From a virus (lineage: Duplodnaviria > Caudoviricetes): DNA of 64,000 bases. The notes under the pieces were generated by a model, which worked only from the letters and a program-made list of their open reading frames with translations, was not told the DNA's origin and made no database searches. The position numbers and the translations under genes were made by a program. This document shows positions 1 through 64,000 of this stretch, piece after piece; positions within the stretch are counted from its first letter, which is position 1; each line of letters starts with the position of its first letter. The stretch lies in IMG/VR virus record IMGVR_UViG_3300020465_001196, one strand, 5' to 3'.

Positions 1-62
1 ACAATAGAAAACTTCTCAGCAAGTCCGTATGTTGGATTGCCTGTCATTAATACTTTTAACAT

Positions 63-374
63 TTATACCTCTAGCTGTTTTTCAATTGCAACGTCTTTAA
101 GTTCTTCTGGTATGCCTTTAGGATATGATGGGCTTATTTGAAACTCTTCACCTGTTTCTTCATTTTTACATCCTGCTACTAACCAATCCCATTTAAAGTT
201 CATATCATCTACAAATTCCCACAATACATCATACGTACCATTATCACGAGTTTGCATTAACAACTCTGCTTTACATTCTTCCATAGTATCAAATGTTTTT
301 TCCATTTGGAAAGTTTGTTGAGTTGCTATAGGATCTTGTCCAATTAAATAAGCTAAAATTAATATCTTAAACAT
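63..374 (-). CDS. hypothetical protein
   Basis: 103-aa ORF abutting rplL; hydrophobic N-terminus. Confidence 0.75.
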   Translation of the reverse strand: MFKILILAYLIGQDPIATQQTFQMEKTFDTMEECKAELLMQTRDNGTYDVLWEFVDDMNFKWDWLVAGCKNEETGEEFQISPSYPKGIPEELKDVAIEKQLEV

Positions 375-752
375 TTACTTTAACTCCACTTGTCCACCTG
401 CGTCTTCAATTTCTTTTTTAAATTTTTCAGCTTGGTCTTTAGCAACTTCAGTATCAACTGTTGCAGGCATATCACCTTCAACAAATTGTTTGGCTTCCAT
501 TAAACCAATACCTTTGATTGTTTTAATTGCTTTCAACACGTTAATTTTTTTACTACTGTCAAAGCCTGTTAGTATTACATTAAATTCTGTTTTACTTGCA
601 TCAACAGGTGCCGCCGCTGGCGCTCCTGCTGTTAAATTGGCTAAATCTAAATCCCATTCTTTTTCTAATTGCTTTGCAAGTTGACCTGCTTCTACTACTG
701 TTAGTTGTCCTAATTGTTCTATTAGTATATCTAATTTGTTTGTTTCTGTCAT
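375..752 (-). CDS. rplL: 50S ribosomal protein L7/L12 (bL12), phage-encoded, full length
   Basis: N-terminal LTVVEAGQLAKQLEKEW dimerisation helix, Ala/Pro hinge, TEFNVIL...KKINVLK...GIGLMEAKQFVE...AGGQVELK C-domain; RBS AAAGGA. Confidence 0.95.
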   Translation of the reverse strand: MTETNKLDILIEQLGQLTVVEAGQLAKQLEKEWDLDLANLTAGAPAAAPVDASKTEFNVILTGFDSSKKINVLKAIKTIKGIGLMEAKQFVEGDMPATVDTEVAKDQAEKFKKEIEDAGGQVELK

Positions 753-815
753 AAATCCTTTTATATTATAACTGTTGTTTTAATTACTTATATTAATATT
801 GTATTATAATTGGGG

Positions 816-1076
816 TTATATGTCAATCTGCTCATTGTAAACTTTAAAAGCATCTGGGTCCAACGTTGATATAGTGTACTCCCCAAGTATCTTACCATTT
901 TTATTATCTTGTTCAGTAATTGACATATGGCATTTCTTACACTTCCAACCTTCTACCCAAAACTTATCTTTATATATTGGTAGTTCAGTTTCTTTATTAA
1001 TGCAATGAGTATGTAGCCAAACAGGTATGCCTGTTAGTTTATACCACATCCTGCGTTTGTGCAATGTCCATTTCAT
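816..1076 (-). CDS. hypothetical protein with HxHC and CKKC motifs
   Basis: 86-aa ORF, ATG/stop overlap with neighbour. Confidence 0.7.
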   Translation of the reverse strand: MKWTLHKRRMWYKLTGIPVWLHTHCINKETELPIYKDKFWVEGWKCKKCHMSITEQDNKNGKILGEYTISTLDPDAFKVYNEQIDI

Positions 1077-1291
1077 TATGGTGTATACCTTTTTATTCTT
1101 TTATCAAATTCTTCTTTAGTTATATCGTCAAATACTATACAAGTCCATTTGTTTGAATCTCTTAATTTTTCAAATTCTTGCCAAGCCATACGTTTAGTAA
1201 AGTAACCTAAATAAATCGTATCAGTTTTTCCATTATCAGCATTGTGCATATAAACTTTATGAAATTGATTATGTGTTTTTTCAAAACTCAT
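1076..1291 (-). CDS. hypothetical protein
   Basis: 71-aa ORF in tightly packed run. Confidence 0.7.
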   Translation of the reverse strand: MSFEKTHNQFHKVYMHNADNGKTDTIYLGYFTKRMAWQEFEKLRDSNKWTCIVFDDITKEEFDKRIKRYTP

Positions 1292-1292
1292 A

Positions 1293-1379
1293 TTATAACC
1301 AAATCAATGTTTCATGAATGTAACCTAGCCAGAGTGCTATTAAGATTGCTAATGCAAAAAACCCTAGTAACAGTTTCAT
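1293..1379 (-). CDS. 28-aa single-pass membrane micropeptide (MKLLLGFFALAILIALWLGYIHETLIWL)
   Basis: Hand-translated; fills gap exactly; upstream GGAG. Confidence 0.55.
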   Translation of the reverse strand: MKLLLGFFALAILIALWLGYIHETLIWL

Positions 1380-1392
1380 CAACTCCATACAT

Positions 1393-1473
1393 CTACCAAA
1401 CATATACTCCTAGGTAGAAAGCCAATACAACCATTGCTATAATCAATAAACCTTGTACTACATATGAGTTCAT
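1393..1473 (-). CDS. 26-aa single-pass membrane micropeptide (MNSYVVQGLLIIAMVVLAFYLGVYVW)
   Basis: Hand-translated; fills gap in operon. Confidence 0.55.
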   Translation of the reverse strand: MNSYVVQGLLIIAMVVLAFYLGVYVW

Positions 1474-1481
1474 GATAATAT

Positions 1482-1808
1482 TTATTGGAAATACTTAAAT
1501 AGGCCTACCATTAAGAATCCTGTAATTATGACTGAAGTAATCATAGATAACCAAAATCCATAGTTAGGTATCATATAAACAAATATAGGAAAGAATAATA
1601 AACTTACTAAAACAAAATATACAGTTTGAATACTAATCATTTTAAACGTCTGTACGTCAACTCCTGCATAATGCATAAAGATAAATGAAACAAATGTTGC
1701 TAAAGGTATGCCTAACACAAAGGCTCCTATAGTAGGATAACGTCCTCCTATAGTACTAACTGTTGCAATAATAATACCGCCAATGATTGCTTTAAGTAAT
1801 AGTTCCAT
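1482..1808 (-). CDS. 4-TM membrane protein, DUF3147-like
   Basis: KAIIGGIIIATVS...GAFVLGIPLATFVSFIF pattern resembles DUF3147. Confidence 0.65.
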   Translation of the reverse strand: MELLLKAIIGGIIIATVSTIGGRYPTIGAFVLGIPLATFVSFIFMHYAGVDVQTFKMISIQTVYFVLVSLLFFPIFVYMIPNYGFWLSMITSVIITGFLMVGLFKYFQ

Positions 1809-1809
1809 T

Positions 1810-2040
1810 TTATATTGTATTGCCTGTTATATTCCACCATTCTTTTTCATCAACGTTATGGCATCTAGACATCATAACTCCTGGCTTAGGCATAGTATTA
1901 AAGAACTCCATATGTTCAATACATTCTTCTTCAGTATTGAAAAACTTACGTTCGCTTTCGTACCATCCACCTTCGGGACCTGCGATAAAAAATAATATGA
2001 TTAATGCCCATTTCATAGTACTACTTATTGAACACACCAA
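1810..2040 (-). CDS. small secreted hypothetical protein (C-x18-C)
   Basis: Signal-like N-terminus, Cys pair. Confidence 0.65.
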   Translation of the reverse strand: MVCSISSTMKWALIILFFIAGPEGGWYESERKFFNTEEECIEHMEFFNTMPKPGVMMSRCHNVDEKEWWNITGNTI

Positions 2041-2243
2041 ACTTTTAATGACTCTACTTCAATACGAGCTTCATTAAACTTTGCTAATGTTTCTTCAGCT
2101 CTTTGTTGTGCTACAACTTCACATTGTTCTAAATTAACATATGAGGTATTACTAGCATCTTCAAACTGCGTACATTCTAATTCAGATAGCATTGTGTAGT
2201 CTGGCCATTCAAGCATACAAATTACTGCAACGATTTTCCACAT
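2025..2243 (-). CDS. small Cys-containing hypothetical protein
   Basis: RBS GAGAGG; TAAATA core at 2263-2268 upstream. Confidence 0.7.
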   Translation of the reverse strand: MWKIVAVICMLEWPDYTMLSELECTQFEDASNTSYVNLEQCEVVAQQRAEETLAKFNEARIEVESLKVWCVQ

Positions 2244-2282
2244 AGTAACCTCTCTCTCAAAGTATTTAGTGGGCAGGGGCTC

Positions 2283-2460
2283 ATATATTGTATTTTGTGT
2301 ATGCGAAAAATTTTTTTGCAGGGGTGTTTATATTGCATAGTTTGTATTAGCGATTTTTTGTATGTGCGGGGTTATATATTGTATTTGTGTGTATGTGGCG
2401 GTTATATTGTATAGTTTGTATGTGCGGCGGTTAGTTTGTATTTGCTTGTATTTGCGGAAA
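2283..2460. repeat. G/T-skewed degenerate repeats (TTATATTGTAT...TTGTATGTGCGG)
   Basis: TATATTG(T/C)AT at ~2285, 2329, 2375, 2402; TTGTATGTGCGG exact at 2358 and 2416. Confidence 0.75.
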
Positions 2461-2798
2461 ATTATAAGCAATCTAATTAACTTTACAAAAGGATATAACA
2501 TAGCTCGTCTATACGGATATATCTGCTCGCTAGTGGAACGGAACTTACGTTCCTTTTCCAGCTCTCGCAGAAGACTCTAATTACAGCAACCACCATGCCC
2601 CACCATAGCAAATAGTAATAAAGATTTCATTACAGTATGTTACACGCCTTAGACTAATTGTTCACCGTGTGTGTATGCTGTTATATGTGCTAACACTAAC
2701 AAGTACAGAGCATTACTAGTACTACGTATATCATAGCCTTTAATCCTGTTTTAAAGCCCGTGTATCCTATATCCTGACAGTTCTGCTTAAATAGTGCT

Positions 2799-2885
2799 AT
2801 GAACGATCGTATAGTTGAAATAGTGTTGTATGTACTTGCCGCTTTATGGTGGTTTATATTTGTGTATATGATATTTGTGGGTTAG
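2799..2885 (+). CDS. 28-aa membrane micropeptide (MNDRIVEIVLYVLAALWWFIFVYMIFVG)
   Basis: Hand-translated; TAAATA at 2788-2793 just upstream. Confidence 0.45.
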   Translation: MNDRIVEIVLYVLAALWWFIFVYMIFVG

Positions 2886-3020
2886 AAACCTATATAGTTG
2901 AAGCCAACACAGTTATTACAGTTTTCCAAGATAGTGCCAGTGTGATCCATTAAGTTATACCTCTCGCCGCGAGGTATTGTTATAAATGCTATTTTTTATA
3001 GCATTTTAATTTGTAGCATC

Positions 3021-3146
3021 ATTCACAATGGTTCATAGTAGTTCATAGTGTTCACAGTTCTTTACTGTTGATCACATCACAGTACTGCGTGTAGGCTCAT
3101 AGTAGCTCACAGTTGAATAACTGTCGTTTCTGTTGAGTTCATGGTT
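3021..3146 (-). repeat. ~10-bp-phased array, unit CT(A/G)TGA(A/G)C on minus strand
   Basis: Plus strand RYTCAYRRT-type units at 3021, 3031, 3041, 3050, 3095, 3105, 3137. Confidence 0.7.
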
Positions 3147-3404
3147 CTTACCGCGGGGTATACCTGTTATATTAGTTGTTTTATATTTAAAATAGTACAT
3201 TACAGAATTCTATACATTTAGCTAAAAATTTTTTACTGCAATTTTTTTAGCACCGCCCTATACATTACGTCTTACCTTTTTTGCCCAAAAAATATAACAG
3301 CCGCCATAACCCTGGTCCCTAGGATTTGTCCTAGCGAATATTTACATGGTCGGCCAGGGGAAAATTATTTTATTTTTCTTTTTTCTTTTACGAAATAAAT
3401 TTCA

Positions 3405-3429
3405 TAAAAAAAGGCCCCGTAGGGCCTTT
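3405..3429 (-). terminator. rho-independent terminator
   Basis: AAAGGCCC-TACG-GGGCCTTT followed by T run on minus strand, just after ORF 3456-3749. Confidence 0.8.
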
Positions 3430-3455
3430 AGTGTAGGAGTGTTCTGTATAGTACT

Positions 3456-3749
3456 CTATGCTACCTTGCTTAACATAGTAGCTGGTACATTGTATCGCAT
3501 AGGGAATCCACCCTTGCTGTCAACATTAACAAGTATGTACTTCTGCTTGATCTTATCAATAGTACCCTTGTATGTCTGTCCGTTTCTGCTAGTGAACTGT
3601 ACTCTGTCTCCAGCTACAAAGTTCCTTCTAGCTTCTGAAGCCAAATAGTTCTGCTTCAGTTTAATAGCATCAATAACCTGTGATACTTCATATGTGCTAT
3701 CCAAGTTCATGATAGCATCTATTATAGTTCCTATTGCCAGTTTAGCCAT
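3456..3749 (-). CDS. hypothetical early protein, SH3/KOW-like C-terminus
   Basis: RBS AGGAGG; FVAGDRVQF...GTIDKIK pattern. Confidence 0.75.
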   Translation of the reverse strand: MAKLAIGTIIDAIMNLDSTYEVSQVIDAIKLKQNYLASEARRNFVAGDRVQFTSRNGQTYKGTIDKIKQKYILVNVDSKGGFPMRYNVPATMLSKVA

Positions 3750-3758
3750 TTGACCTCC

Positions 3759-4106
3759 TTAGTCTGCTCTACTACCCATATGAGCATCAAACCCATATTT
3801 GTTTAATACTTCTGCATAAGCTGAAGCACCTACCTCTTTACAATCCATTGATTGTCCTCTGTGTTGGGCAGGATCCCACAGTTGCATTGCTCTACCTCTA
3901 TAACTAGGTTTAAAGCCAATTGAACTTAATTGCTTTGCCTCTTGGCTATTAGTTCTTGTTACAGAGACTTCAACCCAAGCAAACCCACAATACATAGGTT
4001 CACCATACTCATTTCCACCTGTTGTTTTAGTCCAGTTGTCCAAGTAGTTTACTACTGCCTGTTTCGCGGCATTTGTAGCTTCTGTGTGTATTTGATCTAT
4101 TTGCAT
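3759..4106 (-). CDS. hypothetical early protein (CGFAWV family)
   Basis: RBS AAGGAG; start refined to 4106; promoter at 4138-4165. Confidence 0.75.
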   Translation of the reverse strand: MQIDQIHTEATNAAKQAVVNYLDNWTKTTGGNEYGEPMYCGFAWVEVSVTRTNSQEAKQLSSIGFKPSYRGRAMQLWDPAQHRGQSMDCKEVGASAYAEVLNKYGFDAHMGSRAD

Positions 4107-4248
4107 ATCTGCTCCTTTGTTTTGCATTATATTAATAATAATAACATAATATAGGATTCTGTCAAGTGTTTATTTGCCATAAAAAAGTGGCGTAAACCTT
4201 GGTAGATCTACGCCACTATATGCGTCATATTACGAAAGGAACAGAATA

Positions 4249-5310
4249 TTATGACGCAATTCTGTTGGCCGCCATGCTTCTCTTCATACAAGTAGCACTA
4301 GCCAGCTTCTTCCAATCTGTGCTCATTCTCATTAGATCAGCTATTTTGGTGACCATTCTCAAACTTATTTCGTTTAAGCTATCTCTGTTATCCCATAGGA
4401 AATCAATAAGCTCTTGCTCTTGTTCCGGGGCGAACTTGTATGGAGTAAGCATTTCTCCATCTGCTATGATCTGTTTACATCTAAGCATTCTATCACGAAT
4501 ACTATCCATTGTTAAATCCAAATAGTGACATCTGGACATTACCGCTTGTAAGTGGTCCTGTAGCTTTTTAGATTTAACATAATCAAACTTGATGTTTGTT
4601 ATCATGATCACAGATCCTTGGAATTCAAATCTATCTGGCACACCCTCATTGGCTAATACTCTGGATTCTGTATTCCAACTTATGTATCTCTTCTTGCTTG
4701 AATCTAAAGCCGCTTTAAGTATGTTAAGAGCAACATCATCAAATAGGATACTGTCGCAGTCATCTAATACTAGGATATGTCCTCTATTAGAAAACTTAAA
4801 TAGTTTCTGATACAATCCTATGGCACTCATAGCACCTCTAACTATTTCCCATTTGGGTTGAGCTTCTGAGATCTTATCGAAGATGTTGGCCTCGTTTAGT
4901 TTCTCTTCTACTCCGTAACTTTTACCAACTCCTGGAGGGCCACTAACTATCATAGCTCTAACAGTCCCTTCCATAGTTGCTTCCGTCATAGTATCTAGGA
5001 TATCGAATCTTTCTCTGATTCTATCAATTGCTTGTTCTTCTGTTTCACCAGGTATGTTACTGTCGACGTGTTTGTTTTGCTTTTCAAAATCAGACTCGTT
5101 AACGAACTCGTAACTCTTAGGTGATTCACATCTTACCTTAATTGTACGAGCTGGAAAGTTAGGCACGTCAATGGCATCAACTGTAACAAAGCCACCTTGC
5201 TTATCAGTAGCAAATGCTTTTGTCATAGGAAATATTGTGCCAGCAACCGAAATAGGTTTGCCTGCTTTCTTACCGTAGGTTCCTTCTACGATCTTTACAA
5301 ATGTTTGCAT
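4249..5310 (-). CDS. AAA+/P-loop ATPase
   Basis: Walker A GPPGVGKS, Walker B LVLDDCD, sensor SVIMITN, MSRC arginine-finger-like motif. Confidence 0.85.
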   Translation of the reverse strand: MQTFVKIVEGTYGKKAGKPISVAGTIFPMTKAFATDKQGGFVTVDAIDVPNFPARTIKVRCESPKSYEFVNESDFEKQNKHVDSNIPGETEEQAIDRIRERFDILDTMTEATMEGTVRAMIVSGPPGVGKSYGVEEKLNEANIFDKISEAQPKWEIVRGAMSAIGLYQKLFKFSNRGHILVLDDCDSILFDDVALNILKAALDSSKKRYISWNTESRVLANEGVPDRFEFQGSVIMITNIKFDYVKSKKLQDHLQAVMSRCHYLDLTMDSIRDRMLRCKQIIADGEMLTPYKFAPEQEQELIDFLWDNRDSLNEISLRMVTKIADLMRMSTDWKKLASATCMKRSMAANRIAS

Positions 5311-5377
5311 AGTGTTCCTTTCTTTGCAATGTTAATTTATAATATTATAATAGCATGGATCTAAGATCTGTCAACCA

Positions 5378-5629
5378 TTAATTATTGTTCTCGATCTTTT
5401 CTCCTAATACATTACCAGCTTTACATCCAGCTAATGTTCCTAAAATAGTTGCCGCAGTTTTACCTGATCCGCTACCTACTTTAGATCCTAATACTCCACC
5501 TGCTACACACCCACCTGCAGTTGATACATCCTTTTTAGATATAGTTCCTGTAGTTGCATAACAACCTGATAACATAATCATAGCCGTTAATAATAATACA
5601 AGTGATATTAATGTTTTCTTATAGTACAT
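5378..5629 (-). CDS. glycine-zipper lipoprotein
   Basis: Lipobox LSGC; GGCVAGGVLGSKVGSG...ILGTLAGCKAGNVLG. Confidence 0.75.
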   Translation of the reverse strand: MYYKKTLISLVLLLTAMIMLSGCYATTGTISKKDVSTAGGCVAGGVLGSKVGSGSGKTAATILGTLAGCKAGNVLGEKIENNN

Positions 5630-5849
5630 ATTGACCCTCTCTCTTTAAGTTAATAAAAGGATAACCTAAGTTTTTAAAGTGTCCCAGCTTTCTGGCTCTT
5701 ACTAACATCCTAGCAAGAATCGATGTTTCATGGTTATCACTACTTTGCATCAATTGGTTAAATTTATAGAGTAAACCAGGCGCATCGCCGAAACCTCTCT
5801 GAGCACTTTTAAGTCTGCCGACTATTAGCTTCTTGCTTCTAATTCTCAT
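5619..5849 (-). CDS. hypothetical protein
   Basis: 76-aa ORF overlapping both neighbours. Confidence 0.65.
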   Translation of the reverse strand: MRIRSKKLIVGRLKSAQRGFGDAPGLLYKFNQLMQSSDNHETSILARMLVRARKLGHFKNLGYPFINLKREGQYVL

Positions 5850-6828
5850 ATGTGTCTACCTTTATAGATTGACTTTCTAACTCTGAACAACTATATCCTA
5901 GTTCTTCTAATTTTAATTTAGAACATTTCTTTTTTGCAAATCTTATTTCATCATAATAACTAACCTGCGTACCTCTAGTATCATGATAGTCTGTTCTGTA
6001 TATTCCAAATTGCATTGTAGACCAATTACTCCAAGTACCATTCTTTTTACCTGCTGGAGGAATAATTGAACCTTGGTAATGATAAACTAACTTACCATTA
6101 ATCCATAATTTTAAAAATCCACTATCCTTTGTTGTGTAGTTGACATTCATTACTACATCATTCCATTGGTTAAACAATTCTGATATGTCTAATGCTTTTT
6201 GGTTTGTATTCTCTTTCCAACTAACTGAACAACCTTCATTACCTTTGGCACCATACTTTTTATAAATCTTAGGTTCATTACAAGCAGTTCTTCTTTGTGT
6301 ATAAAGACCATCGCTTTCAATTGACCAGTTAAACATTGGTGCCCAATCACCATCGTTATGTATCTGCCAAATAGAATTGTGTCCTTCTTCATGTGGAATC
6401 TCTTCTACATAAAACGATAGTGTTTGCCAAACATTACCTTTGAAACCAATTTGTGAATTATCATTTGCAGGAGTTAATTCATTTCTTTCTGAATCTTGTC
6501 CGCAGTCCCATGATGTATTATTTGCTACATCATTTTTTGTAGCACCACAACTGCCTTTTCTAAGTTCAAACCTTAAAGCACTATCTCCATATCTAGTGTT
6601 GCTAGATACTTCTTGTATCATCCAAGGTTTCCAAAAAGACATATCATAATTGTATTTCCATTTATGAGGCCACTTCTGGAAAACGTCACCATCAGTTTTA
6701 ATTACTTGATTTTTAATTTTTAAAGTATTTGCTTCTGCTTTGTTGCAACCACCTAATCCCCATGCAAAGAAATACACGGCAAAGAATAGTATTGCTATTG
6801 TTTTAAAGTTTGGTTTATTGTTTTCCAT
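5839..6828 (-). CDS. exported polysaccharide-lyase-like beta-jelly-roll protein
   Basis: Signal peptide; ALRFELR...RNEL...WQIH...WNDVVMNV...KLWING...QFGIYR...YYDEIR motif order typical of Polysacc_lyase/ConA-like folds. Confidence 0.65.
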   Translation of the reverse strand: MENNKPNFKTIAILFFAVYFFAWGLGGCNKAEANTLKIKNQVIKTDGDVFQKWPHKWKYNYDMSFWKPWMIQEVSSNTRYGDSALRFELRKGSCGATKNDVANNTSWDCGQDSERNELTPANDNSQIGFKGNVWQTLSFYVEEIPHEEGHNSIWQIHNDGDWAPMFNWSIESDGLYTQRRTACNEPKIYKKYGAKGNEGCSVSWKENTNQKALDISELFNQWNDVVMNVNYTTKDSGFLKLWINGKLVYHYQGSIIPPAGKKNGTWSNWSTMQFGIYRTDYHDTRGTQVSYYDEIRFAKKKCSKLKLEELGYSCSELESQSIKVDTYEN

Positions 6829-6886
6829 CTGTTCTGTTCCTTTTGTTATACTATTATAATAGCATATTATAGGATTCTGTCAACCC

Positions 6887-6994
6887 CTAAAATCCCCAAC
6901 AAGTAATGCCCATAATACATAAGGTTTCTGTTGTCCACAGAATGTATATTGTACAGATTATACCCAAAATTACTTTTAAAATGTTCTCTCCCAT
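6887..6994 (-). CDS. 35-aa hydrophobic Cys-containing micropeptide
   Basis: Hand-translated MGENILKVILGIICTIYILWTTETLCIMGITCWGF directly after promoter 7001-7028. Confidence 0.5.
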   Translation of the reverse strand: MGENILKVILGIICTIYILWTTETLCIMGITCWGF

Positions 6995-7032
6995 ATAATA
7001 ACTATAGCACAATGTATAGATAAGTCAACCAC

Positions 7033-7061
7033 AAAAAAAGCCCCATATTTCAGGGGCTTTT
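7033..7061. terminator. rho-independent terminator (bidirectional shape)
   Basis: AAAAGCCCC-ATATTTCA-GGGGCTTTT. Confidence 0.8.
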
Positions 7062-7069
7062 AAATTTGT

Positions 7070-7300
7070 TTAAGCACCAGCTACAGCAGTAGCTTTTACT
7101 GAATCGATGTACTCTGATTTTGTCATCGGTTCTGATAATGCAATGAACTCTACTTTTGAGTGTTCATCTTTTGGTGTATAACCATTATTGATTAACACCT
7201 GAGCTCTGTTATCTGGTTTGTTAGTGAATCTTTTTACCAACTTACCATCGGCTCTTTTTGCTTCAAGTACGAATGTGTACTTTGTATTTGAGTCAGCCAT
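7070..7300 (-). CDS. hypothetical early protein
   Basis: Start refined to 7300 (RBS CAGGAGG); own promoter and terminator. Confidence 0.75.
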   Translation of the reverse strand: MADSNTKYTFVLEAKRADGKLVKRFTNKPDNRAQVLINNGYTPKDEHSKVEFIALSEPMTKSEYIDSVKATAVAGA

Positions 7301-7390
7301 TATAACCTCCTGTAGATTTAATTGACTATTTGTTTTAGTATAACACACTTTGGCCATTTGTCAACCAAAATGTTTTGGCCTAACATAGGC

Positions 7391-8041
7391 CTATTTCATA
7401 AATGTGTGGTTGCCCAACACACCTATATACTCTTTAGAACCAGCCCAGTAAGGTGATACTAAATTGTGATTATAATAGAAAACCGCACCGTGCGTGTTAT
7501 CATTTATAACTAGTTTTCCCCAACCTGTAATATAAATTGCAAGTTGAATAGAATCTTTCCAAGCTCTGGCATTGCCTTCGATGACTTGGCCAGTCTTTTC
7601 ATAGTTGGCCCATACAACATCTTTCTTACCATCGCAGTACCAACTGAATTGACATTTGTGTTTAATTGGCCAGAACACTCTATCTTCTTCAGCAACATCT
7701 TTACCTCTGGTCTTCCAAGACTCTCTTATAGGTCCTTGGTAGATAACTTCACAATAGGTAGACGGCCATCTAGAATCTGCAATTCGATTCTTAACAACAT
7801 TACCAACGGCCGCCTTACCTGATTCACCTTCAGCTCTGGCTTCAAAGTAGATGTTCTCTGCTAAACACATAATTTGTTTTATTTTTTCTTTATCATGAAT
7901 ATTGTTTTCTTCTAATTCAATCTTTAGAATTGTTTTGGCGTGCGTTGTAAGTGTTGCGGCTTGTGCCTTCTGATCAAAGAACCAAAGCACAACCATCAAC
8001 GCCATTAAGAAGTAAGCAACCTTTGTAATCAACTTATCCAT
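7391..8041 (-). CDS. cell wall hydrolase, SleB/Hydrolase_2 family
   Basis: CLAENIYFEARAE...AVGNVVKNR...WPSTYCEVIYQ...CQFSWYCDG...FYYNH...LGNHTF; N-terminal TM; start refined to 8041. Confidence 0.9.
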   Translation of the reverse strand: MDKLITKVAYFLMALMVVLWFFDQKAQAATLTTHAKTILKIELEENNIHDKEKIKQIMCLAENIYFEARAEGESGKAAVGNVVKNRIADSRWPSTYCEVIYQGPIRESWKTRGKDVAEEDRVFWPIKHKCQFSWYCDGKKDVVWANYEKTGQVIEGNARAWKDSIQLAIYITGWGKLVINDNTHGAVFYYNHNLVSPYWAGSKEYIGVLGNHTFMK

Positions 8042-8397
8042 TAAGCAACCTCTTCTTTCTTCCATTCATAATCATCTGTAGACCATTCATAGTCTCCATA
8101 ATCAATACTATCGCTATCTTCGTATGGAATACATTCAGCAACCTTTTTTGCTTCGAAGCTTTCTGAATGATCACCATTCCAATCACTAGCATAAACTTCT
8201 ACAGGTTCATCTTTATGATAACCTTCTTGCCATTCAATTTTATCAATACCACCTTCTTCGATAACAGCATCAACGGCTTCATCTCTACTATCAGCTACAA
8301 CATCATATTCAACCCATGCTGTGTAAGCCATTCTAACTCTGTATTTTGATTTACCGATATCCTTGTGTGGATTATCTTTGCTATATTCTTTTTTCAT
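8041..8397 (-). CDS. acidic hypothetical early protein
   Basis: RBS AAGGAAC; promoter 8424-8451. Confidence 0.75.
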   Translation of the reverse strand: MKKEYSKDNPHKDIGKSKYRVRMAYTAWVEYDVVADSRDEAVDAVIEEGGIDKIEWQEGYHKDEPVEVYASDWNGDHSESFEAKKVAECIPYEDSDSIDYGDYEWSTDDYEWKKEEVA

Positions 8398-8476
8398 ATT
8401 CTTGTTCCTTTTGTTATATTATTAATATAGCACATATTGGCCAATTGTCAAGACCCTAAATGACTCGCAGTTTTGC

Positions 8477-8677
8477 TTAATATTCGTCAAACAATACTCC
8501 TTCATCTTCATCTAGATCGCTGAAATACGTGGCATTATCTAATGCATCATCGGAACCTTGCTTATCCATACATTGGATACAATTCCATTTCTCATTATCT
8601 TCTGCATATTGTCTATCGTCAAAATGCTCTGTTGTCTCTTGACAAGTTTCACAGAACTTTGTTTTATATGGTACCAT
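8477..8677 (-). CDS. small Zn-ribbon-like protein (CETC...CIQC)
   Basis: Two CxxC motifs. Confidence 0.7.
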   Translation of the reverse strand: MVPYKTKFCETCQETTEHFDDRQYAEDNEKWNCIQCMDKQGSDDALDNATYFSDLDEDEGVLFDEY

Positions 8678-8903
8678 TTAATCTTTCCTCCTCTTCCATT
8701 CTATAATTGGCTTCACCGGCAGGTGTTCTCCAAATGTTAATAACCTTTACACGATGTTTCATATCTCTGTAGAACTCTTTCAACACCTTATGAAATGGTG
8801 TAGGTTCATCTACTTCAACTAAAGTGTATCCTCTAGTCATTCTCTCATCTTCAAGGTAATGATCTTTCTCCTTGTAGAATCTATATCTAATATGAACTGA
8901 CAT
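8664..8903 (-). CDS. hypothetical protein
   Basis: Coupled overlaps in early operon. Confidence 0.7.
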   Translation of the reverse strand: MSVHIRYRFYKEKDHYLEDERMTRGYTLVEVDEPTPFHKVLKEFYRDMKHRVKVINIWRTPAGEANYRMEEEERLNGTI

Positions 8904-9148
8904 TATCTAACTATACCTTTCTGCATTATTAAATGCTTGTCCCTTGCATCAGCAATAGGCTTGTCCTCATCTTCATCTTCTACTAAAGTCCAATAAGGTC
9001 CTCCATACATTAATTCTTTTACTTTTGCATCAACTAATCTTTCTGCTTCGACTTCATCGTCTGCACTAAAAGAATTAAATAGACTTTCTAAATGTTGTCC
9101 TTCTTCTCTAGGTGAATCAAAGTCTACTATTAATCTATATTTTGGCAT
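8903..9148 (-). CDS. hypothetical protein
   Basis: TAATG coupling; RBS GAGGAGG. Confidence 0.7.
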   Translation of the reverse strand: MPKYRLIVDFDSPREEGQHLESLFNSFSADDEVEAERLVDAKVKELMYGGPYWTLVEDEDEDKPIADARDKHLIMQKGIVR

Positions 9149-9330
9149 TACGCATCCTCCTCTTCTGTTTGATGATATCTGTCTGTAAAGTCCAAAGGTA
9201 AACCATTTGGATCGTGTTCGTCTTTTATTTCAGACTCTTTCCATGTGTTGCCATTTGCAATACTTGGTGTACCGCTTCTACCTGTTAAGGCATATATTTT
9301 ACCTGCTTCTGGTTTTCCTTTATCTGACAT
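9148..9330 (-). CDS. hypothetical protein
   Basis: TAATG coupling; RBS GGGGAGG. Confidence 0.65.
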   Translation of the reverse strand: MSDKGKPEAGKIYALTGRSGTPSIANGNTWKESEIKDEHDPNGLPLDFTDRYHQTEEEDA

Positions 9331-9857
9331 TACGCAACCTCCCCTAGTTTGTAACTTCTTTTTAATATATCGATATGATCTTTAACAGCATCTATTTCTA
9401 AAGACTTAAACGGTCCTTCAACATACTTGCCATTGTCTGTGTATATCGATTCTGAATAAAACCAAGTGCCAATTGGATTACCTAAATAATCTTTATGACC
9501 CGTATCTTTCATTAGATAAACAAATTGCTCACCCGACTTAAATCCGTTAGCAATAAAGTCTGCTTCATCTTTGTACACTTTGTACCCGCAGTTCTTCTCG
9601 CCTCTGTCTCTGCCATAATAAACATTTTGCACTTCGTATAATGGATCTTGTCTGTTGTCAAAATCAATTTTGTTTCCAACAATCATTCCCCATTTACTTG
9701 CGTCGCCAAGTTTAATTGCTTCTGTTACTTTCTTAGGGTCAGTCCAATAATCAATTAAGTTATAGCCCAAGCCGCCTGTATAGCCGTCCCAGTGTTGATA
9801 ACTTGCTATGATTCTTCCTGACTTTTGTTGTATTCCTATTCTAGCTCTAGTTGACAT
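9330..9857 (-). CDS. conserved phage hypothetical protein (TRARIG...YQHWDGY family)
   Basis: Recurrent phage N-terminal motif; TAATG coupling. Confidence 0.75.
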   Translation of the reverse strand: MSTRARIGIQQKSGRIIASYQHWDGYTGGLGYNLIDYWTDPKKVTEAIKLGDASKWGMIVGNKIDFDNRQDPLYEVQNVYYGRDRGEKNCGYKVYKDEADFIANGFKSGEQFVYLMKDTGHKDYLGNPIGTWFYSESIYTDNGKYVEGPFKSLEIDAVKDHIDILKRSYKLGEVA

Positions 9858-10057
9858 TACGCTTCCCTCCTATTTGCAAATAATATTGCAGTACCAGTTG
9901 TCATAAACGCAACACCTATACCAACCAGCATAAGCATTTCTGGTAAAGTGTTTGCAGTTTCCATACACTTGCCATCGCAGTCGTTAGCACTACCCGCCAT
10001 TACTATAAGTCCTATGGCAATTAGTATTGTTGCTAAAGTATTAAAAATGTTTTTCAT
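9857..10057 (-). CDS. 2-TM membrane protein with CDGKC loop
   Basis: Two hydrophobic segments; promoter 10083-10110. Confidence 0.75.
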   Translation of the reverse strand: MKNIFNTLATILIAIGLIVMAGSANDCDGKCMETANTLPEMLMLVGIGVAFMTTGTAILFANRREA

Positions 10058-10124
10058 TGTTTGTTCCTTTTGTTATATTATTAATATAGCATAGGTTTCT
10101 ATGTTGTCAACCATTAATTTTCCC

Positions 10125-10394
10125 TTATTTTGTGGGCGAATATGTGCCATCATCTTCGCAGTAAACCATAGGATCTACATATTCTTGCAGTTCTGCATGA
10201 TCAACAACATTAACTCTAGGCTCGTTTTTACCTACTTTAACTGTCAAGTCAAATTCAGCATTACAAGCCAAGTCAGTTGCTTCATCCTCATCCTTTGCAT
10301 CTACATCAACCCAAACAATGTAAGGTATGCCAATGCTGTATTTTTTATATGGTGATTTAAGATATGCTGTTTCTTCTTCTTGAGTCCAAACCAT
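10125..10394 (-). CDS. hypothetical protein
   Basis: RBS CAGGAGG; TAATG coupling. Confidence 0.7.
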   Translation of the reverse strand: MVWTQEEETAYLKSPYKKYSIGIPYIVWVDVDAKDEDEATDLACNAEFDLTVKVGKNEPRVNVVDHAELQEYVDPMVYCEDDGTYSPTK

Positions 10395-10561
10395 TATTCT
10401 TCCTCCTGTACATCAACTGTTATTGTATAACTAATTCCTGTTATACCAGGACTATCTTTGAAATATTTGTGTTCTCTAACAGCTTCCCATATTATTTCAG
10501 AAACTGTTTCTTTATCTCTTTTATTAAAGTTTTCGTTGATTCCTATTATTTGCTTTGGCAT
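10394..10561 (-). CDS. 55-aa hypothetical protein (not in ORF track)
   Basis: Hand-translated MPKQIIGINENF...VQEEE; RBS GAGGAGG. Confidence 0.65.
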   Translation of the reverse strand: MPKQIIGINENFNKRDKETVSEIIWEAVREHKYFKDSPGITGISYTITVDVQEEE

Positions 10562-10875
10562 ATTGGATCCTCCTCATATGGTTCCCATGGTAGCTCTCCA
10601 TCTTCGTACAGCTGAAACCATCTTCCTTCTGCACCATCAAGCCACTCATCTCTTAATTGTTGTTTAGTATATTTGTGAAAGCCTCTAAAGCCTCCCTCGA
10701 GTATATAAATTAATGTTTCGCTTTGCGGATCCATATCGTCAGTTATATCTTTGTACTCGACTTGTATCAATCGTTCAGCTAATACATAATGCGTTAAGAA
10801 GTGACCCTCCTTATCGACGATCACTTCTTCATCAGCACTACAATCTCTATAGTCTACAGGTAAGTTATTTGGCAT
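10546..10875 (-). CDS. hypothetical protein
   Basis: Start refined to 10875 (MPNNLPVDY). Confidence 0.65.
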   Translation of the reverse strand: MPNNLPVDYRDCSADEEVIVDKEGHFLTHYVLAERLIQVEYKDITDDMDPQSETLIYILEGGFRGFHKYTKQQLRDEWLDGAEGRWFQLYEDGELPWEPYEEDPICQSK

Positions 10876-11461
10876 TCGCTTCTTCCTTTTCCTCTGCTTC
10901 ATATTCAATAAGTCTTTCAACGCAACCCATATAGTCATCAATCAACTTACCATCTTCTGTATCCCAAAAGTCTGAATCTGATCTAGGTCCATCTTCGCTA
11001 CAATTATAGCAACGATCATCAAAGTCTTCATACACACCCATGAAGTCACAACCTGGTTCGTAATATACTAGACGAATTGAAACATCATCATTATTAGTAA
11101 GGTAATGTTCTATAGCCCCTAATGGTGGTGCCCAAGCACTATCAAAACCAAAGTCGACTTTCTTATCTCCATCGTCTTTACCAAATAGTTCTTCTTGTTC
11201 TTGTATTGAACCTTCGTAGATATCTACATCCCATTTGGTACCCCAATTGTCTACTCGCCAATCGTACCAGTTGTTATGTCCGTCCACGGTAGGTTGTTTC
11301 TTCATTACCTTTTCATCACTTGTGCTTTGCGTATCTTCAAGTTGTTTAGGCATTGGATAGAGTGCGTTTACGAACTCACCCTTTTTTGCACTATCAACAA
11401 GTTTGTCAACCTTTGCTTTAGGTCCAACTATTGAGATATTATTATTACACCAATTTGGCAT
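10865..11461 (-). CDS. DUF1281/Api92-like ferredoxin-fold protein
   Basis: MPNWCNN...WYDWRVDNWGTKWD...FDSAWAPP...YYEPG signature. Confidence 0.8.
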   Translation of the reverse strand: MPNWCNNNISIVGPKAKVDKLVDSAKKGEFVNALYPMPKQLEDTQSTSDEKVMKKQPTVDGHNNWYDWRVDNWGTKWDVDIYEGSIQEQEELFGKDDGDKKVDFGFDSAWAPPLGAIEHYLTNNDDVSIRLVYYEPGCDFMGVYEDFDDRCYNCSEDGPRSDSDFWDTEDGKLIDDYMGCVERLIEYEAEEKEEANAK

Positions 11462-11676
11462 TATTGCTCCTCTCCTGGTTTGTTGATTAATTGAACATAC
11501 TCACAAAAGTTATGTTCAAATACCGTAAGCAAATCATTATATGATCCTTGCATCATATCAACAACAATGCCTTCGGTCTTGTCCATAGGAAACGCAAGTT
11601 GCTTACCTAAAGATTTTGCAATCCCTATCAATGCGTATGCGTTGCCTTGTGGTCCTTGTAAGTCTATAGTTTGCAT
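11461..11676 (-). CDS. conserved phage hypothetical (IDLQGPQGNAYALIG family)
   Basis: RBS AAGGAG; promoter 11711-11738. Confidence 0.75.
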   Translation of the reverse strand: MQTIDLQGPQGNAYALIGIAKSLGKQLAFPMDKTEGIVVDMMQGSYNDLLTVFEHNFCEYVQLINKPGEEQ

Positions 11677-11878
11677 TTTTTCTGCTCCTTTTTAAGTTAA
11701 ACTATAATTAAATATAACATAGAAACCTATATTGTCAACCATTTATTTTAGTCTAAATACCCCAAAAAAATGTAATGATTTCAATGACTTACGTGAGGCA
11801 TTTTTATTAAAAAGAGGCTTGACATAACAGTATACTGTGTTATAGTTAATAATACAATTTACAACAAAAGGAGCAGTA

Positions 11879-12466
11879 ATGTATACAACACAACAAGTAC
11901 AAGCAGGTATTAAGTTTTTGCAGAATGCTAATGTTAACATGGAAGTAGAGTATGATGGTGATGAGAAGCAAATACACATACACATACATACTCCTGAGGG
12001 CACTCGTTTTTGGACTAGTGGAGATAGCATATGGAGTGACAGGGGTGTTAAAAAAGGTGTACTAGTAGAAGGTATTGGTATGTGTGCTACGTACACAGAC
12101 TACGAAGAAGACAACTATTGGAGTGGAGGACTTGCGGGCAACATTAACTATGATGGTAGTGGAAAAAACGGCACATGGTATGATGGAATTGACGATCCCT
12201 CTGCGTTAATTAATAGGAACCCTAGTAAAGCAAGTGATGGATTAATTTATACAGACTATGGCTTTATTGAGAATGCATTTAAATATATGGAAGAGCATTG
12301 CGACTTTAACAGCAAACTGTTAAGGGAAAAGTTTTTAGACTTTGACTATAGCGAACAGGGAATGCAAGATGAGGGTAACGTTAACTTAGACGTTGACTTA
12401 GATGGAGACTTTTGGATACATTGTAATGACGAGTTAGTAAAGTTTACAGCAACTAAAGTTGCATAA
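11879..12466 (+). CDS. acidic hypothetical early protein
   Basis: Own promoter 11819-11846, RBS AAGGAG, terminator downstream. Confidence 0.8.
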   Translation: MYTTQQVQAGIKFLQNANVNMEVEYDGDEKQIHIHIHTPEGTRFWTSGDSIWSDRGVKKGVLVEGIGMCATYTDYEEDNYWSGGLAGNINYDGSGKNGTWYDGIDDPSALINRNPSKASDGLIYTDYGFIENAFKYMEEHCDFNSKLLREKFLDFDYSEQGMQDEGNVNLDVDLDGDFWIHCNDELVKFTATKVA

Positions 12467-12477
12467 CACGTAAAAAG

Positions 12478-12514
12478 AAAAAGCCCCTTTGCTAAATGCA
12501 TTAGGGCTTTTTTT
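12478..12514. terminator. rho-independent terminator between convergent units
   Basis: AAAAGCCC...GGGCTTTTTTT. Confidence 0.75.
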
Positions 12515-12635
12515 ATGATTTAAATTTAATTTAAGATTAAAGGGCCGAATAGGATCAGCAGTAACATTCCTGGCACAACTATAGTCATGGGCCAGAAATG
12601 CAGTAACTCTAATAATGCACGTTTAGTACTTCTCT

Positions 12636-12977
12636 TCACGCAACCTCCAAGAAAGCTTCGTTGATTGGCTCCCAATCAATACCGTTATCGCTATAGTGCC
12701 ATACACCTTTCATGTGTACAAACAAACCTTCTAGGTTCTCTTTGTTCTTTACACCGCTGATTTGCGTACATAAAGGATCACCATAACCATCTATACCAGC
12801 ATGATCATCAACTAGATCCCATTGAGCTAAATGTACAAAGTACTTGGCATCCTTATGTGTAGGTGCAACCTTTTGCAATTGTTCAGCAAGTTGTACAGCT
12901 GAATCCTTTTGATACAATGTAGAAGTAACCGATTCACGCACATTGTAGTAACCAACTCTAAAGTTTTTTATTTCCAT
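12636..12977 (-). CDS. hypothetical early protein
   Basis: RBS GAGGA; promoter 13005-13032. Confidence 0.75.
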   Translation of the reverse strand: MEIKNFRVGYYNVRESVTSTLYQKDSAVQLAEQLQKVAPTHKDAKYFVHLAQWDLVDDHAGIDGYGDPLCTQISGVKNKENLEGLFVHMKGVWHYSDNGIDWEPINEAFLEVA

Positions 12978-13117
12978 ATGTTATATTCCTCTCTGTTATT
13001 ATTAATAATAGCACGAGTTACAGATCTGTCAAGTGTAAAAATTCCTTCCATTTTACACTACAAATTGTATTGACGTAACGTGTAACTATGCTATAATTTA
13101 AATAAAGAAAGGAACAA

Positions 13118-13330
13118 ATGGGAATAATATCTAAAGAGGCCGTAGATCTCTTAAACAAACTATGCAAATATAAATCATATACAGTACATCACAAATATGC
13201 TAGACCTAGTCGTATACAGTTTAGATTAAAAAGAGATGCTAAAAAGTACTGTATACAACATAACCTAGATCACAGTAGCAGTTGGGTCTTAACAACTTGT
13301 CATCATTATATTAAACCTAAAATAAAATAA
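13118..13330 (+). CDS. basic hypothetical early protein
   Basis: Promoter 13070-13097, RBS AAAGGA. Confidence 0.7.
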   Translation: MGIISKEAVDLLNKLCKYKSYTVHHKYARPSRIQFRLKRDAKKYCIQHNLDHSSSWVLTTCHHYIKPKIK

Positions 13331-13631
13331 ATTAGGCTCTTGACAATATAGAAACCTATGCTATTATAATATTATATCCGGTCGTAATTAACTAGAGCAG
13401 AGAAAATTTAGAAAGAAAAGATCGTTACTCAAAGGTTGGGCCGAACTCTGACCTTTTTACCATGGCACATGATATAGTCATGACTTGACTACATATTGTT
13501 TGTCGCTGTTGTTCGCCGCGGTAAGTCATTGAAATTATTAGTCTTTTTTCACACAAGATGTTGTGTCGCGTTTATCACGATGATCACTATATCTAGTGGC
13601 CAATTGTTACTGTACAGCAATGCGTACAGAC

Positions 13632-13728
13632 TGTTGTATTTTTGCAACACTCTGTGACTAATGTGTTGTAATTATGCAACACCCGAAATCTGTTGTATTT
13701 TTGCAACAGGTGTTGCAATTGTGCAACT
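13632..13728. repeat. four 18-bp palindromes TGTTG(T/C)A-N4-TGCAAC(A/T)
   Basis: At 13632, 13664, 13691, 13711. Confidence 0.9.
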
Positions 13729-13774
13729 CATCAAAAACCCCAGAATTTCTCAACCTCCCGGCCCCTTCTCTCCT

Positions 13775-13876
13775 CTTTGAACCTATCCCCTCTTTGAGGC
13801 CCTTTGAACCTCTTTGAAGCCTTTGAGTGCTTTGAACCGCTTTGAGTGTCTTTGAGTGCTTTGAACGTCTTTGAAG
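13775..13876 (+). repeat. ten CTTTGA(A/G)N units, mostly 9-10 bp apart
   Basis: CTTTGA starts at 13775, 13792, 13802, 13812, 13821, 13830, 13840, 13850, 13859, 13869. Confidence 0.9.
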
Positions 13877-14246
13877 GTGTAGCTGTTATCACCTAACCAT
13901 CCCCGTCATAACAGCTACTAGTATCTCTGGGCTCCATCATCTTTGTTGTAACACTGACCGCTGAGCATACTGAGTATACCAACTTGATCAAAACAGTTCA
14001 GCACGGTTAGGATGTGTAACTCCTTCGATCCATAATGTTATTTAATATAGCAGTATACGATCATCATGTCAACCATTTAATTAGTCTCGGAGAGACCACT
14101 AGATATAGTCATAATTAAATGAGGCCATTTTCAGAGGCTATAGGGGCCACCACAACATATAGTCATGGTGAAACCTACGCAGGTCTGGCGTAAATGACTA
14201 CATATAGTCTCGGGGTTGACAATATCCTGACTAATCCTGGGATCCC

Positions 14247-14314
14247 TACAGCGGGGTCTGTATATGTTACAGCGGGGTCTACCGGCTTTACAGCGGGGTC
14301 TTCGCTATACAGCG
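14247..14314 (+). repeat. iteron-like TACAGCGGGGTCT x3 at exact 21-bp period plus partial fourth copy
   Basis: At 14247, 14268, 14289; TACAGCG at 14308. Confidence 0.9.
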
Positions 14315-14702
14315 TATATAAGATGATCACATATTCAAGCGAACAAATGATCAGGGGCCACAATCGTATGTGCTACGCCATGCAAAGAGTGAAACGTTTT
14401 GCATAAGAGCACATATGAAGCCGAAGGCCTGTGCGAAGCACAGTTGCAAGGAAGAGGTACGCTCTGTTTGTGAGCCATATGGCCATGGTAGGAAGCGATG
14501 ATCAATGGTGATTATATGGTTAAGAGGCCATGGTTTACAGCATAGGTAATTACTTTTTTGATGGTGAAAAACGGGTAATGAGAGACGCGGTTTCTCTTTT
14601 TGAGTACCCTGTAATCATCATGCTCTGTATACTGTCTTATAGTGTTCATCTTGTACTATTCACTAGTATGTCGTATAGTGTGTCATTGAGTGTAATCGTG
14701 CT

Positions 14703-15017
14703 TTAACTAGGAAAGAAAAGCGTTTTTAATTGACGTGAATATTTCTTTATATCGTCTATTAATTCAATCTTTATTGGCTTCAAGTAGTTTTTGCAGAGAT
14801 CATACCAGTAAATCCCTGAACTTCTTAAGGCATCATTTGCACATCTTAGACGCTCTAGTTTACGTGTGATTTTGATGATTTCTCTTCTTCTAATAGTGAG
14901 GTGTTCTGCCCGCAAATTGTTGAGATCTTCTATGCAATCATCTATAATAGGACAGGTATGATCAGGGACTTTGGGTGCTTTTTTCTTCCATTTTGACCAA
15001 TGCTTGTTAGTAGCCAT
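14703..15017 (-). CDS. conserved phage hypothetical (PDHTCPIID...LRCANDALR family)
   Basis: 104-aa ORF, RBS GGGAGA. Confidence 0.7.
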   Translation of the reverse strand: MATNKHWSKWKKKAPKVPDHTCPIIDDCIEDLNNLRAEHLTIRRREIIKITRKLERLRCANDALRSSGIYWYDLCKNYLKPIKIELIDDIKKYSRQLKTLFFPS

Positions 15018-15087
15018 CAGCTGTATCTCCCTGCTAATAGTACTTAATGAGATTGAGGGTATGGATTAAAATTAATGTTAATTAATT

Positions 15088-15486
15088 CTATTGATTATCG
15101 GCTTCTTGTGCTTTTAAACGTTCGTTAATGTCCGTTAACTCTTGTTCTAAATCATTTATCATGAACTCTGCAGTCTGTACATCGTTGTTTAGTGCAGTTA
15201 CTTTGGCTTCTAAATCAGCATTATAAGCCTTCATATCTGATAATGTGTTCAAATATATAGTTGCTTCATCCTCTAATTCACGTATTTTTTTAGCCGCGGA
15301 AGTTAATGCTTTCTCTAAGGCTACGACTTCTAGTTGTACTGTATTATAAGATTGTTCTGCCGCAGTAGCAATCATTTTGTACGAACTTACTCGCGAACCC
15401 TGATAGAATATTACAGCAATTAATATGATAATTCCTATCGCTTGAGCTACACCCATTTTAAATAATTCACGTATTTTCTTTTCCAT
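15088..15486 (-). CDS. membrane-anchored coiled-coil protein
   Basis: N-terminal TM then long heptad region; start approximate. Confidence 0.7.
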   Translation of the reverse strand: MEKKIRELFKMGVAQAIGIIILIAVIFYQGSRVSSYKMIATAAEQSYNTVQLEVVALEKALTSAAKKIRELEDEATIYLNTLSDMKAYNADLEAKVTALNNDVQTAEFMINDLEQELTDINERLKAQEADNQ

Positions 15487-15578
15487 ATATAAAATATAGC
15501 AGTTTTCCAAGAAAAAATCAACCATTTATTTTCTATGCCAAAATTAAATGACATCATTTTCGGTGCTAAATATAATGT

Positions 15579-15872
15579 ATGCAAAAAAAATACCATCATT
15601 TAATTGAGAAGTTAAAACTAGATCATAAAAAATACCGTGAATTAATTAATGAATGTCATCGCATAGTAGAGAAAATACTCGAAATAGATGACCATTTAGA
15701 TGACTTGTATTCAATGGAAAACTATGATGAAGATGTTGAGCAAGGCTATTGGGAAGGCCGTGATCATTTAATGGGTCACTTAGATGAAAATTGGGATCAA
15801 TTAAAAAGCATGGGAATCACCATGAGCAAACAAGAATACTTCGACCTTATAGATTACCAAAATGTGCGATAA
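15579..15872 (+). CDS. hypothetical protein
   Basis: 97-aa helical ORF. Confidence 0.7.
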   Translation: MQKKYHHLIEKLKLDHKKYRELINECHRIVEKILEIDDHLDDLYSMENYDEDVEQGYWEGRDHLMGHLDENWDQLKSMGITMSKQEYFDLIDYQNVR

Positions 15873-15948
15873 ATACAGCAGTTAGTGGTCTAGTGGGCTT
15901 ACTCGATCACTAACAATTAAACCCTATTTTAAATAAATACTAATCGCT

Positions 15949-16359
15949 ATGAAACGATTAGATGTATCAGATAACACTTCTATTAGTATGCCAATCCGTA
16001 ATATGATTGCCATCATTGGTGCCGTATGTTTGGGTGTTTGGGCTTACTTTGGTGTTACTGAAAAGATCAATCAACATAGCACTACTCTACAATTAATTGA
16101 TAAAGAAATAAAAGCAAACACAGAATTTAGAATCAAATATCCACGTGGCGAATTAGGTCAATCACAAAACGATCTAGAACAATTTATGCTTATTGAAGAA
16201 CTATACAAGTCAGTGGAAAAAATGGAAAAAGTATTAGAATCAAATATGACTAACAAAGTTAACATTGACTTCTTATCTAAACAAGTTGAAAAGATGTTAA
16301 ATGATATTGAAAAGTTAAAAGACAAGCAAAGAGATTTTGCTAATGGAGATCACCAATGA
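15949..16359 (+). CDS. membrane-anchored coiled-coil protein, common in marine phages
   Basis: ISMPIRNMIAII TM, then coiled coil. Confidence 0.75.
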   Translation: MKRLDVSDNTSISMPIRNMIAIIGAVCLGVWAYFGVTEKINQHSTTLQLIDKEIKANTEFRIKYPRGELGQSQNDLEQFMLIEELYKSVEKMEKVLESNMTNKVNIDFLSKQVEKMLNDIEKLKDKQRDFANGDHQ

Positions 16360-16568
16360 TTGAAACAGTTGTAGCCTTACTAATGTTTATTAATAATGAA
16401 ATTAAAGAACATAGAATACAAGATAGTATGGGTGTATGTTTAAGAGGTAAACGTACAGCAGAAAGACAGTATTCAGAAGGCGTAAAATACCAATGCATCA
16501 AATCTAAAGCTGAACTAGAATTAAACATTGATGGTTCTAAAACAATTAAAGCATTAATATTAGAATAA
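16356..16568 (+). CDS. small conserved marine-phage protein ([10 protein letters not shown]...C...C)
   Basis: ATGA coupling to previous gene. Confidence 0.75.
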
Positions 16569-16629
16569 TTATCTATTTGTTTTACGCATAGCAGATATGC
16601 AGATAAATACTAGCTTACCAAAGGATATT

Positions 16630-16860
16630 ATGAAAAAAGATATACACCCTGACTATCATGAAATCACAGTTAAAAGAACTGATGGCTCTACGTTTAAAAC
16701 TAAATCAACTTGGGGCAAAAAGGGTGATACCATGAATCTAGAAACTGATCCAACAGACCATCCAGCATGGAATCCTGGTAAGAAAGCAAGGATGAAAGAA
16801 AAGGGTCGTGTTGCAAGTTTTCAATCTAGATATGGTAATATATTTTCTAAAAAGGATTAG
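16630..16860 (+). CDS. rpmE: 50S ribosomal protein L31 (bL31), zinc-free alphaproteobacterial type
   Basis: [10 protein letters not shown]...[13 protein letters not shown]...DPTDHPAW...[10 protein letters not shown]; no CxxC; RBS AAGGA; start refined to 16630. Confidence 0.93.
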
Positions 16861-16862
16861 TT

Positions 16863-17057
16863 ATGAGAGATACAAAAGGCTTAGAAGCATATACTAAAAA
16901 TCTTAATAAGAAAAACAAAGAAAAGTTACTTAATAAAGTATTACGTAGAGAAGTAGAAACTGGTGCTAATGGAACACAACAATACGTAATTAAAAAAGGC
17001 ACAAACAAAGGCAAAGTAGCCAAAGGCTTTAGTGGTAACAATGGATCAACAAACTAA
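16863..17057 (+). CDS. basic hypothetical protein (RREVETGANGTQQYVIK family)
   Basis: Follows rpmE by 2 nt. Confidence 0.7.
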   Translation: MRDTKGLEAYTKNLNKKNKEKLLNKVLRREVETGANGTQQYVIKKGTNKGKVAKGFSGNNGSTN

Positions 17058-17274
17058 ACTAGCTTCTATAATTTGGATTATTGTAGTGGTGTCTGCATTC
17101 TTTATTCTTACTGGATGTAGTGGAATGTCAGTATCAGGTAATTGCTGTGGTTCAAGCAATATTAAAATTGAAAAAACATGGGTGTTACCTACACCTACTA
17201 CGTATGAAGAAGAACGTACAGTCCACGACAAATACCCAGTTTTAGAAGTAATAGTGGAAAATCTAGCTAAATAG
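17041..17274 (+). CDS. putative lipoprotein
   Basis: TM/signal ending LTGC; GNCCG. Confidence 0.65.
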   Translation: MDQQTKLASIIWIIVVVSAFFILTGCSGMSVSGNCCGSSNIKIEKTWVLPTPTTYEEERTVHDKYPVLEVIVENLAK

Positions 17275-17278
17275 CATT

Positions 17279-17467
17279 ATGAAAAACTTTTTTAAAAATA
17301 TTACAGACTCGGCTAAAAAAGCAGGTTCTAAGATAACTGATGGTGCTAAAAACATTACATCTAAAACAGTAGATGGTGTTAAAGGCGTTGGCGATAAAGC
17401 CAAAAGATCAATGGATCTTGCCAAAGGTAAAGTTACTAAACTGACTCAGTTTAAACCTAAAAAATAA
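17279..17467 (+). CDS. Lys-rich amphipathic (LEA/YtxH-like) peptide
   Basis: 11-residue periodicity ITDSAKKAGSK/ITDGAKNITSK/TVDGVKGVGDK. Confidence 0.65.
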   Translation: MKNFFKNITDSAKKAGSKITDGAKNITSKTVDGVKGVGDKAKRSMDLAKGKVTKLTQFKPKK

Positions 17468-17707
17468 TTATTTTTTAGCAAAACTTTCTTTTGTTATCCC
17501 AGCTTTAGCGAATGCTTCAGCAAATGCATTATTCAAAGGTGCATTATTAGATTCATTTGATTTAAAACTTTTTTGATTGTGAGAAGGCTTTTTTCTTTTT
17601 TGAGGTTTAGATTTCTTCTTAGGTAAAGGCTCAATTGAGTGAGTGATTTTCTTTACTGACTTTTTTTGAGGTTCACCTATGGTGTATGTTTGTTTCTTTT
17701 TAGCCAT
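17468..17707 (-). CDS. very basic small protein
   Basis: Lys-rich; C-terminal NNAFAEAFAKA helix; TAAATA at 17731 upstream. Confidence 0.7.
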   Translation of the reverse strand: MAKKKQTYTIGEPQKKSVKKITHSIEPLPKKKSKPQKRKKPSHNQKSFKSNESNNAPLNNAFAEAFAKAGITKESFAKK

Positions 17708-17773
17708 ATATGTTTTAGGTTCCTTAACTGTATTTAACCATTATCATTGAAATGAAGCATATAATATGCAAAA

Positions 17774-18239
17774 ACCTTGGGCTTATGTCCTAAGACTGCC
17801 AAGGTACTATATGCAAGAAGGCCGTTTTAAGTACTTTAGTACACCTTCGGTGTAGACCAAATGTCTACGAAATGGAAGTATCTAAGACTTCCTATGGAAG
17901 CTACTGTGGCTTCCTAAAATGAGAAGCTTCAATGCTTCTCTAAATGAGAACAACTAAGGTTCTCTAAAACGGTGCAATTTTTAAAGACATTTTTAAACTT
18001 TATAAGTCGTCTAGCACCTCTATAAACATTATAGGTTATTATTGTTTAGTGTAAGAATTTATAAGCATTTTTAAAGTATTATACTAGCTAACTTACTAAT
18101 AATAAACCTAACTAAATGAGCATCTGTGGCTCTCTTTTCCTAGTAGGTGTAAGTAATTATCTCTTACATACCTCCATTAAAATATTTGATAATGGATATC
18201 GTTACACTTTATCAAATATTTTTTAGAGGTTAAGTTAGC
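17774..18239. ncRNA. candidate structured non-coding RNA / hairpin array
   Basis: Four adjacent covarying hairpins 17874-17964, fifth at 18118-18132, 14-bp perfect stem 18179-18222; no ORF. Confidence 0.45.
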
Positions 18240-18291
18240 GATAATTCACATGACATTTACATTAAATATTATAGCAGAGAGAGGTTGTATC

Positions 18292-18894
18292 GTGGATAAA
18301 ATTATTTTAACAGACATAGACGGTGTTGTTTTTGATTGGCATACAGCATTCGTTAAATGGATGGAACTTCAAGGTTATTCGTCAACAGGTGTGATGCATC
18401 ATGATGCAGAAATACACAACGAGTTTGGAATTGCTTTTCAAGAAGGTCTTATTAAAAGAGAAGAGTTCAATTCTTCTATGGCGTGTTCTATTTTAGAACC
18501 ATTACGCGGCGCCGAGATTTGGATTCCTAAACTTAAAGAAGAAGGTTTTAAATTTATTGCTATTACTTCTTTAAGTGATAAACCAATCGCTCAATACTAT
18601 CGTTATTTAAATTTAGAAGATTACTTTGATGTTGAAACTTTTTTAGATGTTAGATGTTTACCTGCAGGTGCAGATAAAACAGAAGCACTAGAAGAATTCA
18701 AAGATAGTGCTTTACTTTACATTGATGATAGAACATTAAATATTGAAATAGCATTAAAACAAAATCTTAATGCTATACTAATGAAACATCCTTATAACAT
18801 TCAATACTCAAACCCAAAAGTTAAATTAGTTAGCACTTGGGAAGATATTTACAATTACATTCAAAAAGTATACAACGTAAAACCAAATAAATAA
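18292..18894 (+). CDS. HAD-superfamily 5'(3')-nucleotidase-like phosphatase
   Basis: ILTDIDGV motif I, ITS motif II, K and YIDD motifs; GTG start with RBS GAGG. Confidence 0.85.
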   Translation: MDKIILTDIDGVVFDWHTAFVKWMELQGYSSTGVMHHDAEIHNEFGIAFQEGLIKREEFNSSMACSILEPLRGAEIWIPKLKEEGFKFIAITSLSDKPIAQYYRYLNLEDYFDVETFLDVRCLPAGADKTEALEEFKDSALLYIDDRTLNIEIALKQNLNAILMKHPYNIQYSNPKVKLVSTWEDIYNYIQKVYNVKPNK

Positions 18895-18898
18895 AAAT

Positions 18899-19507
18899 AT
18901 GTTACACAAACATATTTTTCACGTTCCAGAATTAGATCTTAATGATCAACAAAGATCAATCATTAAAGAAAGATATTATAAGTTCAAAGAAGCCAACCCA
19001 GGTGTTGGCTTCGAGAGCGTCGAGAGAGAAGAAGGTGGAAATAATCCAGGAAACATAGCAACAACAAGTTCAGATGGTGAACCTGTGTTTAAGTATATTA
19101 CAAGTGGTATAGATTTATTAGAAGGTGTATATACTGACAAACAAATACAGCAAATTAAAAGTTTATGTTCTCCATTAGACAATATGAATGCTGATGAGCC
19201 TTTTGATTTTTTAGAAACACATGGCAAAGTATTAAAACATATTGATGATATGCGATATGGTGTTATTACAGTACCTATTATAGAACTAGGACATACATTA
19301 GAGTTTTATGCTAGTGATGATGCTTCTGTAACTGATGATGTTGTTGAAACAATGAAGTATGATAATAAAACTTACATATTCAATCCTAAAATACCGCATG
19401 GAGTAAGAACATCAGATCATATGAGATTGTTTTGGCAAGGTAGCATTTTTAATAAAAACTTTGAACAAATAAAACAAGAATATGAACAAGGTAAATTGTT
19501 TAGATAA
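18899..19507 (+). CDS. Fe(II)/2OG-type oxygenase (DSBH)
   Basis: HID...PHGV...R. Confidence 0.65.
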   Translation: MLHKHIFHVPELDLNDQQRSIIKERYYKFKEANPGVGFESVEREEGGNNPGNIATTSSDGEPVFKYITSGIDLLEGVYTDKQIQQIKSLCSPLDNMNADEPFDFLETHGKVLKHIDDMRYGVITVPIIELGHTLEFYASDDASVTDDVVETMKYDNKTYIFNPKIPHGVRTSDHMRLFWQGSIFNKNFEQIKQEYEQGKLFR

Positions 19508-19515
19508 GTATTAAT

Positions 19516-20310
19516 ATGGCACATTCAAAAATAGGATTATATGGAGACAGTTTTGTTGAAGTATGGCCGGAAGAAAAAAAGAAATATAAAGAAGAAGAAC
19601 ATTATTCATTAACACCGTGGCCAAAAATAGTTGCGGACAAATTTAATTTAGAAATTGTTCATTCAGGTAAAGGTGGAACATCATATTGGGATATTCCATT
19701 ACAACAGTTTTCATTAGATAATGTTCCTGATATATTAATATTTTCTTGGACCTCTAGTGCTAGACTTTATAACAAACAAGGAATCCAATTACATCCTAAC
19801 CCAGGTAAAATTTGGTGGCAAGACGGTGATGTTAAAGATAGTTATGTAGATGCAAGTAAACAATATTTCAAATACATTCATGATACTGAAAAAGAAATAG
19901 CAGAGTACAAGGCTTGTTTATATTGGTTTGATGAAACTATATTAAGTCAAATACCATCAGATAGAAAAATAATTCACTTGTGGTCATTTGGACATGATAA
20001 CACAGACACTAAATTAGGTGGAACATATCATCCTGGCAATTTAACTTATTTGCACAATTGGAAAAATGGTTGCGAAATAAGACCAAGTTGTATGAGTATT
20101 GCTTTGATGGATGGTGCAGGGTTTGATGATGTTGATCCATTTGAAAATCATATGAATACACAAACTAAACATAATCTTATGGCAGACTTTATAATGCATT
20201 CTTTAATTGATACTAATGTTAACGGAGGATATGATAGAGAAGCATTAAATGACTATTCAGAAAACGTAATTAAAAATCACATTTATTCTACAATGCCCCC
20301 TTCTAAATAA
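19516..20310 (+). CDS. SGNH/GDSL-like hydrolase or acyltransferase
   Basis: YGDSF block I, GKGGTS, late HMN. Confidence 0.55.
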   Translation: MAHSKIGLYGDSFVEVWPEEKKKYKEEEHYSLTPWPKIVADKFNLEIVHSGKGGTSYWDIPLQQFSLDNVPDILIFSWTSSARLYNKQGIQLHPNPGKIWWQDGDVKDSYVDASKQYFKYIHDTEKEIAEYKACLYWFDETILSQIPSDRKIIHLWSFGHDNTDTKLGGTYHPGNLTYLHNWKNGCEIRPSCMSIALMDGAGFDDVDPFENHMNTQTKHNLMADFIMHSLIDTNVNGGYDREALNDYSENVIKNHIYSTMPPSK

Positions 20311-20343
20311 CAAATAAATATACTATAACAGGAGTCAATTAAA

Positions 20344-21072
20344 ATGAAGTGGACAACTTTAATACAAACAAAATACTATAATATAGATAAAACTGAATCA
20401 ATTGATCTTATTATACCTAGAACTGTTAAAGATGATCAACAAATTGCTGGTAGGCAGGTTGATACATTAGGTATATGGTGTTCAGGTGGTGCTGACTCAA
20501 GTGCTTTATTATATTTGCTTTGTAAAGAAATAAAAAAGAATAATTTAAGTATAAAAGTACAACCAATGACAGTTAGAAGACAACGTCCATGGAACCCTGT
20601 AAAAGCAACTCATGTTATTAATAAAATTACTGAAATTTGTGAAGCACAAGAAATTGTGTTACCTCATTTAATTTACTATCCTGACTTAAAAGATGAGCAT
20701 CAAACTGAATGGCAAGAATTTCAAGATAGAAATAAAGAAAATGAAGAAACAGGAGTGTGGGATGTTCTATATGATGGTATAACATCTAACCCACCAGAAG
20801 GGGCAATGCCTTATGACACAGATCAAAAAGATAGACGTGATCCAAATGTAGACCATGAATTGATTACTCCAGATGGATGTTCTCATAGACCATTTTTTAA
20901 TACAAATAAAAAATTTATTGCTGACATTTATAAGCAAGAAAATTTAATGAGTAATTTATTTCCTTTAACTTGGTCATGTGAAGGAACGTTTGAACAAACA
21001 AATGGTTACCTAACACCTTGTGAAAACTGTTGGTGGTGTCATGAAAGATATTGGGCATTCAATAGATATTAA
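20344..21072 (+). CDS. QueC-like PP-loop ATP pyrophosphatase
   Basis: CSGGADS; PF...K..I; TWSC...CENCWWCHER. Confidence 0.8.
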   Translation: MKWTTLIQTKYYNIDKTESIDLIIPRTVKDDQQIAGRQVDTLGIWCSGGADSSALLYLLCKEIKKNNLSIKVQPMTVRRQRPWNPVKATHVINKITEICEAQEIVLPHLIYYPDLKDEHQTEWQEFQDRNKENEETGVWDVLYDGITSNPPEGAMPYDTDQKDRRDPNVDHELITPDGCSHRPFFNTNKKFIADIYKQENLMSNLFPLTWSCEGTFEQTNGYLTPCENCWWCHERYWAFNRY

Positions 21073-22397
21073 TGTCAGAAATTATTGCAATCGATAACGA
21101 TATACAAAATCCTTATTCATTTGAAGTAACATGGGATTTAGGTTTACGATGTAATTTTGATTGTACTTACTGTCCTTCACACAGACATAACAACACATCA
21201 CCTCATGCAAGTTTAGAAACATTAATTAAAACAAGTAAGTTTGTTTTTGATTATAAAAAATTATTACAATCGTATATGACATATTCTCGTAAATGGAATA
21301 TTGGATTTACAGGAGGTGAACCAACTGCCAATCCAAACTTTTTAGCAATGTGTGAATACATACATGATCAAGGTGACCAAGATGTAGTTGTTGATGTAAC
21401 AACAAATGGAGCCATAGGAGAAAAATATTGTAAAAAATTAATTGATAATGTTGATAGTATTACTGTAAGTTATCACAGCGAAGTAGATCAAAAAACAAAA
21501 GATAGAGTTGTAGATAGAATTTATCAATTAAAAGAATCAAATATTAGACATAAAGTTAATTTAATGTTTCATGCTAAAGAAGAATACTTTAATGAATGTA
21601 TTGATTTAGTTGGAAAATTTACTAGAGATAATGTAAAGTTTGTACCAAGAATTATTGGAGAAAGTTATGATAATGACAAGTACAATCATAGATATACTCC
21701 AGAACAACATAAATGGTTTAGAGACTTTTGGGCAATTAGAAACAAAAAAGAAAACAATCAAAAGCAACCTAAAAAGATAGATGAAAATAATGATGCCGAA
21801 TATGAGTATACAGATGATCAAAAGAAAGTACAAGAAAAAAGATTAGCACAAAAGGCAAAAGATATTGCAGTAGGTGAAAGAATTAAAACCAAAGACCTAT
21901 CAAAACCTATAAAAGATTTACTACCAAAAAAACAAGAAGGTAGAAAAAGTTTAGGTAGACCTTGTTGTGGGCAAAGAACATTTTATACATTAACAGAAGA
22001 ACATTATACACAAAATAATAAAAAATTAGATACAGATAAATGGAATAAAAGTGTATTTGCTTGTTCAACAGAATATAAAGATTGGTCTTGTTTAATTAAT
22101 TGGAATTGGTTACATATTGAACAAGAATATGATAATATACTACATCATCAAACTTGTCGTGCAAATTTTGGTGGGGAACGTGGGCCTATTGGTAAGATAT
22201 CTGAAAGTGAAATAGTTTTAGAAAGATTAGAAAAACAATTAGCAACAGGTAAAATGCCTGTAATAACTTGCCCTAATAAAGTTTGCGGTTGTGGTTTATG
22301 TGTACAAAAATCAAAACATCATGATATGACAGAAGCAATGTTTAATAAAGCAGTAAAAGGTTTAACTCCTGTTATTGGAGCAAAACTAAATGGATAA
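21072..22397 (+). CDS. radical SAM enzyme with Cys-rich C-terminus
   Basis: CNFDCTYC, FTGGEP, C-terminal CPNKVCGCGLC. Confidence 0.9.
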   Translation: MSEIIAIDNDIQNPYSFEVTWDLGLRCNFDCTYCPSHRHNNTSPHASLETLIKTSKFVFDYKKLLQSYMTYSRKWNIGFTGGEPTANPNFLAMCEYIHDQGDQDVVVDVTTNGAIGEKYCKKLIDNVDSITVSYHSEVDQKTKDRVVDRIYQLKESNIRHKVNLMFHAKEEYFNECIDLVGKFTRDNVKFVPRIIGESYDNDKYNHRYTPEQHKWFRDFWAIRNKKENNQKQPKKIDENNDAEYEYTDDQKKVQEKRLAQKAKDIAVGERIKTKDLSKPIKDLLPKKQEGRKSLGRPCCGQRTFYTLTEEHYTQNNKKLDTDKWNKSVFACSTEYKDWSCLINWNWLHIEQEYDNILHHQTCRANFGGERGPIGKISESEIVLERLEKQLATGKMPVITCPNKVCGCGLCVQKSKHHDMTEAMFNKAVKGLTPVIGAKLNG

Positions 22398-23676
22398 AGA
22401 AGTAAAAAACTTTAATGAAAAGTATGGTAACACCTTCTGTATAAAACCTTTTTCAGAAGTAGCATCTACACCACTTGGTGCAATTAAGTTGTGCTGTTAC
22501 TCTGGAACAATTGATCCTAAAGAAGAATATTTCAGCAAAGATAAAACTATCAAACAAGTGTTTAACAACAACGCAGGATTGATACAAGCAAGAAAAGATT
22601 TACTTGCTGGTAAAAAAATAAAACAATGTCAAGGTTGTTGGAAAGACGAAGAAGCTGGAAACAAATCAATGAGGATAAATCACACACAATATTACGATGA
22701 GATGGATCCAGAGTTTGTGCAACAAGCAAAACAACAAGGCAAAGCAGAAGTTAAAAGTATAGACATAAAATTTGGTAACAAATGCAATTATGCCTGCGTT
22801 ATGTGTGCACCAGACAACAGCAGTTTGTGGGGAAAAGAAATACAAAAAAATCCAATAGACGTAGATTTATATCAAGGTGGCTTTAATAATTTTGTTCAAT
22901 TAGTTGATTACCCAGAACACAAATATGATGAGCTTTTAGAAATATCTAAAAGTATTAGAAGAGTGAAAAGCACTGGTGGTGAACCAATGTTGCTAGATGG
23001 ATTCAAAGGTTACATAAAAAAAATAGTAGACAAAGGATATGCCAAATACATGAACTTTAAAACTGTAACAAATGGTACAGTTGATTGTTCTGAATTACTA
23101 CCTTACATGAATGAGTTCAAAAGGTTTGAAATGGATTGGAGTGTTGATGGCACCGGCGAAGTTTATAATTATATTAGGTGGCCTGGCAACTTTAATAGGA
23201 TGAAAAGAATACACGAAAAATTAGCATCAGAAATTATCAACAACAATTATAAAAATATTGAAATTACTATGCACCCAACTATACAAGTTTTTAATCTACA
23301 TAATATTCCTGAAATAATACAATATGCAAAAGATCTACAGGTTGTTAATTTTGTAGATTTTGGATACATTTTTGATGAGCCAAGTTATTTAAACACTGGT
23401 GTATTTCCTGATAAAATGCTAGAAGATATTATTCAAGAAAACAATAAAAAAGTTGGTAAAATAGAAACATCAAACAATTTTAATCATTCATATGATAATC
23501 TTGTGTCGACTGTACGTAGAGATCAAAAATTATTTAATAAAAAGTACAACAAAAAAGAATTGTTTGATAAAACTAAAAGAATAGCAAAATGGTTTGATAA
23601 AAGTAGGAAACTAGATATTCACAATCACATATCAACATATAAAGAGCTTGAAAATTACTATCTACACCTACAATAA
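22390..23676 (+). CDS. N-terminal twitch-domain radical SAM enzyme
   Basis: FCIKPF...CC...CQGCW then CNYACVMC, TGGEP. Confidence 0.9.
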   Translation: MDKEVKNFNEKYGNTFCIKPFSEVASTPLGAIKLCCYSGTIDPKEEYFSKDKTIKQVFNNNAGLIQARKDLLAGKKIKQCQGCWKDEEAGNKSMRINHTQYYDEMDPEFVQQAKQQGKAEVKSIDIKFGNKCNYACVMCAPDNSSLWGKEIQKNPIDVDLYQGGFNNFVQLVDYPEHKYDELLEISKSIRRVKSTGGEPMLLDGFKGYIKKIVDKGYAKYMNFKTVTNGTVDCSELLPYMNEFKRFEMDWSVDGTGEVYNYIRWPGNFNRMKRIHEKLASEIINNNYKNIEITMHPTIQVFNLHNIPEIIQYAKDLQVVNFVDFGYIFDEPSYLNTGVFPDKMLEDIIQENNKKVGKIETSNNFNHSYDNLVSTVRRDQKLFNKKYNKKELFDKTKRIAKWFDKSRKLDIHNHISTYKELENYYLHLQ

Positions 23677-23973
23677 AACCCAATAGTTTTTGGCCTATAA
23701 TTTGTTCTATTACACCTCTAATAAACAAACAGCACTTTGGTACATAATACATCATAAAAGCGGACACACGGTGCTTAAAAGCGGATATAGACGGTGATTT
23801 AGATGTGTTTTAAGTGTCTGACAAGGGGGCAATGCCCCGCTTGTCTTTATTGCAATTTGAGTAAAATAATGTTAAGACCTTTATTGGAATCGGAAAACTA
23901 TCTGACGCGAGTCTTGTTTTCCCTTTGTGTGCATTATTTATAGAACTCTATATGCACATTAACTTGTAATGTT

Positions 23974-24047
23974 TGGTAGCACTACCGGGAATTGAACCTG
24001 GGTCTTAACCTCCTGAAAGTTACGTTCTACCATTGAACTATAGTGCA
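23974..24047 (-). tRNA. atypical tRNA, anticodon CAG (Leu codon) on a short-variable-arm body, CCA encoded
   Basis: TGCACTA TA GTTC-AATGGTA-GAAC G TAACT-TTCAGGA-GGTTA AGAC CCAGG-TTCAATT-CCCGG TAGTGCT A CCA. Confidence 0.8.
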
Positions 24048-24178
24048 TACAGTATTTAAAGGTATAGGCACCTATGTTAAAACTATAGAATTCTATATTA
24101 AATATAGACTTTTAAAAATATAAATGTTATAATAAACTGTAGATTAGATACACACAAACATACACAAAGGAGGATATT

Positions 24179-24406
24179 ATGTCTACAAATAAAAACGCAT
24201 ACGAAATCCGTGCTGACATCTTAGGTCAAGCTCAGGGATTAATTCACGAAAAATATAATAGAGCATATCAAACTTGGGAAATGTCTGTAACACGACATCC
24301 TGAAACAGGAGTTATACTTTCAACAAAAGATGCTCCAGTATTTCCTACTACTAAAGAAATACTTGATTGTGCTAATGAATTATATTCATTCGTAGATAAA
24401 AAATAA
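24179..24406 (+). CDS. conserved T4-like aquatic phage protein (NAYEIRADIL family)
   Basis: RBS AAGGAGG; terminator after. Confidence 0.8.
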   Translation: MSTNKNAYEIRADILGQAQGLIHEKYNRAYQTWEMSVTRHPETGVILSTKDAPVFPTTKEILDCANELYSFVDKK

Positions 24407-24412
24407 TCAACA

Positions 24413-24443
24413 AAAAACCCGGGCCTATTTCTAGACCCGGGTT
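24413..24443. terminator. terminator hairpin between convergent genes
   Basis: AACCCGGG...CCCGGGTT with flanking A run. Confidence 0.7.
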
Positions 24444-24493
24444 CAATTATTAATTAGTGTTTGAGCTTAACAAGTTAGCTCTATACTAACCTA

Positions 24494-27400
24494 TTAAGTT
24501 AATGCTTTGTATTCAACAGTAACTATACCAGCACCACCTGTTGGAGTTGACGCCGCACCACCTGACTGTAAGTAAGCCATTGTGAATGTAGCACCACCTG
24601 CCGTAGCAGTTGCAAATGGAACATCAATTACGTATGTACCTGCTGTTTTAATATCAGCGTCAGCATTAGCTACGAAAGTAGTAGTACCGTCTGATAAAGT
24701 AACGTGATCAATTGAACCACCTGAGAAAGCAGTAGTTACGTGAACAGTCACTTTAGCAACATAGTAAGTTGTTGAACCTGCATTTGGCATAGAACCAATT
24801 GTAGTAGTTGTAGCACCTGAGGCGATCGCAGTTCTAATAGTTAGATCGTCTGTAGTAGTTACAACGTTAGCATTTACCCATGCTTTTGTAACAAGAGTAT
24901 CATCAGTAATAGTTAATGACTCATAGTTAGCTGGAACGTTAACAACACCATTACCTTTTGGAGAAAGTAATAAGTCGATGTGTGAATCACCACCTGTAGT
25001 TGAGATCGCTGGAGCATTTGAAGTAGCCGCGTTCGTGATTGTAACTTCGTTTACAGCTGAAGCTGTTCTTTCGAAAATTGCAATCTCGTTGTTAGAAGAA
25101 TCGTTAATTTTAACTTTACCTTCTGCAGAACCACCTGTACCACCTCTGATGATTACATCACCTGAAGCATTACCACCAGTACCGTTACCACCTTTGATAA
25201 CCGCATCACCAGCCGCGCCACTGTTAGCCGCACCACCAGATACTGTTAAGTCCATATTATCGTCACCCATTACAAGTGAGTTACCACCTGCCGCTTCAGA
25301 GATAACAACAACACCATCGCCTTGTCCTTTAAGAACTAAATCGATATCTGCTGAGTTGTCATCTGGATCTGTTGCAGTAAGAGTTACGTTAGAAGCCGTG
25401 TTAGTCATTACTAACTTGATGTTATCAGTTAATGTACCTGATACTTCAATAGCTGATTTACCAGCCGCGTCTCTAAGAGCTGATACATAGTCATATTGGT
25501 TAGCTGAACCAGTAGATCTTAAGTATTTGTTTACTGTTCCAACTGCCGCTAAACCTGTACCACCATTGCCTACTGGTAGTGTACCAGTAACATCAGCAGT
25601 CAAGTCAGCTTGTGCATATTGTAATGTACCGCCTGAAGATACTTTAAGAACAGTTGAGTTAGAACCTTTTGCTAATTCAGATACTGTACCGTCACCATCA
25701 GTTGTGATGATTGAACTTGCCGCGAAAGCAGAAACGTTTGTACCTAAACCACCATTAGCCGCCGCAACAGTACCAGATAAATCTGATGCCGATAAAGCAG
25801 AAGCTGAGAAGTTAGTTCCGTCTGATCTTAAGTATTGACCTGTTGAACCTACAGCGATTTCGCCACCGTCTGCTTCAACAAGTGAGTTGTTACCATGACC
25901 TGAGATAGATGCACCGAAGCCACCATATGCTCTGCCGATAACTGTACCATTCCAAGTACCAGCCGCAATTGTTCCAAAACGCATAGTTGCATCTGAAACA
26001 GAAGCTTGGTTAGCCGAACCAGTTTTGAACGTGAATGAATCTGTTGAATCATCAAAGTTCATGAATGCAAATTGGTTAGTGTTTGCTGTTGATGATCTTT
26101 TGATCTCAACACCACCTGCTAAACCAGTTTCTTGCGAAGTTGCACCACTGTTTACTTGAATGTATTTGTCTTCTGAAGTTACAGTTCCAACGTCTAATGT
26201 AATAGAGTTACCTGAAACTGTTAAGTCACCTGTTACTGCTAGGTCACCAGTGATAGCCATTGAACCATCAATAGTTGCTGTTGAACCTAATGTACCAGTT
26301 GAGAAAGTAGTAACACCAGTGATTGAACCACCAGTTAGTGCTACTGAACCTGCGTCCTGAGTAGCAATTGAACCTAAGCCCAATGATGTTCTAGCAGTTG
26401 CGCCTGACTCTGCAACCCAAGTTGAACCATTACCAACGATAATGTTACCATCACCTTTAGCCAATGCCGCAATTGCGTCTAAGTCTGCATCGTATGCCTG
26501 AACGTTAGTGCCAATAGTTAAACCTAATGACGCTCTAGCAGTTGCACCAGTTTCTAACACGAAGTTAGAACCGTCACCAACGATGATACCACCGTCTGTA
26601 ACAGCCAAACCAGCAACGTCTGCCAATTGTGCATCATAAGCCTGAACATCTGAACCAATTGCTAAACCTAAGTTAGATCTAGTTGAGTTAGAGTCAGTTA
26701 ATGTGATAGCACCTGTGTCTGCCAATGTTGCGTCACCTGACATAACATTGTCAATCCAAACTGAGTTACCTGTGTCATATAATAACATAGATCCGTCAGC
26801 TGGAGTAGTTAAAGTAACATCACCCATTTCAGCCAGTGTGTTTGAAGCCGCAACAGAATCATCTACATATTTTTTAGTTGATGCATCTGTATCAGCCGTT
26901 GGAGCACCCAAGCCAGTGATTTTTGCAGAAGACATTGCCGCACCGTTGAAAGTTGGCGTGTCACCTGTACCAAGACCTAATGAAGTTCTTGCTGTGTTAC
27001 CTGATTCAGCAACAAAGTTTGAGCCATCACCAACAATGATGTTACCATCTGATGGAGTTAAGCCCGCAACGTCAGCCAATTGTGCATCGTACGCCTGTAC
27101 ATCTGAACCAATAGCCAAACCTAAGTTTGTTCTTGCGTCAGAAGCCGTAGAAGCACCTGTACCACCGTGTGCAACAGCAACGTCAGTTGCCGCCCAAGTA
27201 CCAGTTGCAATAGTACCTAGTGTAGTAATTGATGTTTGACCTGCGTAAGTAGATTTAATTTTTAAAGTATCAGAATCGATCTCTAAAGTAGAATCATCAA
27301 CGTTAACACTCAGGTTGTTACCTGATTTTGCTAAACCGTCGCCTGCTGTGATCAAACCAGCACCAGAAAACTGAGTGAAAGTCAATGCAGTTGTACCAAC

Positions 27401-27910
27401 TGTGATAGAACCGTCATTTGTTAACACCCAACCAGTGTCTGCGTTTACAGTACCTTCTTCAACGAATGAGAAAGCACCAGGAGTTACTTCTGAGTTAGCA
27501 TCGTAGTCAGTTGCTCTGTCTGGAGCGCCTGATGCCTTAACAGTATATATACCGTTTTCAGAACCGTCTGCCTGGTTTTTGATTAATATTCTGTCACCCG
27601 TAGCAAGTGACACACCGTCAATGGTATCACCATTAACGAAGTCTGAAGCAAGTGTTCCTGCCGCAGTAGTTGCCGCTCTAACTGAATCTTTAACGTCAAG
27701 ACCAGCCTTAGTAGCATCTACATATGATTTAGATGTAGCATCATTGGCATTTGATGGAGTTGAAGCAACTCTAACATTTGACAATGTTGAACCATCTGTA
27801 GTAAATTTGAAGAAAGATGATGATGAATCATAAATTAATCTACCACCACTTTTACCAAATTGTACGTCAGAACCTATACCTGCTAGACCAAAGTTTTTAA
27901 CTGTAGCCAT
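24494..27910 (-). CDS. long virion fibre/structural protein with internal repeats
   Basis: 1138 aa, Gly/Ala/Thr/Ser-rich; DATSKSYVD and GDRILIKNQ...ENGIY motifs; three ~47-aa VQAYDAQL...IIVGDGSNFV...AR.SLGL repeats. Confidence 0.8.
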   Translation of the reverse strand: MATVKNFGLAGIGSDVQFGKSGGRLIYDSSSSFFKFTTDGSTLSNVRVASTPSNANDATSKSYVDATKAGLDVKDSVRAATTAAGTLASDFVNGDTIDGVSLATGDRILIKNQADGSENGIYTVKASGAPDRATDYDANSEVTPGAFSFVEEGTVNADTGWVLTNDGSITVGTTALTFTQFSGAGLITAGDGLAKSGNNLSVNVDDSTLEIDSDTLKIKSTYAGQTSITTLGTIATGTWAATDVAVAHGGTGASTASDARTNLGLAIGSDVQAYDAQLADVAGLTPSDGNIIVGDGSNFVAESGNTARTSLGLGTGDTPTFNGAAMSSAKITGLGAPTADTDASTKKYVDDSVAASNTLAEMGDVTLTTPADGSMLLYDTGNSVWIDNVMSGDATLADTGAITLTDSNSTRSNLGLAIGSDVQAYDAQLADVAGLAVTDGGIIVGDGSNFVLETGATARASLGLTIGTNVQAYDADLDAIAALAKGDGNIIVGNGSTWVAESGATARTSLGLGSIATQDAGSVALTGGSITGVTTFSTGTLGSTATIDGSMAITGDLAVTGDLTVSGNSITLDVGTVTSEDKYIQVNSGATSQETGLAGGVEIKRSSTANTNQFAFMNFDDSTDSFTFKTGSANQASVSDATMRFGTIAAGTWNGTVIGRAYGGFGASISGHGNNSLVEADGGEIAVGSTGQYLRSDGTNFSASALSASDLSGTVAAANGGLGTNVSAFAASSIITTDGDGTVSELAKGSNSTVLKVSSGGTLQYAQADLTADVTGTLPVGNGGTGLAAVGTVNKYLRSTGSANQYDYVSALRDAAGKSAIEVSGTLTDNIKLVMTNTASNVTLTATDPDDNSADIDLVLKGQGDGVVVISEAAGGNSLVMGDDNMDLTVSGGAANSGAAGDAVIKGGNGTGGNASGDVIIRGGTGGSAEGKVKINDSSNNEIAIFERTASAVNEVTITNAATSNAPAISTTGGDSHIDLLLSPKGNGVVNVPANYESLTITDDTLVTKAWVNANVVTTTDDLTIRTAIASGATTTTIGSMPNAGSTTYYVAKVTVHVTTAFSGGSIDHVTLSDGTTTFVANADADIKTAGTYVIDVPFATATAGGATFTMAYLQSGGAASTPTGGAGIVTVEYKALT

Positions 27911-28081
27911 TATATTATCTCCCTATATAAGCTATATTCAAATTTAGTTTAATTTCGGGAGGGTCTGCCTCATTGTTATTCTATTATCCACTTTCGTTCG
28001 GAGTGGTTAGTAATATTTATAATGTAATGATGAAAATTATAGTTGTATATTAACATATAACTTAATATTTAATTCAAAAGA

Positions 28082-28106
28082 AAAGGGCTTATATTTCTAT
28101 AAGCCC
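28082..28106 (-). terminator. rho-independent terminator
   Basis: GGGCTTATAGAAATATAAGCCC followed by TTTT on minus strand. Confidence 0.75.
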
Positions 28107-28125
28107 CCTCTCAATATTTTAGTTA

Positions 28126-28386
28126 TTATGCGATTGAACCCCAGTCGATTGTATCAACTGATGCTACTGCAATACCGCCCATGTCAAAACTGTTCGTAAG
28201 CATAGTACCTTGTACACCTGCTCCGTGAACGTGTTGTGGAAAGTTAGTGTTTCCTTCAGTTAAAATACCGAAGTTAGTAAAACCATTTCCTGGATCAAAA
28301 ACTTTTCTAACATTTGATTTGATTTCAAAGTTCTTGATTTTAACATTGTTTAATGCTTTAAGGTTAAAATATCTAATGTTTGCCAT
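28126..28386 (-). CDS. small putative virion protein
   Basis: Co-transcribed with fibre gene; C-terminal DWGSI motif. Confidence 0.65.
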   Translation of the reverse strand: MANIRYFNLKALNNVKIKNFEIKSNVRKVFDPGNGFTNFGILTEGNTNFPQHVHGAGVQGTMLTNSFDMGGIAVASVDTIDWGSIA

Positions 28387-28408
28387 TGTGATTCTCCTAT
28401 CCTTTAAA

Positions 28409-29761
28409 TTACATTAAGTTAATTAATACTTCGATAACACCTGTTTCGCCATCGAAATCTTCTAATGCTTTACCAATCATGTGACCACATTTTGCTTCGC
28501 CAGCCATAGCATGACCTGCCACGTCTGAAGTGCAAAGTAAATCACCTTTTCTAACTGTACCTGCAACTTTACAAGGAACTCTTCCTGTTAAAGCCACGTA
28601 TGGGTGTGTAGCGTCACTACCTGCTTCTGAGTTCATCATGTAAGCTGGAGCTGAAGATACAACACCTGCTACTTTATGATCATAACCTGTTGAAGACATA
28701 GTAATTTCTTTGTCGCCACCGAAGATAACAACTGTACCAGCATCATATTGTGCGTCTGATTCGTATCTCTCAGCCAAATCCGCGTATTGCGCCGATGTTG
28801 CTGTAGCAGTAATAGTACCTGCCGCAAAGTTACCTGAACCATCTCTAATTACAACTTTGTTTGCTGTATTAGCCGTAGCCGCATCATTCATTGATAATGA
28901 TTGGTAGTATGTTGTACCGTCTAAAGTTAATTCCCAAACATCTGATGTTTCGTTCCATCTGAAGTCAACGTTTGCAGAAGTACCTCTGTTTACTTCGATA
29001 CCTGCGTTGTCTGATGGTGCACCAGTTTCGTTTGAGTTTAACTCAATAATGTTATCAGCTAATTTGATTGTCTCAGTATTAACTGTTGTAGTTGTTCCTG
29101 ATACTGTTAAGTCACCAGATACAATAACGTTGTTTGAAAACGTTTTGTTTCCAGCGATTGTTTGTGTACCAGTTACCATCGCATATCTGGCATCCGCATA
29201 TGATCTAGGTATAGCTGATGAATCACCAACGTTACCTGTACCAACACCAAGGATGTCATTTGAATTTAATTGTAAGTCGTTATTGAAGTCGATTTCTGAA
29301 CCTGTTGATGAAATTGCTTTTCCATCAGTAAGTTGAACGTTACCTTTAAGTGCAATTGCACCTGTAGCCGGAGTTAATTCAACATCACCTGAACCTAATG
29401 CTTTAACGATAACATTTTCGTTAGTGTCACCTGATAATGTTACATCACCAGAATCAACACCCATCGCCGCTACACCATTAATGTAAAGTGTAGAAGGACC
29501 TACGTAAATATCACCCCACATAGCAGACGATGAACCTAAGTTATAAGTTACGTTTGCTGAAGGTATTAAGTGAGCACCAATTGAAGTAGATGCTACGTTT
29601 GATAAATCGATTTTCGCTAACTCGTGTCCGCCTGCTTGTGAACCGTCATGTACGTGAACTGAATTACGTGTAGTATTGACTGTTAACTCACCTGCTAAAC
29701 CAGTAAAAGAACCGTGCTCTGTTGCTGTTCCTCTACGTCTTTGAATTGCATAACTTGCCAT
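28409..29761 (-). CDS. tail fibre protein with Mtd_N-like N-terminus and chaperone-like C-terminus
   Basis: IQRRRGT...FTGLAGELTV...VHDG..AGGHEL; C-terminal ATSAQYADLAERY...VALTGRVPCKV...IGKALE. Confidence 0.85.
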   Translation of the reverse strand: MASYAIQRRRGTATEHGSFTGLAGELTVNTTRNSVHVHDGSQAGGHELAKIDLSNVASTSIGAHLIPSANVTYNLGSSSAMWGDIYVGPSTLYINGVAAMGVDSGDVTLSGDTNENVIVKALGSGDVELTPATGAIALKGNVQLTDGKAISSTGSEIDFNNDLQLNSNDILGVGTGNVGDSSAIPRSYADARYAMVTGTQTIAGNKTFSNNVIVSGDLTVSGTTTTVNTETIKLADNIIELNSNETGAPSDNAGIEVNRGTSANVDFRWNETSDVWELTLDGTTYYQSLSMNDAATANTANKVVIRDGSGNFAAGTITATATSAQYADLAERYESDAQYDAGTVVIFGGDKEITMSSTGYDHKVAGVVSSAPAYMMNSEAGSDATHPYVALTGRVPCKVAGTVRKGDLLCTSDVAGHAMAGEAKCGHMIGKALEDFDGETGVIEVLINLM

Positions 29762-29946
29762 TTTATATTGCTCCTATATCGATATATTAGACATATAGTT
29801 TATTCTTTTTCCATATGTTTTTGATAAATTCCGAATAGAGTCGCGTCTCCCTACTCAAGTATATTTAACCTTTTTGCTTGAAATTTAAGTGATTATTTAA
29901 TATACATATAATAATTAAACATAATTCATTATCAAAGCACTTAAAT

Positions 29947-30741
29947 ATGTATATGAAGTTCACAGTCAGCAGACATCAATGGAATTTAGACCTACACAAA
30001 GTAGCCGAAGAGCTAGAAATGCCAGTACCTCACACAGCAATTTTGAAAATGAGTGGTGGATTAGACAGCACCGCAATGGGCTATTGTGTAGCCCTATACA
30101 AAAAGCATGAATATCATGATCTTAAATTAAAAGTAGTAACCATCAACGGTTATGCTCCAAAGAATTGGAACAGAATGTATGCTCACAGAATACTAGACAG
30201 AATCACACATTTAACTGGTGTAGATTTTGATGAAAGAATTGTAGGTGAACAAGCAACACCAGGATTGTCTGCACAACAAGAACGTGAATATGTTGGTCGC
30301 GAAGAGCTGTGGATAGACGGTGATGTTGATCCATATGGTACAGCAGTTCAAAAAACAGCAGAACCTCATTGGACAGAAGGCACAGTTGCATTCACAGGTG
30401 TTACGGCTAATCCTCCTACACATTTAACACAGTTTTACCAAGATTATTTGCCAGAAGTATACGGTGGAGATTATCAAGCACCAGAACTACAGGTAAGAAC
30501 TCCTAACAAAATACGTCAAGAATATGACAAATCAAATAGCACAAATAGAATGTGGTGGCAACCGTGGACTAATTGGCACAAACAAGATCTAGCAGAACTG
30601 TATAACAATTTAAGCATTATGGACACACTATTTCCTTTAACAAGATCCTGCGAAGGTATGGGTAGCGAAATAATTGCACAAAAACATTGTGGCGAATGTT
30701 GGTGGTGTCAAGAACGTCTCTGGGGCTTCGGAAAATTGTAA
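29947..30741 (+). CDS. QueC-like PP-loop ATP pyrophosphatase (second paralogue)
   Basis: MSGGLDS; TRSC...CGECWWCQER. Confidence 0.8.
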   Translation: MYMKFTVSRHQWNLDLHKVAEELEMPVPHTAILKMSGGLDSTAMGYCVALYKKHEYHDLKLKVVTINGYAPKNWNRMYAHRILDRITHLTGVDFDERIVGEQATPGLSAQQEREYVGREELWIDGDVDPYGTAVQKTAEPHWTEGTVAFTGVTANPPTHLTQFYQDYLPEVYGGDYQAPELQVRTPNKIRQEYDKSNSTNRMWWQPWTNWHKQDLAELYNNLSIMDTLFPLTRSCEGMGSEIIAQKHCGECWWCQERLWGFGKL

Positions 30742-30752
30742 TAAGTAATAGT

Positions 30753-31067
30753 ATGAACAAAAAACAAATTCTAGACAGTTTAACAAGTTTAATACCATAC
30801 AAAAAATACGAAAATCTAGGAGAAGAAGCAGAGCATATCAAAGATGTAATAGGTCCAAATAGAAAGTTTAACGACAGATCTATATGCTCATTGCTAGGTG
30901 CTATACACGACATAACAGACGATCCAGACATCAAACAACTAGCATTAGAAGCCATATGGATGTCCGAACGTATGCACAAGAGAATTAGATTGCTCAAAGG
31001 CAGAGAAGATATTTGGTTAGAAATTCTCGACCCATCACATCCAGAAAACGACAAATACAAAAAATAA
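30753..31067 (+). CDS. hypothetical protein
   Basis: Start refined to 30753 (MNKKQILD). Confidence 0.7.
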   Translation: MNKKQILDSLTSLIPYKKYENLGEEAEHIKDVIGPNRKFNDRSICSLLGAIHDITDDPDIKQLALEAIWMSERMHKRIRLLKGREDIWLEILDPSHPENDKYKK

Positions 31068-31592
31068 GGCAACGCCTTTACTTGCGGATTTTATCCGCAT
31101 TTAGGCCCCTCGGCGGCTATGCAGGAGTAGTAGGTGTATCGTGTTTCAATATAAGATCGTATAGAACAGCTCTAACTCATATTCATCTTTATAGAGGACA
31201 CGTCTATTCAACTCTAGGACTTCATAAAACTACCGTCAGGAACACTTAATCCAGATTCAGTTAACAACATCCATCGAGTCAGAATATTCTCAAGTACGTC
31301 TCCACTCTAGCAATATGTTAGATTAGGCCCCAACGTCCATTCACTCACCATCCATCATATCTCTATCAGATGAGTTGCAGTAGAGCCAGTGAGATTCTGT
31401 TCTTGCACCCCCACTTATAATCTGACACCGTGTTGAGAACGGTGGTGTAGTGTAATGGGAAAACGAATATGAAAATCACGAAGTGATTTGATGTTGAGTT
31501 TTACATTAAAATAGGACTTCCTAAAAATTTAACCGCACATACAATTATAATGCAATATACCGCGGTATGCCCCCTGGCCAATAAATAACTAT

Positions 31593-32156
31593 ATGAAAAA
31601 GCCTTATTTCCATGTACCAGAATTAGATTTAACTGAAGAACAAAGATCTAAACTATTCAATAAATTTAAATCAAAAAGAAATACTGAATTGTTTAGACTT
31701 AAATTTGAGAAACGTGAAAAACTAATTTATAACTTATCAACATATTACGCAAATATTAATTTTGTATCTGAATTCTTTGCTGATAACTTACTTAATGATA
31801 TTAAAACTATTTCATCAGAATTTGATCCAAATGATAAATGGGGAAAGACTTCATCATATGAGTTTATGCAAACTACTGGACCTATTGAAAAGCATTGTGA
31901 TAAGGTACGTCATGCTACAATAATAATTCCACTATATGATCCAGAATGTAATAAACTTCAATGGTGGAATAAAAAAGAAACAAAAATTATAGATACTTTA
32001 GATTATAAATTTAAAACATGGATTCTAAATGTAAAATGTCCTCACAGTATGTTGACTGCTTCTAAAACAAGAATAAGTTTTCAAGCAAGTATATATGGAT
32101 ATACGTTTGATGAAATAAAAGAAATGTATGACTCAGGTAAAATATTTAAAGATTAA
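31593..32156 (+). CDS. Fe(II)/2OG-type oxygenase, paralogue of 18899-19507
   Basis: Shared FHVPELDL..QRS N-terminus; HCD...PHS...R. Confidence 0.65.
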   Translation: MKKPYFHVPELDLTEEQRSKLFNKFKSKRNTELFRLKFEKREKLIYNLSTYYANINFVSEFFADNLLNDIKTISSEFDPNDKWGKTSSYEFMQTTGPIEKHCDKVRHATIIIPLYDPECNKLQWWNKKETKIIDTLDYKFKTWILNVKCPHSMLTASKTRISFQASIYGYTFDEIKEMYDSGKIFKD

Positions 32157-33313
32157 TGAAACGTCCATTCATACAATTGTGGATTAACTACTTGCAAACT
32201 AGTTTCTCTAACCGTATCTAATTTATGTGTAAAATCTCTATAGTCTTTAAGTGCTTCTTGGTTATAGTAATCGTTATTTAAAAATTTTATTAATGGCTCA
32301 CGTATAATTTCTGTTTTAAGATTACTAACTATTTTAATACATTCATTTATATGTTCTTTGCTTAACACTTTTCTTATATCTGTATAGTGTGGGCCGCGTA
32401 CAAATGCATTGTAAGGAGTTAAGTTATTATCAAGTAACCATTCTTCAGTTTCTTCTAATTTATTAACATTGTATACACTATGAGCCATATGCAATCTTAA
32501 TTGTATATTTGGATATTCTTTAGATAACTCTTTCCATTTTTTAATATTAGTGTTGTATTGTTCCCAATTTAATCCACTACGTATATACTCTGCTAAACTG
32601 CCAATACTTTCTCCACTAATTCTTAAATCAACAATATCAAATTTAGTTAAGTGATCTATTATAGATTGTTTTGGAAATATACTTGCGTTAGTATTAAATT
32701 GTATAACTGTTTCATCTGTTTTAGCTCTTTCAGTTATAATTTGTAAGAACTCATCTAGGTGCCTAGTCATAAATGGCTCTCCACCAAACACTCCAACTTC
32801 TCTTAATTTAGATAAATCTAACTTTTTTAAATCATTTATAATTTCTTTTTCACGTACAAATGTTTGTTGAGGTGTTGTTTGAATTGCTAGATGATCATAG
32901 TCAAATGGTATGTTTCTTTTTTGCATTTCTTCAATGTCTTTGTTCCACTCTGTACTACTATGTGGACCACAATACAAACATTTAAAATTACAAAATGCAC
33001 TAAAGGCTACTTGTAAAAATGCAACTTGCCCAGGATTTATTTTGTGTTTGTTAATTGTTTTTACTGAATTAATTCTTGGGCCATATGTTGGACTTATTTT
33101 TTCTTCTTGAGTACACTTATAACAAATATTGTTTTTAAAATTTTCATAAAGATACTCTGGATCTTTCATTGCTCCAATTTGTTCTTCAATAGTATTGTGT
33201 GTATATTTTTTATCAGGAAATGTTTTTATTAAACAACAAGGCTTAAACTTGCCATCCATTGCTGTTGGTTCAATAAAAATTCCGTTTCTAAGATATCCAC
33301 AATCAGTTTTCAT
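32153..33313 (-). CDS. N-terminal twitch-domain radical SAM enzyme
   Basis: N-terminal C...PCC...CYKC; CNFKCLYC; FGGEP. Confidence 0.88.
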   Translation of the reverse strand: MKTDCGYLRNGIFIEPTAMDGKFKPCCLIKTFPDKKYTHNTIEEQIGAMKDPEYLYENFKNNICYKCTQEEKISPTYGPRINSVKTINKHKINPGQVAFLQVAFSAFCNFKCLYCGPHSSTEWNKDIEEMQKRNIPFDYDHLAIQTTPQQTFVREKEIINDLKKLDLSKLREVGVFGGEPFMTRHLDEFLQIITERAKTDETVIQFNTNASIFPKQSIIDHLTKFDIVDLRISGESIGSLAEYIRSGLNWEQYNTNIKKWKELSKEYPNIQLRLHMAHSVYNVNKLEETEEWLLDNNLTPYNAFVRGPHYTDIRKVLSKEHINECIKIVSNLKTEIIREPLIKFLNNDYYNQEALKDYRDFTHKLDTVRETSLQVVNPQLYEWTFH

Positions 33314-34689
33314 TATTGTATCTGCAACATTGTTCTAATAAGCTCAATCCAATAAGTAGTATGATTCTTTTTTAGAAACACTTCTCTATTGTGTCTTAAC
33401 TTATCCCAAACTTTAATATACATATTTTGTAGCTCTGTTTGATCTAAAGCACAAACAGTTTTGATATTTTCCATAACATGATAAAATCTTTGTGAATGAT
33501 CTGTTATTTTATCATAATGCTCATCAAACCAAATTTGATCAAATGTTTCATATCCTTCTTCATGTAAGTATTCTAAAAGACCAGGATGCCCTACAAGTAT
33601 AAATGGTTGAAGATTCATAATTGGTTTGAACAGTTTTTCTGTAACAAAAAATGATGGCTCTGCTGGCCATGTTTCAGTTGTAACATTAAAGTAAGTATCA
33701 AGATAATGTTGTGCTGTCATACCTCTGTTGTGCCATGCATCATGTTCTGCATTTACATCTAATTGTATTTCTTCAATGTTATTACCATGTTCTCTATGAT
33801 AATCTAATACTTCAAGCATAGATCTATCGCCTGTGTATTTTTCTATTGGCTTATACACAAAATGATCAGGATTATAAGGGATATCAAACTTGTTTAGATA
33901 ACTTACTACTCCATGCTTCATTAGATCATTTCTTTTTAATTCAGTCATTAGCCATTTACGGTGTGGCCTACCTCCGCCATTCAAACATAAAAACTTTTTA
34001 GGTCTTGGCTTATACATTGTATCACCATCTAAAGGAACAAGTTCTTTTGATTCTCTTTCTGTTCCTATTACCATGTTTTTGATATAGTCTGAAAACTCCC
34101 AAGCAAAATGATCATACACAAATACATTTTGCAAAAAGTATTCGTAAAAAGGACCTTGACCAGATGACATATACTTTTGATAATTTTCATCAAACTTTTG
34201 ATCACCAAATATTAATATAAAGTTTTCTTTTGGTATCTTTAACCAACCCAAACTTCTTTCAACAACATTAATCCAATTTACTTGATTAACTGGAAAGGCT
34301 TCGTACGCATAATACAATATAAGTTTTGCCTGTCCTTTACGTAATGCATCTAGTGTATGCTGTTTTATATTACCAAACATATTTTCTGTAAGCAATGATA
34401 TGTCCATATGATTTGGTTCCATTACATACCAATCAGGAGTTCCGCTTATATTAGCACCAATCTCTTCTGGTTTAATATGTGTAATATCTATTCCTGCTTG
34501 ATCACACAGCAAAGGAAAAAACCCAAGGTTATATCTTTCCATTGGAATAAAACGGGTTAAAACATTTATATCATATCTGTCTTTCCATTTAGTATCCCAT
34601 TCTTTTATATACTTTGGATGTAGTCCGTTTGGCATGGGACCATTATCATTCCAGTTATCCCAAATTAGATTTATTTTTAAATTTTCCAT
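33313..34689 (-). CDS. putative glycosyltransferase-like protein
   Basis: FLCLN...RPHR...FNVTTET...TEKLFKPI...PFILVG...GYETF family motif; function inferred. Confidence 0.5.
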   Translation of the reverse strand: MENLKINLIWDNWNDNGPMPNGLHPKYIKEWDTKWKDRYDINVLTRFIPMERYNLGFFPLLCDQAGIDITHIKPEEIGANISGTPDWYVMEPNHMDISLLTENMFGNIKQHTLDALRKGQAKLILYYAYEAFPVNQVNWINVVERSLGWLKIPKENFILIFGDQKFDENYQKYMSSGQGPFYEYFLQNVFVYDHFAWEFSDYIKNMVIGTERESKELVPLDGDTMYKPRPKKFLCLNGGGRPHRKWLMTELKRNDLMKHGVVSYLNKFDIPYNPDHFVYKPIEKYTGDRSMLEVLDYHREHGNNIEEIQLDVNAEHDAWHNRGMTAQHYLDTYFNVTTETWPAEPSFFVTEKLFKPIMNLQPFILVGHPGLLEYLHEEGYETFDQIWFDEHYDKITDHSQRFYHVMENIKTVCALDQTELQNMYIKVWDKLRHNREVFLKKNHTTYWIELIRTMLQIQ

Positions 34690-34816
34690 ATTTTATAAGC
34701 TCTGTTAATAGTATTTATTTGTTATTATAACATAAGTTATTGCGTTATACAAACATTTAACTTGAGGTATAGGTCACCTAAATACTTATGACTATTAACA
34801 TTTTAGGAGAGCTGGT

Positions 34817-35152
34817 ATGTACGATGAAGATAACAAAAACGTTATTGAACAACTAAATGATAGAATAGATTTACTAGAAGAAAAAATCGAAAGATTGATT
34901 GATCTTTTAGAAATGGGTCATGAGTTTGATAATGATGATGAGCATGATGAAGATTACACTGATGAAGAATTAAATGATGAAAGCGACAGCGAGATTTGTG
35001 ACGATTGTTACGATGATCCTTGTGCTTGTTTACCTGAAGATTACGATTACGAAAACGAAGACGAAGATGAATCAGATGACGATGATGATTTTGAGTATGA
35101 CGAAGACGAAGTAATCGATGGTGATTACGAAGACGAAGACACTAAACACTAA
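34817..35152 (+). CDS. extremely acidic protein with N-terminal coiled coil and CxxC-x4-CxC
   Basis: 55 of 111 residues D/E (hand count); RBS AGGAG. Confidence 0.8.
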   Translation: MYDEDNKNVIEQLNDRIDLLEEKIERLIDLLEMGHEFDNDDEHDEDYTDEELNDESDSEICDDCYDDPCACLPEDYDYENEDEDESDDDDDFEYDEDEVIDGDYEDEDTKH

Positions 35153-35172
35153 AACTTTCTACACGTGAATAT

Positions 35173-35209
35173 AAGGGAGGAGTATAATTAAAATACTCCT
35201 TCCTTTTTT
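35173..35209 (+). terminator. rho-independent terminator
   Basis: AGGGAGGAGTAT-AATTAAA-ATACTCCTTCCT then T run. Confidence 0.75.
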
Positions 35210-35386
35210 TATGATTTATAAAAGAAATAAAAGTAATATAGATAATATTGCAATAACAACTGCGACTACCCCTGCTGTAGTATATATTGCATTCATAAAT
35301 TTTATCATTTTTAACTGCTTATGATCTTATTATAACATATAAAAATAATTTTGCAATACACGAGTTAGTTGTTATCCACAACTATT

Positions 35387-35463
35387 TGGCCTGCCCGGGA
35401 AGATTCGAACTTCCGACCTTCAGTTCCGCAAACTGACGCTCTATCCAACTGAGCTACGGGCAG
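35387..35463 (-). tRNA. tRNA-Arg(GCG), CCA encoded
   Basis: CTGCCCG acceptor, A20, TCAGT-TTGCGGA-ACTGA, G73. Confidence 0.92.
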
Positions 35464-35467
35464 TTGT

Positions 35468-35541
35468 TGGCTGGGGTAGATGGATTCGAACCACCGATGT
35501 CGGTACCAAAAACCGATGCCTTACCACTTGGCGATACCCCA
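35468..35541 (-). tRNA. tRNA-Gln(TTG), CCA encoded
   Basis: TGGGGTA acceptor U1-A72, TCGGT-TTTTGGT-ACCGA. Confidence 0.93.
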
Positions 35542-35542
35542 A

Positions 35543-35619
35543 TGGTAGCAGAGGCTGGGATCGAACCAGCGACCTCCGGCTTATGAGTCCGGCGCTCTAA
35601 CCAACTGAGCTACTCTGCC
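35543..35619 (-). tRNA. tRNA with CAT anticodon, elongator Met more likely than Ile2
   Basis: GGCAGAG acceptor, CCGGA-CTCATAA-GCCGG; lacks initiator C1:A72 and lacks C4:G69/C5:G68 TilS-type pairs. Confidence 0.88.
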
Positions 35620-35620
35620 A

Positions 35621-36109
35621 TTAGTACTCAAAATTAACAGTTGTCTTATTAACTCTTAATTCTTTGGCTCCATTTTTTAAATGAAATTTTCTTGCCATCT
35701 CGGTCATTGGTGATAATGTAACTAGTCTATTAAGATGATGTGATTCTTTAATCATCTTATAAACTTCACGTACAATTTTTTTACCGCCACCTTTTTTCTT
35801 TGACCAAACTGTATATGCAATAGCAATAGATCCTTGCATACCTTCTCTATGTATGGCTTGAGTAAAAGCATCTTTGCTAAACTCATCTAATTCTTTTATA
35901 TCTGCTGGTACATCATTTGTAAATGCAAAACACATTACCGCGGCAATCTCGTCACCGTCTTTTAATCCAAAAACTTTTCTACCATATTGATGTCTAAACC
36001 AATTGTCTAGTTCTGGTCTTACTGGGTCTTCTGATGGATCAATCTGATCAAGTTCTACAAGCTCAACCTTTTTTAGCCATTCAAATTGTTTAAGAAGCCA
36101 ATCTTTCAT
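35621..36109 (-). CDS. conserved T4-like phage protein, GNAT-like
   Basis: AIAYTVWS..KGGG...RLVTLSP...FHLKNGA. Confidence 0.6.
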   Translation of the reverse strand: MKDWLLKQFEWLKKVELVELDQIDPSEDPVRPELDNWFRHQYGRKVFGLKDGDEIAAVMCFAFTNDVPADIKELDEFSKDAFTQAIHREGMQGSIAIAYTVWSKKKGGGKKIVREVYKMIKESHHLNRLVTLSPMTEMARKFHLKNGAKELRVNKTTVNFEY

Positions 36110-36121
36110 TTTTAAATCCTG

Positions 36122-36700
36122 TTATAGTTGATTAATTACTGTTGCTACTAGATGAACTCTATCTTCTTCACCGCCATTAAAAGCATTATGATATTTTGTA
36201 TTGTCAGTTATCCAAACAGATCCATCTGCTGGCATATGACGTACTTCTGTATCAATACACATACGAGCACCAAAGTTGGTAACTATTGGTATATGTAATC
36301 TAGGCTCTGGATCTCTATGCCAACTTAATGTTGTACGTGGCAATTTCCAAAGCAATCTAATTCTACCTAGTGTATATTTTTTTGTTAATTCATTATACAC
36401 TTCTTTAAAATAAGTATCTTCAAATAGTTTTACAAACTCTGAATACTTTGATTCATCAATTGGTTCTTCTCTTTGAACTTCTTCATATGTACTATTTGGT
36501 TTAGTCCAAAATAATCCTCTAACATTACCACCTGTTATTGAATTTGCATCTCCTGGTATTTGTGTTAAGCAAATTGCATTTATATCTCTTTCACCTAACG
36601 GAGATTGTCTTGCTACTCTTGAATCAACTTCTTTTAATGCTGATTGTAATTTAGCAATATCAAATTTAATATCAGGATCTTTATAAAAGTTTGTATCCAT
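36122..36700 (-). CDS. Asp/Asn beta-hydroxylase-like oxygenase
   Basis: WHRD.EPRLHIPIVTN...HNAFN...RVHLV. Confidence 0.8.
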   Translation of the reverse strand: MDTNFYKDPDIKFDIAKLQSALKEVDSRVARQSPLGERDINAICLTQIPGDANSITGGNVRGLFWTKPNSTYEEVQREEPIDESKYSEFVKLFEDTYFKEVYNELTKKYTLGRIRLLWKLPRTTLSWHRDPEPRLHIPIVTNFGARMCIDTEVRHMPADGSVWITDNTKYHNAFNGGEEDRVHLVATVINQL

Positions 36701-37011
36701 TATTTAAAAAACTCCTCTGAGTTGTGTGCTTTATCGTCAACCCATATATCATAATGTGGTTTGCCACCAACTCTTACACTTGTATATTTACATCCCCAAC
36801 TGTCTAATTGTTTTGTAGTTAGCTCTGTATAGTCTACACCACTAACGGCACCACGTGCTGTCCAATAATGAATCTCATGTCCTTTATCAAACATTTTGTT
36901 TACTTTTTCTATTCTGTCTTTCATAGGTTCATGATTAGCATAATCTTTTTTACCATTTGGTAAAAATACTTCTTTACAAATAGTTCCGTCAATGTCAACT
37001 ATGTATATCAT
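36700..37011 (-). CDS. small HAD phosphatase (capsule-biosynthesis type)
   Basis: VDIDGTIC, YWTARG, KP.YD.WVDDKA. Confidence 0.8.
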   Translation of the reverse strand: MIYIVDIDGTICKEVFLPNGKKDYANHEPMKDRIEKVNKMFDKGHEIHYWTARGAVSGVDYTELTTKQLDSWGCKYTSVRVGGKPHYDIWVDDKAHNSEEFFK

Positions 37012-37174
37012 CTTTTACGAGACTTCCATATTTTAATTTGATTTACTATTGCATATACGTATAGATATATTCCAAACGGTATAAGCAATAAAGAATTAAA
37101 ATACAAAAAGAATTTTGCAATTCCTCCATACTCACCTTGTGCTATTGCAACAAGATTAGTTATGAAGAGATCCA

Positions 37175-37432
37175 TTAACTTCCTCTTTTAACTGTATCTA
37201 AAATTGCTTCAATGTCTTCAAACATATCACGTTCTTCAGATAAACTTCTTTTGTGTGCAATTTTAATTGCTTTATTAAGAACTGCTGGTTTTACATCTAG
37301 TTCTACTGCAATATGTTTAACAGTATCCCTTAACCCAGATCTTAAATCATCTGCTTCTTGTAGTACCTGTGTACCTTCATCGAGCAATTTGACTAATTTT
37401 GCCTTTTCTTCTGGTCCAATTGTTAATGCCAT
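37175..37432 (-). CDS. T4 DsbA-like / GapR-like dsDNA-binding protein
   Basis: LRDTVKHIAVELDVKPAVLNKAIKIAHK pattern. Confidence 0.7.
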   Translation of the reverse strand: MALTIGPEEKAKLVKLLDEGTQVLQEADDLRSGLRDTVKHIAVELDVKPAVLNKAIKIAHKRSLSEERDMFEDIEAILDTVKRGS

Positions 37433-37465
37433 TTTTACTCCTTTTTCTTTATTATAATATATATC

Positions 37466-37663
37466 CTATTGAGAGTCAAGTTTTCTTGTGTCTTGGATAT
37501 ATATTATCCAATCAATTAATATAAAATTTAAAAACAGGCCGGTAGGTGTTAGTGCTACACCTAAAAAATTTGGTATAATAAAATTCAATAAAAATTGAAA
37601 AACCAAATATTTCCTTGGACTTGTTGGTGTCCAATCTAACCACCTAGGCTTGATTTCATTCAT
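37466..37663 (-). CDS. small membrane protein
   Basis: Hydrophobic 65-aa ORF. Confidence 0.6.
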   Translation of the reverse strand: MNEIKPRWLDWTPTSPRKYLVFQFLLNFIIPNFLGVALTPTGLFLNFILIDWIIYIQDTRKLDSQ

Positions 37664-37664
37664 A

Positions 37665-37856
37665 TTACTTGTCGCAATGTTCTTGATTTGCTTTTAACCC
37701 TGATTCTTTATTGTATACCCAAACGTGACTTGTAATTACTGTTCCGTCTGGTGTTACTTCACATTTTTTTCCAAATGCCATTCTTGGATTTTCAGGAATG
37801 CTTGAGCAACTTGTAAGAATAAATGCTAATGCAAATATTGATAATATAGTTTTCAT
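37665..37856 (-). CDS. small lipoprotein (FGKKC family)
   Basis: Lipobox LTSC; RBS AAGGA. Confidence 0.75.
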   Translation of the reverse strand: MKTILSIFALAFILTSCSSIPENPRMAFGKKCEVTPDGTVITSHVWVYNKESGLKANQEHCDK

Positions 37857-37908
37857 TTGTTTGTTTTCCTTTGTTGTTGTTTAATTGTATGACAATATTC
37901 TATTTTTG

Positions 37909-39222
37909 TCAATGGTCATATTTCTTTAATACATTATATAATTCTGGAACTTGCTTTTCAAAACTTTGGCCTCTTATTTGATCAAGTATCTTTGTATGTT
38001 CAAAAAACATTGGAAGATACTTTTTCTCTTCATTTGGCCTATCTGCTTCTAAATATTTTAAAACATTATTAACACCCATTTTTAAATTATAGTGTAGTGA
38101 GTCTTTATTACGTTCTCTACACTTATCTAATTTATTCCATGCAAGTTCTCTAATTTCTTTTGGTAAACAGGATATAGCATGATACTCTGGTTCGTGTACA
38201 GGATTTAAATTAGCCAAGTCCATATCATTTTCAAGATGATACTCTATTAAGTTTGGAATATTTAAAATATTTAAAACTTGATATGTAGGATCACTATTAA
38301 CTTTGAATCTATCTGATCTATATTCTTCTAATATTTTTCTATTTTCATGTAAAGTTTCCCATACACCTTTCCATCTTATATATTCATAAACTGATCCAGT
38401 TCCATCCATACTAATTTTTACTTCTACTTTTTTAAAGCCGTCTAACTTCTCCATGTATTTTCTATTGATTTGCATTCCATTAGTTGTAAACTTAAGAATC
38501 ATATTTTTATCAATACCTTCACGTTTACAAAAATCAAGTATCTCACTAAAATATTTGTTTACTGTTGGTTCACCACCACTAACTGTAATAGCATCTAGTT
38601 GTGGTAATAGCTCTTCTATTTGTCTTCTAAACTCTGGATCTTTCCAATAGTCTTTTACTTCTTTAACTCTTGGTAGTGGTTTAATTATATTTTTATGAAA
38701 CAGTTCTTTTCCTTTTAATTTATCATTACTAAATTTATCAATATGCTCTAGTGCTTCTTCTTCAATAATAGAACTATTCCATGGATTACACATACGACAA
38801 GCCAAATTACATAAATTTGCTAATTGAAAATCTATCCATCTTATTTTTGGTTTTTTAATAACTTGTTCTTTAAATTGTTCAACTGTTAAGTTTTCTAAAT
38901 TTGCACTTGGAACTTTTGCTTGATCAAGAATTCTTTTTGACATCATACCTTTAGATTCATCTATCCAGCAACGTCTACAACCTGGATCTTTTTTACCATT
39001 TAATAAATTTTGCCTTAGTTTTTCAAGTCCTGAAGATTCCCAATACCCATTTGTAAACCAACCAATGTCGTTTATTCTATGGTGCTCACTAATACAGCAA
39101 GGATCTGCTTCTCCGCCTGATCCTATATAAGATGTTGTAAATGGAAAATGACAAAAGGTTTTTGAGATTTTATCTTGCCATTTTAAATATTGCAAATCCT
39201 GATTATCTTCTTGTTCACTCAT
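37909..39222 (-). CDS. N-terminal twitch-domain radical SAM enzyme
   Basis: FCHFPF...PCC...CRRCW; CNLACRMC; SGGEP. Confidence 0.9.
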   Translation of the reverse strand: MSEQEDNQDLQYLKWQDKISKTFCHFPFTTSYIGSGGEADPCCISEHHRINDIGWFTNGYWESSGLEKLRQNLLNGKKDPGCRRCWIDESKGMMSKRILDQAKVPSANLENLTVEQFKEQVIKKPKIRWIDFQLANLCNLACRMCNPWNSSIIEEEALEHIDKFSNDKLKGKELFHKNIIKPLPRVKEVKDYWKDPEFRRQIEELLPQLDAITVSGGEPTVNKYFSEILDFCKREGIDKNMILKFTTNGMQINRKYMEKLDGFKKVEVKISMDGTGSVYEYIRWKGVWETLHENRKILEEYRSDRFKVNSDPTYQVLNILNIPNLIEYHLENDMDLANLNPVHEPEYHAISCLPKEIRELAWNKLDKCRERNKDSLHYNLKMGVNNVLKYLEADRPNEEKKYLPMFFEHTKILDQIRGQSFEKQVPELYNVLKKYDH

Positions 39223-39231
39223 TGTATATCC

Positions 39232-39432
39232 TTATATTATATTTATTCTGATATAATTCATGAGGATTTTGTACCAAATATTGTGATTTACACAATGATT
39301 ATTTTTTCTTTCTAGCTCTTCTTCTAGCTCTTCTTTTTTTAGAGCCAACTTTTCTACGACCTCTATGAGTCTTATTTTGTCTAGCCATAATTTCCTTTTA
39401 TCAAAACTAAGACTATTTAATTGTTTTGGCAT
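39232..39432 (-). CDS. hypothetical protein
   Basis: Coupled to methyltransferase. Confidence 0.55.
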   Translation of the reverse strand: MPKQLNSLSFDKRKLWLDKIRLIEVVEKLALKKEELEEELERKNNHCVNHNIWYKILMNYIRINII

Positions 39433-40118
39433 TATTTGATTGTTTTTAAGTTAAATTTCAATGTACTTTGACCTAAATCTTCAAAAGAAGGTACAGCATA
39501 TTTTAAAAGATCTGGAGAACCATATCCTTCATAAGTTGAAAATGGTGGGCAAAATCCAAGATGTATTATTGCATTACTTTTGCAAACTACTTTTAATTCT
39601 TTTACTAAACCCATAAATGATTCATAAACTATTTGTGACGAAATAGCATCTACTGATTCTACATGATCATAAGTTACTTTTTTAACCATTGATTCTTTTT
39701 TACTATTTTCATTACAATGCATTGCAAATCTTTTAGCAATTACCATATCATATTTTTTATTTGAAAGTGATTTTAATTTTTCTAATTGACTTGGATTAGT
39801 AACTCCCCAATCATAAGTATACTCGTGAACTTTTATATTGTAGTATTCCATTTCTTTTTTTGAATGAAGATATTGACCTTCCCATCCATAACCTGAATTA
39901 GTTGAAACTACCGAATGCCCTAGATCAATTAGTTGTCTACTTAAATCTCCAAGTCCACATCCTAAATCAAGAATATGTTTTGGCTTACAATTATTTAATT
40001 TTGCATATTTGATAATTCGATTATTCTTTTCTGTTCGATGACCTCTGTCATGTTTGGAATATTGAGCTAGGTATGGATGCCCTTCACTCCAACGTTTTAA
40101 TACAAATTTTGTTGGCAT
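39432..40118 (-). CDS. class I SAM-dependent methyltransferase
   Basis: ILDLGCGLG motif I; YDMVIA motif. Confidence 0.8.
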   Translation of the reverse strand: MPTKFVLKRWSEGHPYLAQYSKHDRGHRTEKNNRIIKYAKLNNCKPKHILDLGCGLGDLSRQLIDLGHSVVSTNSGYGWEGQYLHSKKEMEYYNIKVHEYTYDWGVTNPSQLEKLKSLSNKKYDMVIAKRFAMHCNENSKKESMVKKVTYDHVESVDAISSQIVYESFMGLVKELKVVCKSNAIIHLGFCPPFSTYEGYGSPDLLKYAVPSFEDLGQSTLKFNLKTIK

Positions 40119-40135
40119 AAAGGTATTTATTTACT

Positions 40136-40429
40136 TTAATAGTTATCGTATTTTTTATCGTAGTTATGAAGGTCTTCAAGATTGCCCATTGCTAGAGCAG
40201 ATGTAATTCTTAGATTACCTGTTGACTTACCTATTCTATTTAGGTGTGCCATTGCTGTATCATTAAACTTTATGTTGTAATGATTTTTTATGTATTTTGC
40301 AAACTCAAGAATTTCTCCTTCAAGTTCTTCTAAGTGCCAAACTTTAGGATCATGTTCTGATGCTACAGAATGTTTGACGTGTGGTGGGTCTAATTTAATG
40401 TGATCGTAGTTTTTAGTTTTTTTTGACAT
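40136..40429 (-). CDS. hypothetical protein
   Basis: 97-aa ORF. Confidence 0.7.
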   Translation of the reverse strand: MSKKTKNYDHIKLDPPHVKHSVASEHDPKVWHLEELEGEILEFAKYIKNHYNIKFNDTAMAHLNRIGKSTGNLRITSALAMGNLEDLHNYDKKYDNY

Positions 40430-40561
40430 ATTATAACACCTTTAGTAATATATAAATTTGTAAGGCCAATATCATTATTGGTAGAATAGTTCTAATTAAT
40501 TCCATAGTATGATTGTACTCATCTAATTTTCTTTCTAACCAGTTTCTTCTTTTTTTTGGCA

Positions 40562-40768
40562 CTATTTGACGCTCCTTTTTAAATCATCTCTATTGTTAAC
40601 AAATACTCTAACTAACCTTGAAACATCTACTGTTTCTTCTTTTAATGTTTTTGGGTTTGTAAAAATTACTCTACTTGAATTAGCCTTTAACACATTGTCA
40701 CCTTTGTCATCTACCACAACAGCGTCATCTGTATTCTTTCTCCAATCATGTGAACTATATTCTGTCAT
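40562..40768 (-). CDS. conserved pelagiphage-type hypothetical (HDWRKNTD family)
   Basis: RBS GAGGA. Confidence 0.7.
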   Translation of the reverse strand: MTEYSSHDWRKNTDDAVVVDDKGDNVLKANSSRVIFTNPKTLKEETVDVSRLVRVFVNNRDDLKRSVK

Positions 40769-40897
40769 ATTCCTCCTAGTTAAATATTCCTGTGGTTGAT
40801 AAAATAAACAACGATACCATAACTATAGCAATACCAATTATCCATGGTAGTGCATCTACAAATAGTTCTTTAATCCAAAACCACATATTATCAAACA

Positions 40898-41083
40898 TTA
40901 CAAATTACCTTCCCATTTTTCTATTTTAGATTTTACTTTTTTCTTAGATAAGTTTTCTCTACCTTCTTCTAAATCACTTACAAGGTCTTTAATGTCATCA
41001 CACAATATTGTAAGGTCTTTTAATTTTCCATCTAACTTATCTGCTATGCTATAAATTTTGTTTAATAATTTTTTATCTTTCAT
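40898..41083 (-). CDS. helical hypothetical protein
   Basis: TAATG coupling. Confidence 0.65.
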   Translation of the reverse strand: MKDKKLLNKIYSIADKLDGKLKDLTILCDDIKDLVSDLEEGRENLSKKKVKSKIEKWEGNL

Positions 41084-41307
41084 TATTCAAAATCCGATCT
41101 TACTATATGTTTTCTTAATGCTCTAACAAGTTCTTCGATCTTATCTATACAACCAATCATATCTCTATCAGTAATATATTTTTGTTTTTCTTTTAACTTA
41201 TCATATTCTTTTAATGGAATAGTGACTGTACTTTGTTCATTTTCATATGTCATGTCTGTTGCATGATCTTTATGACTGTCATACATTCTTTTATCTTCTT
41301 CTGTCAT
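41083..41307 (-). CDS. hypothetical protein
   Basis: RBS AGGAGG. Confidence 0.7.
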   Translation of the reverse strand: MTEEDKRMYDSHKDHATDMTYENEQSTVTIPLKEYDKLKEKQKYITDRDMIGCIDKIEELVRALRKHIVRSDFE

Positions 41308-41319
41308 ACCCCTCCTGGG

Positions 41320-41562
41320 TTAATTTGTTGTTAAAAATTTCTTTTTCCAAATCGTATGCAATACGTAGAACCATACTCCATTTATTGTAGGTTCAACTAG
41401 TGCTACAAGTCCTGCTTCCCATAAACTTGCACCAGTCATCATTGATACTACTGTCATAGCAATAACAATATGTCCCATAGTATAAATTATTGCTAATACA
41501 AAAGAGTTTCCACTAATGAAACTTTTTATTGTTTCAAATATTCCTCTAGTAAATTCTGACAT
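41320..41562 (-). CDS. DUF2061-like membrane protein
   Basis: IYTMGHIVIAM...ALVEPTINGVWFYVLH. Confidence 0.7.
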   Translation of the reverse strand: MSEFTRGIFETIKSFISGNSFVLAIIYTMGHIVIAMTVVSMMTGASLWEAGLVALVEPTINGVWFYVLHTIWKKKFLTTN

Positions 41563-41565
41563 AGA

Positions 41566-41838
41566 TTACCCTACTGGTTCAAGTTTACCATTTTTATCTG
41601 TAAACCAAGTATATCCTGCCACTTTGGCCTGTTTGTCTAATCCTTTTAGATTATATGCAAACAATAAATCTGGTTGATGTGTGTTACGGATCAATCCATA
41701 TTTTGATTGTCTGTTTCCTTCTAGTATATAAGTTGCCTGTTTTGTTTTTGGATCAGTAACTAATTCAACTTTGAAAGTTCTTTTTCCAATTTGAATAGTG
41801 TTCTGACTAGGCATACTGTTATCAGTTGTTTTATTCAT
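41566..41838 (-). CDS. hypothetical protein
   Basis: Downstream of sigma70 promoter 41877-41904. Confidence 0.7.
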   Translation of the reverse strand: MNKTTDNSMPSQNTIQIGKRTFKVELVTDPKTKQATYILEGNRQSKYGLIRNTHQPDLLFAYNLKGLDKQAKVAGYTWFTDKNGKLEPVG

Positions 41839-41876
41839 AGTTTTTATTCACCTTTGTTTTAAACATATTATTCTAT

Positions 41877-41904
41877 AGTATAACACATTATAGATATCTG
41901 TCAA
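41877..41904 (-). promoter_or_regulatory. sigma70 promoter TTGACA-N16-TATACT
   Basis: TTGACA gatatctataatgtgt TATACT. Confidence 0.8.
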
Positions 41905-41993
41905 GCGAAAAGATGCCTATCTATGTTATTATTTTCTGGCCAATTTTTGGCCAATGCTAAATACACTTGTATATACAAAAAGGAGATCTCATT

Positions 41994-42275
41994 ATGTTTA
42001 TATCTTGGAAAACTGATGGTTCGGCAGATGCAGTAGCAACGATGGAGTCTAGATTAAATGATCTAGATATGAATCGTGCATACTCAGAATGGGCTAATGC
42101 AAACGGCAGAACTAACTTTAAATGGGACAAAGTAGGTGGTGACTTGGTTATTACAGAAGAGTGGAGTATTTCTAGAGAAGAATACGATGCTTTTGTATCA
42201 GGTGGTCAAATTGATCATACACCAGGTGGAATTAGCTTACCAGTAGTTGAAACTACTGATCATTTAACATTCTAA
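41994..42275 (+). CDS. hypothetical protein
   Basis: RBS AAGGAG; TAAATA at 41958; start refined. Confidence 0.75.
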   Translation: MFISWKTDGSADAVATMESRLNDLDMNRAYSEWANANGRTNFKWDKVGGDLVITEEWSISREEYDAFVSGGQIDHTPGGISLPVVETTDHLTF

Positions 42276-42293
42276 TAATTAATTATTAAGAGC

Positions 42294-42875
42294 TCACTGT
42301 TGTTCAAACAATGGTGAGCTTTTATAGTATTCATACACTTCATCAATTGTCATACCATAATCAAAATCAAGTTGAAAACCATAACGTGTCATAGTTGTGC
42401 CACCTTTAGCACTATGCAATTGACCAGTGTTTACTACTACAGGGTGTCCGTAATATAATGTTTTTGTATGTTCTTTTTTATTATTATACCAACTAATAGA
42501 ACCTCCAGCTGGTTTAAATTCTACTAACAATGCAACTTTACGTTCAACATCTCTATGAATATTTAAAAACCATCCAGGAGACATCTTTGTATATTGCTTT
42601 CTAACAATTAGTTCTTTAGGCATATTTAAAACTTTACAAGCATCATCTACTATTTGTTCTACTAAAGGGTTACCATTAAATTCTGCACCATGATCAACAT
42701 CTTGATAATAAACCCATTCATTGTCATTTGCATCTTCTTCAATGCCTTCTTCATAAGTTACTTGATGACCTGCGTATGCTACATCAACTTTTTGAAACTT
42801 ATCACGCAATTTATCAATAGCATTTATATTTGCTTCATTATCTATTTTTAATTGTGGTAGTTCGAAATATTCCAT
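42294..42875 (-). CDS. Fe(II)/2OG-type oxygenase
   Basis: IHRD...LHSA...RYGFQ. Confidence 0.7.
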   Translation of the reverse strand: MEYFELPQLKIDNEANINAIDKLRDKFQKVDVAYAGHQVTYEEGIEEDANDNEWVYYQDVDHGAEFNGNPLVEQIVDDACKVLNMPKELIVRKQYTKMSPGWFLNIHRDVERKVALLVEFKPAGGSISWYNNKKEHTKTLYYGHPVVVNTGQLHSAKGGTTMTRYGFQLDFDYGMTIDEVYEYYKSSPLFEQQ

Positions 42876-42883
42876 AATACTCT

Positions 42884-43189
42884 CTACTTTAACATTTCCT
42901 CTAGTGATCCATCTTTTTGCATTTCTCTAACAATATCACAACCACCAACAAATTCTTTATTAATATAAAGTTGAGGTATAGTTGGCCAATCACTAAATGT
43001 TTTAATTTGTTGTCTTAAATCTCCATTTGCTTCATCTAACACATTTACATCTGTAAAGTCAGTACCAAGGTTAGTTAATATTTTAGAAACTAATCCTGAA
43101 AACCCACATTGTGGAGAGTGTTTAGTACCTTTCATAAAAAGTACAACTTTGTTTTCATTAATTATTTTTTGTATTTCATCGTTTGTCAT
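42884..43189 (-). CDS. grxD: monothiol glutaredoxin Grx4
   Basis: VVLFMKGT...PQCGFS...WPTIPQLY...FVGGCDI; start refined to 43189 (RBS GAGGAG). Confidence 0.95.
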   Translation of the reverse strand: MTNDEIQKIINENKVVLFMKGTKHSPQCGFSGLVSKILTNLGTDFTDVNVLDEANGDLRQQIKTFSDWPTIPQLYINKEFVGGCDIVREMQKDGSLEEMLK

Positions 43190-43190
43190 A

Positions 43191-43985
43191 TTACTCCTCA
43201 TCATATTGAATTGCATAGTCTTTGTATTTTTTTAAACTACGATCTAATACTTCAATATGTTCTTTTGGTTTTATTGCTCCTGTTGTTGTAACAACAAATT
43301 TTTGTTCATCAATTTTATCTGCTCCATGTGGATGCCATAATTCATTAATAACAAATGTATTTGTATCCATAGGTAAGTCAATAAAATCTTTTTCTTCAGG
43401 ATGTGTTTCAATATGCTTTCTATGTTCTTCAATTGGCATACTGTTTTTATGTTTACAAAAATAAAAACTTGGCTTACGTATATCATTTATTAATAATCTG
43501 TATCCTGATGGTTCAAAAGGCATCAACTGTGAATGTTGGTCTGCTCCTAGTTTACTAACGTCATGATGTATAGCAACATCTTTTCTTTGTCTAATTAATT
43601 CTGCATGATTACATTGTATAGGTAATTGTTCTATTAATTTAATTACTCCATACAGTTCTTTTGGTAATGCAGGATTTATTTTTACAGGTTGTTTTCTTTC
43701 TAATCTATTAACCCAAGAACGTCTTACTGCTTTAGGATCATTAAATTCGTTATCATCAAGTTGACCTAGTAAACAAACTATTCTCCAAATCTGATGTGGA
43801 TGTTCTTCTACATATGGTGCATCTTTAACTGCTCCTCCACCATATGATTCTTGTATTACATCAGGTGGCCATAGATAGTTTCTATCATGGAATACTTCTA
43901 GTTCATCTAAATTAATTTTTTCGTATGGTAAGTCTATTGGTAGAAAACTTAACTTACTAAATTTTTCTGTTTCTGATGACATCAT
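43191..43985 (-). CDS. Fe(II)/2OG-type oxygenase-like protein
   Basis: IHHD...PHGA; paralogous to 44702-45367. Confidence 0.55.
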   Translation of the reverse strand: MMSSETEKFSKLSFLPIDLPYEKINLDELEVFHDRNYLWPPDVIQESYGGGAVKDAPYVEEHPHQIWRIVCLLGQLDDNEFNDPKAVRRSWVNRLERKQPVKINPALPKELYGVIKLIEQLPIQCNHAELIRQRKDVAIHHDVSKLGADQHSQLMPFEPSGYRLLINDIRKPSFYFCKHKNSMPIEEHRKHIETHPEEKDFIDLPMDTNTFVINELWHPHGADKIDEQKFVVTTTGAIKPKEHIEVLDRSLKKYKDYAIQYDEE

Positions 43986-44718
43986 CTTTCCTCATAAAGA
44001 ATGTTTTAATTACCCAACCAGGAAAATCTATTTCCCACCATTTAACTTTGTTAGTCCAACTTGTAGGTTTTTCATGATGAGTGTTATGCAACCCACTACC
44101 TAATGTTAATAAATTTACTATTGTGTTGTTTGTACTATGATCTGGAGTATCAAATAGTCTGTACCCCCATCTATGACATATAGTATTAACCATACCTGCA
44201 CTATGAAACGTTATTACAGCAGGTATAGACACTAAAAACACAGCAATACGCCAGTCAAGTAAGAATAAGGCGCTGTATGACGCTAATAATAGGATTAAAT
44301 AGTGGTTATGTATGTATTTTATCCATTTGTCTTTAATTAAATCTGCTACATATTTTCGTTCAATTGTAAACGGCTCCCAGAACGTACTCCATATTCTCCA
44401 CATTGGTTGACCACCATGTGGATCTGCTTCTGTTTCAGGAGCGGCATGATGCTTTCTGTGTATTCCACACCAAGCAATAGGTGAGCCAAAACAATTAAAC
44501 ATACTTAATACAATTAACAATCTTGATTTCCAATATGATGTTTCAAAACTTTTATGTGATAGATATCTATGTAAAGCAATTTCGCCACCTACTTTACCAA
44601 ACATAATCCAACCAACAAGAGATAGCCATAGCCAACTCAAGTCAGCATATACAAGCCCAATCACAAGCATTATGTGGTTTGCTAATAGTATCAATTTTAG
44701 TTTATATTCGTAACTCAT
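43957..44718 (-). CDS. membrane acyl desaturase (delta-9 type)
   Basis: His boxes HRYLSH, HRKHH, HNTHH; NTICH.WGYR. Confidence 0.9.
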   Translation of the reverse strand: MSYEYKLKLILLANHIMLVIGLVYADLSWLWLSLVGWIMFGKVGGEIALHRYLSHKSFETSYWKSRLLIVLSMFNCFGSPIAWCGIHRKHHAAPETEADPHGGQPMWRIWSTFWEPFTIERKYVADLIKDKWIKYIHNHYLILLLASYSALFLLDWRIAVFLVSIPAVITFHSAGMVNTICHRWGYRLFDTPDHSTNNTIVNLLTLGSGLHNTHHEKPTSWTNKVKWWEIDFPGWVIKTFFMRKDDVIRNRKI

Positions 44719-45367
44719 CTTTTTTTACAACCTGTTTATTGTATTTATTTTCACTTCTTTCAATAAGTTTTTGGTGTGCTTCTGGTACTACTTTACCAAG
44801 TATAAATCCAACAATTCTATCGTCATCTACACCTTCTTTAACATCAACTCCATGTGGTTGTGTACAATTATTAATTAAGAACGCATCTGTTTCTTCAGGA
44901 ATAGTACAAAAATGTTTAGGTTGATTACTCATGTCTTTGCTGTAATCATATTCATTACACATATACAAAGTATCTCTAGATCCACTTACAACAAATCTAT
45001 ATCCTATTGGTTCATTTGTTAGTTGATGATCTAACATCTCTTGAGTTATTGTCATATGATGTGGATGTGGGGCTTCAACTTTATTTCCATCAACGTGTGC
45101 CGCAACGTTTCCAGTTGACCTAGCCAATCTTACGTAACATAGATATTCAAAAGGAAAATAACTTTCTATCCATTTTATTAATTCTGGATATTTTTCTTGT
45201 GCTTCTTTATTCCAAACTTTTGGTTCACCTAATGGCTTACTAAAGTCTTTAGTACCTAATAGTGTTTCTTCTTTCCACCACACATATTTTTCATTACCAA
45301 CAAAATTATCAAGGATTGTTTGTTTGTTTGGTATTGTTGGTATATCTAATGGAGTAAAAATTATCAT
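44702..45367 (-). CDS. Fe(II)/2OG-type oxygenase-like protein
   Basis: AHVD...PHGV...R. Confidence 0.6.
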   Translation of the reverse strand: MIIFTPLDIPTIPNKQTILDNFVGNEKYVWWKEETLLGTKDFSKPLGEPKVWNKEAQEKYPELIKWIESYFPFEYLCYVRLARSTGNVAAHVDGNKVEAPHPHHMTITQEMLDHQLTNEPIGYRFVVSGSRDTLYMCNEYDYSKDMSNQPKHFCTIPEETDAFLINNCTQPHGVDVKEGVDDDRIVGFILGKVVPEAHQKLIERSENKYNKQVVKKDELRI

Positions 45368-46122
45368 CTTTGCACGAATGCTTTCTCTACTACAAATTGT
45401 GCAGGAATAGATGTATTGCCTTCTTGCATACCTAATGACTCAAAGTGTTCTATTAAGTCTTTATTAAGACCTTGCGACCCACATATCATAAACCTATCTT
45501 CTTTTGTATCTAAACTTTGTCCAGAAGCATCAGAAAAAAGTCTACCATTTTTTATCCATTCAGTAATTCTTCCTTTACGTGGCCATTCTTGTTGAGTTAA
45601 TGTATTAAAATATCTAAAGTTTCCATTTGTGATTGCTTTCCATTCTTCATTAAACCAATTCAGTGGTTCATGGTATGCTAATTCATTTTCATATTGAACT
45701 GTGTGTGTAAGTATAACTTTATCAAATCTATTATATGTTTCTGGATCTTTTATTATACCTAAGAAAGGTGCAAGTCCTGTACCTGTTGCAATCAAATATA
45801 AGTTACGTCCAGGTAACAGATAATCAATTACAAGTGTTCCAGTTGCTTTACTATTAATAATAACTTCATCTCCTACTTTTATATGCTGTAATTTAGAAGT
45901 TAATGGTCCATCATCTATCTTTATAGATAAAAATTCTAAATAGTCTTCATGGTTAGCTGAAGCAATTGAATATGCTCTCAATAATTTTTTACCTTCATGC
46001 TCTATGCCCATCATAACAAATTCACCATTATTAAACTTGTTTGGAAAGTTCCTGGTCGTTTTGAATGAAAAAGTTTTGTCACTCCAGTGATGTATATGTG
46101 TTACTTTCTCTTTATTAATCAT
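45364..46122 (-). CDS. fpr: ferredoxin(flavodoxin)-NADP+ reductase, bacterial subclass I
   Basis: HWSDKTFSF, RAYSIAS, GPLTSKL, ATGTGLAPF, MICGS, VEKAFV. Confidence 0.93.
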   Translation of the reverse strand: MINKEKVTHIHHWSDKTFSFKTTRNFPNKFNNGEFVMMGIEHEGKKLLRAYSIASANHEDYLEFLSIKIDDGPLTSKLQHIKVGDEVIINSKATGTLVIDYLLPGRNLYLIATGTGLAPFLGIIKDPETYNRFDKVILTHTVQYENELAYHEPLNWFNEEWKAITNGNFRYFNTLTQQEWPRKGRITEWIKNGRLFSDASGQSLDTKEDRFMICGSQGLNKDLIEHFESLGMQEGNTSIPAQFVVEKAFVQR

Positions 46123-46173
46123 TAATTAATTCCTCTTTATTTCAATATATTATACAATAATTATGCTAGTTTG

Positions 46174-47505
46174 TCACTCAAAATATTCTTTAAGTAGATC
46201 ATATTCTTTTGGGCAACTCTTTTTGAAACTTTGATTACGAATCTTGTCTATAGTTTTAGTGTATGTAGCAAATCTTTTTAATGCAGTTTCATTATTCATT
46301 CCAGTATTTGACAAGTATGTCATAAATCTATTAATTTGTTCTATATGTTCTGGATGTTTTAATTCTGAAATATGTTTAGAATAATAATCTATTACAATAC
46401 TTTTCATCTCAGATGTTAAATTTCTTGGAGCCAAATTAGCTGGGGTTTCAACAAAGTTTGTGTCTAATATCACTGAACCAATTAACTCTGCGTATTTGTA
46501 GATATCAATCATATTAAACAAATTATACATTTGCAATACCGGAGATATACTTACTTGTACTTTAGAATGATCATTAATTTTTTTATCTGCATTATGTATA
46601 ACATCATACTTTCTTAACAATCTCATATTATAATCTAATTTTTTCCATTTGCCAGGATATCTAATATATTCATAATGATCATATACTCCATCAACACTAA
46701 CATTTATTTTAAGTGTTCTAAATTTTAATAATGTATCTACAAGTAGTTCTTCATTAATTTTTGTTGCGTTTGTTATAAGATGTAGCATGATATCTTTTGC
46801 TTTGTTTTCTTTAACTAACTTTTTTAAAAATTGTATTACTTCATTTATTAGCAAAGGTTCACCGCCAGTAAATTTAAACTTGTAAACATTATCAGTATAG
46901 TCATTAAACTCTTGCCAAAAATCATTATCTTTATCTTTAAACCATAAAAACTTACTATCATCTTGTGGTTTGTGTGGATACAACTCTTGATGATATAAGT
47001 CTGTGTTATCTTTTGCTTCTTTGTTAATTTGAGAACTTGAATGTGGATCACACATTCTACATTTTAAATTACACAAATTACCAAATTTAATATCGTAATA
47101 CTGTGGCTGGTATTTCATTTTTTCATTATTAATTGTGCTATTAATATTTTCATACAATACTTTAAAATGCTCTTTTCCATTTTCAAGTTTTTCAAAATCA
47201 TTTATAAACATAGATGTATTATGGTGCCTATGAGAAGTAACTCCTGCTTCTTCTCTCATCCAACATACTTTACATTGATATGGTTTTTTATTGTTTAGCA
47301 TCTGTTTTCTTGCTACATTTATTTCTTCACCATCCCAATATTCTTTAAGAGGCATATTAGCTCTGTCGCTATGATTAGATATACAACAAAAATGTTTATG
47401 ATTGTTTGGACTAATTACAACATGATTCCATAACATTGGACAAAATGATTCGCTACTGTCTGCTAAATTTTTGATAAAGTTTTTATGTATGTCTCTGGCT
47501 TCCAT
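46174..47505 (-). CDS. N-terminal twitch-domain radical SAM enzyme
   Basis: FCPMLW...FCC...CKVCW; CNLKCRMC; TGGEP. Confidence 0.9.
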   Translation of the reverse strand: MEARDIHKNFIKNLADSSESFCPMLWNHVVISPNNHKHFCCISNHSDRANMPLKEYWDGEEINVARKQMLNNKKPYQCKVCWMREEAGVTSHRHHNTSMFINDFEKLENGKEHFKVLYENINSTINNEKMKYQPQYYDIKFGNLCNLKCRMCDPHSSSQINKEAKDNTDLYHQELYPHKPQDDSKFLWFKDKDNDFWQEFNDYTDNVYKFKFTGGEPLLINEVIQFLKKLVKENKAKDIMLHLITNATKINEELLVDTLLKFRTLKINVSVDGVYDHYEYIRYPGKWKKLDYNMRLLRKYDVIHNADKKINDHSKVQVSISPVLQMYNLFNMIDIYKYAELIGSVILDTNFVETPANLAPRNLTSEMKSIVIDYYSKHISELKHPEHIEQINRFMTYLSNTGMNNETALKRFATYTKTIDKIRNQSFKKSCPKEYDLLKEYFE

Positions 47506-47513
47506 ACAAATAT

Positions 47514-48959
47514 TTATTTGAAATGCTCTTTGACTAATTTATACTCTTTAGGACAGGATTCTTTAAAACTATTTCCACGAATTGAATCTATTATAGATAT
47601 GTATTTTACAAACTGTTCTCTATGTTTTTCATTTAAATTTGAATTTTCTATTCTTTTAATAACATCTTTACACATATCAATATATCTTTGTTGTTGATGA
47701 GCATTAGTATTTTTTTCAAGTTTTAAATTAACTATAGTTTTACTCCAATATTTGATTGCTTCTTTTTTCATACTATCAGTTAACAAGTGTAAAATACTTA
47801 AATGTTCTGGGTAAAATACAAAGCCAATATCACCTATAATAAATCTATCATGATGCAAATCATCATCACGTAAACTAGGTGAATTTTGACTTTTGTTAAG
47901 TCTTAATGACCATAACATAACTTCGCCTAGACTTAACAAATTTAAAATAGATAAAGTTGGATGAAACCTAATTTTAACTCTTGTAATTTTTGCTTTTATA
48001 CTATCTGGATTTTTAAAAGTAAACATCTTAACATTTTTATCTAATACATTCCATTTGCCAGGAAATCTAATATATTCATATTGTTTTCCTATTCCATCTA
48101 CACTTGTTATAATTCTTGTTTCTTTAAACTTTTCAAACACTTCTTCTTTTAATTTTTTTGAAAATGTTTGTCCATTTGAAATCATTTCTACGAGAGTATT
48201 TTTTGCTTTATCTTCTTCAATTAACTTTATTAAAAAATTATGGAAGGTATTATTAAGTATAGGTTCTCCACCAGTAGATTTTATTTTAATTAAGTTATCT
48301 GACATTTCAAAAAAATCTTTCCACCAATTTTCATCGTTAACCCAATCAAACATTGTTTTAGGTGGAACTGCATAATGCTCTTGAGTTGTTTTATCTAACT
48401 TATCATATAAACTTTTATTACTATCTACTTCTTTTAAATGTTGAGAACTTGAAAATGGACTACACGTTGGGCATTTTAAATTACATAAATTACCAAACTT
48501 CATATCAAAAGATTGTGGATTATGTGGTAATGGTTTATTATCTAATGTTGCTTGAACATTTTCAAGTACTTGAATTAAATGATGATCTTCTCTTTTGTCA
48601 TCACCTTCAAATAGTGCATTGATTGCCTGTTGCCTATATGATAGTTGATTATTGTCTTCTTGTATCCAACAAATTTTACACTCTTTAATTCTAGCATCAG
48701 GTTTAAAGTTTGATAATATATTTTTTCTATCGCCACTAAACTTATCACCATGCCACCAATCACTAACTGTTTCTTTGATATACTTTTTATCAAAGTCATA
48801 TTCTGGATCATCAGGGGCTTTAGATACACAACAATATGTTTTTTCATTAAGTGTACCTACATGAACATGATTGAAAAACAAAGGACAAAAATGTTTATGC
48901 TTTTCAGATATTTCGCGTAACTTATTAAATAATGTTTCTCGTGTTTCCATACTCGACAA
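47514..48959 (-). CDS. N-terminal twitch-domain radical SAM enzyme
   Basis: FCPLFF...YCC...CKICW; CNLKCPTC; TGGEP. Confidence 0.9.
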   Translation of the reverse strand: MSSMETRETLFNKLREISEKHKHFCPLFFNHVHVGTLNEKTYCCVSKAPDDPEYDFDKKYIKETVSDWWHGDKFSGDRKNILSNFKPDARIKECKICWIQEDNNQLSYRQQAINALFEGDDKREDHHLIQVLENVQATLDNKPLPHNPQSFDMKFGNLCNLKCPTCSPFSSSQHLKEVDSNKSLYDKLDKTTQEHYAVPPKTMFDWVNDENWWKDFFEMSDNLIKIKSTGGEPILNNTFHNFLIKLIEEDKAKNTLVEMISNGQTFSKKLKEEVFEKFKETRIITSVDGIGKQYEYIRFPGKWNVLDKNVKMFTFKNPDSIKAKITRVKIRFHPTLSILNLLSLGEVMLWSLRLNKSQNSPSLRDDDLHHDRFIIGDIGFVFYPEHLSILHLLTDSMKKEAIKYWSKTIVNLKLEKNTNAHQQQRYIDMCKDVIKRIENSNLNEKHREQFVKYISIIDSIRGNSFKESCPKEYKLVKEHFK

Positions 48960-50142
48960 TTGTACACCCTTCTATTTGTGGACATTGTCTCCATGGATCA
49001 ATAATTATCGACCCTTGTGGAAAATCGTACTTAGATGTATCATCTGTACCATAGGTAACTTTTGGATTGTGTGCTAATAGATAAACTGCTTTACCTAAAT
49101 CTTTAGGTGGCTGATCGCCTGTCTGCTCATCTTGGTAGTACAAAGTTCTCCCTGCTTTTTCAATGTAATGCCCAATTAGTAAACTGTAAGATCCATTAGT
49201 ATACGGTACGTGTGGCTTGTATGCTTTACCTACTATTACAATTGGTAAATTATATTGCATACATTTTTTTGCTAGGTTTTCTGCTTGTACTTCTCTTGCT
49301 CCCATAATAGCATCAAACAAATCATAACCTAATCCTAAATTATCAGCCATCCAACGAAGTGCAATATTATCACGTGGGTGACAAGCACCTCCATCACCCA
49401 TACCTGCTGTCATATACTTTGGACCCATAATACGCATATCAGAAAATGCTAGTGCTGATGTTACTACATCTACATTTATATTACCTTGCTTTTCTGCTAC
49501 GTCTTGAATCATATTAACTAAACCAATTTTTGCTGATATAAATGTGTTGTAAAATATTTTTATTGATTCACATTCATCCCAAGTACCTACTACGTACCTT
49601 GGATTGTTCTGCATTAATGGTTTGTAAAAATCTATAAGTTCTTTTGCGTCACCTGTTTTTGATCCATCTTCTGTACCAATCATAATCATTTCTGGATTTA
49701 CCATATCCCATTTTACTGATCCCATTGCAATTAAATATGGATTATAAACAAATCTTGCATTTGTAATTAAAGGTTCAAGCTCACGTCTTGTTGTACCTGG
49801 TAGTACAGTTGATATAAGAACTACTAATTGTTTTTTATTAACAAATTGATTAACTTCACTTAATATATTTTTAACTATTGTGTAATCAAAATCTTTTGGC
49901 TCTAAATGTGCTGTTGGTGTAGATCCATCATAACGTGGATCGTGTGGTGTTGGAGCCGCAATAAAAACTATGTCTTTGTCTTTTACTGCTTCTTGTATTG
50001 TTGGTTGCATTTTAAAATTCTCTGGTTGTCTAGGTTCGACGTCGAACCCTTCAACTGTATATTTTTCTGCCATAACTTCGGCACAGTCTTTACCTAGTTT
50101 ACCGCATCCTATCATTGCAATTTTTGTATCTTTTGTTTTCAT
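48925..50142 (-). CDS. UDP-glucose/GDP-mannose dehydrogenase family
   Basis: IGCGKLG Rossmann, AAPTP, STVLPGT, YNP, K..YNTF, GDGGACHPRD, GKAYK. Confidence 0.9.
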   Translation of the reverse strand: MKTKDTKIAMIGCGKLGKDCAEVMAEKYTVEGFDVEPRQPENFKMQPTIQEAVKDKDIVFIAAPTPHDPRYDGSTPTAHLEPKDFDYTIVKNILSEVNQFVNKKQLVVLISTVLPGTTRRELEPLITNARFVYNPYLIAMGSVKWDMVNPEMIMIGTEDGSKTGDAKELIDFYKPLMQNNPRYVVGTWDECESIKIFYNTFISAKIGLVNMIQDVAEKQGNINVDVVTSALAFSDMRIMGPKYMTAGMGDGGACHPRDNIALRWMADNLGLGYDLFDAIMGAREVQAENLAKKCMQYNLPIVIVGKAYKPHVPYTNGSYSLLIGHYIEKAGRTLYYQDEQTGDQPPKDLGKAVYLLAHNPKVTYGTDDTSKYDFPQGSIIIDPWRQCPQIEGCTIVEYGNTRNII

Positions 50143-51620
50143 GAGTATACCTTTATATTATGTTTTTGTTCAAATGCATCTGCGTGTGCTCTAGTATTTA
50201 CCAAAGGTTCACCTTTAATGTTTAAAGATGTATTTAAAAGCATAGGACAGCCTGTTTGATCATAAAACTTTTTAATTAAATTATAAAACCCGGGAGCTTC
50301 TTTCTGTGTTACTGTTTGTACACGTGAAGTCCCATCAGCATGAATAATTGCTGGAAATTCGTGTGGCTTTCTACATATAGCAACTGCCTGCATATAAGGA
50401 GATTCAGTAATACCACCTGGCATAGTAAAATAATCATGTACGTGTTCTTCAAGTATAGCTGGTGCAAAAGGTCTAAACTTTTGTCGTTTTTTAATATCAT
50501 TTACTCTATCTTTGATTGCACTACCTCTTGGATCTGCAAGTAATGAACGATTACCTAATGCTCTAGGACCAAACTCTGCTCTACCACTTGCTACACCAAT
50601 TATGTCTCCATTCATTAGTGCCTGACAAGCAGAATCAACAGGATAATCTCCTTCAATGTTTGTACCTAAAAAAGGACCTTTCCAATTTACTTTACTACCA
50701 TAACCTAATGCCGCGGCGCCTAACGAATTACCTGCGTCACCTGGATTAGGCATAATCCATATGTTTGGATTTTTTCTTAACAATAATGAGTTGGCTACAC
50801 AATTAAGTGCAACTCCACCCATCCATACTAAATTCTTTTTTGAACTTAATGTTTTTGCTATATTAAATAATTCTAAGATTTTCTTTTCAATAACCATTTG
50901 TATTGATGCCGCAACATCATATGAAAACTGATGGTCAAGCAACGGAATATGACACATCCATTCTTCAATACCAGCATGAACATTTTGTTTTAGTTTTAAT
51001 GGATCACGTGTATCAAAAAATTCTTTCTCAATTTTATCTGCGTAAATTGGTTTACCATATGCGGCCATACCCATTAAAATATATTCTTCTTCGTTTGGTT
51101 TTAGTCCAACCCTTTGTGTAAATGCCGAATACAATAATCCTAATGAATGTGGATACTTGTATGTTTTCAATCTTGTTAACTTACCAGGAGCAACATAATC
51201 CCAAATAGATATAGTATCAAACTCACCAATAGCATCTGCAACAATAACACAGGCAGATTCATATGGAGATGTAAATGCTCCAGCGGCCGCGTGTGATTCA
51301 TGATGACTTACATATTCTAACTTTGTTTTAAATACTGTTCTCATATACTGTGAAGGCAAATTACTCATAGAAAATGCTTCATTAAACTGTCCTGAATACA
51401 ATTGTCTACGTTTCTTTTGCCATGGTCTTTCATGCCAAATAACTTTATCTGGTTCACCATACTCTAATGCTTCATTAATAATTTCTGGACACAGGTTTGG
51501 ATCATTTTTTATTCTTGTATACCTTTCTGTGTGGGCACCAAATACTACTTCGCCATCTTTAACAACAGACAGAGCACCATCATGTCCTAATGCACATATA
51601 CCCCAAATTGTTTTACTCAT
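50139..51620 (-). CDS. O-carbamoyltransferase (NodU/CmcH/TobZ family)
   Basis: GHDG, ERYTRIK, HHESHAA, DAIGE, SLGLLY, MGMAAYG, GGVALN, GRAEFGPRALGNRS, RQKFRPFAP, LNTSLN; start refined. Confidence 0.93.
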   Translation of the reverse strand: MSKTIWGICALGHDGALSVVKDGEVVFGAHTERYTRIKNDPNLCPEIINEALEYGEPDKVIWHERPWQKKRRQLYSGQFNEAFSMSNLPSQYMRTVFKTKLEYVSHHESHAAAGAFTSPYESACVIVADAIGEFDTISIWDYVAPGKLTRLKTYKYPHSLGLLYSAFTQRVGLKPNEEEYILMGMAAYGKPIYADKIEKEFFDTRDPLKLKQNVHAGIEEWMCHIPLLDHQFSYDVAASIQMVIEKKILELFNIAKTLSSKKNLVWMGGVALNCVANSLLLRKNPNIWIMPNPGDAGNSLGAAALGYGSKVNWKGPFLGTNIEGDYPVDSACQALMNGDIIGVASGRAEFGPRALGNRSLLADPRGSAIKDRVNDIKKRQKFRPFAPAILEEHVHDYFTMPGGITESPYMQAVAICRKPHEFPAIIHADGTSRVQTVTQKEAPGFYNLIKKFYDQTGCPMLLNTSLNIKGEPLVNTRAHADAFEQKHNIKVYS

Positions 51621-52161
51621 TGTTACCTCTCGCACTTAATATCATAAATTTTATTTCTGCTTCGTTCTCAACTATCCATTTTATATTATTAATAATATTA
51701 TCATATGACAGTTTAGCACCATTGTAATCTTTATTAAATTCTGTATCAACATATCCTAATGCTAATGTTGTTATTTTACAACTTCTTTTTTCATTTTGTA
51801 AGAGTTCTGCTTGAGCATGAAGAGCCATTTTTTCTATTGGGTATTGTCTATAAACAACTTGCCAATCTGTATAAGGAACAGTATCTACTCCAATATTAAT
51901 AATGTGTTTGCCTTCTTTGTGTTGCCAAGCCTTAAACATTGTATTCAACATTTCTACTTGATGAAATCCATCATGTGCATTATTAATAAACACATCGCAA
52001 TTTAATGCTTGGTGTAATATTGATGTTCTACCATCTTGTGTTGATATATCACCAACTCCTATTGACTTACTACATCCTACAGAGTTAGGAAGAAATGCTT
52101 CATATACTGCTTTACCTATTCCTCTAGTATGTCCTGTTACTGCTATTTTTTTATTCATCAA
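51613..52161 (-). CDS. short-chain dehydrogenase/reductase
   Basis: TGHTRGIG, FINNA, IINIG, YxxxK (YPIEK). Confidence 0.85.
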   Translation of the reverse strand: MMNKKIAVTGHTRGIGKAVYEAFLPNSVGCSKSIGVGDISTQDGRTSILHQALNCDVFINNAHDGFHQVEMLNTMFKAWQHKEGKHIINIGVDTVPYTDWQVVYRQYPIEKMALHAQAELLQNEKRSCKITTLALGYVDTEFNKDYNGAKLSYDNIINNIKWIVENEAEIKFMILSARGNNE

Positions 52162-52426
52162 CTGCCTCTACGTGTATTCCTTTTACCCAATGGTACCATT
52201 CTTTTGCTTTTGCTTTTGCCTCGATGTGTAATGGATCTGTTCTCCAAGCATCAACATCTTCTTTTGTTTTCCATGAACTAATTGTAATTTCAACATCATC
52301 TTTTTCTTCTGACGTAATATTTATAAAGCCAGGTAAGGTCTCAGCTTTTTCTCTAACTCTTTTACTATAGTCATAATATTCTTCGTTAAAATTTTTTATC
52401 TTTGCAATAAAGAAAACTTTAATCAT
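52151..52426 (-). CDS. antibiotic biosynthesis monooxygenase (ABM) domain protein
   Basis: PGFI...ITISSW...AWRTDPLH..AK...W. Confidence 0.8.
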   Translation of the reverse strand: MIKVFFIAKIKNFNEEYYDYSKRVREKAETLPGFINITSEEKDDVEITISSWKTKEDVDAWRTDPLHIEAKAKAKEWYHWVKGIHVEAVDE

Positions 52427-53312
52427 TCATTACCTTTTCATATGCTCCTGTTAAGCATACTCTATTAATTCCATTTTCTCTTTTAAATCTATCCCATTGT
52501 TCATCTCTTGTTGTTGCTACCAGATATGAATCACTAGGATCAAGATCAAACTTTTTACATATTTGTTTTTGTAAACTTTCATATTGTTGTTTTTTATCAA
52601 ACACTGAACTATTCAATGTTACTTCTTTAAACACATCAATTATTGCATGATTAAAATATCCAACACCTTGTAGTTCTTCTTGTATTAGTTCTGCTTTTCT
52701 TGTGAACCTTATACCTGCTCTCAATAACCCAAGTCCCCACGGTTTAGAACAACTCCAAAATATTTCTTTTACACTTGGATATATTTTAACATGATTTACT
52801 CCAGTTGAACCTGCAAACGCCATATCTAAATATATTGGAACATTTCCCATTTCACCTACACGATCATAACGTGTATCAAAGCAACCTGATGCACTAAAAG
52901 GATTACTCATATACAAAGGTACTCCTGGCATAACGTCACCTATGGTTGTTGCAATATTAACTGGTCTTTTAACAAACGAAGAATATCTATATTCACCTTT
53001 AAATATTTGATACTCTTCTAGTTTATTACACATCCAATCAATACTTTCATGGATTCCATTTGTTGGATAAGCATAAGGTAAATCATTTGTGTCAACTAAA
53101 GGTTTTAAAAAAGTACGAACTTGGTCTTGACATACTTCCCACATCTTACGTCTTTTTACTGACGGTGTTTTATCATTTTCATTTGTGCTTTCAATGTACG
53201 ATCCATATCTTGCATCTAATTTATTTTTAATAATTTTATCAACAGGAGAATGTATTGCTTTACTAATACCAAACGTGCTATTGTCTATGCTATCTAAATT
53301 TATTGTTTCCAT
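52419..53312 (-). CDS. PLP-dependent fold-type I enzyme (aminotransferase-like)
   Basis: SNP, YLDMAF, SCSKPWGL...RAG. Confidence 0.75.
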   Translation of the reverse strand: METINLDSIDNSTFGISKAIHSPVDKIIKNKLDARYGSYIESTNENDKTPSVKRRKMWEVCQDQVRTFLKPLVDTNDLPYAYPTNGIHESIDWMCNKLEEYQIFKGEYRYSSFVKRPVNIATTIGDVMPGVPLYMSNPFSASGCFDTRYDRVGEMGNVPIYLDMAFAGSTGVNHVKIYPSVKEIFWSCSKPWGLGLLRAGIRFTRKAELIQEELQGVGYFNHAIIDVFKEVTLNSSVFDKKQQYESLQKQICKKFDLDPSDSYLVATTRDEQWDRFKRENGINRVCLTGAYEKVMND

Positions 53313-53314
53313 AA

Positions 53315-53992
53315 TTACCTTTGTTTCAATAACTTACAAACTTTTTTTACTGACTCTTCATTAACATCTACATTTACAATTAACCAATACGATGGATCAT
53401 TTGTTGTATTAAATAACGTATGAATTTTTGCAGTATCTACATAATACAATCTTCCAGTTACCCATTGTGTTGGAAGTTTGTCATCTATTATCCATACTAC
53501 TCCAGGTGTATAACAATTTTTTAATGGCATAATTAATCTAAATGTATCAAATACAACTTTGCTATTATGATGAAATTGATATTCATCAGGATGATCTCTA
53601 TGTGGTGGAAAGAAGCCTCCTGTATCAAGTCTTATAATATGAGTTCTAAACAAATGTTCTTTAAATGGATCTAAACATTTCTGTAATGATTCCCACTCGT
53701 AAACTGGTGTTGGTTTTGTAAAATCTCTTTCTGTCCATTTTGTATTATTTTCTCTATTATAATCATATACACTATCTAAATCTGGCTTACCTGATAATCC
53801 ACCATCTAAACTTGTAATACTTAATCCATGTCTTCTATAATCTTTTCTTGGATTATATTTTACATAATCAAAATTTTGTTCTGTCCATTCTATAAACTTA
53901 ACAGTATCATTCATTTTTAAATTTAATGCGTACTTTGTTCCAAGTGATGATAAATCTCTATATAAACTATTCTTATTCATTAACTTCTCCAA
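53315..53992 (-). CDS. Asp/Asn beta-hydroxylase-like oxygenase
   Basis: GFFPPHRD...IHTLFN. Confidence 0.78.
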   Translation of the reverse strand: MEKLMNKNSLYRDLSSLGTKYALNLKMNDTVKFIEWTEQNFDYVKYNPRKDYRRHGLSITSLDGGLSGKPDLDSVYDYNRENNTKWTERDFTKPTPVYEWESLQKCLDPFKEHLFRTHIIRLDTGGFFPPHRDHPDEYQFHHNSKVVFDTFRLIMPLKNCYTPGVVWIIDDKLPTQWVTGRLYYVDTAKIHTLFNTTNDPSYWLIVNVDVNEESVKKVCKLLKQR

Positions 53993-54506
53993 AAACTAAA
54001 TGTATTCTGTCTTTAGTATCACCGTTTAATGCTGTATGCATTTTTGTTGTATCAACATAATAAGCACATCCATCAGCAGGTATATGCACTACTTTTTGAT
54101 CTTTAACAAATACAAAATGAGCATGATGAGTCGTTATTAATGCCATATGATATCTTCCTGTCCAATCATAATGTGTTGAATAACAACGTTTTGGTATTAA
54201 ACGCATAAGTCTAGCTCTAACAGGTTTAAAAGGTAAATTGTTTAATACTTCTTCAAAGTATGAACCTTTAAGCTCAGGATGTATTTGATTAAAGTTATTC
54301 TCATTAACTTTATACTCCCAACCTTTATCTGTTTCTACTGCTGACTTTCCAACTCCATCATGCCAATCATTACTGCCATCTCTTACTTGTATTGCAATTT
54401 GATTTTCTTTAGGATGCCATTCTGCTTTAGACATAACAGTTTCTAAACAATCAATCATTTTATATAAATCAAAATTTGTTTCAAACTTTTTTATTAATTC
54501 ACTCAT
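53973..54506 (-). CDS. Asp/Asn beta-hydroxylase-like oxygenase
   Basis: THYD...RYHMAL...MHTALN...RIHLV. Confidence 0.8.
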   Translation of the reverse strand: MSELIKKFETNFDLYKMIDCLETVMSKAEWHPKENQIAIQVRDGSNDWHDGVGKSAVETDKGWEYKVNENNFNQIHPELKGSYFEEVLNNLPFKPVRARLMRLIPKRCYSTHYDWTGRYHMALITTHHAHFVFVKDQKVVHIPADGCAYYVDTTKMHTALNGDTKDRIHLVFGEVNE

Positions 54507-55669
54507 GTATATGTTTTATCTCCAGGCCATAATGGTAATTTAGTTCCTTCTGCTCTTTTTGGTATTTTTGAATCAGCACTTGATACACAACTTTGTGAAA
54601 TACATTTTTCTGGTTTATCAAATAGTTTAAACCCTGTTTCAATATTTCCAAGTGGTTTATCATGACAACTGTAACTTCTTTTTATACTACCATCTGGTTC
54701 CCTAATAATAATTGATCTGTATCCTGATGAACACTCCCACCCTTCAAACTTATTAAAATTAAAAGCATTAAATCTTTCTGCTTGATCCATAAAGTATGGA
54801 TTGTTTTCTTTATCTCTAAATTCAACTTGAAAATGCTGTGGAACTCCTTGTGAGTAAGTTTGCTTTTGTAATGTTCTATCATCATCTATTTTAAATGTTG
54901 CTTTTGGTCTTTCTACGTGTTTGTTTTTTTCTTCAGTAAATCCTCGTTGTGGCATACCGTTGTATAACTTTTGAAGCATTTCATCCGTATAGCCTTTAAC
55001 AACCGTTGACGCTGTTGGATCCGATTGAGGTTTGAGCGTAACGTTAATACCTCTATTGTGGAAGTATAATGATTCTTCATATAGTTCATCGAACCATTCT
55101 GGTACCATAACTTGGTTGATTGTAACTTGGACATCGTGTTCTTGTGCATAACATAATTTGTCTGCGAACTGTTCTCTTTTTTCTTGTGTGTTAACGTGTT
55201 CCCTGTGGTAAGAAGCCGTGATACTGGCTCTATGGAACGGTGCGACTGCTTGTACATATTTTTCAAACCATTTCATGTTTCTACTACAATTACTTGTCAT
55301 ATGGACAGAAGTATAATTAGTATTTGGTGTATCATCAGCGAGATGCTGTAGAATATCAATATAACCAGGATGAAATGTAGGCTCGCCGCCAGAAAGTGAG
55401 AAGTGGAAACTATTAAATCCTCTAGCTCTCGCTTGTCTTTTGATTTCATCAATGGTGGCAAGACATAACTCAGTAGGCCTATGATCTTTTCTGTCACTCC
55501 TAGCATACGGCCAACAGTAGCTACACCTATAGTTACAAAACCTACCAAGAAGCCAACTGACTGTAAAAAGATCCCGATACAACATAGTACGTTGGCCCAC
55601 ACGAACGAGATCAGGGTACGGAATTTTTGTAAAATCATACTCACTCCATTTTAAATCGTTCATTGCCAA
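54503..55669 (-). CDS. radical SAM enzyme, same class as 21072-22397
   Basis: WLLGRFCNYRCSYC, LSGGEP, C-terminal Cys cluster. Confidence 0.9.
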   Translation of the reverse strand: MAMNDLKWSEYDFTKIPYPDLVRVGQRTMLYRDLFTVSWLLGRFCNYRCSYCWPYARSDRKDHRPTELCLATIDEIKRQARARGFNSFHFSLSGGEPTFHPGYIDILQHLADDTPNTNYTSVHMTSNCSRNMKWFEKYVQAVAPFHRASITASYHREHVNTQEKREQFADKLCYAQEHDVQVTINQVMVPEWFDELYEESLYFHNRGINVTLKPQSDPTASTVVKGYTDEMLQKLYNGMPQRGFTEEKNKHVERPKATFKIDDDRTLQKQTYSQGVPQHFQVEFRDKENNPYFMDQAERFNAFNFNKFEGWECSSGYRSIIIREPDGSIKRSYSCHDKPLGNIETGFKLFDKPEKCISQSCVSSADSKIPKRAEGTKLPLWPGDKTYT

Positions 55670-56880
55670 AACTCCTTAAACTCCGGATACACTTCTAAAA
55701 AATTTGTTTCATTTAATCTATCCATAGTTTCAACATATTCTTTAGTTGATCGTGGCAATGTTTCATTGTTAATATTAGTATTATTCATATAATCTAATAC
55801 ATAGTTTGACCATTTAACTATTTTGGCCAAACGATTCTCCTTAATGTTTACTAACTTATCTATTTTATTATAAACTCTTTTTGTTATAATGTCTTTCATT
55901 TTCTTTGGAATATATTGAATATTTAAGGCCTCTGGATATTGAACCAAACTACAATGGAAAGGACAATCCAACGAAACGTAATAATCAATTATCTCATCAA
56001 ATCTGGAAATATTATATAGAGAAACTGTACAAGTAGTTGTTAAATTAAACTGATCGGCCGATAATTCAGATTTTAATGTTCTAATATTATTTTCAATTGC
56101 TTCTAAATTACTTCCTGTTCTTAAATAACCATGAATCTTTTTATCACCATCTATACTAACTCTGCAATTTACTTTTTTAAAGTTTGCCCAAAGATCACTT
56201 ACGTGTTTATCTTTTAATATAATATTATTTAGATTAGTATTATACTCTAATGTAATGTTATGTGCATATGGTAACAACCTTTCCAATGCATCATAATGCT
56301 GTGGTTGTATTAAAGGTTCGCCACCTGCTATAACTATTTCTTCTACTCTTGGTCCTATGTCATTTACTACTTGATTAAATGTTTCTATAGGTAATTTTGC
56401 AATACCTCTCCATGTACTTGTTTCTGTTAATTGATATTTGTCAAATAAACGTTTTACATCATCATGCTTGTTTACTGCTACTGCCCAAGTTGAACTATAT
56501 ATTGATGAGCAATGTCTACATCTTAAATCGCATACATTACCAAAACGCAATTCAATTGATTTTACATTCATTGGTAGTGTGCCATCAACAACCTCTTCCA
56601 TCACTTGTGGAATATATGAAGCATAGTCTTCATTACATTGTTGCCTAGTTGATGTTATGTTTGCTTTTTCCATATCCCAACAGCTCTTACAACCTTCATG
56701 CTCAATATTGTTCATTAAATTTTTACGTATATTTTTATAGTTTTCATTGTTCCAAATTTCTTTAAGAGTCTTATCACCATAATGTCCTAGTGAATCGTGG
56801 TTTCGCCAACAAGCACTAACAAAACCTTTTGGTTTTAAATTCATATGTATGAACGGCATTATACAAAATGTTTTACTCAT
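55660..56880 (-). CDS. N-terminal twitch-domain radical SAM enzyme
   Basis: FCIMPF...ACW...CKSCW; CDLRCRHC; AGGEP. Confidence 0.9.
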   Translation of the reverse strand: MSKTFCIMPFIHMNLKPKGFVSACWRNHDSLGHYGDKTLKEIWNNENYKNIRKNLMNNIEHEGCKSCWDMEKANITSTRQQCNEDYASYIPQVMEEVVDGTLPMNVKSIELRFGNVCDLRCRHCSSIYSSTWAVAVNKHDDVKRLFDKYQLTETSTWRGIAKLPIETFNQVVNDIGPRVEEIVIAGGEPLIQPQHYDALERLLPYAHNITLEYNTNLNNIILKDKHVSDLWANFKKVNCRVSIDGDKKIHGYLRTGSNLEAIENNIRTLKSELSADQFNLTTTCTVSLYNISRFDEIIDYYVSLDCPFHCSLVQYPEALNIQYIPKKMKDIITKRVYNKIDKLVNIKENRLAKIVKWSNYVLDYMNNTNINNETLPRSTKEYVETMDRLNETNFLEVYPEFKEFWQ

Positions 56881-58243
56881 TAATAACCTCAGTTAACTTT
56901 GGAAATACTTCTTGCCAATTTTCTTTTCTTATTTTATCAAAAAATTCTGCTTTAACTTTAAAAAGGTCAGTACAATCTGGACCTTTACCTTTAAGTGTTT
57001 TTTCTAAAGCGGTATACCACTTATTAATTGCGTAATCTCTAACAAACGATTTGTCGCTATATCCAATGGATTCTAATTCTTTATCTACTTCTTCTCTTTG
57101 TATTTTGAGATCATCTATCATTTTAAGTTTTACTTTATTATTTAGATTTGATAAACATAGATAATCTGGACCAGAAACGTGAGTTACTTGCAGAAAATCA
57201 CCATACTGATGCTCTTCATTTCCATCTATGGTATATCCAGTTATATATTTGTTTACTAACTTTTTATCAAAATGAGTATACACCCAAACTATAAATTTTT
57301 TAAATGATAAAACATTAAATACACTTATAGTATGGCTTATAGCAACGAAAATGTTTTTATAATCTAACGATAATTTTTCCCAGTGTTTAGAAACTTTTAA
57401 TACAGTTTTCCAATTTGATTTCTTTCGTATAAATTCTGCTTCTTGTTCTATACCATCTAAACTTAAATTGATATATACTCTTTTAAATTTTGGAAGTATT
57501 GACCAATATTTTTCTTTTGGAAAAAAACTACAATTAGTAAACACATCTAATACTATGTTTTTTGCAAGATCCCACTTAACTAAATTATCTAAAAATCCAA
57601 GAAATGCATCAGTTAAAAATGGTTCACCACCTGTAACTTTAACTTCAAGTAAATGCTTAACAGTATCATATTCCATATCTTTAATATATTCATTTGTTGT
57701 TATGTTTCTCTTATGATCAGTATACCAATTATGCTTGGGATGTGGCTCACCAAAAAAATGTTGTTGTGCTTCTGTATTATCTATTAAATCTTCATCCCAA
57801 CTTGTTGATAACCCTGGACCACAAGTTCTACATTTTAAATTACAAAATCTACCAGTTTCTATTTCTAAATATTCAAGCCTAGGTTTAGCAATATTTCCCC
57901 ACTCTCCTTTTGGACCTCTTACTCCTTGAGCCCATTTAGGATTTTGTATTGCGGCAATGGCATTTTCTCTCATGCTTCTATTTCCATTAGCTTCTTGCCA
58001 ATAGCATTTAGTACACCCAGCAACTTTCTCACCACTTAACATTTTTCTTCGTACATTTGACCAAGACTCATTAAAGTCAGATACGTTGTTTATGCTAATC
58101 ATTCCTTCGTCATCTAAATCTTTATCAAGATATGCTCGATTGTCCCAACGACAACAAGGCTGTATCCATTCTCCTTTTGGCTCAATAATTGCTCCTTTAA
58201 AAGGAAATGGGCAAAATGTTTTATTCTTTTTTAAATCAATCAT
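56873..58243 (-). CDS. N-terminal twitch-domain radical SAM enzyme
   Basis: FCPFPF...PCC...CTKCY; CNLKCRTC; TGGEP. Confidence 0.9.
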   Translation of the reverse strand: MIDLKKNKTFCPFPFKGAIIEPKGEWIQPCCRWDNRAYLDKDLDDEGMISINNVSDFNESWSNVRRKMLSGEKVAGCTKCYWQEANGNRSMRENAIAAIQNPKWAQGVRGPKGEWGNIAKPRLEYLEIETGRFCNLKCRTCGPGLSTSWDEDLIDNTEAQQHFFGEPHPKHNWYTDHKRNITTNEYIKDMEYDTVKHLLEVKVTGGEPFLTDAFLGFLDNLVKWDLAKNIVLDVFTNCSFFPKEKYWSILPKFKRVYINLSLDGIEQEAEFIRKKSNWKTVLKVSKHWEKLSLDYKNIFVAISHTISVFNVLSFKKFIVWVYTHFDKKLVNKYITGYTIDGNEEHQYGDFLQVTHVSGPDYLCLSNLNNKVKLKMIDDLKIQREEVDKELESIGYSDKSFVRDYAINKWYTALEKTLKGKGPDCTDLFKVKAEFFDKIRKENWQEVFPKLTEVINE

Positions 58244-58372
58244 GCTGTTATATTATATACTAACTTTTTCCAAATATCAATATTATACTTAATACAAGTA
58301 TTTATTGGTTGATTTCTACCACATGATAATTTATAATAAATACAAGTATAAAGAGTTTATGGAAAGAAATCT

Positions 58373-59188
58373 ATGTTAGTAAGAAAAAAATATCAATTAC
58401 CAACAATGTGGAAATTTCAAAATAAGAAATTTGACATTGAAAGATTAAGAGAAGAAGCATTAAAGTTGGCCAACAACTATGGTGATGTTATGGAAACTAA
58501 CAAAGCCTTATGCTCAAACAATCACGAGTTAGTTATGAGTGTATACAAACACTTTAAGCAAATTAACCTTACAGAATTTGATCCAAGTGCGGCATCACCT
58601 ACTGTAGAAAGTTGTGAAGTAATGGGCAAGACTGCAGGAACTGGTGACGAGTCAATTAGTAAAATTGCAAAATATAAATTAAAATCTAGACTTGGCGAAG
58701 GACTTGCACCTGGGCTTAATGAACATAATTATAATACTCCAACTGAAGAATATACAGGTTCATACTTTCAAGAAGTTGTTGAATCGTTTAAAGCAGATGC
58801 AATTAGAGTTAGACTTGTAAGATTAGATCCAGGTAAAACACTTACACCACATATTGATTACGATCCAACTTATGCTGTAAGAGTTATTGTACCTATTTTT
58901 GCAGAAGAAGAAGCAACAAATTACTTTTGGCGTAAAGGTAAAGAAGAGTCATATCATTTAAAAGCTGATGGCTCTGCATACTTTTTAAATATTGGCTTTA
59001 GGCATACAGTAGTAAATTCAGGTTCTACACCTAGAATTAGTTTAATGTTTAGTTTAAAAAATCAATCAGACTTACAAGAAATAATTGATACTAACTGGAA
59101 CGAAACTAATAACATGGGTGACCTACGTATACAAAAAGATTACAAACAACATAAGGCTCAAGCAGATGCCCAACCAGTGGCTGTTTAA
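58373..59188 (+). CDS. Asp/Asn beta-hydroxylase-like oxygenase
   Basis: PHIDYD...RVIVPI...RHTVVN...RISLM. Confidence 0.8.
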   Translation: MLVRKKYQLPTMWKFQNKKFDIERLREEALKLANNYGDVMETNKALCSNNHELVMSVYKHFKQINLTEFDPSAASPTVESCEVMGKTAGTGDESISKIAKYKLKSRLGEGLAPGLNEHNYNTPTEEYTGSYFQEVVESFKADAIRVRLVRLDPGKTLTPHIDYDPTYAVRVIVPIFAEEEATNYFWRKGKEESYHLKADGSAYFLNIGFRHTVVNSGSTPRISLMFSLKNQSDLQEIIDTNWNETNNMGDLRIQKDYKQHKAQADAQPVAV

Positions 59189-59492
59189 AACAGAAGTAAA
59201 AGAATCAACTATACACGGACAAGGAAGATTTGCGTTAGAAGATATTCCTATTGGAAGAAATGTGCTTACTTTAGATGGTGCTATCGTACCAAAAGAACAA
59301 GCACCTAAAAAATTTCCTGTTAGTTTAACTCACAATATGGATTGTGAAGATACTTACATCAATCACTCAGACGATTCAAATTTAGCATATTTAGGTGGTA
59401 CAAGTTTTGTATCATGTAAAAATATAAAGGCAGGCGATGAACTAACTATGGATTATAGAGAGTTCGCTGGAGATCGTAAATTTTTATTCTAA
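59166..59492 (+). CDS. stand-alone SET domain methyltransferase
   Basis: STIHGQGRFA.EDI..G, YINHSDDSN, IKAGDELTMDY; start refined to 59166. Confidence 0.88.
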   Translation: MPNQWLFKTEVKESTIHGQGRFALEDIPIGRNVLTLDGAIVPKEQAPKKFPVSLTHNMDCEDTYINHSDDSNLAYLGGTSFVSCKNIKAGDELTMDYREFAGDRKFLF

Positions 59493-59558
59493 TGAAAGAT
59501 CCTTTAAGTTATAAAATCAAAAGAATAATTGAATGGTTGCTGATACAACAAGTTCCAG

Positions 59559-59777
59559 CTATTTTAGTAATACTATTTTTGATTTACTATTTTTTATTTT
59601 AATCTTACTTTCAGGAAGTATAGCACCTGTTGTAATATAGTGTAATGTTAAAGGACTATTAGGTTGATAACTTGAATATTCGGAACTAAGATGCTTTGGT
59701 ATTTTTTTACGTTTTTTAGTAGTCTTTTTGCGTTTTGACTTCTTTTTTTGATAGTGCATCAAAACAATATTTATCAT
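59559..59777 (-). CDS. basic hypothetical protein
   Basis: Lys-rich, coupled to upstream oxygenase. Confidence 0.5.
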   Translation of the reverse strand: MINIVLMHYQKKKSKRKKTTKKRKKIPKHLSSEYSSYQPNSPLTLHYITTGAILPESKIKIKNSKSKIVLLK

Positions 59778-60460
59778 TATTGATTAAATTTTGCTTTCCA
59801 ATCCATATTAGCAAACGGCCATCCTGTTATAACAACACGGCATCCTGGCTTGCCATTTCTTACTGGGTAAACGTAATGGGCTGATCCAACCCGCATTAGC
59901 ACACACGTATTTCTTTTTGGCTTTATTGCTAATGGTCCTACCAAATAAGGTTCTTGTTTTGAATCAGCATAAAGTTTTGTTTTGAACTCTTGCCAATTTT
60001 TTCTTTCTGATGGATTAGTTTGGAAATGATCTTCTAACATATACTCATTTGGAAAAACTAATTCTCCACCATCTTCAGTTGTTAAGTAATTAATAAACAC
60101 AAAGTCTCCATATATATCTTTGCGTTCTGTGTGTACGTTGTATACACTATCTGGATTAAATGTTTTTGTTGTAAATTGTAATACGTTCTTTTCGTTTACT
60201 TCTGTTATTGGTTTGTATACTTTTGTAAGTATTTCATTAAGTTTCTCAATAACTGCTAAAACAACTTCTTTATCTTTGTGTATATCATATTTTACGTGAT
60301 TATAGTTGTAATGTGATTTGCTTATAATATGTTTTTGCTCATTAGCATCTAATTCTTTTGTTTCTGAACTATAAATTTTTTCTAATGTTTGATCAACTAG
60401 ATCTTCATTAATAAAATTTTCTGTATACCATATTTCATCTTTGACTAGTTCCTGCCACAT
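59777..60460 (-). CDS. 2OG-Fe(II) oxygenase (prolyl-hydroxylase-like), HxE variant
   Basis: VHTE, DGGELVFP, AHYV, RVVITGW. Confidence 0.75.
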   Translation of the reverse strand: MWQELVKDEIWYTENFINEDLVDQTLEKIYSSETKELDANEQKHIISKSHYNYNHVKYDIHKDKEVVLAVIEKLNEILTKVYKPITEVNEKNVLQFTTKTFNPDSVYNVHTERKDIYGDFVFINYLTTEDGGELVFPNEYMLEDHFQTNPSERKNWQEFKTKLYADSKQEPYLVGPLAIKPKRNTCVLMRVGSAHYVYPVRNGKPGCRVVITGWPFANMDWKAKFNQ

Positions 60461-61032
60461 TAATCGTAAAACCTCCTTACCCTTCCATGAGTAAATCCTT
60501 GTACTAATACTTCAACTGCTTCATCATATGATAATCCTCTATGCTGTAAGTAAAACAGATGTTCTTCATCTAATGCTCCTATAGTACAACCATGCGTACA
60601 AATAGTATCATCATTATGTATTTCTAATTCTGGTTTTGAAAATGCATCTGATTGATTATCTAATAAAATATTTTTGTTTAACATATGACTTTCACAACCA
60701 CTTATGTGTTTTGGTATTATTATTTTACCTTCAAATGATGTATTACTCTTTTTGTTAATAAATCTAAAATCTTGATTACATTTTGATTTTTTACCTTTAT
60801 GAACAACTATTGTTTTTATATTTGTATCAAATCGTTTATTTTTAAAAAATCCAAACATTTCGCATACTGCATCTTCTTGTAGTTCAACGTTGATCGTTGT
60901 TTTAGTTCCTTTAGATGTTTTAAAAAATATACAAGCCTTGGCTCCACGTTTTACATCTATGCTTATAGCATCTTCTTCACTTAAATTAATTTTACAGTCT
61001 AATGCTTTATCAACTACGTAATGGTTATCCAT
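60460..61032 (-). CDS. sufD: SufD-like Fe-S assembly protein, C-terminal half only
   Basis: FEGKIII, NKNILL, SKPELEIHNDD..CTHGCTIG.LDEEHLFYL..RGL...EA...LVQGF; 190 aa. Confidence 0.85.
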   Translation of the reverse strand: MDNHYVVDKALDCKINLSEEDAISIDVKRGAKACIFFKTSKGTKTTINVELQEDAVCEMFGFFKNKRFDTNIKTIVVHKGKKSKCNQDFRFINKKSNTSFEGKIIIPKHISGCESHMLNKNILLDNQSDAFSKPELEIHNDDTICTHGCTIGALDEEHLFYLQHRGLSYDEAVEVLVQGFTHGRVRRFYD

Positions 61033-61708
61033 TTGTAAATCCTTGTTTATCTATTCTATCTAATAGTGTAACATCACCTGTTTCATCTATTTTTTTATTT
61101 TTAATAATATGAACAAACGTTGGATTTAAATTTCTTAATATTTTTGTATTGTGGCTAATAACTAACCAACCATAATTACTTTTGTATTCATTAACAATTT
61201 TTGTTACCATTCGTAATGCATCTACATCTAAACCCGTATCAACTTCATCAAGTATAACTATCTTTGGATTTGCTTGTAATAATTGTAGTAGTTCATTCTT
61301 CTTACGTTCACCTCCAGAAGCACCTTCATTAAATTCTCTACTTGCCCAATCATTTTGTAAGTTTAAACTTTCAATATCTTTTTTATATTTTTGTACTTCA
61401 GTTGAATAATGTTGCACTAATTTATAATTTGTTATTCCAGGAATACTAGGTGGAGATTGAAAACTCATAAACAATCCTGCTTTTGCTCTTTCACTAACTT
61501 CCATTTCTAATATGTCTTCACCACTTAATGTTACTACTCCTTTGGCTTCATAATCATTTTTACCAACAAGAGCATTCGCTAGTGTACTTTTACCACAACC
61601 ATTAGGACCTATAATTGCATGAATTTCACCTTTGTTTATCGTAAGGTTAAGTCCATCAATAATTTTTTTATCTTGTATTTGTACTTCTAAGTTTTTTATT
61701 TCTAACAT
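61025..61708 (-). CDS. sufC: Fe-S assembly ATPase SufC
   Basis: GEIHAIIGPNGCGKST, ERAKAGLFMSFQ.P, SGGE, LDEVDTGLDVDAL. Confidence 0.93.
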   Translation of the reverse strand: MLEIKNLEVQIQDKKIIDGLNLTINKGEIHAIIGPNGCGKSTLANALVGKNDYEAKGVVTLSGEDILEMEVSERAKAGLFMSFQSPPSIPGITNYKLVQHYSTEVQKYKKDIESLNLQNDWASREFNEGASGGERKKNELLQLLQANPKIVILDEVDTGLDVDALRMVTKIVNEYKSNYGWLVISHNTKILRNLNPTFVHIIKNKKIDETGDVTLLDRIDKQGFTNG

Positions 61709-61718
61709 TTTCTTTCAC

Positions 61719-62483
61719 TCAATGACATTGTTCAATTGGTTTTTTATATTCTTCAGAATCAAAATAATGATTAAAATTACAATTTTGATTTAAACTTTCT
61801 ATTAAATCTTTTGTAGCATATGGCCATCCTGTAACAACCTGCCTTGAATCTTCTTTAACTTCGCCGTTTAACGGTGTAACATAATGAGCTGACCCTATTG
61901 CAAATACTACACATTTATTATACACTGGTTTAATCGTAATGTCATCCAAATATCTTATTGGATATCCTTTTGATTCTACTAATTGTATATTTTCTGGCCA
62001 ACGTTCTTTTTGATCAGGATGTTTTTCTAAAAACTTTTCTATTCCTTGCTTACTTGGAAATATTAATTCACCGCCATCTTCTGTAGATAAAAAATGCATA
62101 AATGCATATAGGCCATATTTGTTAATTGGTTCTGCGTGTAAATCATACCAACCACGTTTTGTAAAACTTTTTGTAAACAACTGTAGGCCATCTAAATCAG
62201 TTGTTGGAACTTTTGTACCTGTAATTGGTTCTAATAGTTCATTTACTTTATTCATGTATATGTCAATATACTTTTGATTTTTATGTATGTCTGTTCTATG
62301 AACTGTATAATTGTATGTTGTAGCATTTACTCCAGACTTTCTAAAGTTTGGTAATATTGCTTCTCCAGGCTGTAATTCTGTTTTACCTGCTTGTAGCATA
62401 TCTTCTTTAATTTGCTTAATTGTTGCATCATCAAGAAAATTATCAAATTCCCATATTTCATTTTTAACAAGTTCTTTCCACAT
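61719..62483 (-). CDS. 2OG-Fe(II) oxygenase, HxE variant, paralogue of 59777-60460
   Basis: Shared MW.ELVK.EIW N-terminus; LHAE, GGELIFP, AHYV, RQVVTGW. Confidence 0.75.
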   Translation of the reverse strand: MWKELVKNEIWEFDNFLDDATIKQIKEDMLQAGKTELQPGEAILPNFRKSGVNATTYNYTVHRTDIHKNQKYIDIYMNKVNELLEPITGTKVPTTDLDGLQLFTKSFTKRGWYDLHAEPINKYGLYAFMHFLSTEDGGELIFPSKQGIEKFLEKHPDQKERWPENIQLVESKGYPIRYLDDITIKPVYNKCVVFAIGSAHYVTPLNGEVKEDSRQVVTGWPYATKDLIESLNQNCNFNHYFDSEEYKKPIEQCH

Positions 62484-64000
62484 TATCTTTCACTCCCTAC
62501 AGCAATTCTATCTGTTGGTTTTATACGAGCATCTGTACCATACATACTCATATCAAATTCTTTTTTCCATTGTGCTATATCATATTTAACCAAGTTTTCT
62601 GGAAACACTTTTGACATATCATTTAAAAATTTATCCTGGTTGTGCCAAAACTGATACACTTCGTCTGCACGTAAACATCTTGAAAAATACAAATACGTTG
62701 CTAAATCTTTTACTTCTGTTCTTGGTTCATCTTTAAAAATATTTCTAATAATTGTTCTATTCTTTTCTACTAGTGATGTTATAAAAGGCATTTTATCTAA
62801 ATTTTTATAAAACCATTTTGCTTGTACTCCAATGTCATGCTCTGTGTCATATAAATTTTTCATAGTATGGCTCAATGCTCTTGAGTTATGAAAGTTATGA
62901 TAGAACCACCAATAGTCAAACATACGAACAATTTCATCTTCATCATATGAAAAACATCTATGCATAATTTCTATTTCTTCAAACTCATAAGTACTACGTT
63001 CATCTCTGTACTCAGGATGATTATGCAACTGCTTATATCCTAGTCCTGAAAAAGAATATGGAAATGCAAGTATTTTAGATTTAACTTTATGTTCTTTTTG
63101 AAACTTTTCTGTGTATAACTCTGTATTAGGTACTAAATTTAAAAAGTAAGTTCGCATAAAGTCAATACCAATTTCGTAATCTCTATTTAGACTATATAAC
63201 CAACTGTCTGCTGTTTCGCCTGGTAATGCAATAATCATTTCACTTGTTACAGGTAATCCTTTTGATTTAAAACTGTCTACTAATGGTGTAAGTTTATCAT
63301 TGTTAATATTATCTCTGTTAATAACTTTTAGTGTTTCCTTTGCGTGTGTTTGGAAACTTACTTTAAGGTTACGTTGATCTGCATCTAAATTATTATGTAT
63401 AATATCTATAATCTCTGGTAACCATTTACTACCATTCTTTGCAAGTCCACTGTAAGATATTTTAGGATTATTACCTGTTGCTTCTTTGTTTGCTTTCATT
63501 TTCTTAACAACATCTAAATCTCTAGGCAACATACCAAAGTTAGCATCAAGTATTTCTACTTCTGCTATGTTTGTATGTTTATATATAAAGTCTAACTGTT
63601 CATTTACAGGATCCATGTCAAACTTTGTAACTTTTGATCTTGCTTGTCCACCCCAATCACAAAATGCACATTTAAAAGGACAACCGCGATTAGTTTCAAA
63701 TGATGCTTTAACTCTTTTTTCTTCAGCAAGTATAGAATCAAATACTCCGTCTAAATAAGGTGTTGGCATTTCATGAGTTTCAATTTGATATAATTTACGT
63801 CCTACTTCTACATTGTTCCATCCTAATCCAAAACTGCCATCATGTGTACTCATAGGAGCATCTATATTTTTTAAAAACTTACTAACTAATTTCTCTCCTG
63901 GGCCAACCCAAAATATATCTATATAAGGATGTTCTTTTGCAAACTGCTCTGCAAGTTTAGGATCTTCAGGCACATTAGGACCGCCATACATTGTTATACC
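62483..64000 (-). CDS. cobalamin-dependent-type radical SAM enzyme, 5' end outside window
   Basis: Frame open to window edge; GGPNV B12-domain motif, GPGE, FETNRGCPFKCAFC, DANFG, IIALPGET. Confidence 0.88.
   Translation of the reverse strand, partial: GITMYGGPNVPEDPKLAEQFAKEHPYIDIFWVGPGEKLVSKFLKNIDAPMSTHDGSFGLGWNNVEVGRKLYQIETHEMPTPYLDGVFDSILAEEKRVKASFETNRGCPFKCAFCDWGGQARSKVTKFDMDPVNEQLDFIYKHTNIAEVEILDANFGMLPRDLDVVKKMKANKEATGNNPKISYSGLAKNGSKWLPEIIDIIHNNLDADQRNLKVSFQTHAKETLKVINRDNINNDKLTPLVDSFKSKGLPVTSEMIIALPGETADSWLYSLNRDYEIGIDFMRTYFLNLVPNTELYTEKFQKEHKVKSKILAFPYSFSGLGYKQLHNHPEYRDERSTYEFEEIEIMHRCFSYDEDEIVRMFDYWWFYHNFHNSRALSHTMKNLYDTEHDIGVQAKWFYKNLDKMPFITSLVEKNRTIIRNIFKDEPRTEVKDLATYLYFSRCLRADEVYQFWHNQDKFLNDMSKVFPENLVKYDIAQWKKEFDMSMYGTDARIKPTDRIAVGSER

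Follow-up and report, generated by a model that had tools for sequence, protein, structure and literature searches.

The window, a 64-kb stretch of DNA (64,000 nucleotides; IMG/VR record IMGVR_UViG_3300020465_001196), comes from an uncultured marine jumbo phage related to PA5oct. Runs of 11 studies contain the stretch, and marine samples are rich in this phage lineage; megablast and blastn searches of GenBank phages gave no match. Thirteen out of the 14 promoters of the form TTGACN, 16–17 nt spacer ending in TGn, TAnnnT lie at 4138–14072. Eleven near-consensus promoters with an extended −10, further to the two described below, are spread over an early block of small, mostly minus-strand ORFs (4138–13097), which is closed by an intrinsic minus-strand terminator (3410–3429) identical in all lineages. 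Contigs assembled from RNA runs of two studies cover 3353–13274, with transcript ends and strand not visible in such contigs. The RNA-run contigs leave 13275–14060 uncovered, a gap that does not argue against its transcription. The last gene of the block (3456–3749, minus strand) encodes a 97-residue protein composed of a helical hairpin and an SH3-like (Tudor/KOW/Sm-like) barrel. Identity across 19 aligned homologs is 71–96%, at least 120 further homologs were listed by the search, and the protein occurs in well over a hundred sequence clusters. Fold searches returned generic SH3-like barrel matches only (Tudor, KOW, Sm/Hfq; E values 4e-3 to 3e-2), and the protein is a candidate nucleic-acid binder.

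Thirty ORFs from the block and its flanks were compared with Pfam and PHROG. No ParM, TubZ, ParA or ParR and no T5 A1/A2-like family was found among them, which speaks against the tubC/parC analogy drawn in the first-pass annotation. The scans of these ORFs gave no recombinase, and the sole NTPase was an AAA protein of phrog_1250, a family widespread in T4-like phages. A scan with the 195-residue protein encoded at 11879–12466 found nothing. The idea of an invertible domain was not borne out either: order and orientation of the block are the same in the relative L117 and in the L196/L212 lineages, no contig carries the block inverted, and four runs showed no joints with a change of strand.

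Two arrays of short direct repeats accompany the block. The left array (3021–3146, plus strand) comprises six GYTCAYRG units and degenerate copies; the right array (13775–13875, minus strand) comprises ten units that read YUCAAAG in the RNA sense and CTTTGAR on the plus strand. The six left units are the reverse complements of those listed in the first-pass annotation, and its ten right units were all recovered. Both arrays are real and non-random. When the unified loose motif YTCA[ACT]NG is used, the same-strand clusters of the window have sizes of 10 (right array), 6 (left array) and then 2, while the largest cluster was at most 5 in all of 300 simulated 64-kb windows (first-order Markov). 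They are the only two such clusters in the 64 kb and are mutually inverted, as had been described, and the same holds in L117. Both are also present in a 328-kb relative that is 72–84% identical. Related genomes repeat the bracketing, so that one of the refuting cases named in the first-pass annotation, relatives that keep the block but lack the arrays, was not borne out. The distant lineage L196 mixes TCAAAG, TCATAG and TCAATG units within a single array that bridges the two motifs. The overlap of the strict right and left motifs is just C..TGAR, and position 3 is T in every right unit and in no left unit of the window. Their likeness (YTCA..G) may be incidental, or both may be recognised by one reader at the DNA level. 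The arrays are best read as two separate conserved elements, at the start and the end of the early transcription block. They mark both ends of it as claimed, but the right one lies inside the promoter-bounded block, with the outermost promoter (14072–14044) beyond it.

The right units start on the plus strand at 13775, 13792, 13802, 13812, 13821, 13830, 13840, 13850, 13859 and 13869 (spacings 17, 10, 10, 9, 9, 10, 10, 9 and 10) and account for 10 out of the 28 CTTTGAR matches of the 64 kb. Across lineages the units are 8–10 nt apart, plus one 17-nt gap, with a mean of 9.5–9.8 bp, i.e. about one unit per helical turn. The 9–10 bp spacing ascribed to both arrays is accurate for most of the right one, whereas in the left one it is true inside two sub-clusters only. 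The TCAAAG core is invariant and the unit count is 10 in the window, L186, L117 and L194, while the spacers change. The window and L117 agree at every core base (60/60) against a background identity of 72–79%, and at about half of the spacer bases. The unit number stays at 10 though spacers turn over even between near-identical strains; a variant in a DNA run, at 13867–13868, is in a spacer. In the RNA sense the array is 62–66% purine and 12–16% U in four close lineages (21% U in L196), and clusters of G4–G5 lie close to its 3′ end in all lineages. L120, a more distant relative, has an array of YTCACKA that appears much less purine-rich by eye.

Two other origins of the repeat were considered and rejected. 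A coding repeat is contradicted by the ORFs, which start at different places in the window (13731–13892) and in L117 (514–753); moreover, the frame that is open in L117 meets a stop after ~15 codons in the window. A tRNA sponge would exploit the pairing of YUCAAAG, over 7 nt, with a CUUUGAR anticodon loop; the phage's own tRNA-Gln, however, has the loop UUUUGGU. Scanning IMG/VR for three CTTTGAR units yielded 116 stretches, almost all of them unrelated coding or simple repeats and only the L117 genome homologous.

The right array is preceded by a minus-strand promoter (14044–14072; TTGACA, 17 nt, TATATT; start near 14038) that is conserved in four lineages and fires through the array, which begins ~165 nt downstream. 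Helix P2 (13986–14030) has its arms at 14023–14030 and 13986–13993 and encloses the pseudoknot partner 14003–14011; its pairs covary, three of them being altered on both sides (A-U to C-G; G-C to U-A). The 11-bp hairpin P4 (13879–13918) ends 3 nt before the array, and its loop pairs with 14003–14011 to form the pseudoknot. In L117 a 1-nt deletion on each arm is compensating and keeps the P4 stem. Pairing in the pseudoknot is at 97%, and U-A, A-U and G.U variants occur. In alignment A7, 89.9% of cells are paired versus 29–53% with the partners slid, and four pairs are changed on both sides. The covariation score was 0.267 versus 0.162 in shuffles (2 out of 500 shuffles reached 0.267), with the modelled leader found in three independent lineages only and the covariation resting on few events. 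A minus-strand RNA is favoured because, read from the opposite strand, the G.U pairs would turn into A.C mismatches. The element thus has its own promoter and one-strand compensatory helices in three independent lineages, as expected of a structured non-coding RNA. The window, L186, L117 and L194 share one collinear arrangement of promoter, leader (in its length), hairpin and array. The more distant lineage L184/L185/L196 shows the same order with a different leader, and covariance model R1 found no leader in 40-odd more distant loci, including L120 and L196. Rfam gave no match for the RNA, either with gathering thresholds or with E values relaxed to 5.

Directly downstream of the array, four 18-bp palindromes TGTTGYA-N4-TRCAACA (13632–13728) are present in all four lineages; NrdR-box-like palindromes flank the promoter in all lineages. 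A convergent plus-strand promoter (13340–13367) fires back across palindromes and array and has equivalents in L117 (1131–1104), L194 (1652–1625) and L196/L185. Terminator-like hairpins followed by U-rich sequence come after the array in L117 and L196; no clean terminator was found 3′ of the array in the window.

The left units start on the plus strand at 3031, 3041, 3050, 3095, 3105 and 3137 (spacings 10, 9, 45, 10 and 32), and four of them are kept in L117. Two ACAGT-N5/6-ACTGT inverted repeats (3054–3068 and 3109–3124) are interleaved with them. The motif drifts between lineages from CAG/TAG to TTG/TCG and then CA/CT, and in the L210, L212 and L214 lineages it is replaced by RTGAAG-type units. 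The array is contained in a conserved, apparently folded non-coding domain on the minus strand (2957–3161), which CCGCGG boxes at 3153–3160 and ~2965–2972 can close; this closing helix is present in the minimum-energy fold of four out of five lineages. Hairpins are found at 2986–3008 and 2957–2977, the former covarying between lineages, and array units overlap the hairpin arms. A scan with the left hairpin pattern matched only the L117 genome. In RNA run X9, a contig of ~168 nt (depth 5.4) seems to cover the left array at approximately 2968–3135; it differs from the window only by a C for T at 3051, which preserves the Y position of a unit.

Tentatively, then, the best reading of the strong right array makes it the tail, ten repeats long, of a folded and conserved non-coding RNA, and not one half of a matched pair of DNA docking sites. 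By sequence comparison, the near-consensus, host-type promoter at 14072–14044 gives a predicted RNA starting near 14038, whose leader of ~165 nt folds into P2, the 11-bp hairpin and the pseudoknot from its loop to the upstream sequence; three nucleotides past the hairpin follow the ten YUCAAAG heptamers at 8–10 nt intervals. To judge from the sequence, we would give slightly less than an even chance to the array being the unstructured 3′ tail of such an early RNA, ~265–305 nt long, that acts as a multivalent platform. A folded handle bearing ten identical, exposed heptamers could capture numerous copies of a single sequence-specific factor early in infection; the likeliest such factor would be a nuclease or RNA-binding protein, encoded by the host or the phage. 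The convergent promoter with the neighbouring palindromes would tune the level of the RNA. The left array is a looser, partly similar heptamer cluster in a second conserved, apparently folded domain just past the early terminator. A more specific version, which we consider rather unlikely, is a decoy RNA of a new class, made from one of the phage's strongest early promoters, with a pseudoknotted handle and exactly ten exposed YUCAAAG sites. Within minutes of infection it would titrate either a regulator of the host that binds RNA or a sequence-specific nuclease of its defence, the left array belonging to the same circuit. To our knowledge, no RNA-binding specificity matches YUCAAAG. The sponge RNAs CsrB and RsmZ are likewise non-coding, a few hundred nucleotides long, and can soak up a binder through many copies of one short motif. 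Theirs is GGA in hairpin loops, whereas the repeat RNA is phage-encoded and presents YUCAAAG in a linear, even tail behind a pseudoknotted handle; it shows neither looped GGA motifs nor an Rfam match. PA5oct, the nearest cultured relative, produces abundant early non-coding RNAs from its early region (PMC7318152), and its ncRNA001 and ncRNA002 have no repeat array.

Even if the right array is transcribed, its repeats may also have a role at the DNA level. It is unlikely that the strong promoter serves a transcription-primed replication origin by driving a purine-rich, G-clustered transcript over the array, where a persistent RNA–DNA hybrid primes DNA synthesis; in that reading the convergent promoter would be an antisense brake, like RNA I on RNA II in ColE1, and the array would correspond to the T4 oriE repeats. 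Active T4 origins sit at switches of transcription and GC skew, and at oriE 12-nt repeats with no defined role recur at even intervals (PMC3016281). The hub studied here is at the switch of gene direction and cumulative GC skew (~12–14 kb) and combines it with direct repeats that are regularly spaced within a stretch transcribed early. As at oriE, the region would be transcribed from both strands and the repeats are conserved in related phages with undefined function (PMC3016281). The purine content, the G clusters and the conservation of the convergent promoter fit this scheme, and the NrdR-box-like palindromes around the promoter could couple the hub to dNTP supply. Unlike oriE, however, the array has a period of 9–10 nt rather than 12 nt and an attached covarying leader, and neither repEA/repEB-like genes nor an initiator were recognised. 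A T4-type R-loop origin needs no folded pseudoknot leader, hybrid stability leaves the strict 6-nt core and the exactly 10 units unexplained, and the apparent purine poverty of the L120 array also argues against it. The ColE1 RNA II/RNA I pair resembles the locus in that a folded transcript from a strong promoter enters a purine/G-rich stretch opposed by a convergent antisense promoter, but there is no sequence or structural homology, ColE1 is without a repeat array, and hybrid priming here is hypothetical. Somewhat less probable is a sequence-specific DNA-binding protein that coats both inverted arrays; by doing so it would insulate, loop or delimit the early domain, with the arrays serving as a boundary, as a roadblock or as centromere-like iterons. 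The two unified-motif clusters, sole and inverted here and in L117, suit such a reader, and the mixed L196 array shows tolerance at the very positions that separate the motifs. The right-array spacing agrees with it, the conserved SH3-like protein is encoded beside the left array, and, with the motifs complementary in RNA of one strand, only a reader of double-stranded DNA would see one site. Arrays such as parC (bound by ParR), tubC (TubR) and the omega heptads of pSM19035 consist of 7–12-bp direct repeats that recur roughly once per helical turn and that a small DNA-binding protein coats in a cooperative manner. The right array has this periodicity, the left one in sub-clusters only; no adjoining adaptor or filament NTPase gene was found in the 30 ORFs scanned, and the repeats here belong to a lytic jumbo phage and lie within what is probably a transcribed, structured RNA. 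The first-pass proposal of one protein polymerising along one helical face at both boundaries is not supported, in view of the coupling of the right array to an RNA-type covarying leader, of the overlap of left units with hairpin arms, and of the contrast between an invariant right motif and a drifting, irregularly spaced left one. Because the repeats are inverted, the arrays are complementary in same-strand transcripts, so that a 5′ tail and a 3′ domain could pair, tying the ends of the early transcript or letting one RNA sponge the other. This is very improbable. The duplex energy in the window is −42.8 kcal/mol versus −31.3 ± 5.4 in shuffles (2% as good), but 7.7% of shuffles are as good in L117 and 36% for the L196/L212 pair, so the signal is not reproducible across lineages; each unit offers only 5+2 complementary nt around a central mismatch that is always there, complementarity is weaker in L117, the spacers do not match, and covariation between left and right motifs already looks absent.

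The ~10-kb block might instead be a long direct terminal repeat collapsed in assembly, with the arrays just outside it as terminase or end-processing signals, a reading that we regard as distinctly unlikely. In DNA run X6, contigs inside 3332–13168 have depths of 12.6–15.1 against 9.53 and 8.67 in the flanks, and contigs break at both edges; this ~1.5-fold depth in one DNA run may point to a long terminal repeat like that of PA5oct. Several metagenome contigs of 48–170 kb end inside the block, and the L117-genome TerL is 56% identical to that of PA5oct. The PA5oct terminal repeat is 39,080 bp long, full of early genes, and was recognised by doubled coverage (PMC7318152). By contrast, the ratio here is ~1.5, not 2, from per-contig means of one run of uncertain library type. 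Strain mixture accounts for both breaks and ratio, contigs cannot show molecule ends, and one break coincides with a strain-variable gene (13118–13330) for which L117 has neither an aligned counterpart nor an ORF in the corresponding position. The right array lies 500–700 bp outside the depth step, and the PA5oct homologue of the block's ATPase is outside the PA5oct terminal repeat. Ten sites at ~9.6 bp span ~96 bp, which would go about once around a ring ~10 nm wide, and small-terminase rings are perhaps of ~10-nm size. Early genes driven by host promoters also characterise the repeats of PA5oct (39 kb) and T5 (about 10 kb), and short-repeat arrays flank the terminal repeat of T7; here such arrays are at both outer edges but, unlike in those phages, are asymmetric in distance and quality.

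Cultured relatives such as PA5oct and the Rak2-like and Atu_ph07-like jumbo phages are models of giant-phage biology. The repeat-tailed RNA, conserved, early and with an unvarying count of identical exposed sites, would be an easily testable candidate for a takeover or anti-defence RNA. Alternatively, the array may offer a long-missing functional handle on oriE-like iterons; should the block prove to be a terminal repeat, this clade's packaging signals might be sought in the arrays.

The window is phage DNA of ~33% G+C with four tRNA genes, and no near match to it was found among GenBank phages. Its closest relative is L117 (G001), a complete IMG/VR genome of 328,149 bp, which is syntenic with window positions 65–14319 at 72–84% nucleotide identity. 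The large terminase of L117 is 56% identical to that of the Pseudomonas jumbo phage PA5oct; the next matches are Sinorhizobium phage Phosso, Vibrio phage 2.275.O, Atu_ph07 and the Rak2/121Q group. Marine metagenome runs of 11 studies contain the stretch.

The right array comprises ten CTTTGAR units (13775–13875; spacings 17, 10, 10, 9, 9, 10, 10, 9 and 10), the left array six GYTCAYRG units on the plus strand (at 3031, 3041, 3050, 3095, 3105 and 3137). Same-strand clusters of the degenerate motif YTCA[ACT]NG in the window have sizes of 10, 6 and then 2, and none in 300 Markov simulations reached 6. Both arrays reported in the first-pass annotation are thus present and non-random. On the left, exactly these six units were recovered, but the 9–10 bp phasing is confined to one triplet and one doublet.

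All ten right-array cores are identical between L117 and the window (60/60 bases) against a regional identity of 72–79%, and the spacing pattern is retained with different spacer sequences. Scanning metagenomes for four units spaced in the same way added L186, which is nearly identical to the window, L203 and L205 from the L117 lineage, L194, L201 and L202 as a third lineage, and L184, L185 and L196 from a more distant lineage, ~85% identical across the island to other contigs compared. The window, L186, L117 and L194 each have ten TCAAAG units, 8–10 nt apart apart from a single 16–18-nt gap, and in RNA sense these arrays contain 63–66% purine and 12–16% U. Spacers differ even between the window and L186, yet both have ten units; a variant in DNA run X6 (13867–13868) lies in a spacer. 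The L196 array has 12 units, a mixture of TTCAAAG, TTCATAG, TTCAACAG, ATCAATG, TTCAATG and GTCAATG. An unrelated viral contig (L056:199–316; IMGVR_UViG_3300032326_001900) carries 12 TCAAAG(C)GAAY units with a period of 10–11 nt between an A/T-rich promoter-like stretch and an ORF start, that is, the same hexamer in a similar layout.

Four lineages share one order of elements: promoter, leader of 155–172 nt, array, 18-bp palindromes and a convergent promoter that stands back to back with the first early-operon promoter. Where the leader can be aligned (three lineages), the 11-bp hairpin adjoining the array (13879–13918) is retained, with one base deleted per arm in L117, and the array invariably starts 3 nt past it. 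The leader helix P2 (13986–14030) is formed from quite unlike sequences, GAUCGAAG/UUUUGAUC in the window, GGUCGCCCGG/UCGGGCGGUC in L117 and a variant of its own in L194. An upstream CCU(A/U)ACC (14003–14011) is the pairing partner of the hairpin loop, with U-A, A-U and G.U variants among the three lineages. On the leader alignment, 89.9% of the cells in the structure count are paired, compared with 29–53% for slid partners; both sides have changed at four pairs, the covariation score of 0.267 exceeds the 0.162 of shuffles (2 out of 500 reached it), and the pseudoknot helix is 97% paired. MAFFT misplaces the 3' arm of the window's P2 by one column, by which pairing in the window is understated. 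The folded transcript is predicted to be the minus-strand RNA, because the many G.U pairs would turn into A.C mismatches in its complement. With few independent lineages (n = 3), we regard this leader RNA as well supported by comparative sequence analysis, short of proven. No Rfam family matched it.

The right array itself is incapable of self-pairing and is therefore an exposed RNA tail. A coding repeat was considered and rejected because the reading frames differ among lineages. We propose that a non-coding early RNA of ~305 nt, ending in ten repeats, would be made at the 5' edge of the block and that its tail would serve, as RNA, as a multivalent platform; to this role we assign a chance slightly below even. 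NrdR-box-like palindromes (13465–14210; e.g. CACTATATCTAGTG, GACTACATATAGTC and ACACAAGATGTTGTGT) flank the promoter of this RNA on both sides and also occur near the convergent promoter; similar boxes precede the promoter in L186, L194, L203 and L184/L196, one being common to L120. Outside the same promoter, the non-coding stretch at 14247–14314 contains four copies of TACAGCGGGGTCT with a 21-bp period.

Of the window's 14 near-consensus promoters that have an extended -10 element, 13 fall in 4138–14072; the outermost (14072–14044) is located outside the right array, through which it fires. RNA-library contigs from two studies densely cover 3353–13274 and leave the left flank uncovered, whereas contigs of a DNA run cover everything; the early block is therefore a genuine, strongly expressed module. 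Within it, a 70-aa ORF (13118–13330, plus strand) with a consensus promoter of its own (13070–13097) looks like a strain-variable insertion, as contigs of the DNA run break inside it; L117 has neither an aligned counterpart nor an ORF at the corresponding place.

The left region of additional lineages (L210/L211, L212 and L214/L215) was reached via a very widespread 97-aa protein encoded just upstream. In all lineages compared, these included, a non-coding stretch of ~1.1–1.2 kb presents the same landmarks: the terminator of the early block, an A/T-rich box that is conserved, a CCCCGCGG box, the repeats themselves, a perfect hairpin covarying in sequence from lineage to lineage, a second CCGCGG box, a hairpin capped by a GNRA loop and showing a compensatory change and, last, an array with a 30-bp period preceding the next operon. 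The repeat region drifts, its sole constant being YTCA: in the sense of the window's plus strand, the repeats are GYTCAYAG in the window, TTCACAG, CTCATTG, TTCATTG and TTCATCG in L117, and of CTTCACA and CTTCACT types, spaced 10, 17, 18, 10 and 10, in the L210/L212 clade. The CCGCGG boxes pair with each other in the minimum-energy fold of four out of five lineages, and certain 'units' are arms of small hairpins in predicted folds. The G.U pairs and the GUAA loop point to folding in a minus-strand transcript, and one RNA-library contig appears to span the array (extent ~2968–3135, estimated from bin depth and distance to the contig end). What is conserved on the left is thus the domain; its repeats form a much weaker array than those on the right. 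The GUAA-looped hairpin (2530–2561, minus-strand sense), the stem of which changes from GAAC/GUUC to GCAC/GUGC in the L210 lineage, suggests more structured RNA within this 1.1-kb region. The array with the ~30-bp period (2288–2457; units like GCAAATACAA and CGCACATACAA) immediately precedes the next minus-strand operon. No other non-coding array of the region is as well conserved; it is present in L117, L118, L121 and L210–L215, and probably serves as the control region for the radical-SAM/glycan genes downstream.

The first-pass annotation had envisaged one protein polymerising along one helical face of both arrays. The two are indeed the only YTCA[ACT]NG clusters in the window, they are inverted relative to each other, likewise in L117, and the L196 array accepts precisely the substitutions that distinguish the left motif from the right. 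The symmetric one-protein bracket is nevertheless supported only in part: the right core is constant, whereas the left core drifts and its spacing is irregular. As minus-strand RNAs the arrays are complementary rather than identical, so that one single-strand binder could not read both; only a reader of double-stranded DNA would unify them. Among the 30 ORFs scanned, no candidate from known DNA-binding families was found, and we consider a single shared DNA-binding protein unlikely. The 97-aa protein (3456–3749, minus strand), which adjoins the left array upstream, has 48 invariant positions in 20 aligned sequences (71–96% identity to the window's copy). Its model, a two-helix hairpin plus SH3-like barrel (mean pLDDT 87.8), gave generic matches (Tudor, KOW, Sm/Hfq), and a sub-threshold match to a phage ProQ C-terminal-like family was obtained (E 0.013); it is a reasonable candidate binder, no more. 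An invertible early domain had also been suggested; no inverted form of the block was seen in any relative or run examined. Pairing between the RNAs of the two arrays was equalled by 2%, 7.7% and 36% of shuffles in three lineage pairs, hence not reproducibly better, and is highly improbable.

Two further readings concern the position of the arrays. The hub, the non-coding region around the right array (~13.3–14.1 kb), coincides with a switch in gene direction and the cumulative GC-skew minimum. Its strong promoter, purine-rich transcript with G clusters and convergent promoter resemble ColE1 control and, together with the iteron-like repeats, fit the description of oriE and R-loop origins in T4 (PMC3016281). 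An R-loop origin would leave the fixed core, the fixed unit count and the pseudoknot unexplained, and we give it an outside, though appreciable, chance. The terminal repeat of PA5oct, 39,080 bp long, holds 105 genes, most of them early, together with two abundant non-coding RNAs (PMC7318152). Here, X6 contig depth is 12.6–15.1 within 3332–13168 against 9.53 and 8.67 outside, X6 contigs break at both block edges and several metagenome contigs of 48–170 kb terminate within the block, a hint of a terminal repeat. The depth ratio is ~1.5, not 2, and derives from per-contig means in a single run whose type is uncertain; mixed strains account for the same depths and breaks, and one break falls in the gene at 13118–13330, for which L117 offers neither an aligned counterpart nor an ORF at that place. 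That the arrays are terminal-repeat signals is decidedly unlikely. Beyond the platform, origin, shared-binder, terminal-repeat and RNA-pairing readings, a small remainder is left to other explanations.

L120/L121, with an ATPase 62% identical, carry 11 YTCACKA units at 9–10 nt spacing (L120:3142–3250) in a non-coding stretch that has an NrdR-like box and a palindrome type in common with the window's hub; the covariance model of the leader gave no detection there. Since this array occupies an equivalent hub, YTCA-type arrays seem to recur at this location, while the motif itself can vary over longer distances. The description with the best support is one of two conserved non-coding elements: at the 5' edge of the early block, an early RNA whose tail holds ten repeats, and at its 3' edge a second domain, in which the repeat cluster is looser and partly similar.

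Follow-up and report, generated by a model that had tools for sequence, protein, structure and literature searches.

The gene under study occupies positions 16630-16860 of a 64,000-nt stretch of viral DNA, hereafter the window, and encodes ribosomal protein bL31. A gene for a second ribosomal protein, bL12, is located 16 kb away on the opposite strand. The features on which the analysis was built are listed below by window position.

375-752, minus strand: rplL, full-length bL12 of 125 aa (PF00542 and PF16320; TIGR00855 at 100.6 bits, above cut-off)
798-826, minus strand: predicted sigma70-type (early-type) promoter of bL12, TTGACA-17-TACAAT, with the same -35, spacer length and -10 in the relative G001 (L093)
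15930-16568, plus strand: upstream pair of genes of unassigned function, 136 and 70 aa (PHROG families without a known function); TAAATA in tandem at 15930-15939
16603-16609, plus strand: ATAAATA, predicted late-type promoter motif (gp55-like sigma; Rak2/CBB-type consensus), called from enrichment, conservation and the CBB consensus
16620-16625, plus strand: AAAGGA, Shine-Dalgarno-like motif 4 nt before the bL31 ATG, called from the sequence
16630-16860, plus strand: rpmE, alphaproteobacterial-type, Cys-free bL31 of 76 aa (Pfam and NCBIfam above cut-offs; AlphaFold; dN/dS)
16863-17467, plus strand: three small co-oriented genes (64, 77-80 and 62 aa) behind bL31, spaced by 2, -17 and 4 nt; the third has a TAAATA of its own, and their order is the same in L001 and L150

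Over its full length, the product of the rpmE gene scored above the cut-offs of three profiles, namely PF01197 (77.9 bits against 27, E 7e-22), the NCBIfam model PRK00528 (96.9 against 70 bits) and TIGR00105 (86 against 38.35 bits). It contains no Cys, its nearest cellular relatives are alphaproteobacterial, and its sequence matches in the PDB were all bL31. Two other bL31 types were considered and rejected: the zinc-binding type A (PRK00019), defined by two zinc-binding Cys pairs, reached 48.4 bits against a cut-off of 70, and the zinc-independent type B paralogue YkgM/RpmE2 (PRK01678, about 80 aa or longer) reached 38.8 bits against 86. Type B proteins occur as a paralogue beside a zinc-binding host copy, whereas the candidate hosts have one bL31, which is Cys-free. 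The AlphaFold model (mean pLDDT 72.5) shows strands at residues 10-15, 21-26 and 34-36, followed by a linker and a C-terminal helix at residues 59-71. The best Foldseek matches of this model were bL31-length small chains of 70S structures (E 2e-5), with a TM score of only ~0.45 because the linker is flexible. An in-frame ATG at 16597, which would give an 87-aa protein, lies 5' of the ATAAATA motif and is gone in a 95%-identical relative (L138); the start was therefore placed at 16630. Thus, 16630-16860 is a genuine and intact phage bL31 gene, as the preliminary description of this DNA had proposed.

We have then looked for the phage from which the window derives. The longest contig encoding an identical bL31 protein measures 323,919 bp, and the same holds for the identical bL12 protein. 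A related sequence, G001 (IMGVR_UViG_3300020477_000990), is a complete 328,149-bp terminal-repeat (DTR) genome that is syntenic with the window around bL31; its bL31 and bL12 are 81% and 80% identical to those of the window, respectively. Genes for gp23, a large terminase and a gp55-like late sigma factor are present in G001. The capsid protein of this genome shares 65-69% identity with those of PA5oct, GAP32, CBB and Sinorhizobium phage Phosso, and the G001 group was therefore assigned to the marine Rak2-like jumbo myophages. Judged by its proteins, the source of the window is such a phage, T4-related and ~324 kb long. The neighbors of bL31 and the fiber genes of the window have PHROG matches, and identical bL31 is present in the same neighborhood on at least 24 contigs. 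A chimeric contig, the concern raised at the outset, was ruled out by these repeated assemblies and by the syntenic complete relative, which has both bL31 and bL12 and so confirms that the two genes belong to one phage genome. A DNA contig from another sample spans 16062-17689, and none was found that spans bL12 to bL31. A second phage lineage carries bL31 that is 73-81% identical, amid different genes. One member of this lineage is on L103 (GCA_902591815.1, CACJCA010000001.1, 162 kb), whose accession resembles a marine single-cell series and which could yield a host link. Among cultured phages we found no true bL31; the nine matches were 30-40% identical and bacterial-contig-like. An unpublished genome (G119) contributes to none of the conclusions.

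In the phylogenetic tree, the phage bL31 proteins formed one clade (support 100/99) inside the Alphaproteobacteria, and rpmE was evidently acquired once, from an alphaproteobacterium, by an ancestor of these phages. A first tree joined the phages to the small-genome clade AG-895-E07 (SH-aLRT 91); in a better-sampled tree, sister positions of AG-895-E07 (p-AU 0.52) and SAR11 (p-AU 0.18) were neither rejected nor shown. The host is probably a small-genome marine alphaproteobacterium. The nearest named cellular relatives of the G001 bL33 are from Pelagibacteraceae (61-69% identical), which gives a hint only as to donor or host, and the bL12 search returned no useful named neighbor. The label SAR11 was given on the basis of one genome, in which bL33 shares 78% identity with a named protein of Pelagibacteraceae. 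Two sequences titled Bacillus subtilis and Marinomonas (L064 and L040) encode a bL31 of alphaproteobacterial type, placed in the tree with Brucellaceae and Sphingomonadales, and are likely mislabelled or contaminated.

The dN/dS of bL31 was 0.03-0.26 in 19 of 21 pairs, with the other two saturated. Neighboring small genes gave 0.10-0.27, and bL31 was no lower. The codon comparison shows an intact gene under purifying selection, which indicates that it is functional, though not specifically in the ribosome. Like their cellular counterparts from SAR11, HIMB59 and AG-895-E07 (PRK00528; 72-77 aa), to which they are 48-66% identical, the phage proteins are Cys-free and contain HPDYH and HPAW. They differ from them in a linker that is more basic and lacks the usual Asp, in a C-terminal YGxxF and in being placed behind a phage promoter and not at the host locus. 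No CxxC was present in the 80 top cellular matches, and Cys was absent from 40 additional alphaproteobacterial copies and from 20 of SAR11. Since cellular alphaproteobacterial bL31 lacks the zinc motif, the Cys-free state was inherited; it is the normal state of this group, SAR11 included, and the weight previously given to "zinc-free" falls away.

The ATAAATA upstream of bL31 includes TAAATA at 16604-16609 and is separated from the ATG by 20 nt. The preliminary description had the motif right and gave 21 nt, a spacing that counts from its last A. The AAAGGA that follows is also found before bL31 at most second-lineage loci. In shuffles of the 61-nt AT-rich gap, TAAATA arose by chance in 5.6% and ATAAATA in 2.2% of cases, and the single TAAATA, taken alone, is modest sequence evidence for a promoter. 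We have therefore based the case on genome-wide enrichment and on conservation, not on the single site. The window holds 91 TAAATA, compared with 151 predicted by shuffles, and in coding DNA this is the rarest of the 15 A4T2 hexamers (0.4/kb). On the sense strand it precedes 17 of the 99 window genes, against 2 on the antisense strand; shuffles gave 9.6 +/- 2.7, with 1 in 300 as high. In the window alone, ATAATA ties with TAAATA for enrichment before genes; upon adding two more loci, TAAATA was found before 34 of 168 genes, whereas 13.8 were expected from shuffles. Because ATAAATA reads identically backwards, the strand control was uninformative in G001. The TAAATA class was also found upstream of the fiber genes of the window and of structural genes of GAP32 and Phosso.

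bL31 has the motif upstream of it in each of four gene arrangements. It is found at -26 in the window and in L138; in the second lineage the distance is -16 to -22, whichever gene precedes. A third arrangement has it at about -190, across a 52-aa gene. In the fourth, that of G001, the motif is present only at the head of the upstream two-gene unit, ~640 nt from bL31. Because the bL31-proximal motif is absent there, the promoter of the upstream pair would drive bL31 too in G001.

The bL31 motif matches the CBB consensus and is one base off the T4 late promoter TATAAATA. For CBB and GAP32, Buttimer et al. 2017 (PMC5259590) predicted ATAAATA to be the late promoter, and the relative G001 encodes a gp55-like sigma (phrog_12791, E 3e-82). 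Searches for gp33 and gp45, run without a positive control, gave no match in G001; both were also undetected in CBB (PMC5259590). The G001 group has the heptamer and the gp55-like sigma in common with CBB and GAP32. It differs in that ATAAATA also stands before translation and metabolic genes, and the CBB late promoter is itself a prediction. Taken together, we consider it likely that the ATAAATA upstream of bL31 is a real phage-sigma promoter, in line with the late-type motif first described there. By analogy with T4 and from the CBB prediction, it probably fires late; because TAAATA is also found before many metabolic genes, "late" could stand for everything that is not early. For Rak2-like phages, our literature search turned up neither transcript starts nor timing data on this class of promoter. 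The bL31 bin was thinly covered by RNA contigs from one metatranscriptome and not by those of two other studies; such contigs may include DNA and cannot rank genes.

The bL12 gene is placed differently. No TAAATA occurs within 150 nt upstream of it, in the window or in G001, and in both genomes it lies behind TTGACA-17-TACAAT. Twelve near-perfect TTGACA-16/17-TAnnnT promoters stand before small genes at 4138-14072 of the window, so that the 3-14 kb block of small genes reads as an early-type block of the promoter class of bL12. With bL12 behind an early-type and bL31 behind a late-type promoter, they are not a late pair, and the two-protein late programme originally proposed is not supported. 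Nor are they a special pair: the complete genome of G001, where the count was made (the window being 64 kb of its source genome), encodes five scattered ribosomal proteins, bL31 (~123 kb), bL12 (~141 kb), uL11 (~269 kb), bS21 (~275 kb) and bL33 (~327 kb), as well as IF3 and a 700-codon EF-G-sized translational GTPase. The G001 bL33 passed the Pfam cut-off (29.6 against 25 bits) and fell just under that of TIGR01023 (22.2 against 23.95). Profile searches of G001 for HPF, bS1, uL10, bL28, bS20 and bL36 found none of these six families.

In G001, bS21 is preceded by the early-type TTGACA-16-TATTAT, whereas IF3 and the bL33 unit have TAAATA upstream. The gene for the EF-G-sized protein has ATAAATA 51 nt before its GTPase domain, a distance measured to the domain and not to the start codon. 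By their predicted promoters, the translation genes split into two classes, bL12 and bS21 being early and bL31, IF3 and the bL33 operon late. A ribosomal protein of a large phage was also tied to late replication for the bS21 of Chen et al. 2022 (PMC9723584), which is expressed together with structural genes. That link came from metatranscriptomes of Bacteroidetes phages, whereas here it comes from a motif, and the bS21 of the G001 family has an early-type promoter.

Several observations accompany these genes. The G001 IF3 (L091, 790-1713; ~274.8-275.7 kb) is ATG-initiated and full-length, has an N-terminal extension of ~38 aa, and lies beside bS21 and downstream of a ClpX-like gene. The G001 bL33 (L112, 352-567; ~327.2 kb) has 71 aa and no Cys, and belongs to a family with dozens of clusters and hundreds of members. 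Another group of viral contigs (L094, L095) has a 120-aa bL12 that is 53% identical, beside a ribonucleotide-reductase-like gene.

Phage bL31 is not new in itself. Mizuno 2019 counted 15 contigs with viral bL31 and 1310 with bS21, which bears out the rarity noted previously, and proposed that loosely bound, exchangeable ribosomal proteins are replaced (PMC6375957). Of the viral proteins, they tested only bS21, bL12 and HPF (PMC6375957), and incorporation into ribosomes is shown in the literature only for bS21 and bL12. Our gene resembles theirs in being intact, aquatic and under purifying selection (their mean pN/pS was 0.14) and in the hypothesis attached to it. It differs in that its complete genome context, Rak2-like family and promoter class can be given, and that one genome holds four more ribosomal proteins. 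Phage bL31 alone is a known rarity, and the value lies in the setting of five proteins and two promoter classes. In the openly accessible literature, we found no paper on ribosomal proteins of the G001 phage group. The earlier record was three ribosomal proteins per virus according to Meza-Padilla et al. (2026, PMC13157829), whose own claim of six, for PhiMa05, is disputed on the ground that the sequence is non-viral (PMC13623518). PhiMa05 likewise has several ribosomal proteins in one large sequence; unlike G001, it has neither a terminase nor a complete virion module and could be bacterial. The five genes of G001 are dispersed through a complete terminal-repeat genome that also encodes gp23, terminase and gp55, and the G001 bL31 falls in a phage-only clade. 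Its five ribosomal proteins in a complete phage genome exceed the undisputed record of three.

How might the phage benefit from bL31? The reading that we favor, by a small margin over even odds, is late resupply of a loosely bound bridge protein, as one piece of a genome-wide translation kit with two promoter classes. The phage ancestor would have taken rpmE once from an alphaproteobacterium and kept it intact, and the gene, wired to the ATAAATA class and probably read by the gp55-like sigma, would be expressed late. The N-terminal 50S-binding domain is kept in phage bL31; from what is known of the family, the protein would bind the central protuberance of the host 50S, at 5S rRNA and uL5, and reach across to the 30S head as bridge B1b, either standing in for host bL31 or pushing it out. 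Supplied late, it could keep the subunits joined during bulk synthesis of virion proteins, as host synthesis fades. Resupply is favored because bL31 is labile: it is loosely bound (PMC6375957, PMC9966373), and in E. coli loss of the intact protein costs ~40% of translation activity (PMC9966373). Against plain resupply, the 30S-facing half has phage-specific changes that it does not require.

These changes would be explained if phage bL31 retooled the ribosome, altering subunit joining, head movement or mRNA choice (e.g., of leaderless or short-leader mRNAs) together with bS21, IF3, bL33, uL11, bL12 and EF-G. The net charge of the linker between HPAW and GRV was +2 to +4 in 17/17 phage proteins, compared with -1 to +1 in 79 cellular ones, -2 to +1 in 40 more and 0 to +2 in SAR11; the C-terminal YGxxF was present in all 17 phage and in 2 of 80 cellular proteins. 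By homology to E. coli, the linker and C-terminal half contact uS13, uS19 and uS14 (PMC9966373), so that the changed half would face these proteins, and the large genome-wide kit is also consistent with retooling. The charge signal is modest, however, because the overall charge overlaps that of SAR11 and only the linker difference remains. That phage bL31 is unusually basic overall held against the first 80 cellular proteins (mean +1.4) and was lost once SAR11 was included (+3 to +8, phage +5 to +9); the Lys before GRV is common to phage and SAR11 proteins. Furthermore, the changes may reflect drift or matching to the host. bL31 is not known to contact mRNA directly, which also counts against retooling, and we regard retooling as unlikely. 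A bolder version is likewise doubtful. Its gene count is observed in G001; it would have a marine jumbo phage family with the largest undisputed viral set of ribosomal proteins deploy it in two timed waves, bL12 and bS21 early and bL31 late, the remodelled 30S-facing half altering bridge B1b, to give phage-specialised ribosomes.

Counter-defense or anti-dormancy, in which the phage copy replaces host bL31 that has been cleaved, modified or used for hibernation or splitting, appears improbable. Formation of 100S particles in E. coli requires bL31, whose C-terminus is open to proteases on free 50S (PMC9966373), and the phage-specific changes map to the C-terminal half; yet in E. coli this cleavage arises as an artefact of lysis, and neither a host nor a defense system was identified. 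The lack of an HPF-family gene in G001 neither supports nor tests this idea. Marginally less probable still is an extra-ribosomal role, as an RNA-binding repressor of the kind acting on rpmE leaders or as a binder of phage RNA. In E. coli, bL31 acts as a translational repressor (PMC9825181), and 0.9 kb downstream of the gene there is a structured non-coding region covered by RNA; both ribosome-binding halves are nevertheless full-length across a diverse clade, bL31 has a different neighborhood in the second lineage, and no link to the downstream RNA was found. Finally, zinc sparing, in which the Cys-free phage protein displaces a zinc-binding host bL31 as YkgM/YtiA do in E. coli and B. subtilis (PMC9966373), is effectively refuted by the failed type B model and by plausible hosts that are all already Cys-free, unless the host is a non-alphaproteobacterium with a CxxC-type bL31.

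Late resupply and specialisation could be separated with bL31, which lends itself to testing: rpmE mutants grow slowly but survive. The split into promoter classes, in turn, predicts which parts of the ribosome the phage changes, and when.

Other elements of the window were recorded. An intergenic hairpin array at 17760-18160 (plus strand) has a folding z of -5.4, is covered by RNA contigs from three studies and gave no Rfam match; in G001 it is ~80% identical, with a compensatory change and one entire hairpin missing. Four tRNA genes, for Leu(CAG), Arg(GCG), Gln(TTG) and Met(CAT), lie at 23974-24047 and 35387-35619. By eye, the regions 20344-23676 and 29947-63991 contain many radical-SAM-like genes, two QueC-like genes, carbamoyltransferase-like and nucleotide-sugar dehydrogenase-like genes, SufC/SufD-like genes and a ferredoxin-NADP reductase-like gene. 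The Grx4 gene at 42884-43216 was confirmed.

What the first reader, a model, noticed from the sequence alone, without database searches (positions are those of the whole stretch)
17774..18132. Tandem hairpin array with compensatory stem changes and a shared loop motif
Seen: GGAAGT-ATCTAAG-ACTTCC (17874), GGAAGC-TACTGTG-GCTTCC (17896), GAGAAGC-TTCAAT-GCTTCTC (17921), GAGAAC-AACTAAG-GTTCTC (17946) and GAGC-ATCTGTG-GCTC (18118), most preceded by AAAT. Further stems lie at 17774-17805 and 17852-17868. Stem sequence varies while pairing is kept, and most loops share CT(A/G)(A/T)G. Known: CsrB/RsmZ-type RNAs titrate proteins with repeated hairpins, but use GGA loops, which are absent here. Inference: an undescribed multi-hairpin sponge RNA or ssDNA signal.
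Basis: partly seen in the sequence, partly recalled or inferred. Interest (0 to 1): 0.65.

Follow-up and report, generated by a model that had tools for sequence, protein, structure and literature searches.

The report
New modular RNA of marine jumbophages
The flagged hairpins are part of a conserved, roughly 400-base folded non-coding element, most likely an RNA, found in large ocean viruses of alphaproteobacteria; it matches no catalogued RNA family and probably works by binding many copies of a protein, possibly the virus's own unusual Hfq RNA chaperone.

Summary
The hairpins are real (z -6.4; densest cluster in the window and in a complete 328-kb relative). They are the accessory part of a larger element, about 17770-18175, in T4-like marine jumbo phages with an alphaproteobacterial host. 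Homologues in four lineages keep it single-copy, in different gene neighbourhoods, at 84-94% identity against 56-85% at neighbouring synonymous sites, with 10 of 40 pairs changed on both sides. The flagged hairpins vary from 4 copies to none. The conserved core is a GC hairpin with a U-tract, repeated helices carrying a 7-nt A-rich bulge, and a short end motif. The U-tract and G-U/U-U wobble pattern favour the minus strand (about 70%); no clear promoter was found and transcription is untested. No Rfam or cultured-phage match. The 328-kb relative encodes Hfq with the A-binding face intact and the U-binding pocket altered, plus two cold-shock proteins. Best reading: a trans-acting multi-site protein-binding RNA that works like CrcZ but is not a member; the partner is inferred, not shown. 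The scan noted one homologue before, on other DNA (e1-5363274).

The parts
17770..18175 (-). Whole conserved structured element, predicted ncRNA of about 405 nt (strand inferred, about 70% minus)
17770..17805 (-). P1: 7-bp GC-rich hairpin with an inner mini-stem, followed on the minus strand by a U5 tract (U8 in two distant lineages, U3 in one); candidate intrinsic terminator and 3' end
   Evidence: compensatory U-A/C-G and G-C/C-G (L078)
17817..17848 (-). Module B0: 5-bp helix, 9-nt bulge, 4-bp hairpin
   Evidence: outer stem compensated in L074
17851..17869 (-). Hairpin A1 (stem replaced with pairing kept in L020)
17874..17964 (-).
17971..18018 (-). Module B1: nested helices with two A-rich bulges; strongest covariation (5 of 9 pairs changed on both sides)
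18032..18110 (-). Module B2: long helix with two A-rich loops; the domain shared with all distant lineages
18118..18132 (-). Hairpin A6 (absent in L013, L017 and L074; L013 and L017 carry a similar hairpin elsewhere)
18145..18173 (-). End hairpin whose loop holds a GAUAAYUA motif found in all four lineages; G-U pairs on the minus strand in L001, L012, L013 and L074
18180..18246 (.). AT-rich imperfect inverted repeat; candidate promoter or operator region, not resolved
17731..17736 (-). TAAATA late-type promoter of the downstream 79-aa gene, so that gene does not depend on the element as a leader
   Evidence: the same motif precedes many genes in the window
18263..18268 (+). TAAATA late-type promoter of the divergent HAD gene (likely start GTG 18292)
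17468..17707 (-). Flanking 79-aa basic protein, no Pfam or PHROG family; neighbour only in the closest lineage
18292..18894 (+). Flanking HAD/NT5C-like hydrolase (phrog_420)

Best explanation
A free-standing, trans-acting structured RNA of about 230-410 nt, most likely read from the minus strand and ended by the P1 hairpin plus U-tract. It displays several copies of a protein-binding module on a helical scaffold: 1-5 A-rich bulges, plus in this lineage 2-4 tandem hairpins that expand and contract by duplication. It most likely titrates or scaffolds an RNA-binding protein during infection, in the manner of CrcZ. The leading candidate partner is Hfq, either the phage's own or the host's, bound through its A-binding distal face; the phage cold-shock proteins are second. 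Shown: structure, covariation, conservation, single copy, independence from neighbours, and Hfq/Csp genes in a close relative. Inferred: transcription, strand, protein binding and the identity of the partner (Hfq alone about 0.2-0.25).
For: Covariation: 96.5% of cells paired, 10 of 40 pairs changed on both sides, 0/500 shuffles, slid controls 37-46%. Element identity 0.84-0.94 against 0.56-0.85 at 4-fold sites of the next gene. Kept in four lineages with different flanking genes, and the downstream gene is convergent in L026 and G003, so it is not a leader. Modules vary in copy number. Minus strand: a U-tract follows P1 on that strand only. In 28 distinct bulge modules the first closing pair is always pairable on the minus strand (A-U 25, G-C 2, G-U 1) and the next is G-U 16, U-U 10, A-U 2, which would be A-C or A-A on the plus strand (one of the 28 rows, from L034, is probably mis-parsed). 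The 328-kb relative encodes Hfq (E 2.5e-19), two CSD proteins, IF-1, L11, S21 and an alpha-type tmRNA. In 17 phage-clade Hfqs the distal-face stretch is invariant while the positions matching E. coli Q8, F42 and H57 are replaced (residue roles from my own knowledge, face specificity from PMC6561178). An Hfq of this clade and the window's own 79-aa protein both have a longest contig of 323,919 bp, which suggests but does not show the same genome. CrcZ is 407 nt with six A-rich stretches bound by the distal face (PMC4063720).
Against: No expression data. No canonical sigma-70 or late promoter on either strand, although this phage's promoters are otherwise very canonical. Folding energy slightly favours the plus strand in the window (z -4.3 against -3.3), and group 2 has a conserved extended -10 and some G-U pairs on the plus strand. 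The bulge modules are not stable on their own (z not significant). Each bulge offers only about two ARN triplets, and the CrcZ motif AANAANAA is not enriched. Hfq was not found in the two incomplete records G002 and G003 that carry the element. Core stems almost never use G-U (85 Watson-Crick, 1 G-U, 1 A-C, 1 other), which also fits a DNA-level structure. Related sequences can exceed shuffle controls without structure.
Confidence: 0.45

Rival explanations
1. A structured RNA with another job: a base-pairing sRNA aided by the phage Hfq, a self-assembling or ribosome-associated RNA in which the A-rich bulges make tertiary (A-minor) contacts, or a decoy for a nuclease that cuts A-rich RNA.
For: Same evidence for an RNA. 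The invariant bulge sits on marginally stable helices, which suits tertiary packing. The phage has a rich translation toolkit.
Against: No conserved single-stranded seed was seen. Free gain and loss of modules fits independent binding sites better than one rigid fold.
Confidence: 0.25
2. A DNA-level signal (replication origin, packaging or recombination site) that folds when single-stranded, with the T5A3 tracts as unwinding or bending elements.
For: Folds as DNA at z -5.9. Almost no G-U in core stems. No canonical promoter. Single copy. T4 oriE has evenly spaced repeats (PMC3016281).
Against: Terminator-type U-tract of up to 8 U and a G-U/U-U wobble pattern. No skew inflection at the element: the window minimum is near 12-14 kb, where another repeat-rich non-coding region lies. 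No reverse transcriptase in G001.
Confidence: 0.15
3. The functional RNA is the plus strand, started from the TATAAT-like box at 17760, with U-rich bulges.
For: TATAAT or TATTAT in group 1 and a TG-extended -10 in group 2 lie just before P1. Slightly better plus-strand energy. Some one-sided G-U changes on the plus strand.
Against: No such box in G003, where a gene stop lies 3 nt before the A-run. No plus-strand terminator. The bulge-closing positions would be A-C or A-A mismatches.
Confidence: 0.2
4. A cis-regulatory leader or attenuator for the adjacent gene.
For: It ends in a terminator-like hairpin upstream of a co-directional gene in several lineages.
Against: Downstream genes differ in every lineage, carry their own TAAATA promoter after the terminator, and are convergent in L026 and G003.
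Confidence: 0.05

Closest known systems
CrcZ/CrcY of Pseudomonas (Hfq-titrating RNA; PMC4063720)
   Same: About 400 nt, several A-rich stretches, stand-alone gene; proposed binding to the Hfq distal face.
   Different: No Rfam match. AANAANAA is not enriched. The A-rich tracts are short bulges on covarying helices. It is phage-encoded, in a phage clade with its own altered Hfq.
CsrB/RsmZ family
   Same: Tandem short hairpins, variable copy number, terminator.
   Different: No GGA loops, no CsrA in the phage record, no Rfam match.
Cuckoo (alpha-r14/CcsR) sRNAs of Alphaproteobacteria (own knowledge)
   Same: 2-4 tandem hairpin modules, alphaproteobacterial setting.
   Different: Loops lack the C-rich anti-Shine-Dalgarno motif; no Rfam match.
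Large phage RNAs GOLLD/ROOL and marine IMES RNAs (own knowledge)
   Same: Several-hundred-nt structured RNA in phage or marine DNA, function unknown.
   Different: No Rfam match; modular with variable copy number rather than one ornate fold.
T4 oriE iteron cluster (PMC3016281)
   Same: Evenly spaced repeats in a T4-like phage intergenic region.
   Different: Here the repeats are covarying hairpins and bulged helices with a terminator, and they are not at the skew switch.

Membership tests
CsrB/RsmZ | GGA in hairpin loops or single-stranded linkers, many copies | tested here: not met
   Loops are C-N-N-W-G; GGA lies in stems; 0-2 ANGGA per strand
CsrB/RsmZ | Cognate CsrA/RsmA | tested here: inconclusive
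   No CsrA in G001-G003; host genome unknown
CrcZ | Match to an Rfam model | tested here: not met
   No hit at gathering score or at E<=10
CrcZ | Multiple AANAANAA/(ARN)n stretches | tested here: not met
   0-3 overlapping hits per element and not conserved; instead 1-4 exact UAAAAA(U/G) tracts
CrcZ | Binds and titrates Hfq through the distal face | not testable with these tools
   Only circumstantial: phage Hfq with distal face conserved
Cuckoo/alpha-r14 sRNA | C-rich anti-SD hairpin loops | tested here: not met
   Loop list
Y RNA/Ro60 system | Ro60 (TROVE) gene in the genome | tested here: not met
   No TROVE in the complete G001
Retron/DGR/RT-associated ncRNA | Linked reverse transcriptase | tested here: not met
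   No RVT_1 in G001-G003; very divergent RTs could be missed
Any Rfam 15 family (tmRNA, 6S, RNase P, GOLLD, ROOL, IMES, riboswitches) | Covariance-model match | tested here: not met
   the same scans did find tmRNA and glutamine riboswitches elsewhere in these phages
Fremin et al. 2023 candidate viral RNAs (PMC10690425) | Overlap with one of the 8,495 models | not testable with these tools
   Supplement not held; those models are 29-151 nt, so at most a fragment could be listed
Bacterial ncRNA gene (general) | Own promoter | tested here: inconclusive
   No canonical promoter on either strand; weak candidates only
Bacterial ncRNA gene (general) | Intrinsic terminator | tested here: inconclusive
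   GC hairpin plus U3-U8 on the minus strand in all lineages; the simple scan misses it because the loop is long

The most novel reading that the evidence does not exclude
A phage-encoded RNA-protein module: jumbo phages make an Hfq that keeps only the A-binding face, together with a modular RNA whose A-rich bulges load or titrate it (or mixed phage/host hexamers), rewiring host RNA regulation during infection. I found no description of such a pair in the searched literature.
Probability: 0.2. Interest if true: 0.85.

Novelty: new variant of a known kind. Interest (0 to 1): 0.62.

Why it matters
Few regulatory RNAs of lytic phages are known, and none was found in the searched literature for marine jumbo phages of alphaproteobacteria. 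This is an uncatalogued RNA family with a simple repeated motif that can be tested in vitro without culturing the phage. The same clade carries an Hfq with an altered U-binding pocket, which makes a concrete question testable: do phages run their own Hfq-based RNA control?

Tried and rejected
Rfam at gathering score and E<=10: only weak miRNA/snoRNA chance hits. Cultured phage collection: no homologue; Staphylococcus and Helicobacter phage hits are short AT-rich chance matches. A scan of viral contigs with the bulge motif gave 120 hits, all chance apart from the known G003 locus. Searches used a mistyped pattern, so the one bacterial-genome scan is uninformative and presence in host genomes was not tested; the corrected pattern found only the known loci in viral contigs. 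tRNA anticodon mimicry: position 33 is not always U and position 37 is not a purine. REP/BIME: GTAG lies inside the stem and the element is single-copy. CtrA, MotA, Fur and DnaA boxes: spacing or conservation did not fit, by inspection. The pseudoknot proposed in e1-5363274 is possible in L002/L010 but was not evident in the other homologues. Palindrome-correction artefact: cannot explain covariation in helices 40 nt apart or the invariant bulge. RegA, RT, Ro60 and CsrA were not found (the RegA search had no positive control). The Atlas gave no family for the 79-aa protein. The z-scores used only 15 shuffles and are not relied on.

Full report
1. Observation. The five hairpins and two further stems are present as described. 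The stretch 17760-17980 folds far better than shuffles as plus RNA (z -6.4), minus RNA (-5.6) and DNA (-5.9). It is the densest cluster of perfect hairpins in the window.

2. Setting. The window is part of a marine jumbo phage. Some small genes match pelagiphages, and a relative at about 80% nucleotide identity and syntenic across the window is a complete 328-kb record with terminal repeats and a T4-like capsid gene. An alpha-type tmRNA and a Caulobacter-like Hfq point to an alphaproteobacterial host; SAR11 is likely from the low GC and gene hits, but that is inference. The hairpins lie in a gap of about 580 nt between divergent genes, each with its own outward-facing TAAATA late-type promoter.

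3. Homologues. Through the flanking proteins and DNA patterns I recovered the element in four lineages. Group 1: window, L001, L012, L013, L016, L017, L020, L025, L074. Group 2: L002/L010, L011, L026, L029, L032. Then L034 and G003/L078, found with a model of the shared domain (E 0.002 and 7e-7) and confirmed by the P1 hairpin and repeated bulge modules. Two independent assemblies are identical to the window over the gap, so it is not an assembly artefact. Flanking genes differ among lineages, and the downstream gene is convergent in L026 and G003. The element is single-copy in the complete genome. It is 84-94% identical to group 1 homologues where four-fold sites of the neighbouring gene are 56-85% identical.

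4. Anatomy. In plus coordinates: P1 (17774-805); bulged helix B0 (17817-48); hairpin A1 (17851-69); array A2-A5 (17874-964); nested bulged helices B1 (17971-18018) and B2 (18032-110); hairpin A6 (18118-32); end hairpin (18145-73). On 40 named pairs in 10 sequences, 96.5% of cells pair and 10 pairs change on both sides, against 37-46% paired in slid controls. The flagged array has 4 units here, 2-3 in close relatives, and one or none in distant lineages. What all lineages share is P1, one or more modules of the form helix / 2 nt opposite UUUAAAAA(U/G) / helix, and a GAUAAYUA motif at the other end. The motif's background rate is about 0.03 per 400 nt.

5. Strand and molecule. For the minus strand: a U-tract follows P1 on that strand in every lineage (U5, U3, U8, U8) and never on the plus strand. 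In L034 no gene reads into it, so a terminator there implies a transcript started inside the gap. The two positions closing the bulge read A-U/G-C/G-U and G-U/U-U/A-U on the minus strand, a typical RNA wobble series, but mostly A-C and A-A on the plus strand. The end hairpin keeps G-U pairs on the minus strand in four homologues. For the plus strand: -10-like boxes before P1 in groups 1 and 2, a few plus-strand G-U changes, and slightly better energy in the window. Alignment folding was near even (group 1 favoured minus, -49.5 against -43.3; group 2 was -37.2 against -38.6). No canonical promoter exists on either strand. I put the minus strand at about 70%. Near-absence of G-U in core stems keeps a DNA-level role open, but the terminator and the lack of a skew switch argue against it.

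6. Mechanism. A stand-alone element whose modules are gained and lost freely is best read as an array of protein-binding sites (inference). The complete relative encodes Hfq, two cold-shock proteins, IF-1, L11 and S21. Across 17 Hfqs of this clade the distal-face residues are invariant while the proximal U-pocket positions and rim arginines are replaced. Hfq binds U-rich RNA on the proximal face and A-R-N repeats on the distal face (PMC6561178), and the 407-nt CrcZ titrates Hfq through six A-rich stretches on the distal face (PMC4063720). An RNA of similar size with up to five A-rich bulges beside an A-face-only Hfq is a coherent pairing, but it is circumstantial. Each bulge gives only about two triplets, the CrcZ motif is not enriched, the modules are weak folds alone, and Hfq is not seen in two incomplete records that carry the element.

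7. Comparison. It fails membership of CsrB/RsmZ, CrcZ, cuckoo, Y RNA and RT-linked RNAs on the features tested, and matches no Rfam 15 family or cultured phage. Literature searches found no description. A fragment could be among the unnamed candidates of PMC10690425, which I could not check.

8. Verdict. A real, conserved, uncatalogued structured element, probably a minus-strand ncRNA that binds several copies of a protein (0.45; with Hfq as partner about 0.2-0.25). Another RNA function 0.25, DNA signal 0.15, cis leader 0.05; the strand question (plus 0.2) overlaps these. Novelty: new variant of a known kind. Interest 0.62.

Noticed in passing
G001:7144-7350 (L054); L200-L203: Phage-clade Hfq (68 aa, best PDB hit Caulobacter Hfq 6gwk; 25 clusters at 74-100% identity). 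The distal face is invariant; positions matching Q8, F42, H57 and the rim arginines are altered. It could act as an A-only binder or poison host hexamers.
   Followed up: partly
L054:7351-7600; L200:2707-2960: About 250-nt non-coding stretch right after hfq, with its own TAAATA, a partly conserved 3' half and a strong plus-strand fold (about -60 kcal/mol against -40 on the other strand); no Rfam hit in G001. A second candidate ncRNA.
   Followed up: partly
window 16597-16860: Ribosomal protein L31 gene (Pfam E 1e-21), absent at this place in relatives L017-L024. G001 also encodes L11, S21, IF-1, two cold-shock proteins and an Hc1-like protein.
   Followed up: partly
G001:94937-95228 (L058): Permuted alphaproteobacterial tmRNA in the phage; none detected in the window.
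   Followed up: no
L034:7928-8002; L078:2351-2403: Glutamine (glnA) riboswitches in related phages; in L034 it lies directly after this element's terminator and a late promoter.
   Followed up: no
window 13400-14700: Second long non-coding region near the transcription divergence and skew minimum, with palindromic repeats at 13610-13727 and short direct repeats at 13777-13875; a better origin candidate.
   Followed up: no
L078:755-1003: In G003 a cold-shock gene lies about 400 nt upstream of the element, in the same direction as the predicted RNA.
   Followed up: no
window 17468-17707: 79-aa lysine-rich protein with a conserved C-terminal helix motif and no family; possible nucleic-acid binder.
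   Followed up: partly
L011 (around 6140-6100, minus strand): Exact tandem duplication of about 33 nt just outside P1 in this homologue.
   Followed up: no

Follow-up and report, generated by a model that had tools for sequence, protein, structure and literature searches.

A radical SAM-rich accessory region of a marine T4-like jumbo phage and its possible role in sugar-based decoration

Gene content of the accessory region

The window is a 64,000-nucleotide stretch of DNA from an uncultured marine T4-like jumbo phage of ~330 kb. The 46-kb stretch at positions 18,292–64,000 makes up the phage's main accessory (hyperplastic) region, a mosaic in which some ten transcription units are separated by fibre genes, tRNAs and conserved small phage genes. 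ORFs overlap or abut from 58243 down to 46174 (−) and, in a second run, from 64000 down to 59559 (−). In a complete relative of 328 kb (G001), 22 radical SAM genes are spread genome-wide, 10 of them in the region matching the 46-kb stretch. With this mosaic layout and spread, the region is not one natural-product-like cluster; an earlier note had proposed a dedicated biosynthetic system on that scale. The non-enzymatic landmarks and their neighbours are as follows.

18250–18894 (+): HAD-type phosphatase-like protein, 214 aa (Pfam HAD_2 23.6 bits, barely below cut-off; G001 ortholog 87%)
23974–24047 (−): tRNA-Leu(CAG) (ARAGORN and Rfam)
24494–27910 (−): fibre/decoration protein, 1138 aa, Thr/Gly/Ala/Ser-rich (PHROG fibre and head-decoration families)
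28409–29761 (−): fibre with Mtd_N domain, 450 aa (PF18454 50 bits)
35387–35619 (−): tRNA-Arg(GCG), tRNA-Gln(TTG) and tRNA-Met(CAT) (tRNA and Rfam predictions)
35621–36109: unknown protein
36700–37011: HAD/PNKP-like protein
37175–37432: DsbA-like protein

The last three genes form a conserved block around an oxygenase gene (36122–36700); the block with the oxygenase, DsbA-like and HAD/PNKP-like genes is 89–97% conserved in G001 and 76–87% in G003. The 1138-aa fibre protein contains no collagen repeats, and TATAAATA at 28014–28021 was noted for its gene.

Profile searches identified ten radical SAM genes in the 46 kb.

21072–22397 (+): radical SAM type a, without N-terminal twitch (PF04055 41.7 bits)
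22390–23676 (+): N-terminal-twitch radical SAM 1 (NF033640 268 bits)
32153–33313 (−): N-terminal-twitch radical SAM 2 (NF033640 190 bits)
37909–39222 (−): N-terminal-twitch radical SAM 3 (NF033640 300 bits)
46174–47505 (−): N-terminal-twitch radical SAM 4 (NF033640 320 bits)
47514–48959 (−): N-terminal-twitch radical SAM 5 (NF033640 259 bits)
54503–55669 (−): radical SAM type b (PF04055 53.8 bits)
55660–56880 (−): N-terminal-twitch radical SAM 6 (NF033640 320 bits)
56873–58243 (−): N-terminal-twitch radical SAM 7 (NF033640 255 bits)
62483–64000 (−): B12-binding radical SAM (KedN5-like), 5′ end cut by the window edge (NF033712 135 bits)

The count agrees with that of the earlier note: nine genes pass the Pfam PF04055 cut-off, and the tenth (47514–48959) falls below it yet is recovered by NF033640. 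Seven of the ten are paralogs of NF033640 (N-terminal twitch, N-twitch), a catalogued but uncharacterised family, and types a and b are paralogs of each other (25%). The B12 enzyme matches PF04055 over 62483–63991 (−), and its orthologs in G001 and G002 have 593–598 residues. The N-terminus of the NF033640 profile matches the twitch domain of BtrN, an aminocyclitol dehydrogenase, and the pair at 55660–58243 shows a SPASM match at the N-terminus (predicted model, pLDDT 93). The array exceeds what chance would give: among 50,697 deposited phage records, only 6 contain so much as a distant homolog of one N-twitch gene.

The HxD/E...H oxygenases plausibly number 11, with about half of them firmly supported.

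18899–19507 (+): small HxD...H oxygenase-like protein (paralogy, motif, weak hhalign)
31593–32156 (+): HxD...H oxygenase-like protein (paralogy, motif, weak hhalign)
36122–36700 (−): Asp_Arg_Hydrox-type oxygenase 1 (PF05118 39 bits)
42294–42875 (−): HxD...H oxygenase-like protein (paralogy, motif, weak hhalign)
43191–43985 (−): HxD...H protein, paralog of 44702–45367 (paralogy, motif)
44702–45367 (−): 2OG-oxygenase-like protein (Atlas look-alikes)
53315–53992 (−): Asp_Arg_Hydrox-type oxygenase 2 (sub-threshold match)
53973–54506 (−): Asp_Arg_Hydrox-type oxygenase 3 (Pfam match)
58373–59188 (+): Asp_Arg_Hydrox-type oxygenase 4 (Pfam match)
59777–60460 (−): P4H-like oxygenase (Pfam 2OG-FeII_Oxy_3)
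61719–62483 (−): paralogous oxygenase (35% paralog of 59777–60460)

Five of them (36122, 53315, 53973, 58373 and 59777) lie at or near Pfam level. The proteins at 18899, 31593 and 42294 form one paralog family, whose conserved HxD...H...R falls on the Asp_Arg_Hydrox ligands with weak statistics (hhalign P 0.007, probability 5%). For the 43191/44702 pair, hhalign was not significant; its language-model (Atlas) look-alikes are P4H/Asp_Arg_Hydrox clusters (0.95–0.97 for 44702–45367).

The remaining tailoring genes are as follows.

19516–20310 (+): SGNH-like protein (N-terminal GDSF motif only; G001 ortholog 68%)
20344–21072 (+): PP-loop/QueC-like protein 1 (sub-threshold QueC and PP-loop; paralog of 29947–30741)
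29947–30741 (+): PP-loop/QueC-like protein 2 (QueC 24 bits, C-terminal 55 residues only)
33313–34689 (−): GT-B-fold glycosyltransferase-like protein, invariant E351-K352 (AF2 model, pLDDT 86)
39432–40118 (−): SAM methyltransferase-like protein (sub-threshold Methyltransf_31/25)
43957–44718 (−): membrane di-iron desaturase-like protein (PF00487, FA_desaturase, 54.6 bits; HRYLSH, HRKHH, HNTHH)
48925–50142 (−): NDP-sugar 6-dehydrogenase (UDPG_MGDP_dh N-terminal and central domains; TIGR03026 137 bits)
50139–51635 (−): NodU/TobZ-type O-carbamoyltransferase (Carbam_trans_C 186 bits, Carbam_trans_N 144 bits)
51613–52161 (−): short SDR (weak Pfam match)
52151–52426 (−): ABM/Dabb-like protein (weak Pfam match)
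52419–53312 (−): aminotransferase-like protein (Atlas look-alikes only, carrying Aminotran_1_2)
59085–59492 (+): SET-domain protein, start uncertain

The carbamoyltransferase, NDP-sugar dehydrogenase, desaturase, SET protein, two fibres and four tRNAs of the earlier note were confirmed. Its two QueC-like proteins, SDR, ABM, SAM methyltransferase, two HADs and SGNH stay putative, on sub-threshold matches or motifs (a Pfam search with the SGNH-like protein gave no match), as does its PLP enzyme, whose support ends with the Atlas look-alikes. The SDR, ABM/Dabb-like and aminotransferase-like ORFs overlap. The GT-like protein was confirmed at the level of the predicted fold, where all 28 significant PDB matches are GT-B enzymes (TM 0.35–0.5).

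Fe–S assembly genes and electron supply

Four genes for Fe–S assembly and electron supply, named in the earlier note, were recovered by profile searches.

42884–43216 (−): Grx4-type monothiol glutaredoxin (TIGR00365 137 bits, above cut-off; CGFS motif)
45364–46122 (−): Fpr-type ferredoxin-NADP reductase, FNR (FAD_binding_6 and NAD_binding_1; best NCBIfam PRK10926, 132 bits)
60460–61032 (−): half-size SufD (SufD′), 190 aa (SufBD core)
61025–61708 (−): SufC (253 bits, above cut-off)

The B12 radical SAM, oxygenase, SufC, SufD′ and oxygenase genes overlap or abut, with start/stop overlaps of 1–8 nt in the run at 59777–62483. In G001, Suf and tailoring genes show translational coupling, and one abutting run reads desaturase-SufB-SDR-SDR-x-B12 radical SAM-oxygenase-SufC-SufD′-oxygenase. 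Both G001 and G002 encode SufS, SufE, SufB, SufC and SufD′, and G001 also has an A-type carrier. All five phage contigs with a short SufD also hold radical SAM genes. For this clade, the coupling and the SUF sets support the self-provisioning of Fe–S clusters claimed in the earlier note. It is not universal: no SufB/D was found in 15 MCP-related phage fragments holding as many as 10 radical SAM genes apiece, and the Suf–radical SAM coupling is clade-specific. A weaker form of the idea has been in print since 2017, in a paper that linked the viral Fe–S assembly genes of marine T4-like phages with numerous radical SAM genes (PMC5332604).

Loading of the many [4Fe-4S] clusters would fall to SufC, SufD′ and Grx4, with SufB, SufS, SufE and the A-type carrier encoded elsewhere in the genome. 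Electrons from Fpr would reach the radical SAM enzymes, the neighbouring membrane desaturase, or both; FNR and the desaturase share one conserved block, and FNR may serve the desaturase instead of the radical SAM enzymes.

Conservation, gene swapping and upstream motifs

Orthologs were compared over a 100-kb stretch of G001 (40,001–140,000). Backbone genes are 70–97% identical, and the N-twitch genes that occupy matching slots share 34–58% identity or have been replaced. The slot of N-twitch 1 holds a gene only 34% identical, N-twitch 3 has a 58% ortholog, and the position of N-twitch 4 and 5 holds a single gene (36–41%). In that stretch, no close ortholog was found for N-twitch 2, and no homolog for the oxygenases at 53315–53992 and 31593–32156 or the methyltransferase-like protein. 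The N-twitch genes are thus exchanged among close relatives, in the pattern of a specificity-determining locus. Type b is the most conserved toolkit member (95% in G001, 56–65% in Bdellovibrionota loci).

The gene set, itself confirmed, is found again in many other aquatic phages and in predatory bacteria. Other phage contigs carry arrays of 10–12 radical SAM genes with Asp_Arg_Hydrox, adjoining a fibre gene of the Mtd_N type. In Bdellovibrionota and other bacteria, the neighbours of N-twitch genes include radical SAM types a and b, Asp_Arg_Hydrox, desaturase, SDR, QueC-like, aminotransferase-like, GT-B-like and carbamoyltransferase homologs. The desaturase family adjoins radical SAM arrays in both phage and Bdellovibrionota loci.

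Most units are preceded by ATAAATA, which is depleted three to four times; half of its copies lie 5–30 nt upstream of island genes, and copies are kept at orthologous sites in the relative. The motif lies 5 nt before the ATG of 18899–19507 (+), 31593–32156 (+) and 39432–40118 (−), and, conserved in G001, 23 nt upstream of the QueC-like gene at 20344–21072 and 30 nt upstream of the genes at 58373–59492. In G001, it precedes portal, large terminase, adaptor and virion protein genes, which suggests late expression of the tailoring units. Because ATAAATA also precedes an EF-G-like gene and is spread over the whole genome, late timing is not proven by the motif. Sigma70-like promoters were recognised by eye before FNR (−35/−10, conserved in G001) and before the 58243 operon. 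Exact, patchy metatranscriptome contigs cover FNR, four radical SAM genes, one oxygenase and SufD′; these RNA-library contigs may be DNA carry-over.

Candidate substrates of the toolkit

Several genes point to a sugar substrate. The NDP-sugar dehydrogenase and the carbamoyltransferase share an operon, and the closest solved structures of the latter (GdmN, NovN and TobZ) are all of enzymes whose substrates are sugars or natural products. The likeness of the twitch domain to that of the aminocyclitol dehydrogenase BtrN also fits a sugar substrate. A bacterial homolog of the GT-B-like protein sits between GT2/GT9 and UDP-sugar dehydrogenase genes. G001 contains six GT-B-like and 14 N-twitch genes, and four of the six cluster with two N-twitch genes, SufE and an SGNH-like gene. 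NeuB and CMP-sugar synthetase adjoin the array in a Bdellovibrionales locus, as do carbamoyltransferase and UDP-sugar dehydrogenase the N-twitch gene in a Bacteroidetes locus.

Other observations weaken the case for sugars. The N-twitch fold is equally close to radical SAM enzymes that act on peptides, lipids, nucleotides and sugars, and canonical GT2 and priming transferases were found in neither G001 nor G002. Among 71 non-radical SAM neighbours at ten bacterial loci, only three are GT1/GT2 and two are ABC-2 permeases; nitroreductase (three) and PhyH (two) are as frequent. Proteins are the classical targets of Asp_Arg_Hydrox, P4H-like and SET domains. The desaturase, together with PhyH and LpxO-like hydroxylases, gives a hint of lipid-directed chemistry. 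DNA hypermodification, an alternative in the earlier note, is disfavoured.

Tailoring of a sugar-based decoration late in infection, probably on virion proteins, is the best reading at a probability of roughly 40%; the glycan coat of the earlier note gains moderate support. The toolkit would make and diversify an unusual decoration. Oxidation of a nucleotide sugar would yield a uronic acid, which would then be aminated, amidated, carbamoylated and hydroxylated, and radical chemistry would reshape or C-methylate the sugar. In the late phase of infection, GT-B-type enzymes would attach the modified sugar to an acceptor made by the phage, with fibre or capsid-decoration proteins as the most likely targets.

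Gene content and layout of the region

The window is AT-rich (~30–37% G+C), and its upstream genes match phage families (endolysin, spanin-like protein and conserved unknowns). A near-identity search of both window halves against 50,697 phage records found no close relative, and its sole matches were a 170-bp segment of Pelagibacter phage HTVC008M, in a small conserved gene, and a tRNA. A search with the half-size SufD of the window (SufD') retrieved eight IMG/VR loci, the best of which, G001, is a complete phage genome of 328,149 bp with terminal repeats. Synteny between G001 and the window extends over at least 53 kb, with proteins 70–97% identical, and G001 was used as a proxy for the whole genome of the window. 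It encodes a T4-type major capsid protein (MCP) whose relatives occur on more than 598 IMG/VR contigs at 68–82% identity; the CheckV completeness of these contigs corresponds to genomes of ~350–390 kb. The radical SAM (rSAM) profile PF04055 matches 22 proteins in G001 and 23 in G002, a 243-kb relative contig that is 55% complete. Just 10 of the G001 matches lie in the part orthologous to the 46-kb region examined here, and the putative island is thus one of several clusters. Three further loci (L122, L126 and L131), filed under Chloroflexota, Rickettsiales and Acidimicrobiaceae metagenome-assembled genomes (MAGs), have GC contents of 0.28–0.35, eight to 11 rSAM genes each and a type b rSAM protein 60–81% identical to that of the phage. 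They resemble phage contigs that were assigned to marine MAGs during binning.

Pfam and NCBIfam scans of ~57 ORFs at 18250–64000 confirmed most of the enzymes that an earlier note had listed for this region. The features referred to below are as follows.

21072–22397, plus strand: rSAM gene, type a
33313–34689: gene for a GT-B-like protein
34817–35152, plus strand: gene for a 111-residue acidic protein
37665–37856, minus strand: 63-residue ORF
54503–55669, minus strand: rSAM gene, type b
58243 to 46174: run 1, with overlapping stops and starts, in the order N-twitch 7, N-twitch 6, rSAM type b, two oxygenases, aminotransferase-like protein, ABM, SDR, carbamoyltransferase, sugar dehydrogenase, N-twitch 5 and N-twitch 4
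59085–59492, plus strand: SET ORF
60460–61032: SufD'
62483–64000, minus strand: B12 rSAM gene
64000 to 59559: run 2, with overlapping stops and starts, in the order B12 rSAM, oxygenase, SufC, SufD' and oxygenase

The 10 rSAM genes comprise seven members of the N-terminal twitch (N-twitch) family NF033640, types a and b as a separate pair and one B12-binding KedN5-like gene that is cut by the window edge. The count of 11 oxygenases with an HxD/E...H pattern was reproduced, and the assignment is firm for the first six only (four Asp_Arg_Hydrox paralogs and two P4H-like HxE paralogs). The others form a group of three (18899, 31593 and 42294) and a pair (43191 and 44702), and hhalign of this pair against the Asp_Arg_Hydrox paralogs gave no significance. 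SufC, the SufD-like protein, a CGFS Grx4-type glutaredoxin, an Fpr-type ferredoxin-NADP reductase (FNR), an NDP-sugar dehydrogenase and a NodU/TobZ-type carbamoyltransferase are solid, as are a three-His-box membrane desaturase, the SET protein, two fibre genes and four tRNAs. The protein previously called GT-like is assigned to the GT-B class at the fold level only, through a model (pLDDT 86) that matches GtfC, SdgB, GtfA, T4 beta-glucosyltransferase and an alpha-1,3-fucosyltransferase with TM scores of 0.35–0.5. The proposed PLP enzyme is suggested by language-model look-alikes, and the SGNH, SDR, ABM, methyltransferase, HAD and QueC-like assignments are weak. PDB sequence searches with rSAM types a and b and QueC-like protein 1 yielded nothing useful, and an Rfam scan of the window returned the four tRNAs alone and no riboswitch.

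Three small genes are noted separately. The SET ORF as listed starts with TTG and shares 104 nt with the upstream oxygenase gene; its true start probably lies farther downstream because the G001 ortholog has 115 residues. The protein encoded at 34817–35152 is extremely rich in Asp and Glu in its C-terminal two thirds, has a 41%-identical homolog in G001 and could be a DNA mimic or an anti-restriction-type protein. The ORF at 37665–37856 contains a lipoprotein-type signal, MKTILSIFALAFILTSC, and is preceded by a sigma70-like promoter identified by eye; its product could be a small lipoprotein made early, of the type that mediates superinfection exclusion.

The region does not form the single cluster on a natural-product scale that had been envisaged. 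The stretch is a mosaic in which the translationally coupled runs are separated by fibre genes, tRNAs, a conserved block with a DsbA-like gene and small genes that are also found in other phages outside an rSAM context. The small ORFs at 37466–41838 were considered as RiPP precursors and rejected, being conserved T4-like genes of phages that lack an rSAM context. Upstream of the region, 1.7 kb without long ORFs (12980–14700) coincides with a strand switch and with the minimum of the cumulative GC skew. It contains iteron-like repeats with CTTTGAAC units at ~13763–13876, four TGTTG...GCAACA palindromes at 13631–13731 and three iteron-like copies of TTACAGCGGGGTCT with a 21-nt spacing at 14246–14301, and may serve as a replication origin or as a regulatory hub.

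N-twitch enzymes and Fe–S supply

The seven N-twitch proteins score 190–320 bits against the whole NF033640 profile (curated cut-off of 170), and the other three rSAM proteins score below the cut-off. Their alignment contains invariant cysteines at C22, C40, C78 and C81, followed by the CxxxCxxC motif at C145, C149 and C152. The twitch (auxiliary-cluster) domain is thus placed ahead of the CxxxCxxC core, and profile residues 5–70 align with the twitch domain at the C terminus of BtrN (E = 3e-5). A fold search with an N-twitch model retrieved peptide-, lipid-, nucleotide- and sugar-acting enzymes alike; these are generic rSAM matches that point to no particular substrate. Literature searches on NF033640, a computationally defined family, found no characterised member. 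In this clade the family is expanded, with 14 members in the G001 genome, and its genes are swapped between close relatives. N-twitch proteins in corresponding slots of the window and G001 are 34%, 58%, 36–41% and 45–49% identical, and just one reaches 92%. Whole cassettes also differ, and G001 carries an extra QueC-like gene between the SDR and carbamoyltransferase genes. A conserved backbone with swapped N-twitch slots is the pattern of a specificity-determining locus with fast turnover.

The Fe–S assembly genes of the window are partly of equivalog grade. SufC scores 252.7 bits against TIGR01978 (cut-off of 212.8), and the Grx4 protein, which has the CGFS active site, scores 137.3 bits against TIGR00365 (cut-off of 117.1). 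The 190-residue SufD' covers only positions 92–264 of TIGR01981 and scores 128.7 bits against a cut-off of 222, short of a full-length SufD. SufB, SufS and SufE are absent from the window, and all three are present in both G001 and G002 (SufS at 412–440 bits); an A-type carrier is found in G001. In G001, abutting ORFs encode, in order, the desaturase, SufB (488 residues), two SDRs, an unknown protein, the B12 rSAM protein, an oxygenase, SufC, SufD' and an oxygenase, and by synteny SufB probably lies just beyond the window edge. Judged from gene content, the SUF route of the clade is complete, with SufD at half size, and its genes sit inside tailoring operons, which supports the earlier proposal that the enzymes come with their own Fe–S supply. 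The proposal has limits. SufB and SufD are absent from 15 MCP-related phage fragments of 42–175 kb with up to 10 rSAM genes, three of which have an A-type carrier, and the FNR, which lies in a conserved FNR–oxygenase–desaturase block, may serve the desaturase.

The phage genes resemble bacterial SUF, in which a SufBC2D scaffold is served by a SufSE donor, in their equivalog-level SufC and SufB/D core and in the SufB, SufS and SufE of the relatives. They differ in that SufD is reduced to the C-terminal beta-helix part and in that the genes are scattered among tailoring genes rather than arranged as a sufABCDSE operon. No comparable Suf set was found among the cultured phages of the collection searched. 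Microcystis phage MaAM05 (L017, MW495066.1) was examined as a cultured Suf phage and rejected, as its genes form a canonical bacterial sufBCDS–iscU run beside panBC; this end of the record (259–274 kb), with panB, panC, pxpA and sufBCDS–iscU, looks like bacterial sequence. In an Oligoflexia MAG (L137), a bacterial sufB–sufC–sufD set lies ~2 kb from an N-twitch rSAM gene, an arrangement that may have arisen by chance or may be a cellular counterpart of the phage layout.

Fe–S supply and rSAM expansion in marine T4-like phages are known in outline, and the N-twitch family is catalogued. Marine T4-like genomes related to Pelagibacter phage HTVC008M carry Fe–S assembly genes, a glutaredoxin and up to 12 rSAM genes, which has been read as viral coordination of Fe–S supply and use (Nishimura et al. 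2017, mSphere, PMC5332604). The Fe–S assembly genes of that study are A-type carriers and IscU only, and its genomes reach at most 183 kb, whereas the clade described here has SufS, SufE, SufB, SufC, a half-size SufD, an A-type carrier and Grx4, with 22–23 rSAM genes on contigs of 243–328 kb and Suf genes translationally coupled to tailoring genes. New here are the complete SUF set in tailoring operons, the count of 22 rSAM genes reached by one complete genome of 328 kb, the slot-wise swapping of N-twitch genes between close relatives and the exclusion of known DNA-modification routes in G001 and G002.

Putative late-type promoter motifs and expression

Late genes of T4-type phages are preceded by a TATAAATA-like −10 element. 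The heptamer ATAAATA occurs 18 times in the window against ~61 copies expected from base composition, and 102 times in G001 against ~356, and is thus three to four times rarer than composition predicts; more than half of the copies in both sequences lie just upstream of gene starts. Nine copies are located 5–30 nt upstream of gene starts in the region, in four cases at exactly 5 nt from the ATG, and the motif is kept at the orthologous positions of G001. In G001 it also precedes the genes for the portal, the large terminase, a head–tail adaptor and virion proteins, as well as an EF-G-like gene. The preferred spacings are 5 and 8 nt, which would give leaderless or near-leaderless mRNAs, and ~19–24 nt, which leaves room for a Shine–Dalgarno site. 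On this distribution, ATAAATA is read as a putative T4-late-like promoter element. Sigma70-like promoters were identified by eye before the FNR gene and the large operon.

Marine metagenomes of at least nine studies contain DNA nearly identical to the window. Two metatranscriptome assemblies of a single sample include exact short contigs over the FNR gene, four rSAM genes, an oxygenase gene and the SufD' gene; coverage is patchy compared with the even coverage of the DNA run, and DNA carry-over is possible.

Candidate substrates and acceptors

The conserved operon core consists of the NDP-sugar dehydrogenase, the carbamoyltransferase, the SDR and the aminotransferase-like protein, and the nearest solved relatives of the carbamoyltransferase are GdmN, NovN and TobZ (E = 1e-41 to 1e-54). 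The GT-B-like family is co-expanded and co-clustered with the N-twitch genes in G001, where four of its six genes are grouped with SufE, an SGNH-like gene and two N-twitch genes. Full-length homologs from cellular organisms come mainly from Bdellovibrionota, with type b rSAM proteins 56–65% identical to that of the phage, and the recurrence of the same partner families there indicates that the toolkit is a unit. A bacterial GT-B-like homolog lies between GT2/GT9 genes and a UDP-sugar dehydrogenase gene on a 936-kb Bdellovibrionia contig, a Bdellovibrionales array adjoins NeuB and a CMP-sugar synthetase, and a Bacteroidetes N-twitch gene adjoins a carbamoyltransferase and a UDP-sugar dehydrogenase. 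Pfam scans of the other genes of a Bdellovibrionia array gave mostly no match. Several observations temper the sugar reading. The classical targets of many of the oxygenase and SET families are proteins, the N-twitch fold is equally close to enzymes acting on peptides, lipids, nucleotides and sugars, GT2 and Bac_transf are missing from G001 and G002, and among 71 non-rSAM neighbours at 10 bacterial loci GT1/GT2 genes (three) and ABC-2 permeases (two) are no commoner than nitroreductase (three) and PhyH (two) genes.

A virion acceptor is suggested because late-type motifs are present, fibre genes lie inside the region and rSAM arrays adjoin Mtd_N fibre genes in unrelated contigs. The GT-B-fold gene, with an ATAAATA motif upstream, is 3.5 kb from the fibre genes. 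The region is tentatively interpreted as encoding the late-expressed tailoring of a sugar-based decoration, probably on virion proteins, with a probability of about 0.4. Directly after the MCP gene, G001 encodes an 803-residue protein (208437–210848) with 43% similarity to an Mtd_N fibre; this protein could be a head fibre or a decoration protein, and a candidate acceptor of modification.

Virus-encoded virion glycans occur in chloroviruses and mimivirus, and virion glycosylation was reportedly described by Freeman et al. in 2023 for mycobacteriophage clusters F and O. The phage region, like such systems, has transferase-like genes near structural genes, and these would be expressed from late-type promoters. 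To our knowledge, the known virion-glycosylation systems use ordinary glycosyltransferase and methyltransferase genes, and none has rSAM arrays or an Fe–S supply of its own.

The same enzymes could act elsewhere than on a virion glycan. Remodelling of the host envelope, by altering nucleotide-sugar pools, lipid-linked surface glycans, LPS or membrane lipids of the infected cell, would serve superinfection exclusion, keep progeny off debris or adapt the membrane, and similar roles have been proposed for the LPS and desaturase genes of cyanophages. It accords with the conserved block of membrane desaturase and adjacent FNR, the sigma70-like promoters, the bacterial GT-B-like homolog beside GT2 and GT9 (an LPS-core heptosyltransferase family), the ABC-2 permeases and LPG_synthase_TM near bacterial arrays and the Asp_Arg_Hydrox family, which also includes lipid hydroxylases such as LpxO. 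It is nevertheless doubtful, given that G001 and G002 contain neither a priming transferase (Bac_transf) nor GT2, that the enzymes of the region are nearly all soluble, that a late-type motif precedes most units and that arrays repeatedly adjoin fibre genes. Direct modification of virion or host proteins without a sugar, in which rSAM/twitch enzymes, oxygenases, SET protein and methyltransferase would introduce RiPP- or proteusin-like cross-links, epimerisation, C-methylation or hydroxylation, is unlikely. The closest solved folds do include sactipeptide, streptide and SkfB maturases and anSME, Asp_Arg_Hydrox, P4H-like and SET proteins are protein-modifying families, a B12 rSAM protein of the C-methyltransferase type is present and fibres lie within the region. 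However, in the coupled operons, a general Pfam scan and inspection of the ORFs revealed neither a small ORF resembling a precursor gene nor an RRE domain, a leader peptidase or an exporter; the fibres, searched for collagen-like repeats as a target of the P4H-like oxygenases, contain none; and the operon core pairs an NDP-sugar dehydrogenase with a sugar-type carbamoyltransferase. The mosaic layout, the gain and loss of cassettes relative to G001 and the genome-wide dispersal of rSAM genes would also fit a hyperplastic collection of separately retained auxiliary genes (desaturase with FNR, Fe–S assembly, oxygenases and rSAM), whereas extensive translational coupling and the co-travel of the same families in unrelated phages and Bdellovibrionota make such an assemblage improbable. 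Equally improbable is its companion version, a diffusible aminoglycoside- or nucleoside-like small molecule. BtrN, TobZ, BlsE and DesII-like enzymes belong to small-molecule pathways, with a BtrN-matching twitch here and BlsE and DesII among the fold matches, and a smaller set in cyanophages has been read as "antibiotic synthesis genes" (PMC12801897). Compared with aminoglycoside and nucleoside antibiotic tailoring (BtrN, TobZ/NovN/GdmN, BlsE and DesII), the twitch is N-terminal rather than C-terminal, the context is viral, and no scaffold-forming enzyme, exporter or resistance gene was seen here.

Hypermodification of DNA or tRNA, for instance to 5-carbamoyloxymethylcytosine, glycosylated hydroxymethyl-pyrimidines or 7-deazaguanines, had been put forward as an alternative on the side of nucleic acids. 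It would account for the QueC-like PP-loop proteins with the rSAM enzymes, the nearby tRNA genes and the T4 beta-glucosyltransferase among the GT-B fold matches. Yang et al. (2021, eLife, PMC8670742) showed that 5hmC in DNA is carbamoylated by a NodU-type enzyme of a phage, whose Carbam_trans_N and Carbam_trans_C architecture is the same as here. In that study, DNA-modifying carbamoyltransferases co-occur with a thymidylate-synthase-type hydroxymethylase, and also with dCMP deaminase or MazG, and carbamoyltransferases beside glycosyltransferases were on unmodified contigs. The hydroxymethylase partner is missing from G001, and the neighbours here are NDP-sugar dehydrogenase, SDR and rSAM genes. 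G001 and G002 have ThyX only, with no PF00303 (ThyA-family) match over the cut-off, and searches of both found no C5 DNA methyltransferase and no TGT/DpdA (PF01702); a Tet/JBP search of both gave nothing but, having no positive control, counts for little. The QueC matches of the window reach 19–24 bits over the C-terminal 55 residues only, and a full-length QueC is absent. Nucleic acid hypermodification is very improbable.

If the product is a virion glycan, as in the preferred reading of late tailoring of a sugar-based decoration, virus-encoded glycosylation would extend to T4-like phages and would include new radical sugar chemistry. A bolder form of this reading, in which we place little confidence, would make the marine jumbo phage clade a self-sufficient radical-enzyme factory, with the first complete virus-encoded SUF and at least 14 cassette-swappable N-twitch enzymes. 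These would install strain-specific, unprecedented modifications on a fibre or capsid-decoration glycan, creating a variable coat with an influence on how the phage adsorbs, which hosts it infects or whether it escapes host recognition, through a pathway shared horizontally with predatory Bdellovibrionota. Few uncharacterised enzyme sets in the genomes of aquatic phages appear to be larger than such rSAM arrays, one member of which has over 1500 relatives among metagenomic proteins. The cassette-swapped N-twitch genes are a natural panel for working out NF033640 reactions. A complete viral SUF pathway bears on the iron and sulfur economy of iron-poor surface oceans and on how oxygen-sensitive enzymes stay working in aerobic hosts.
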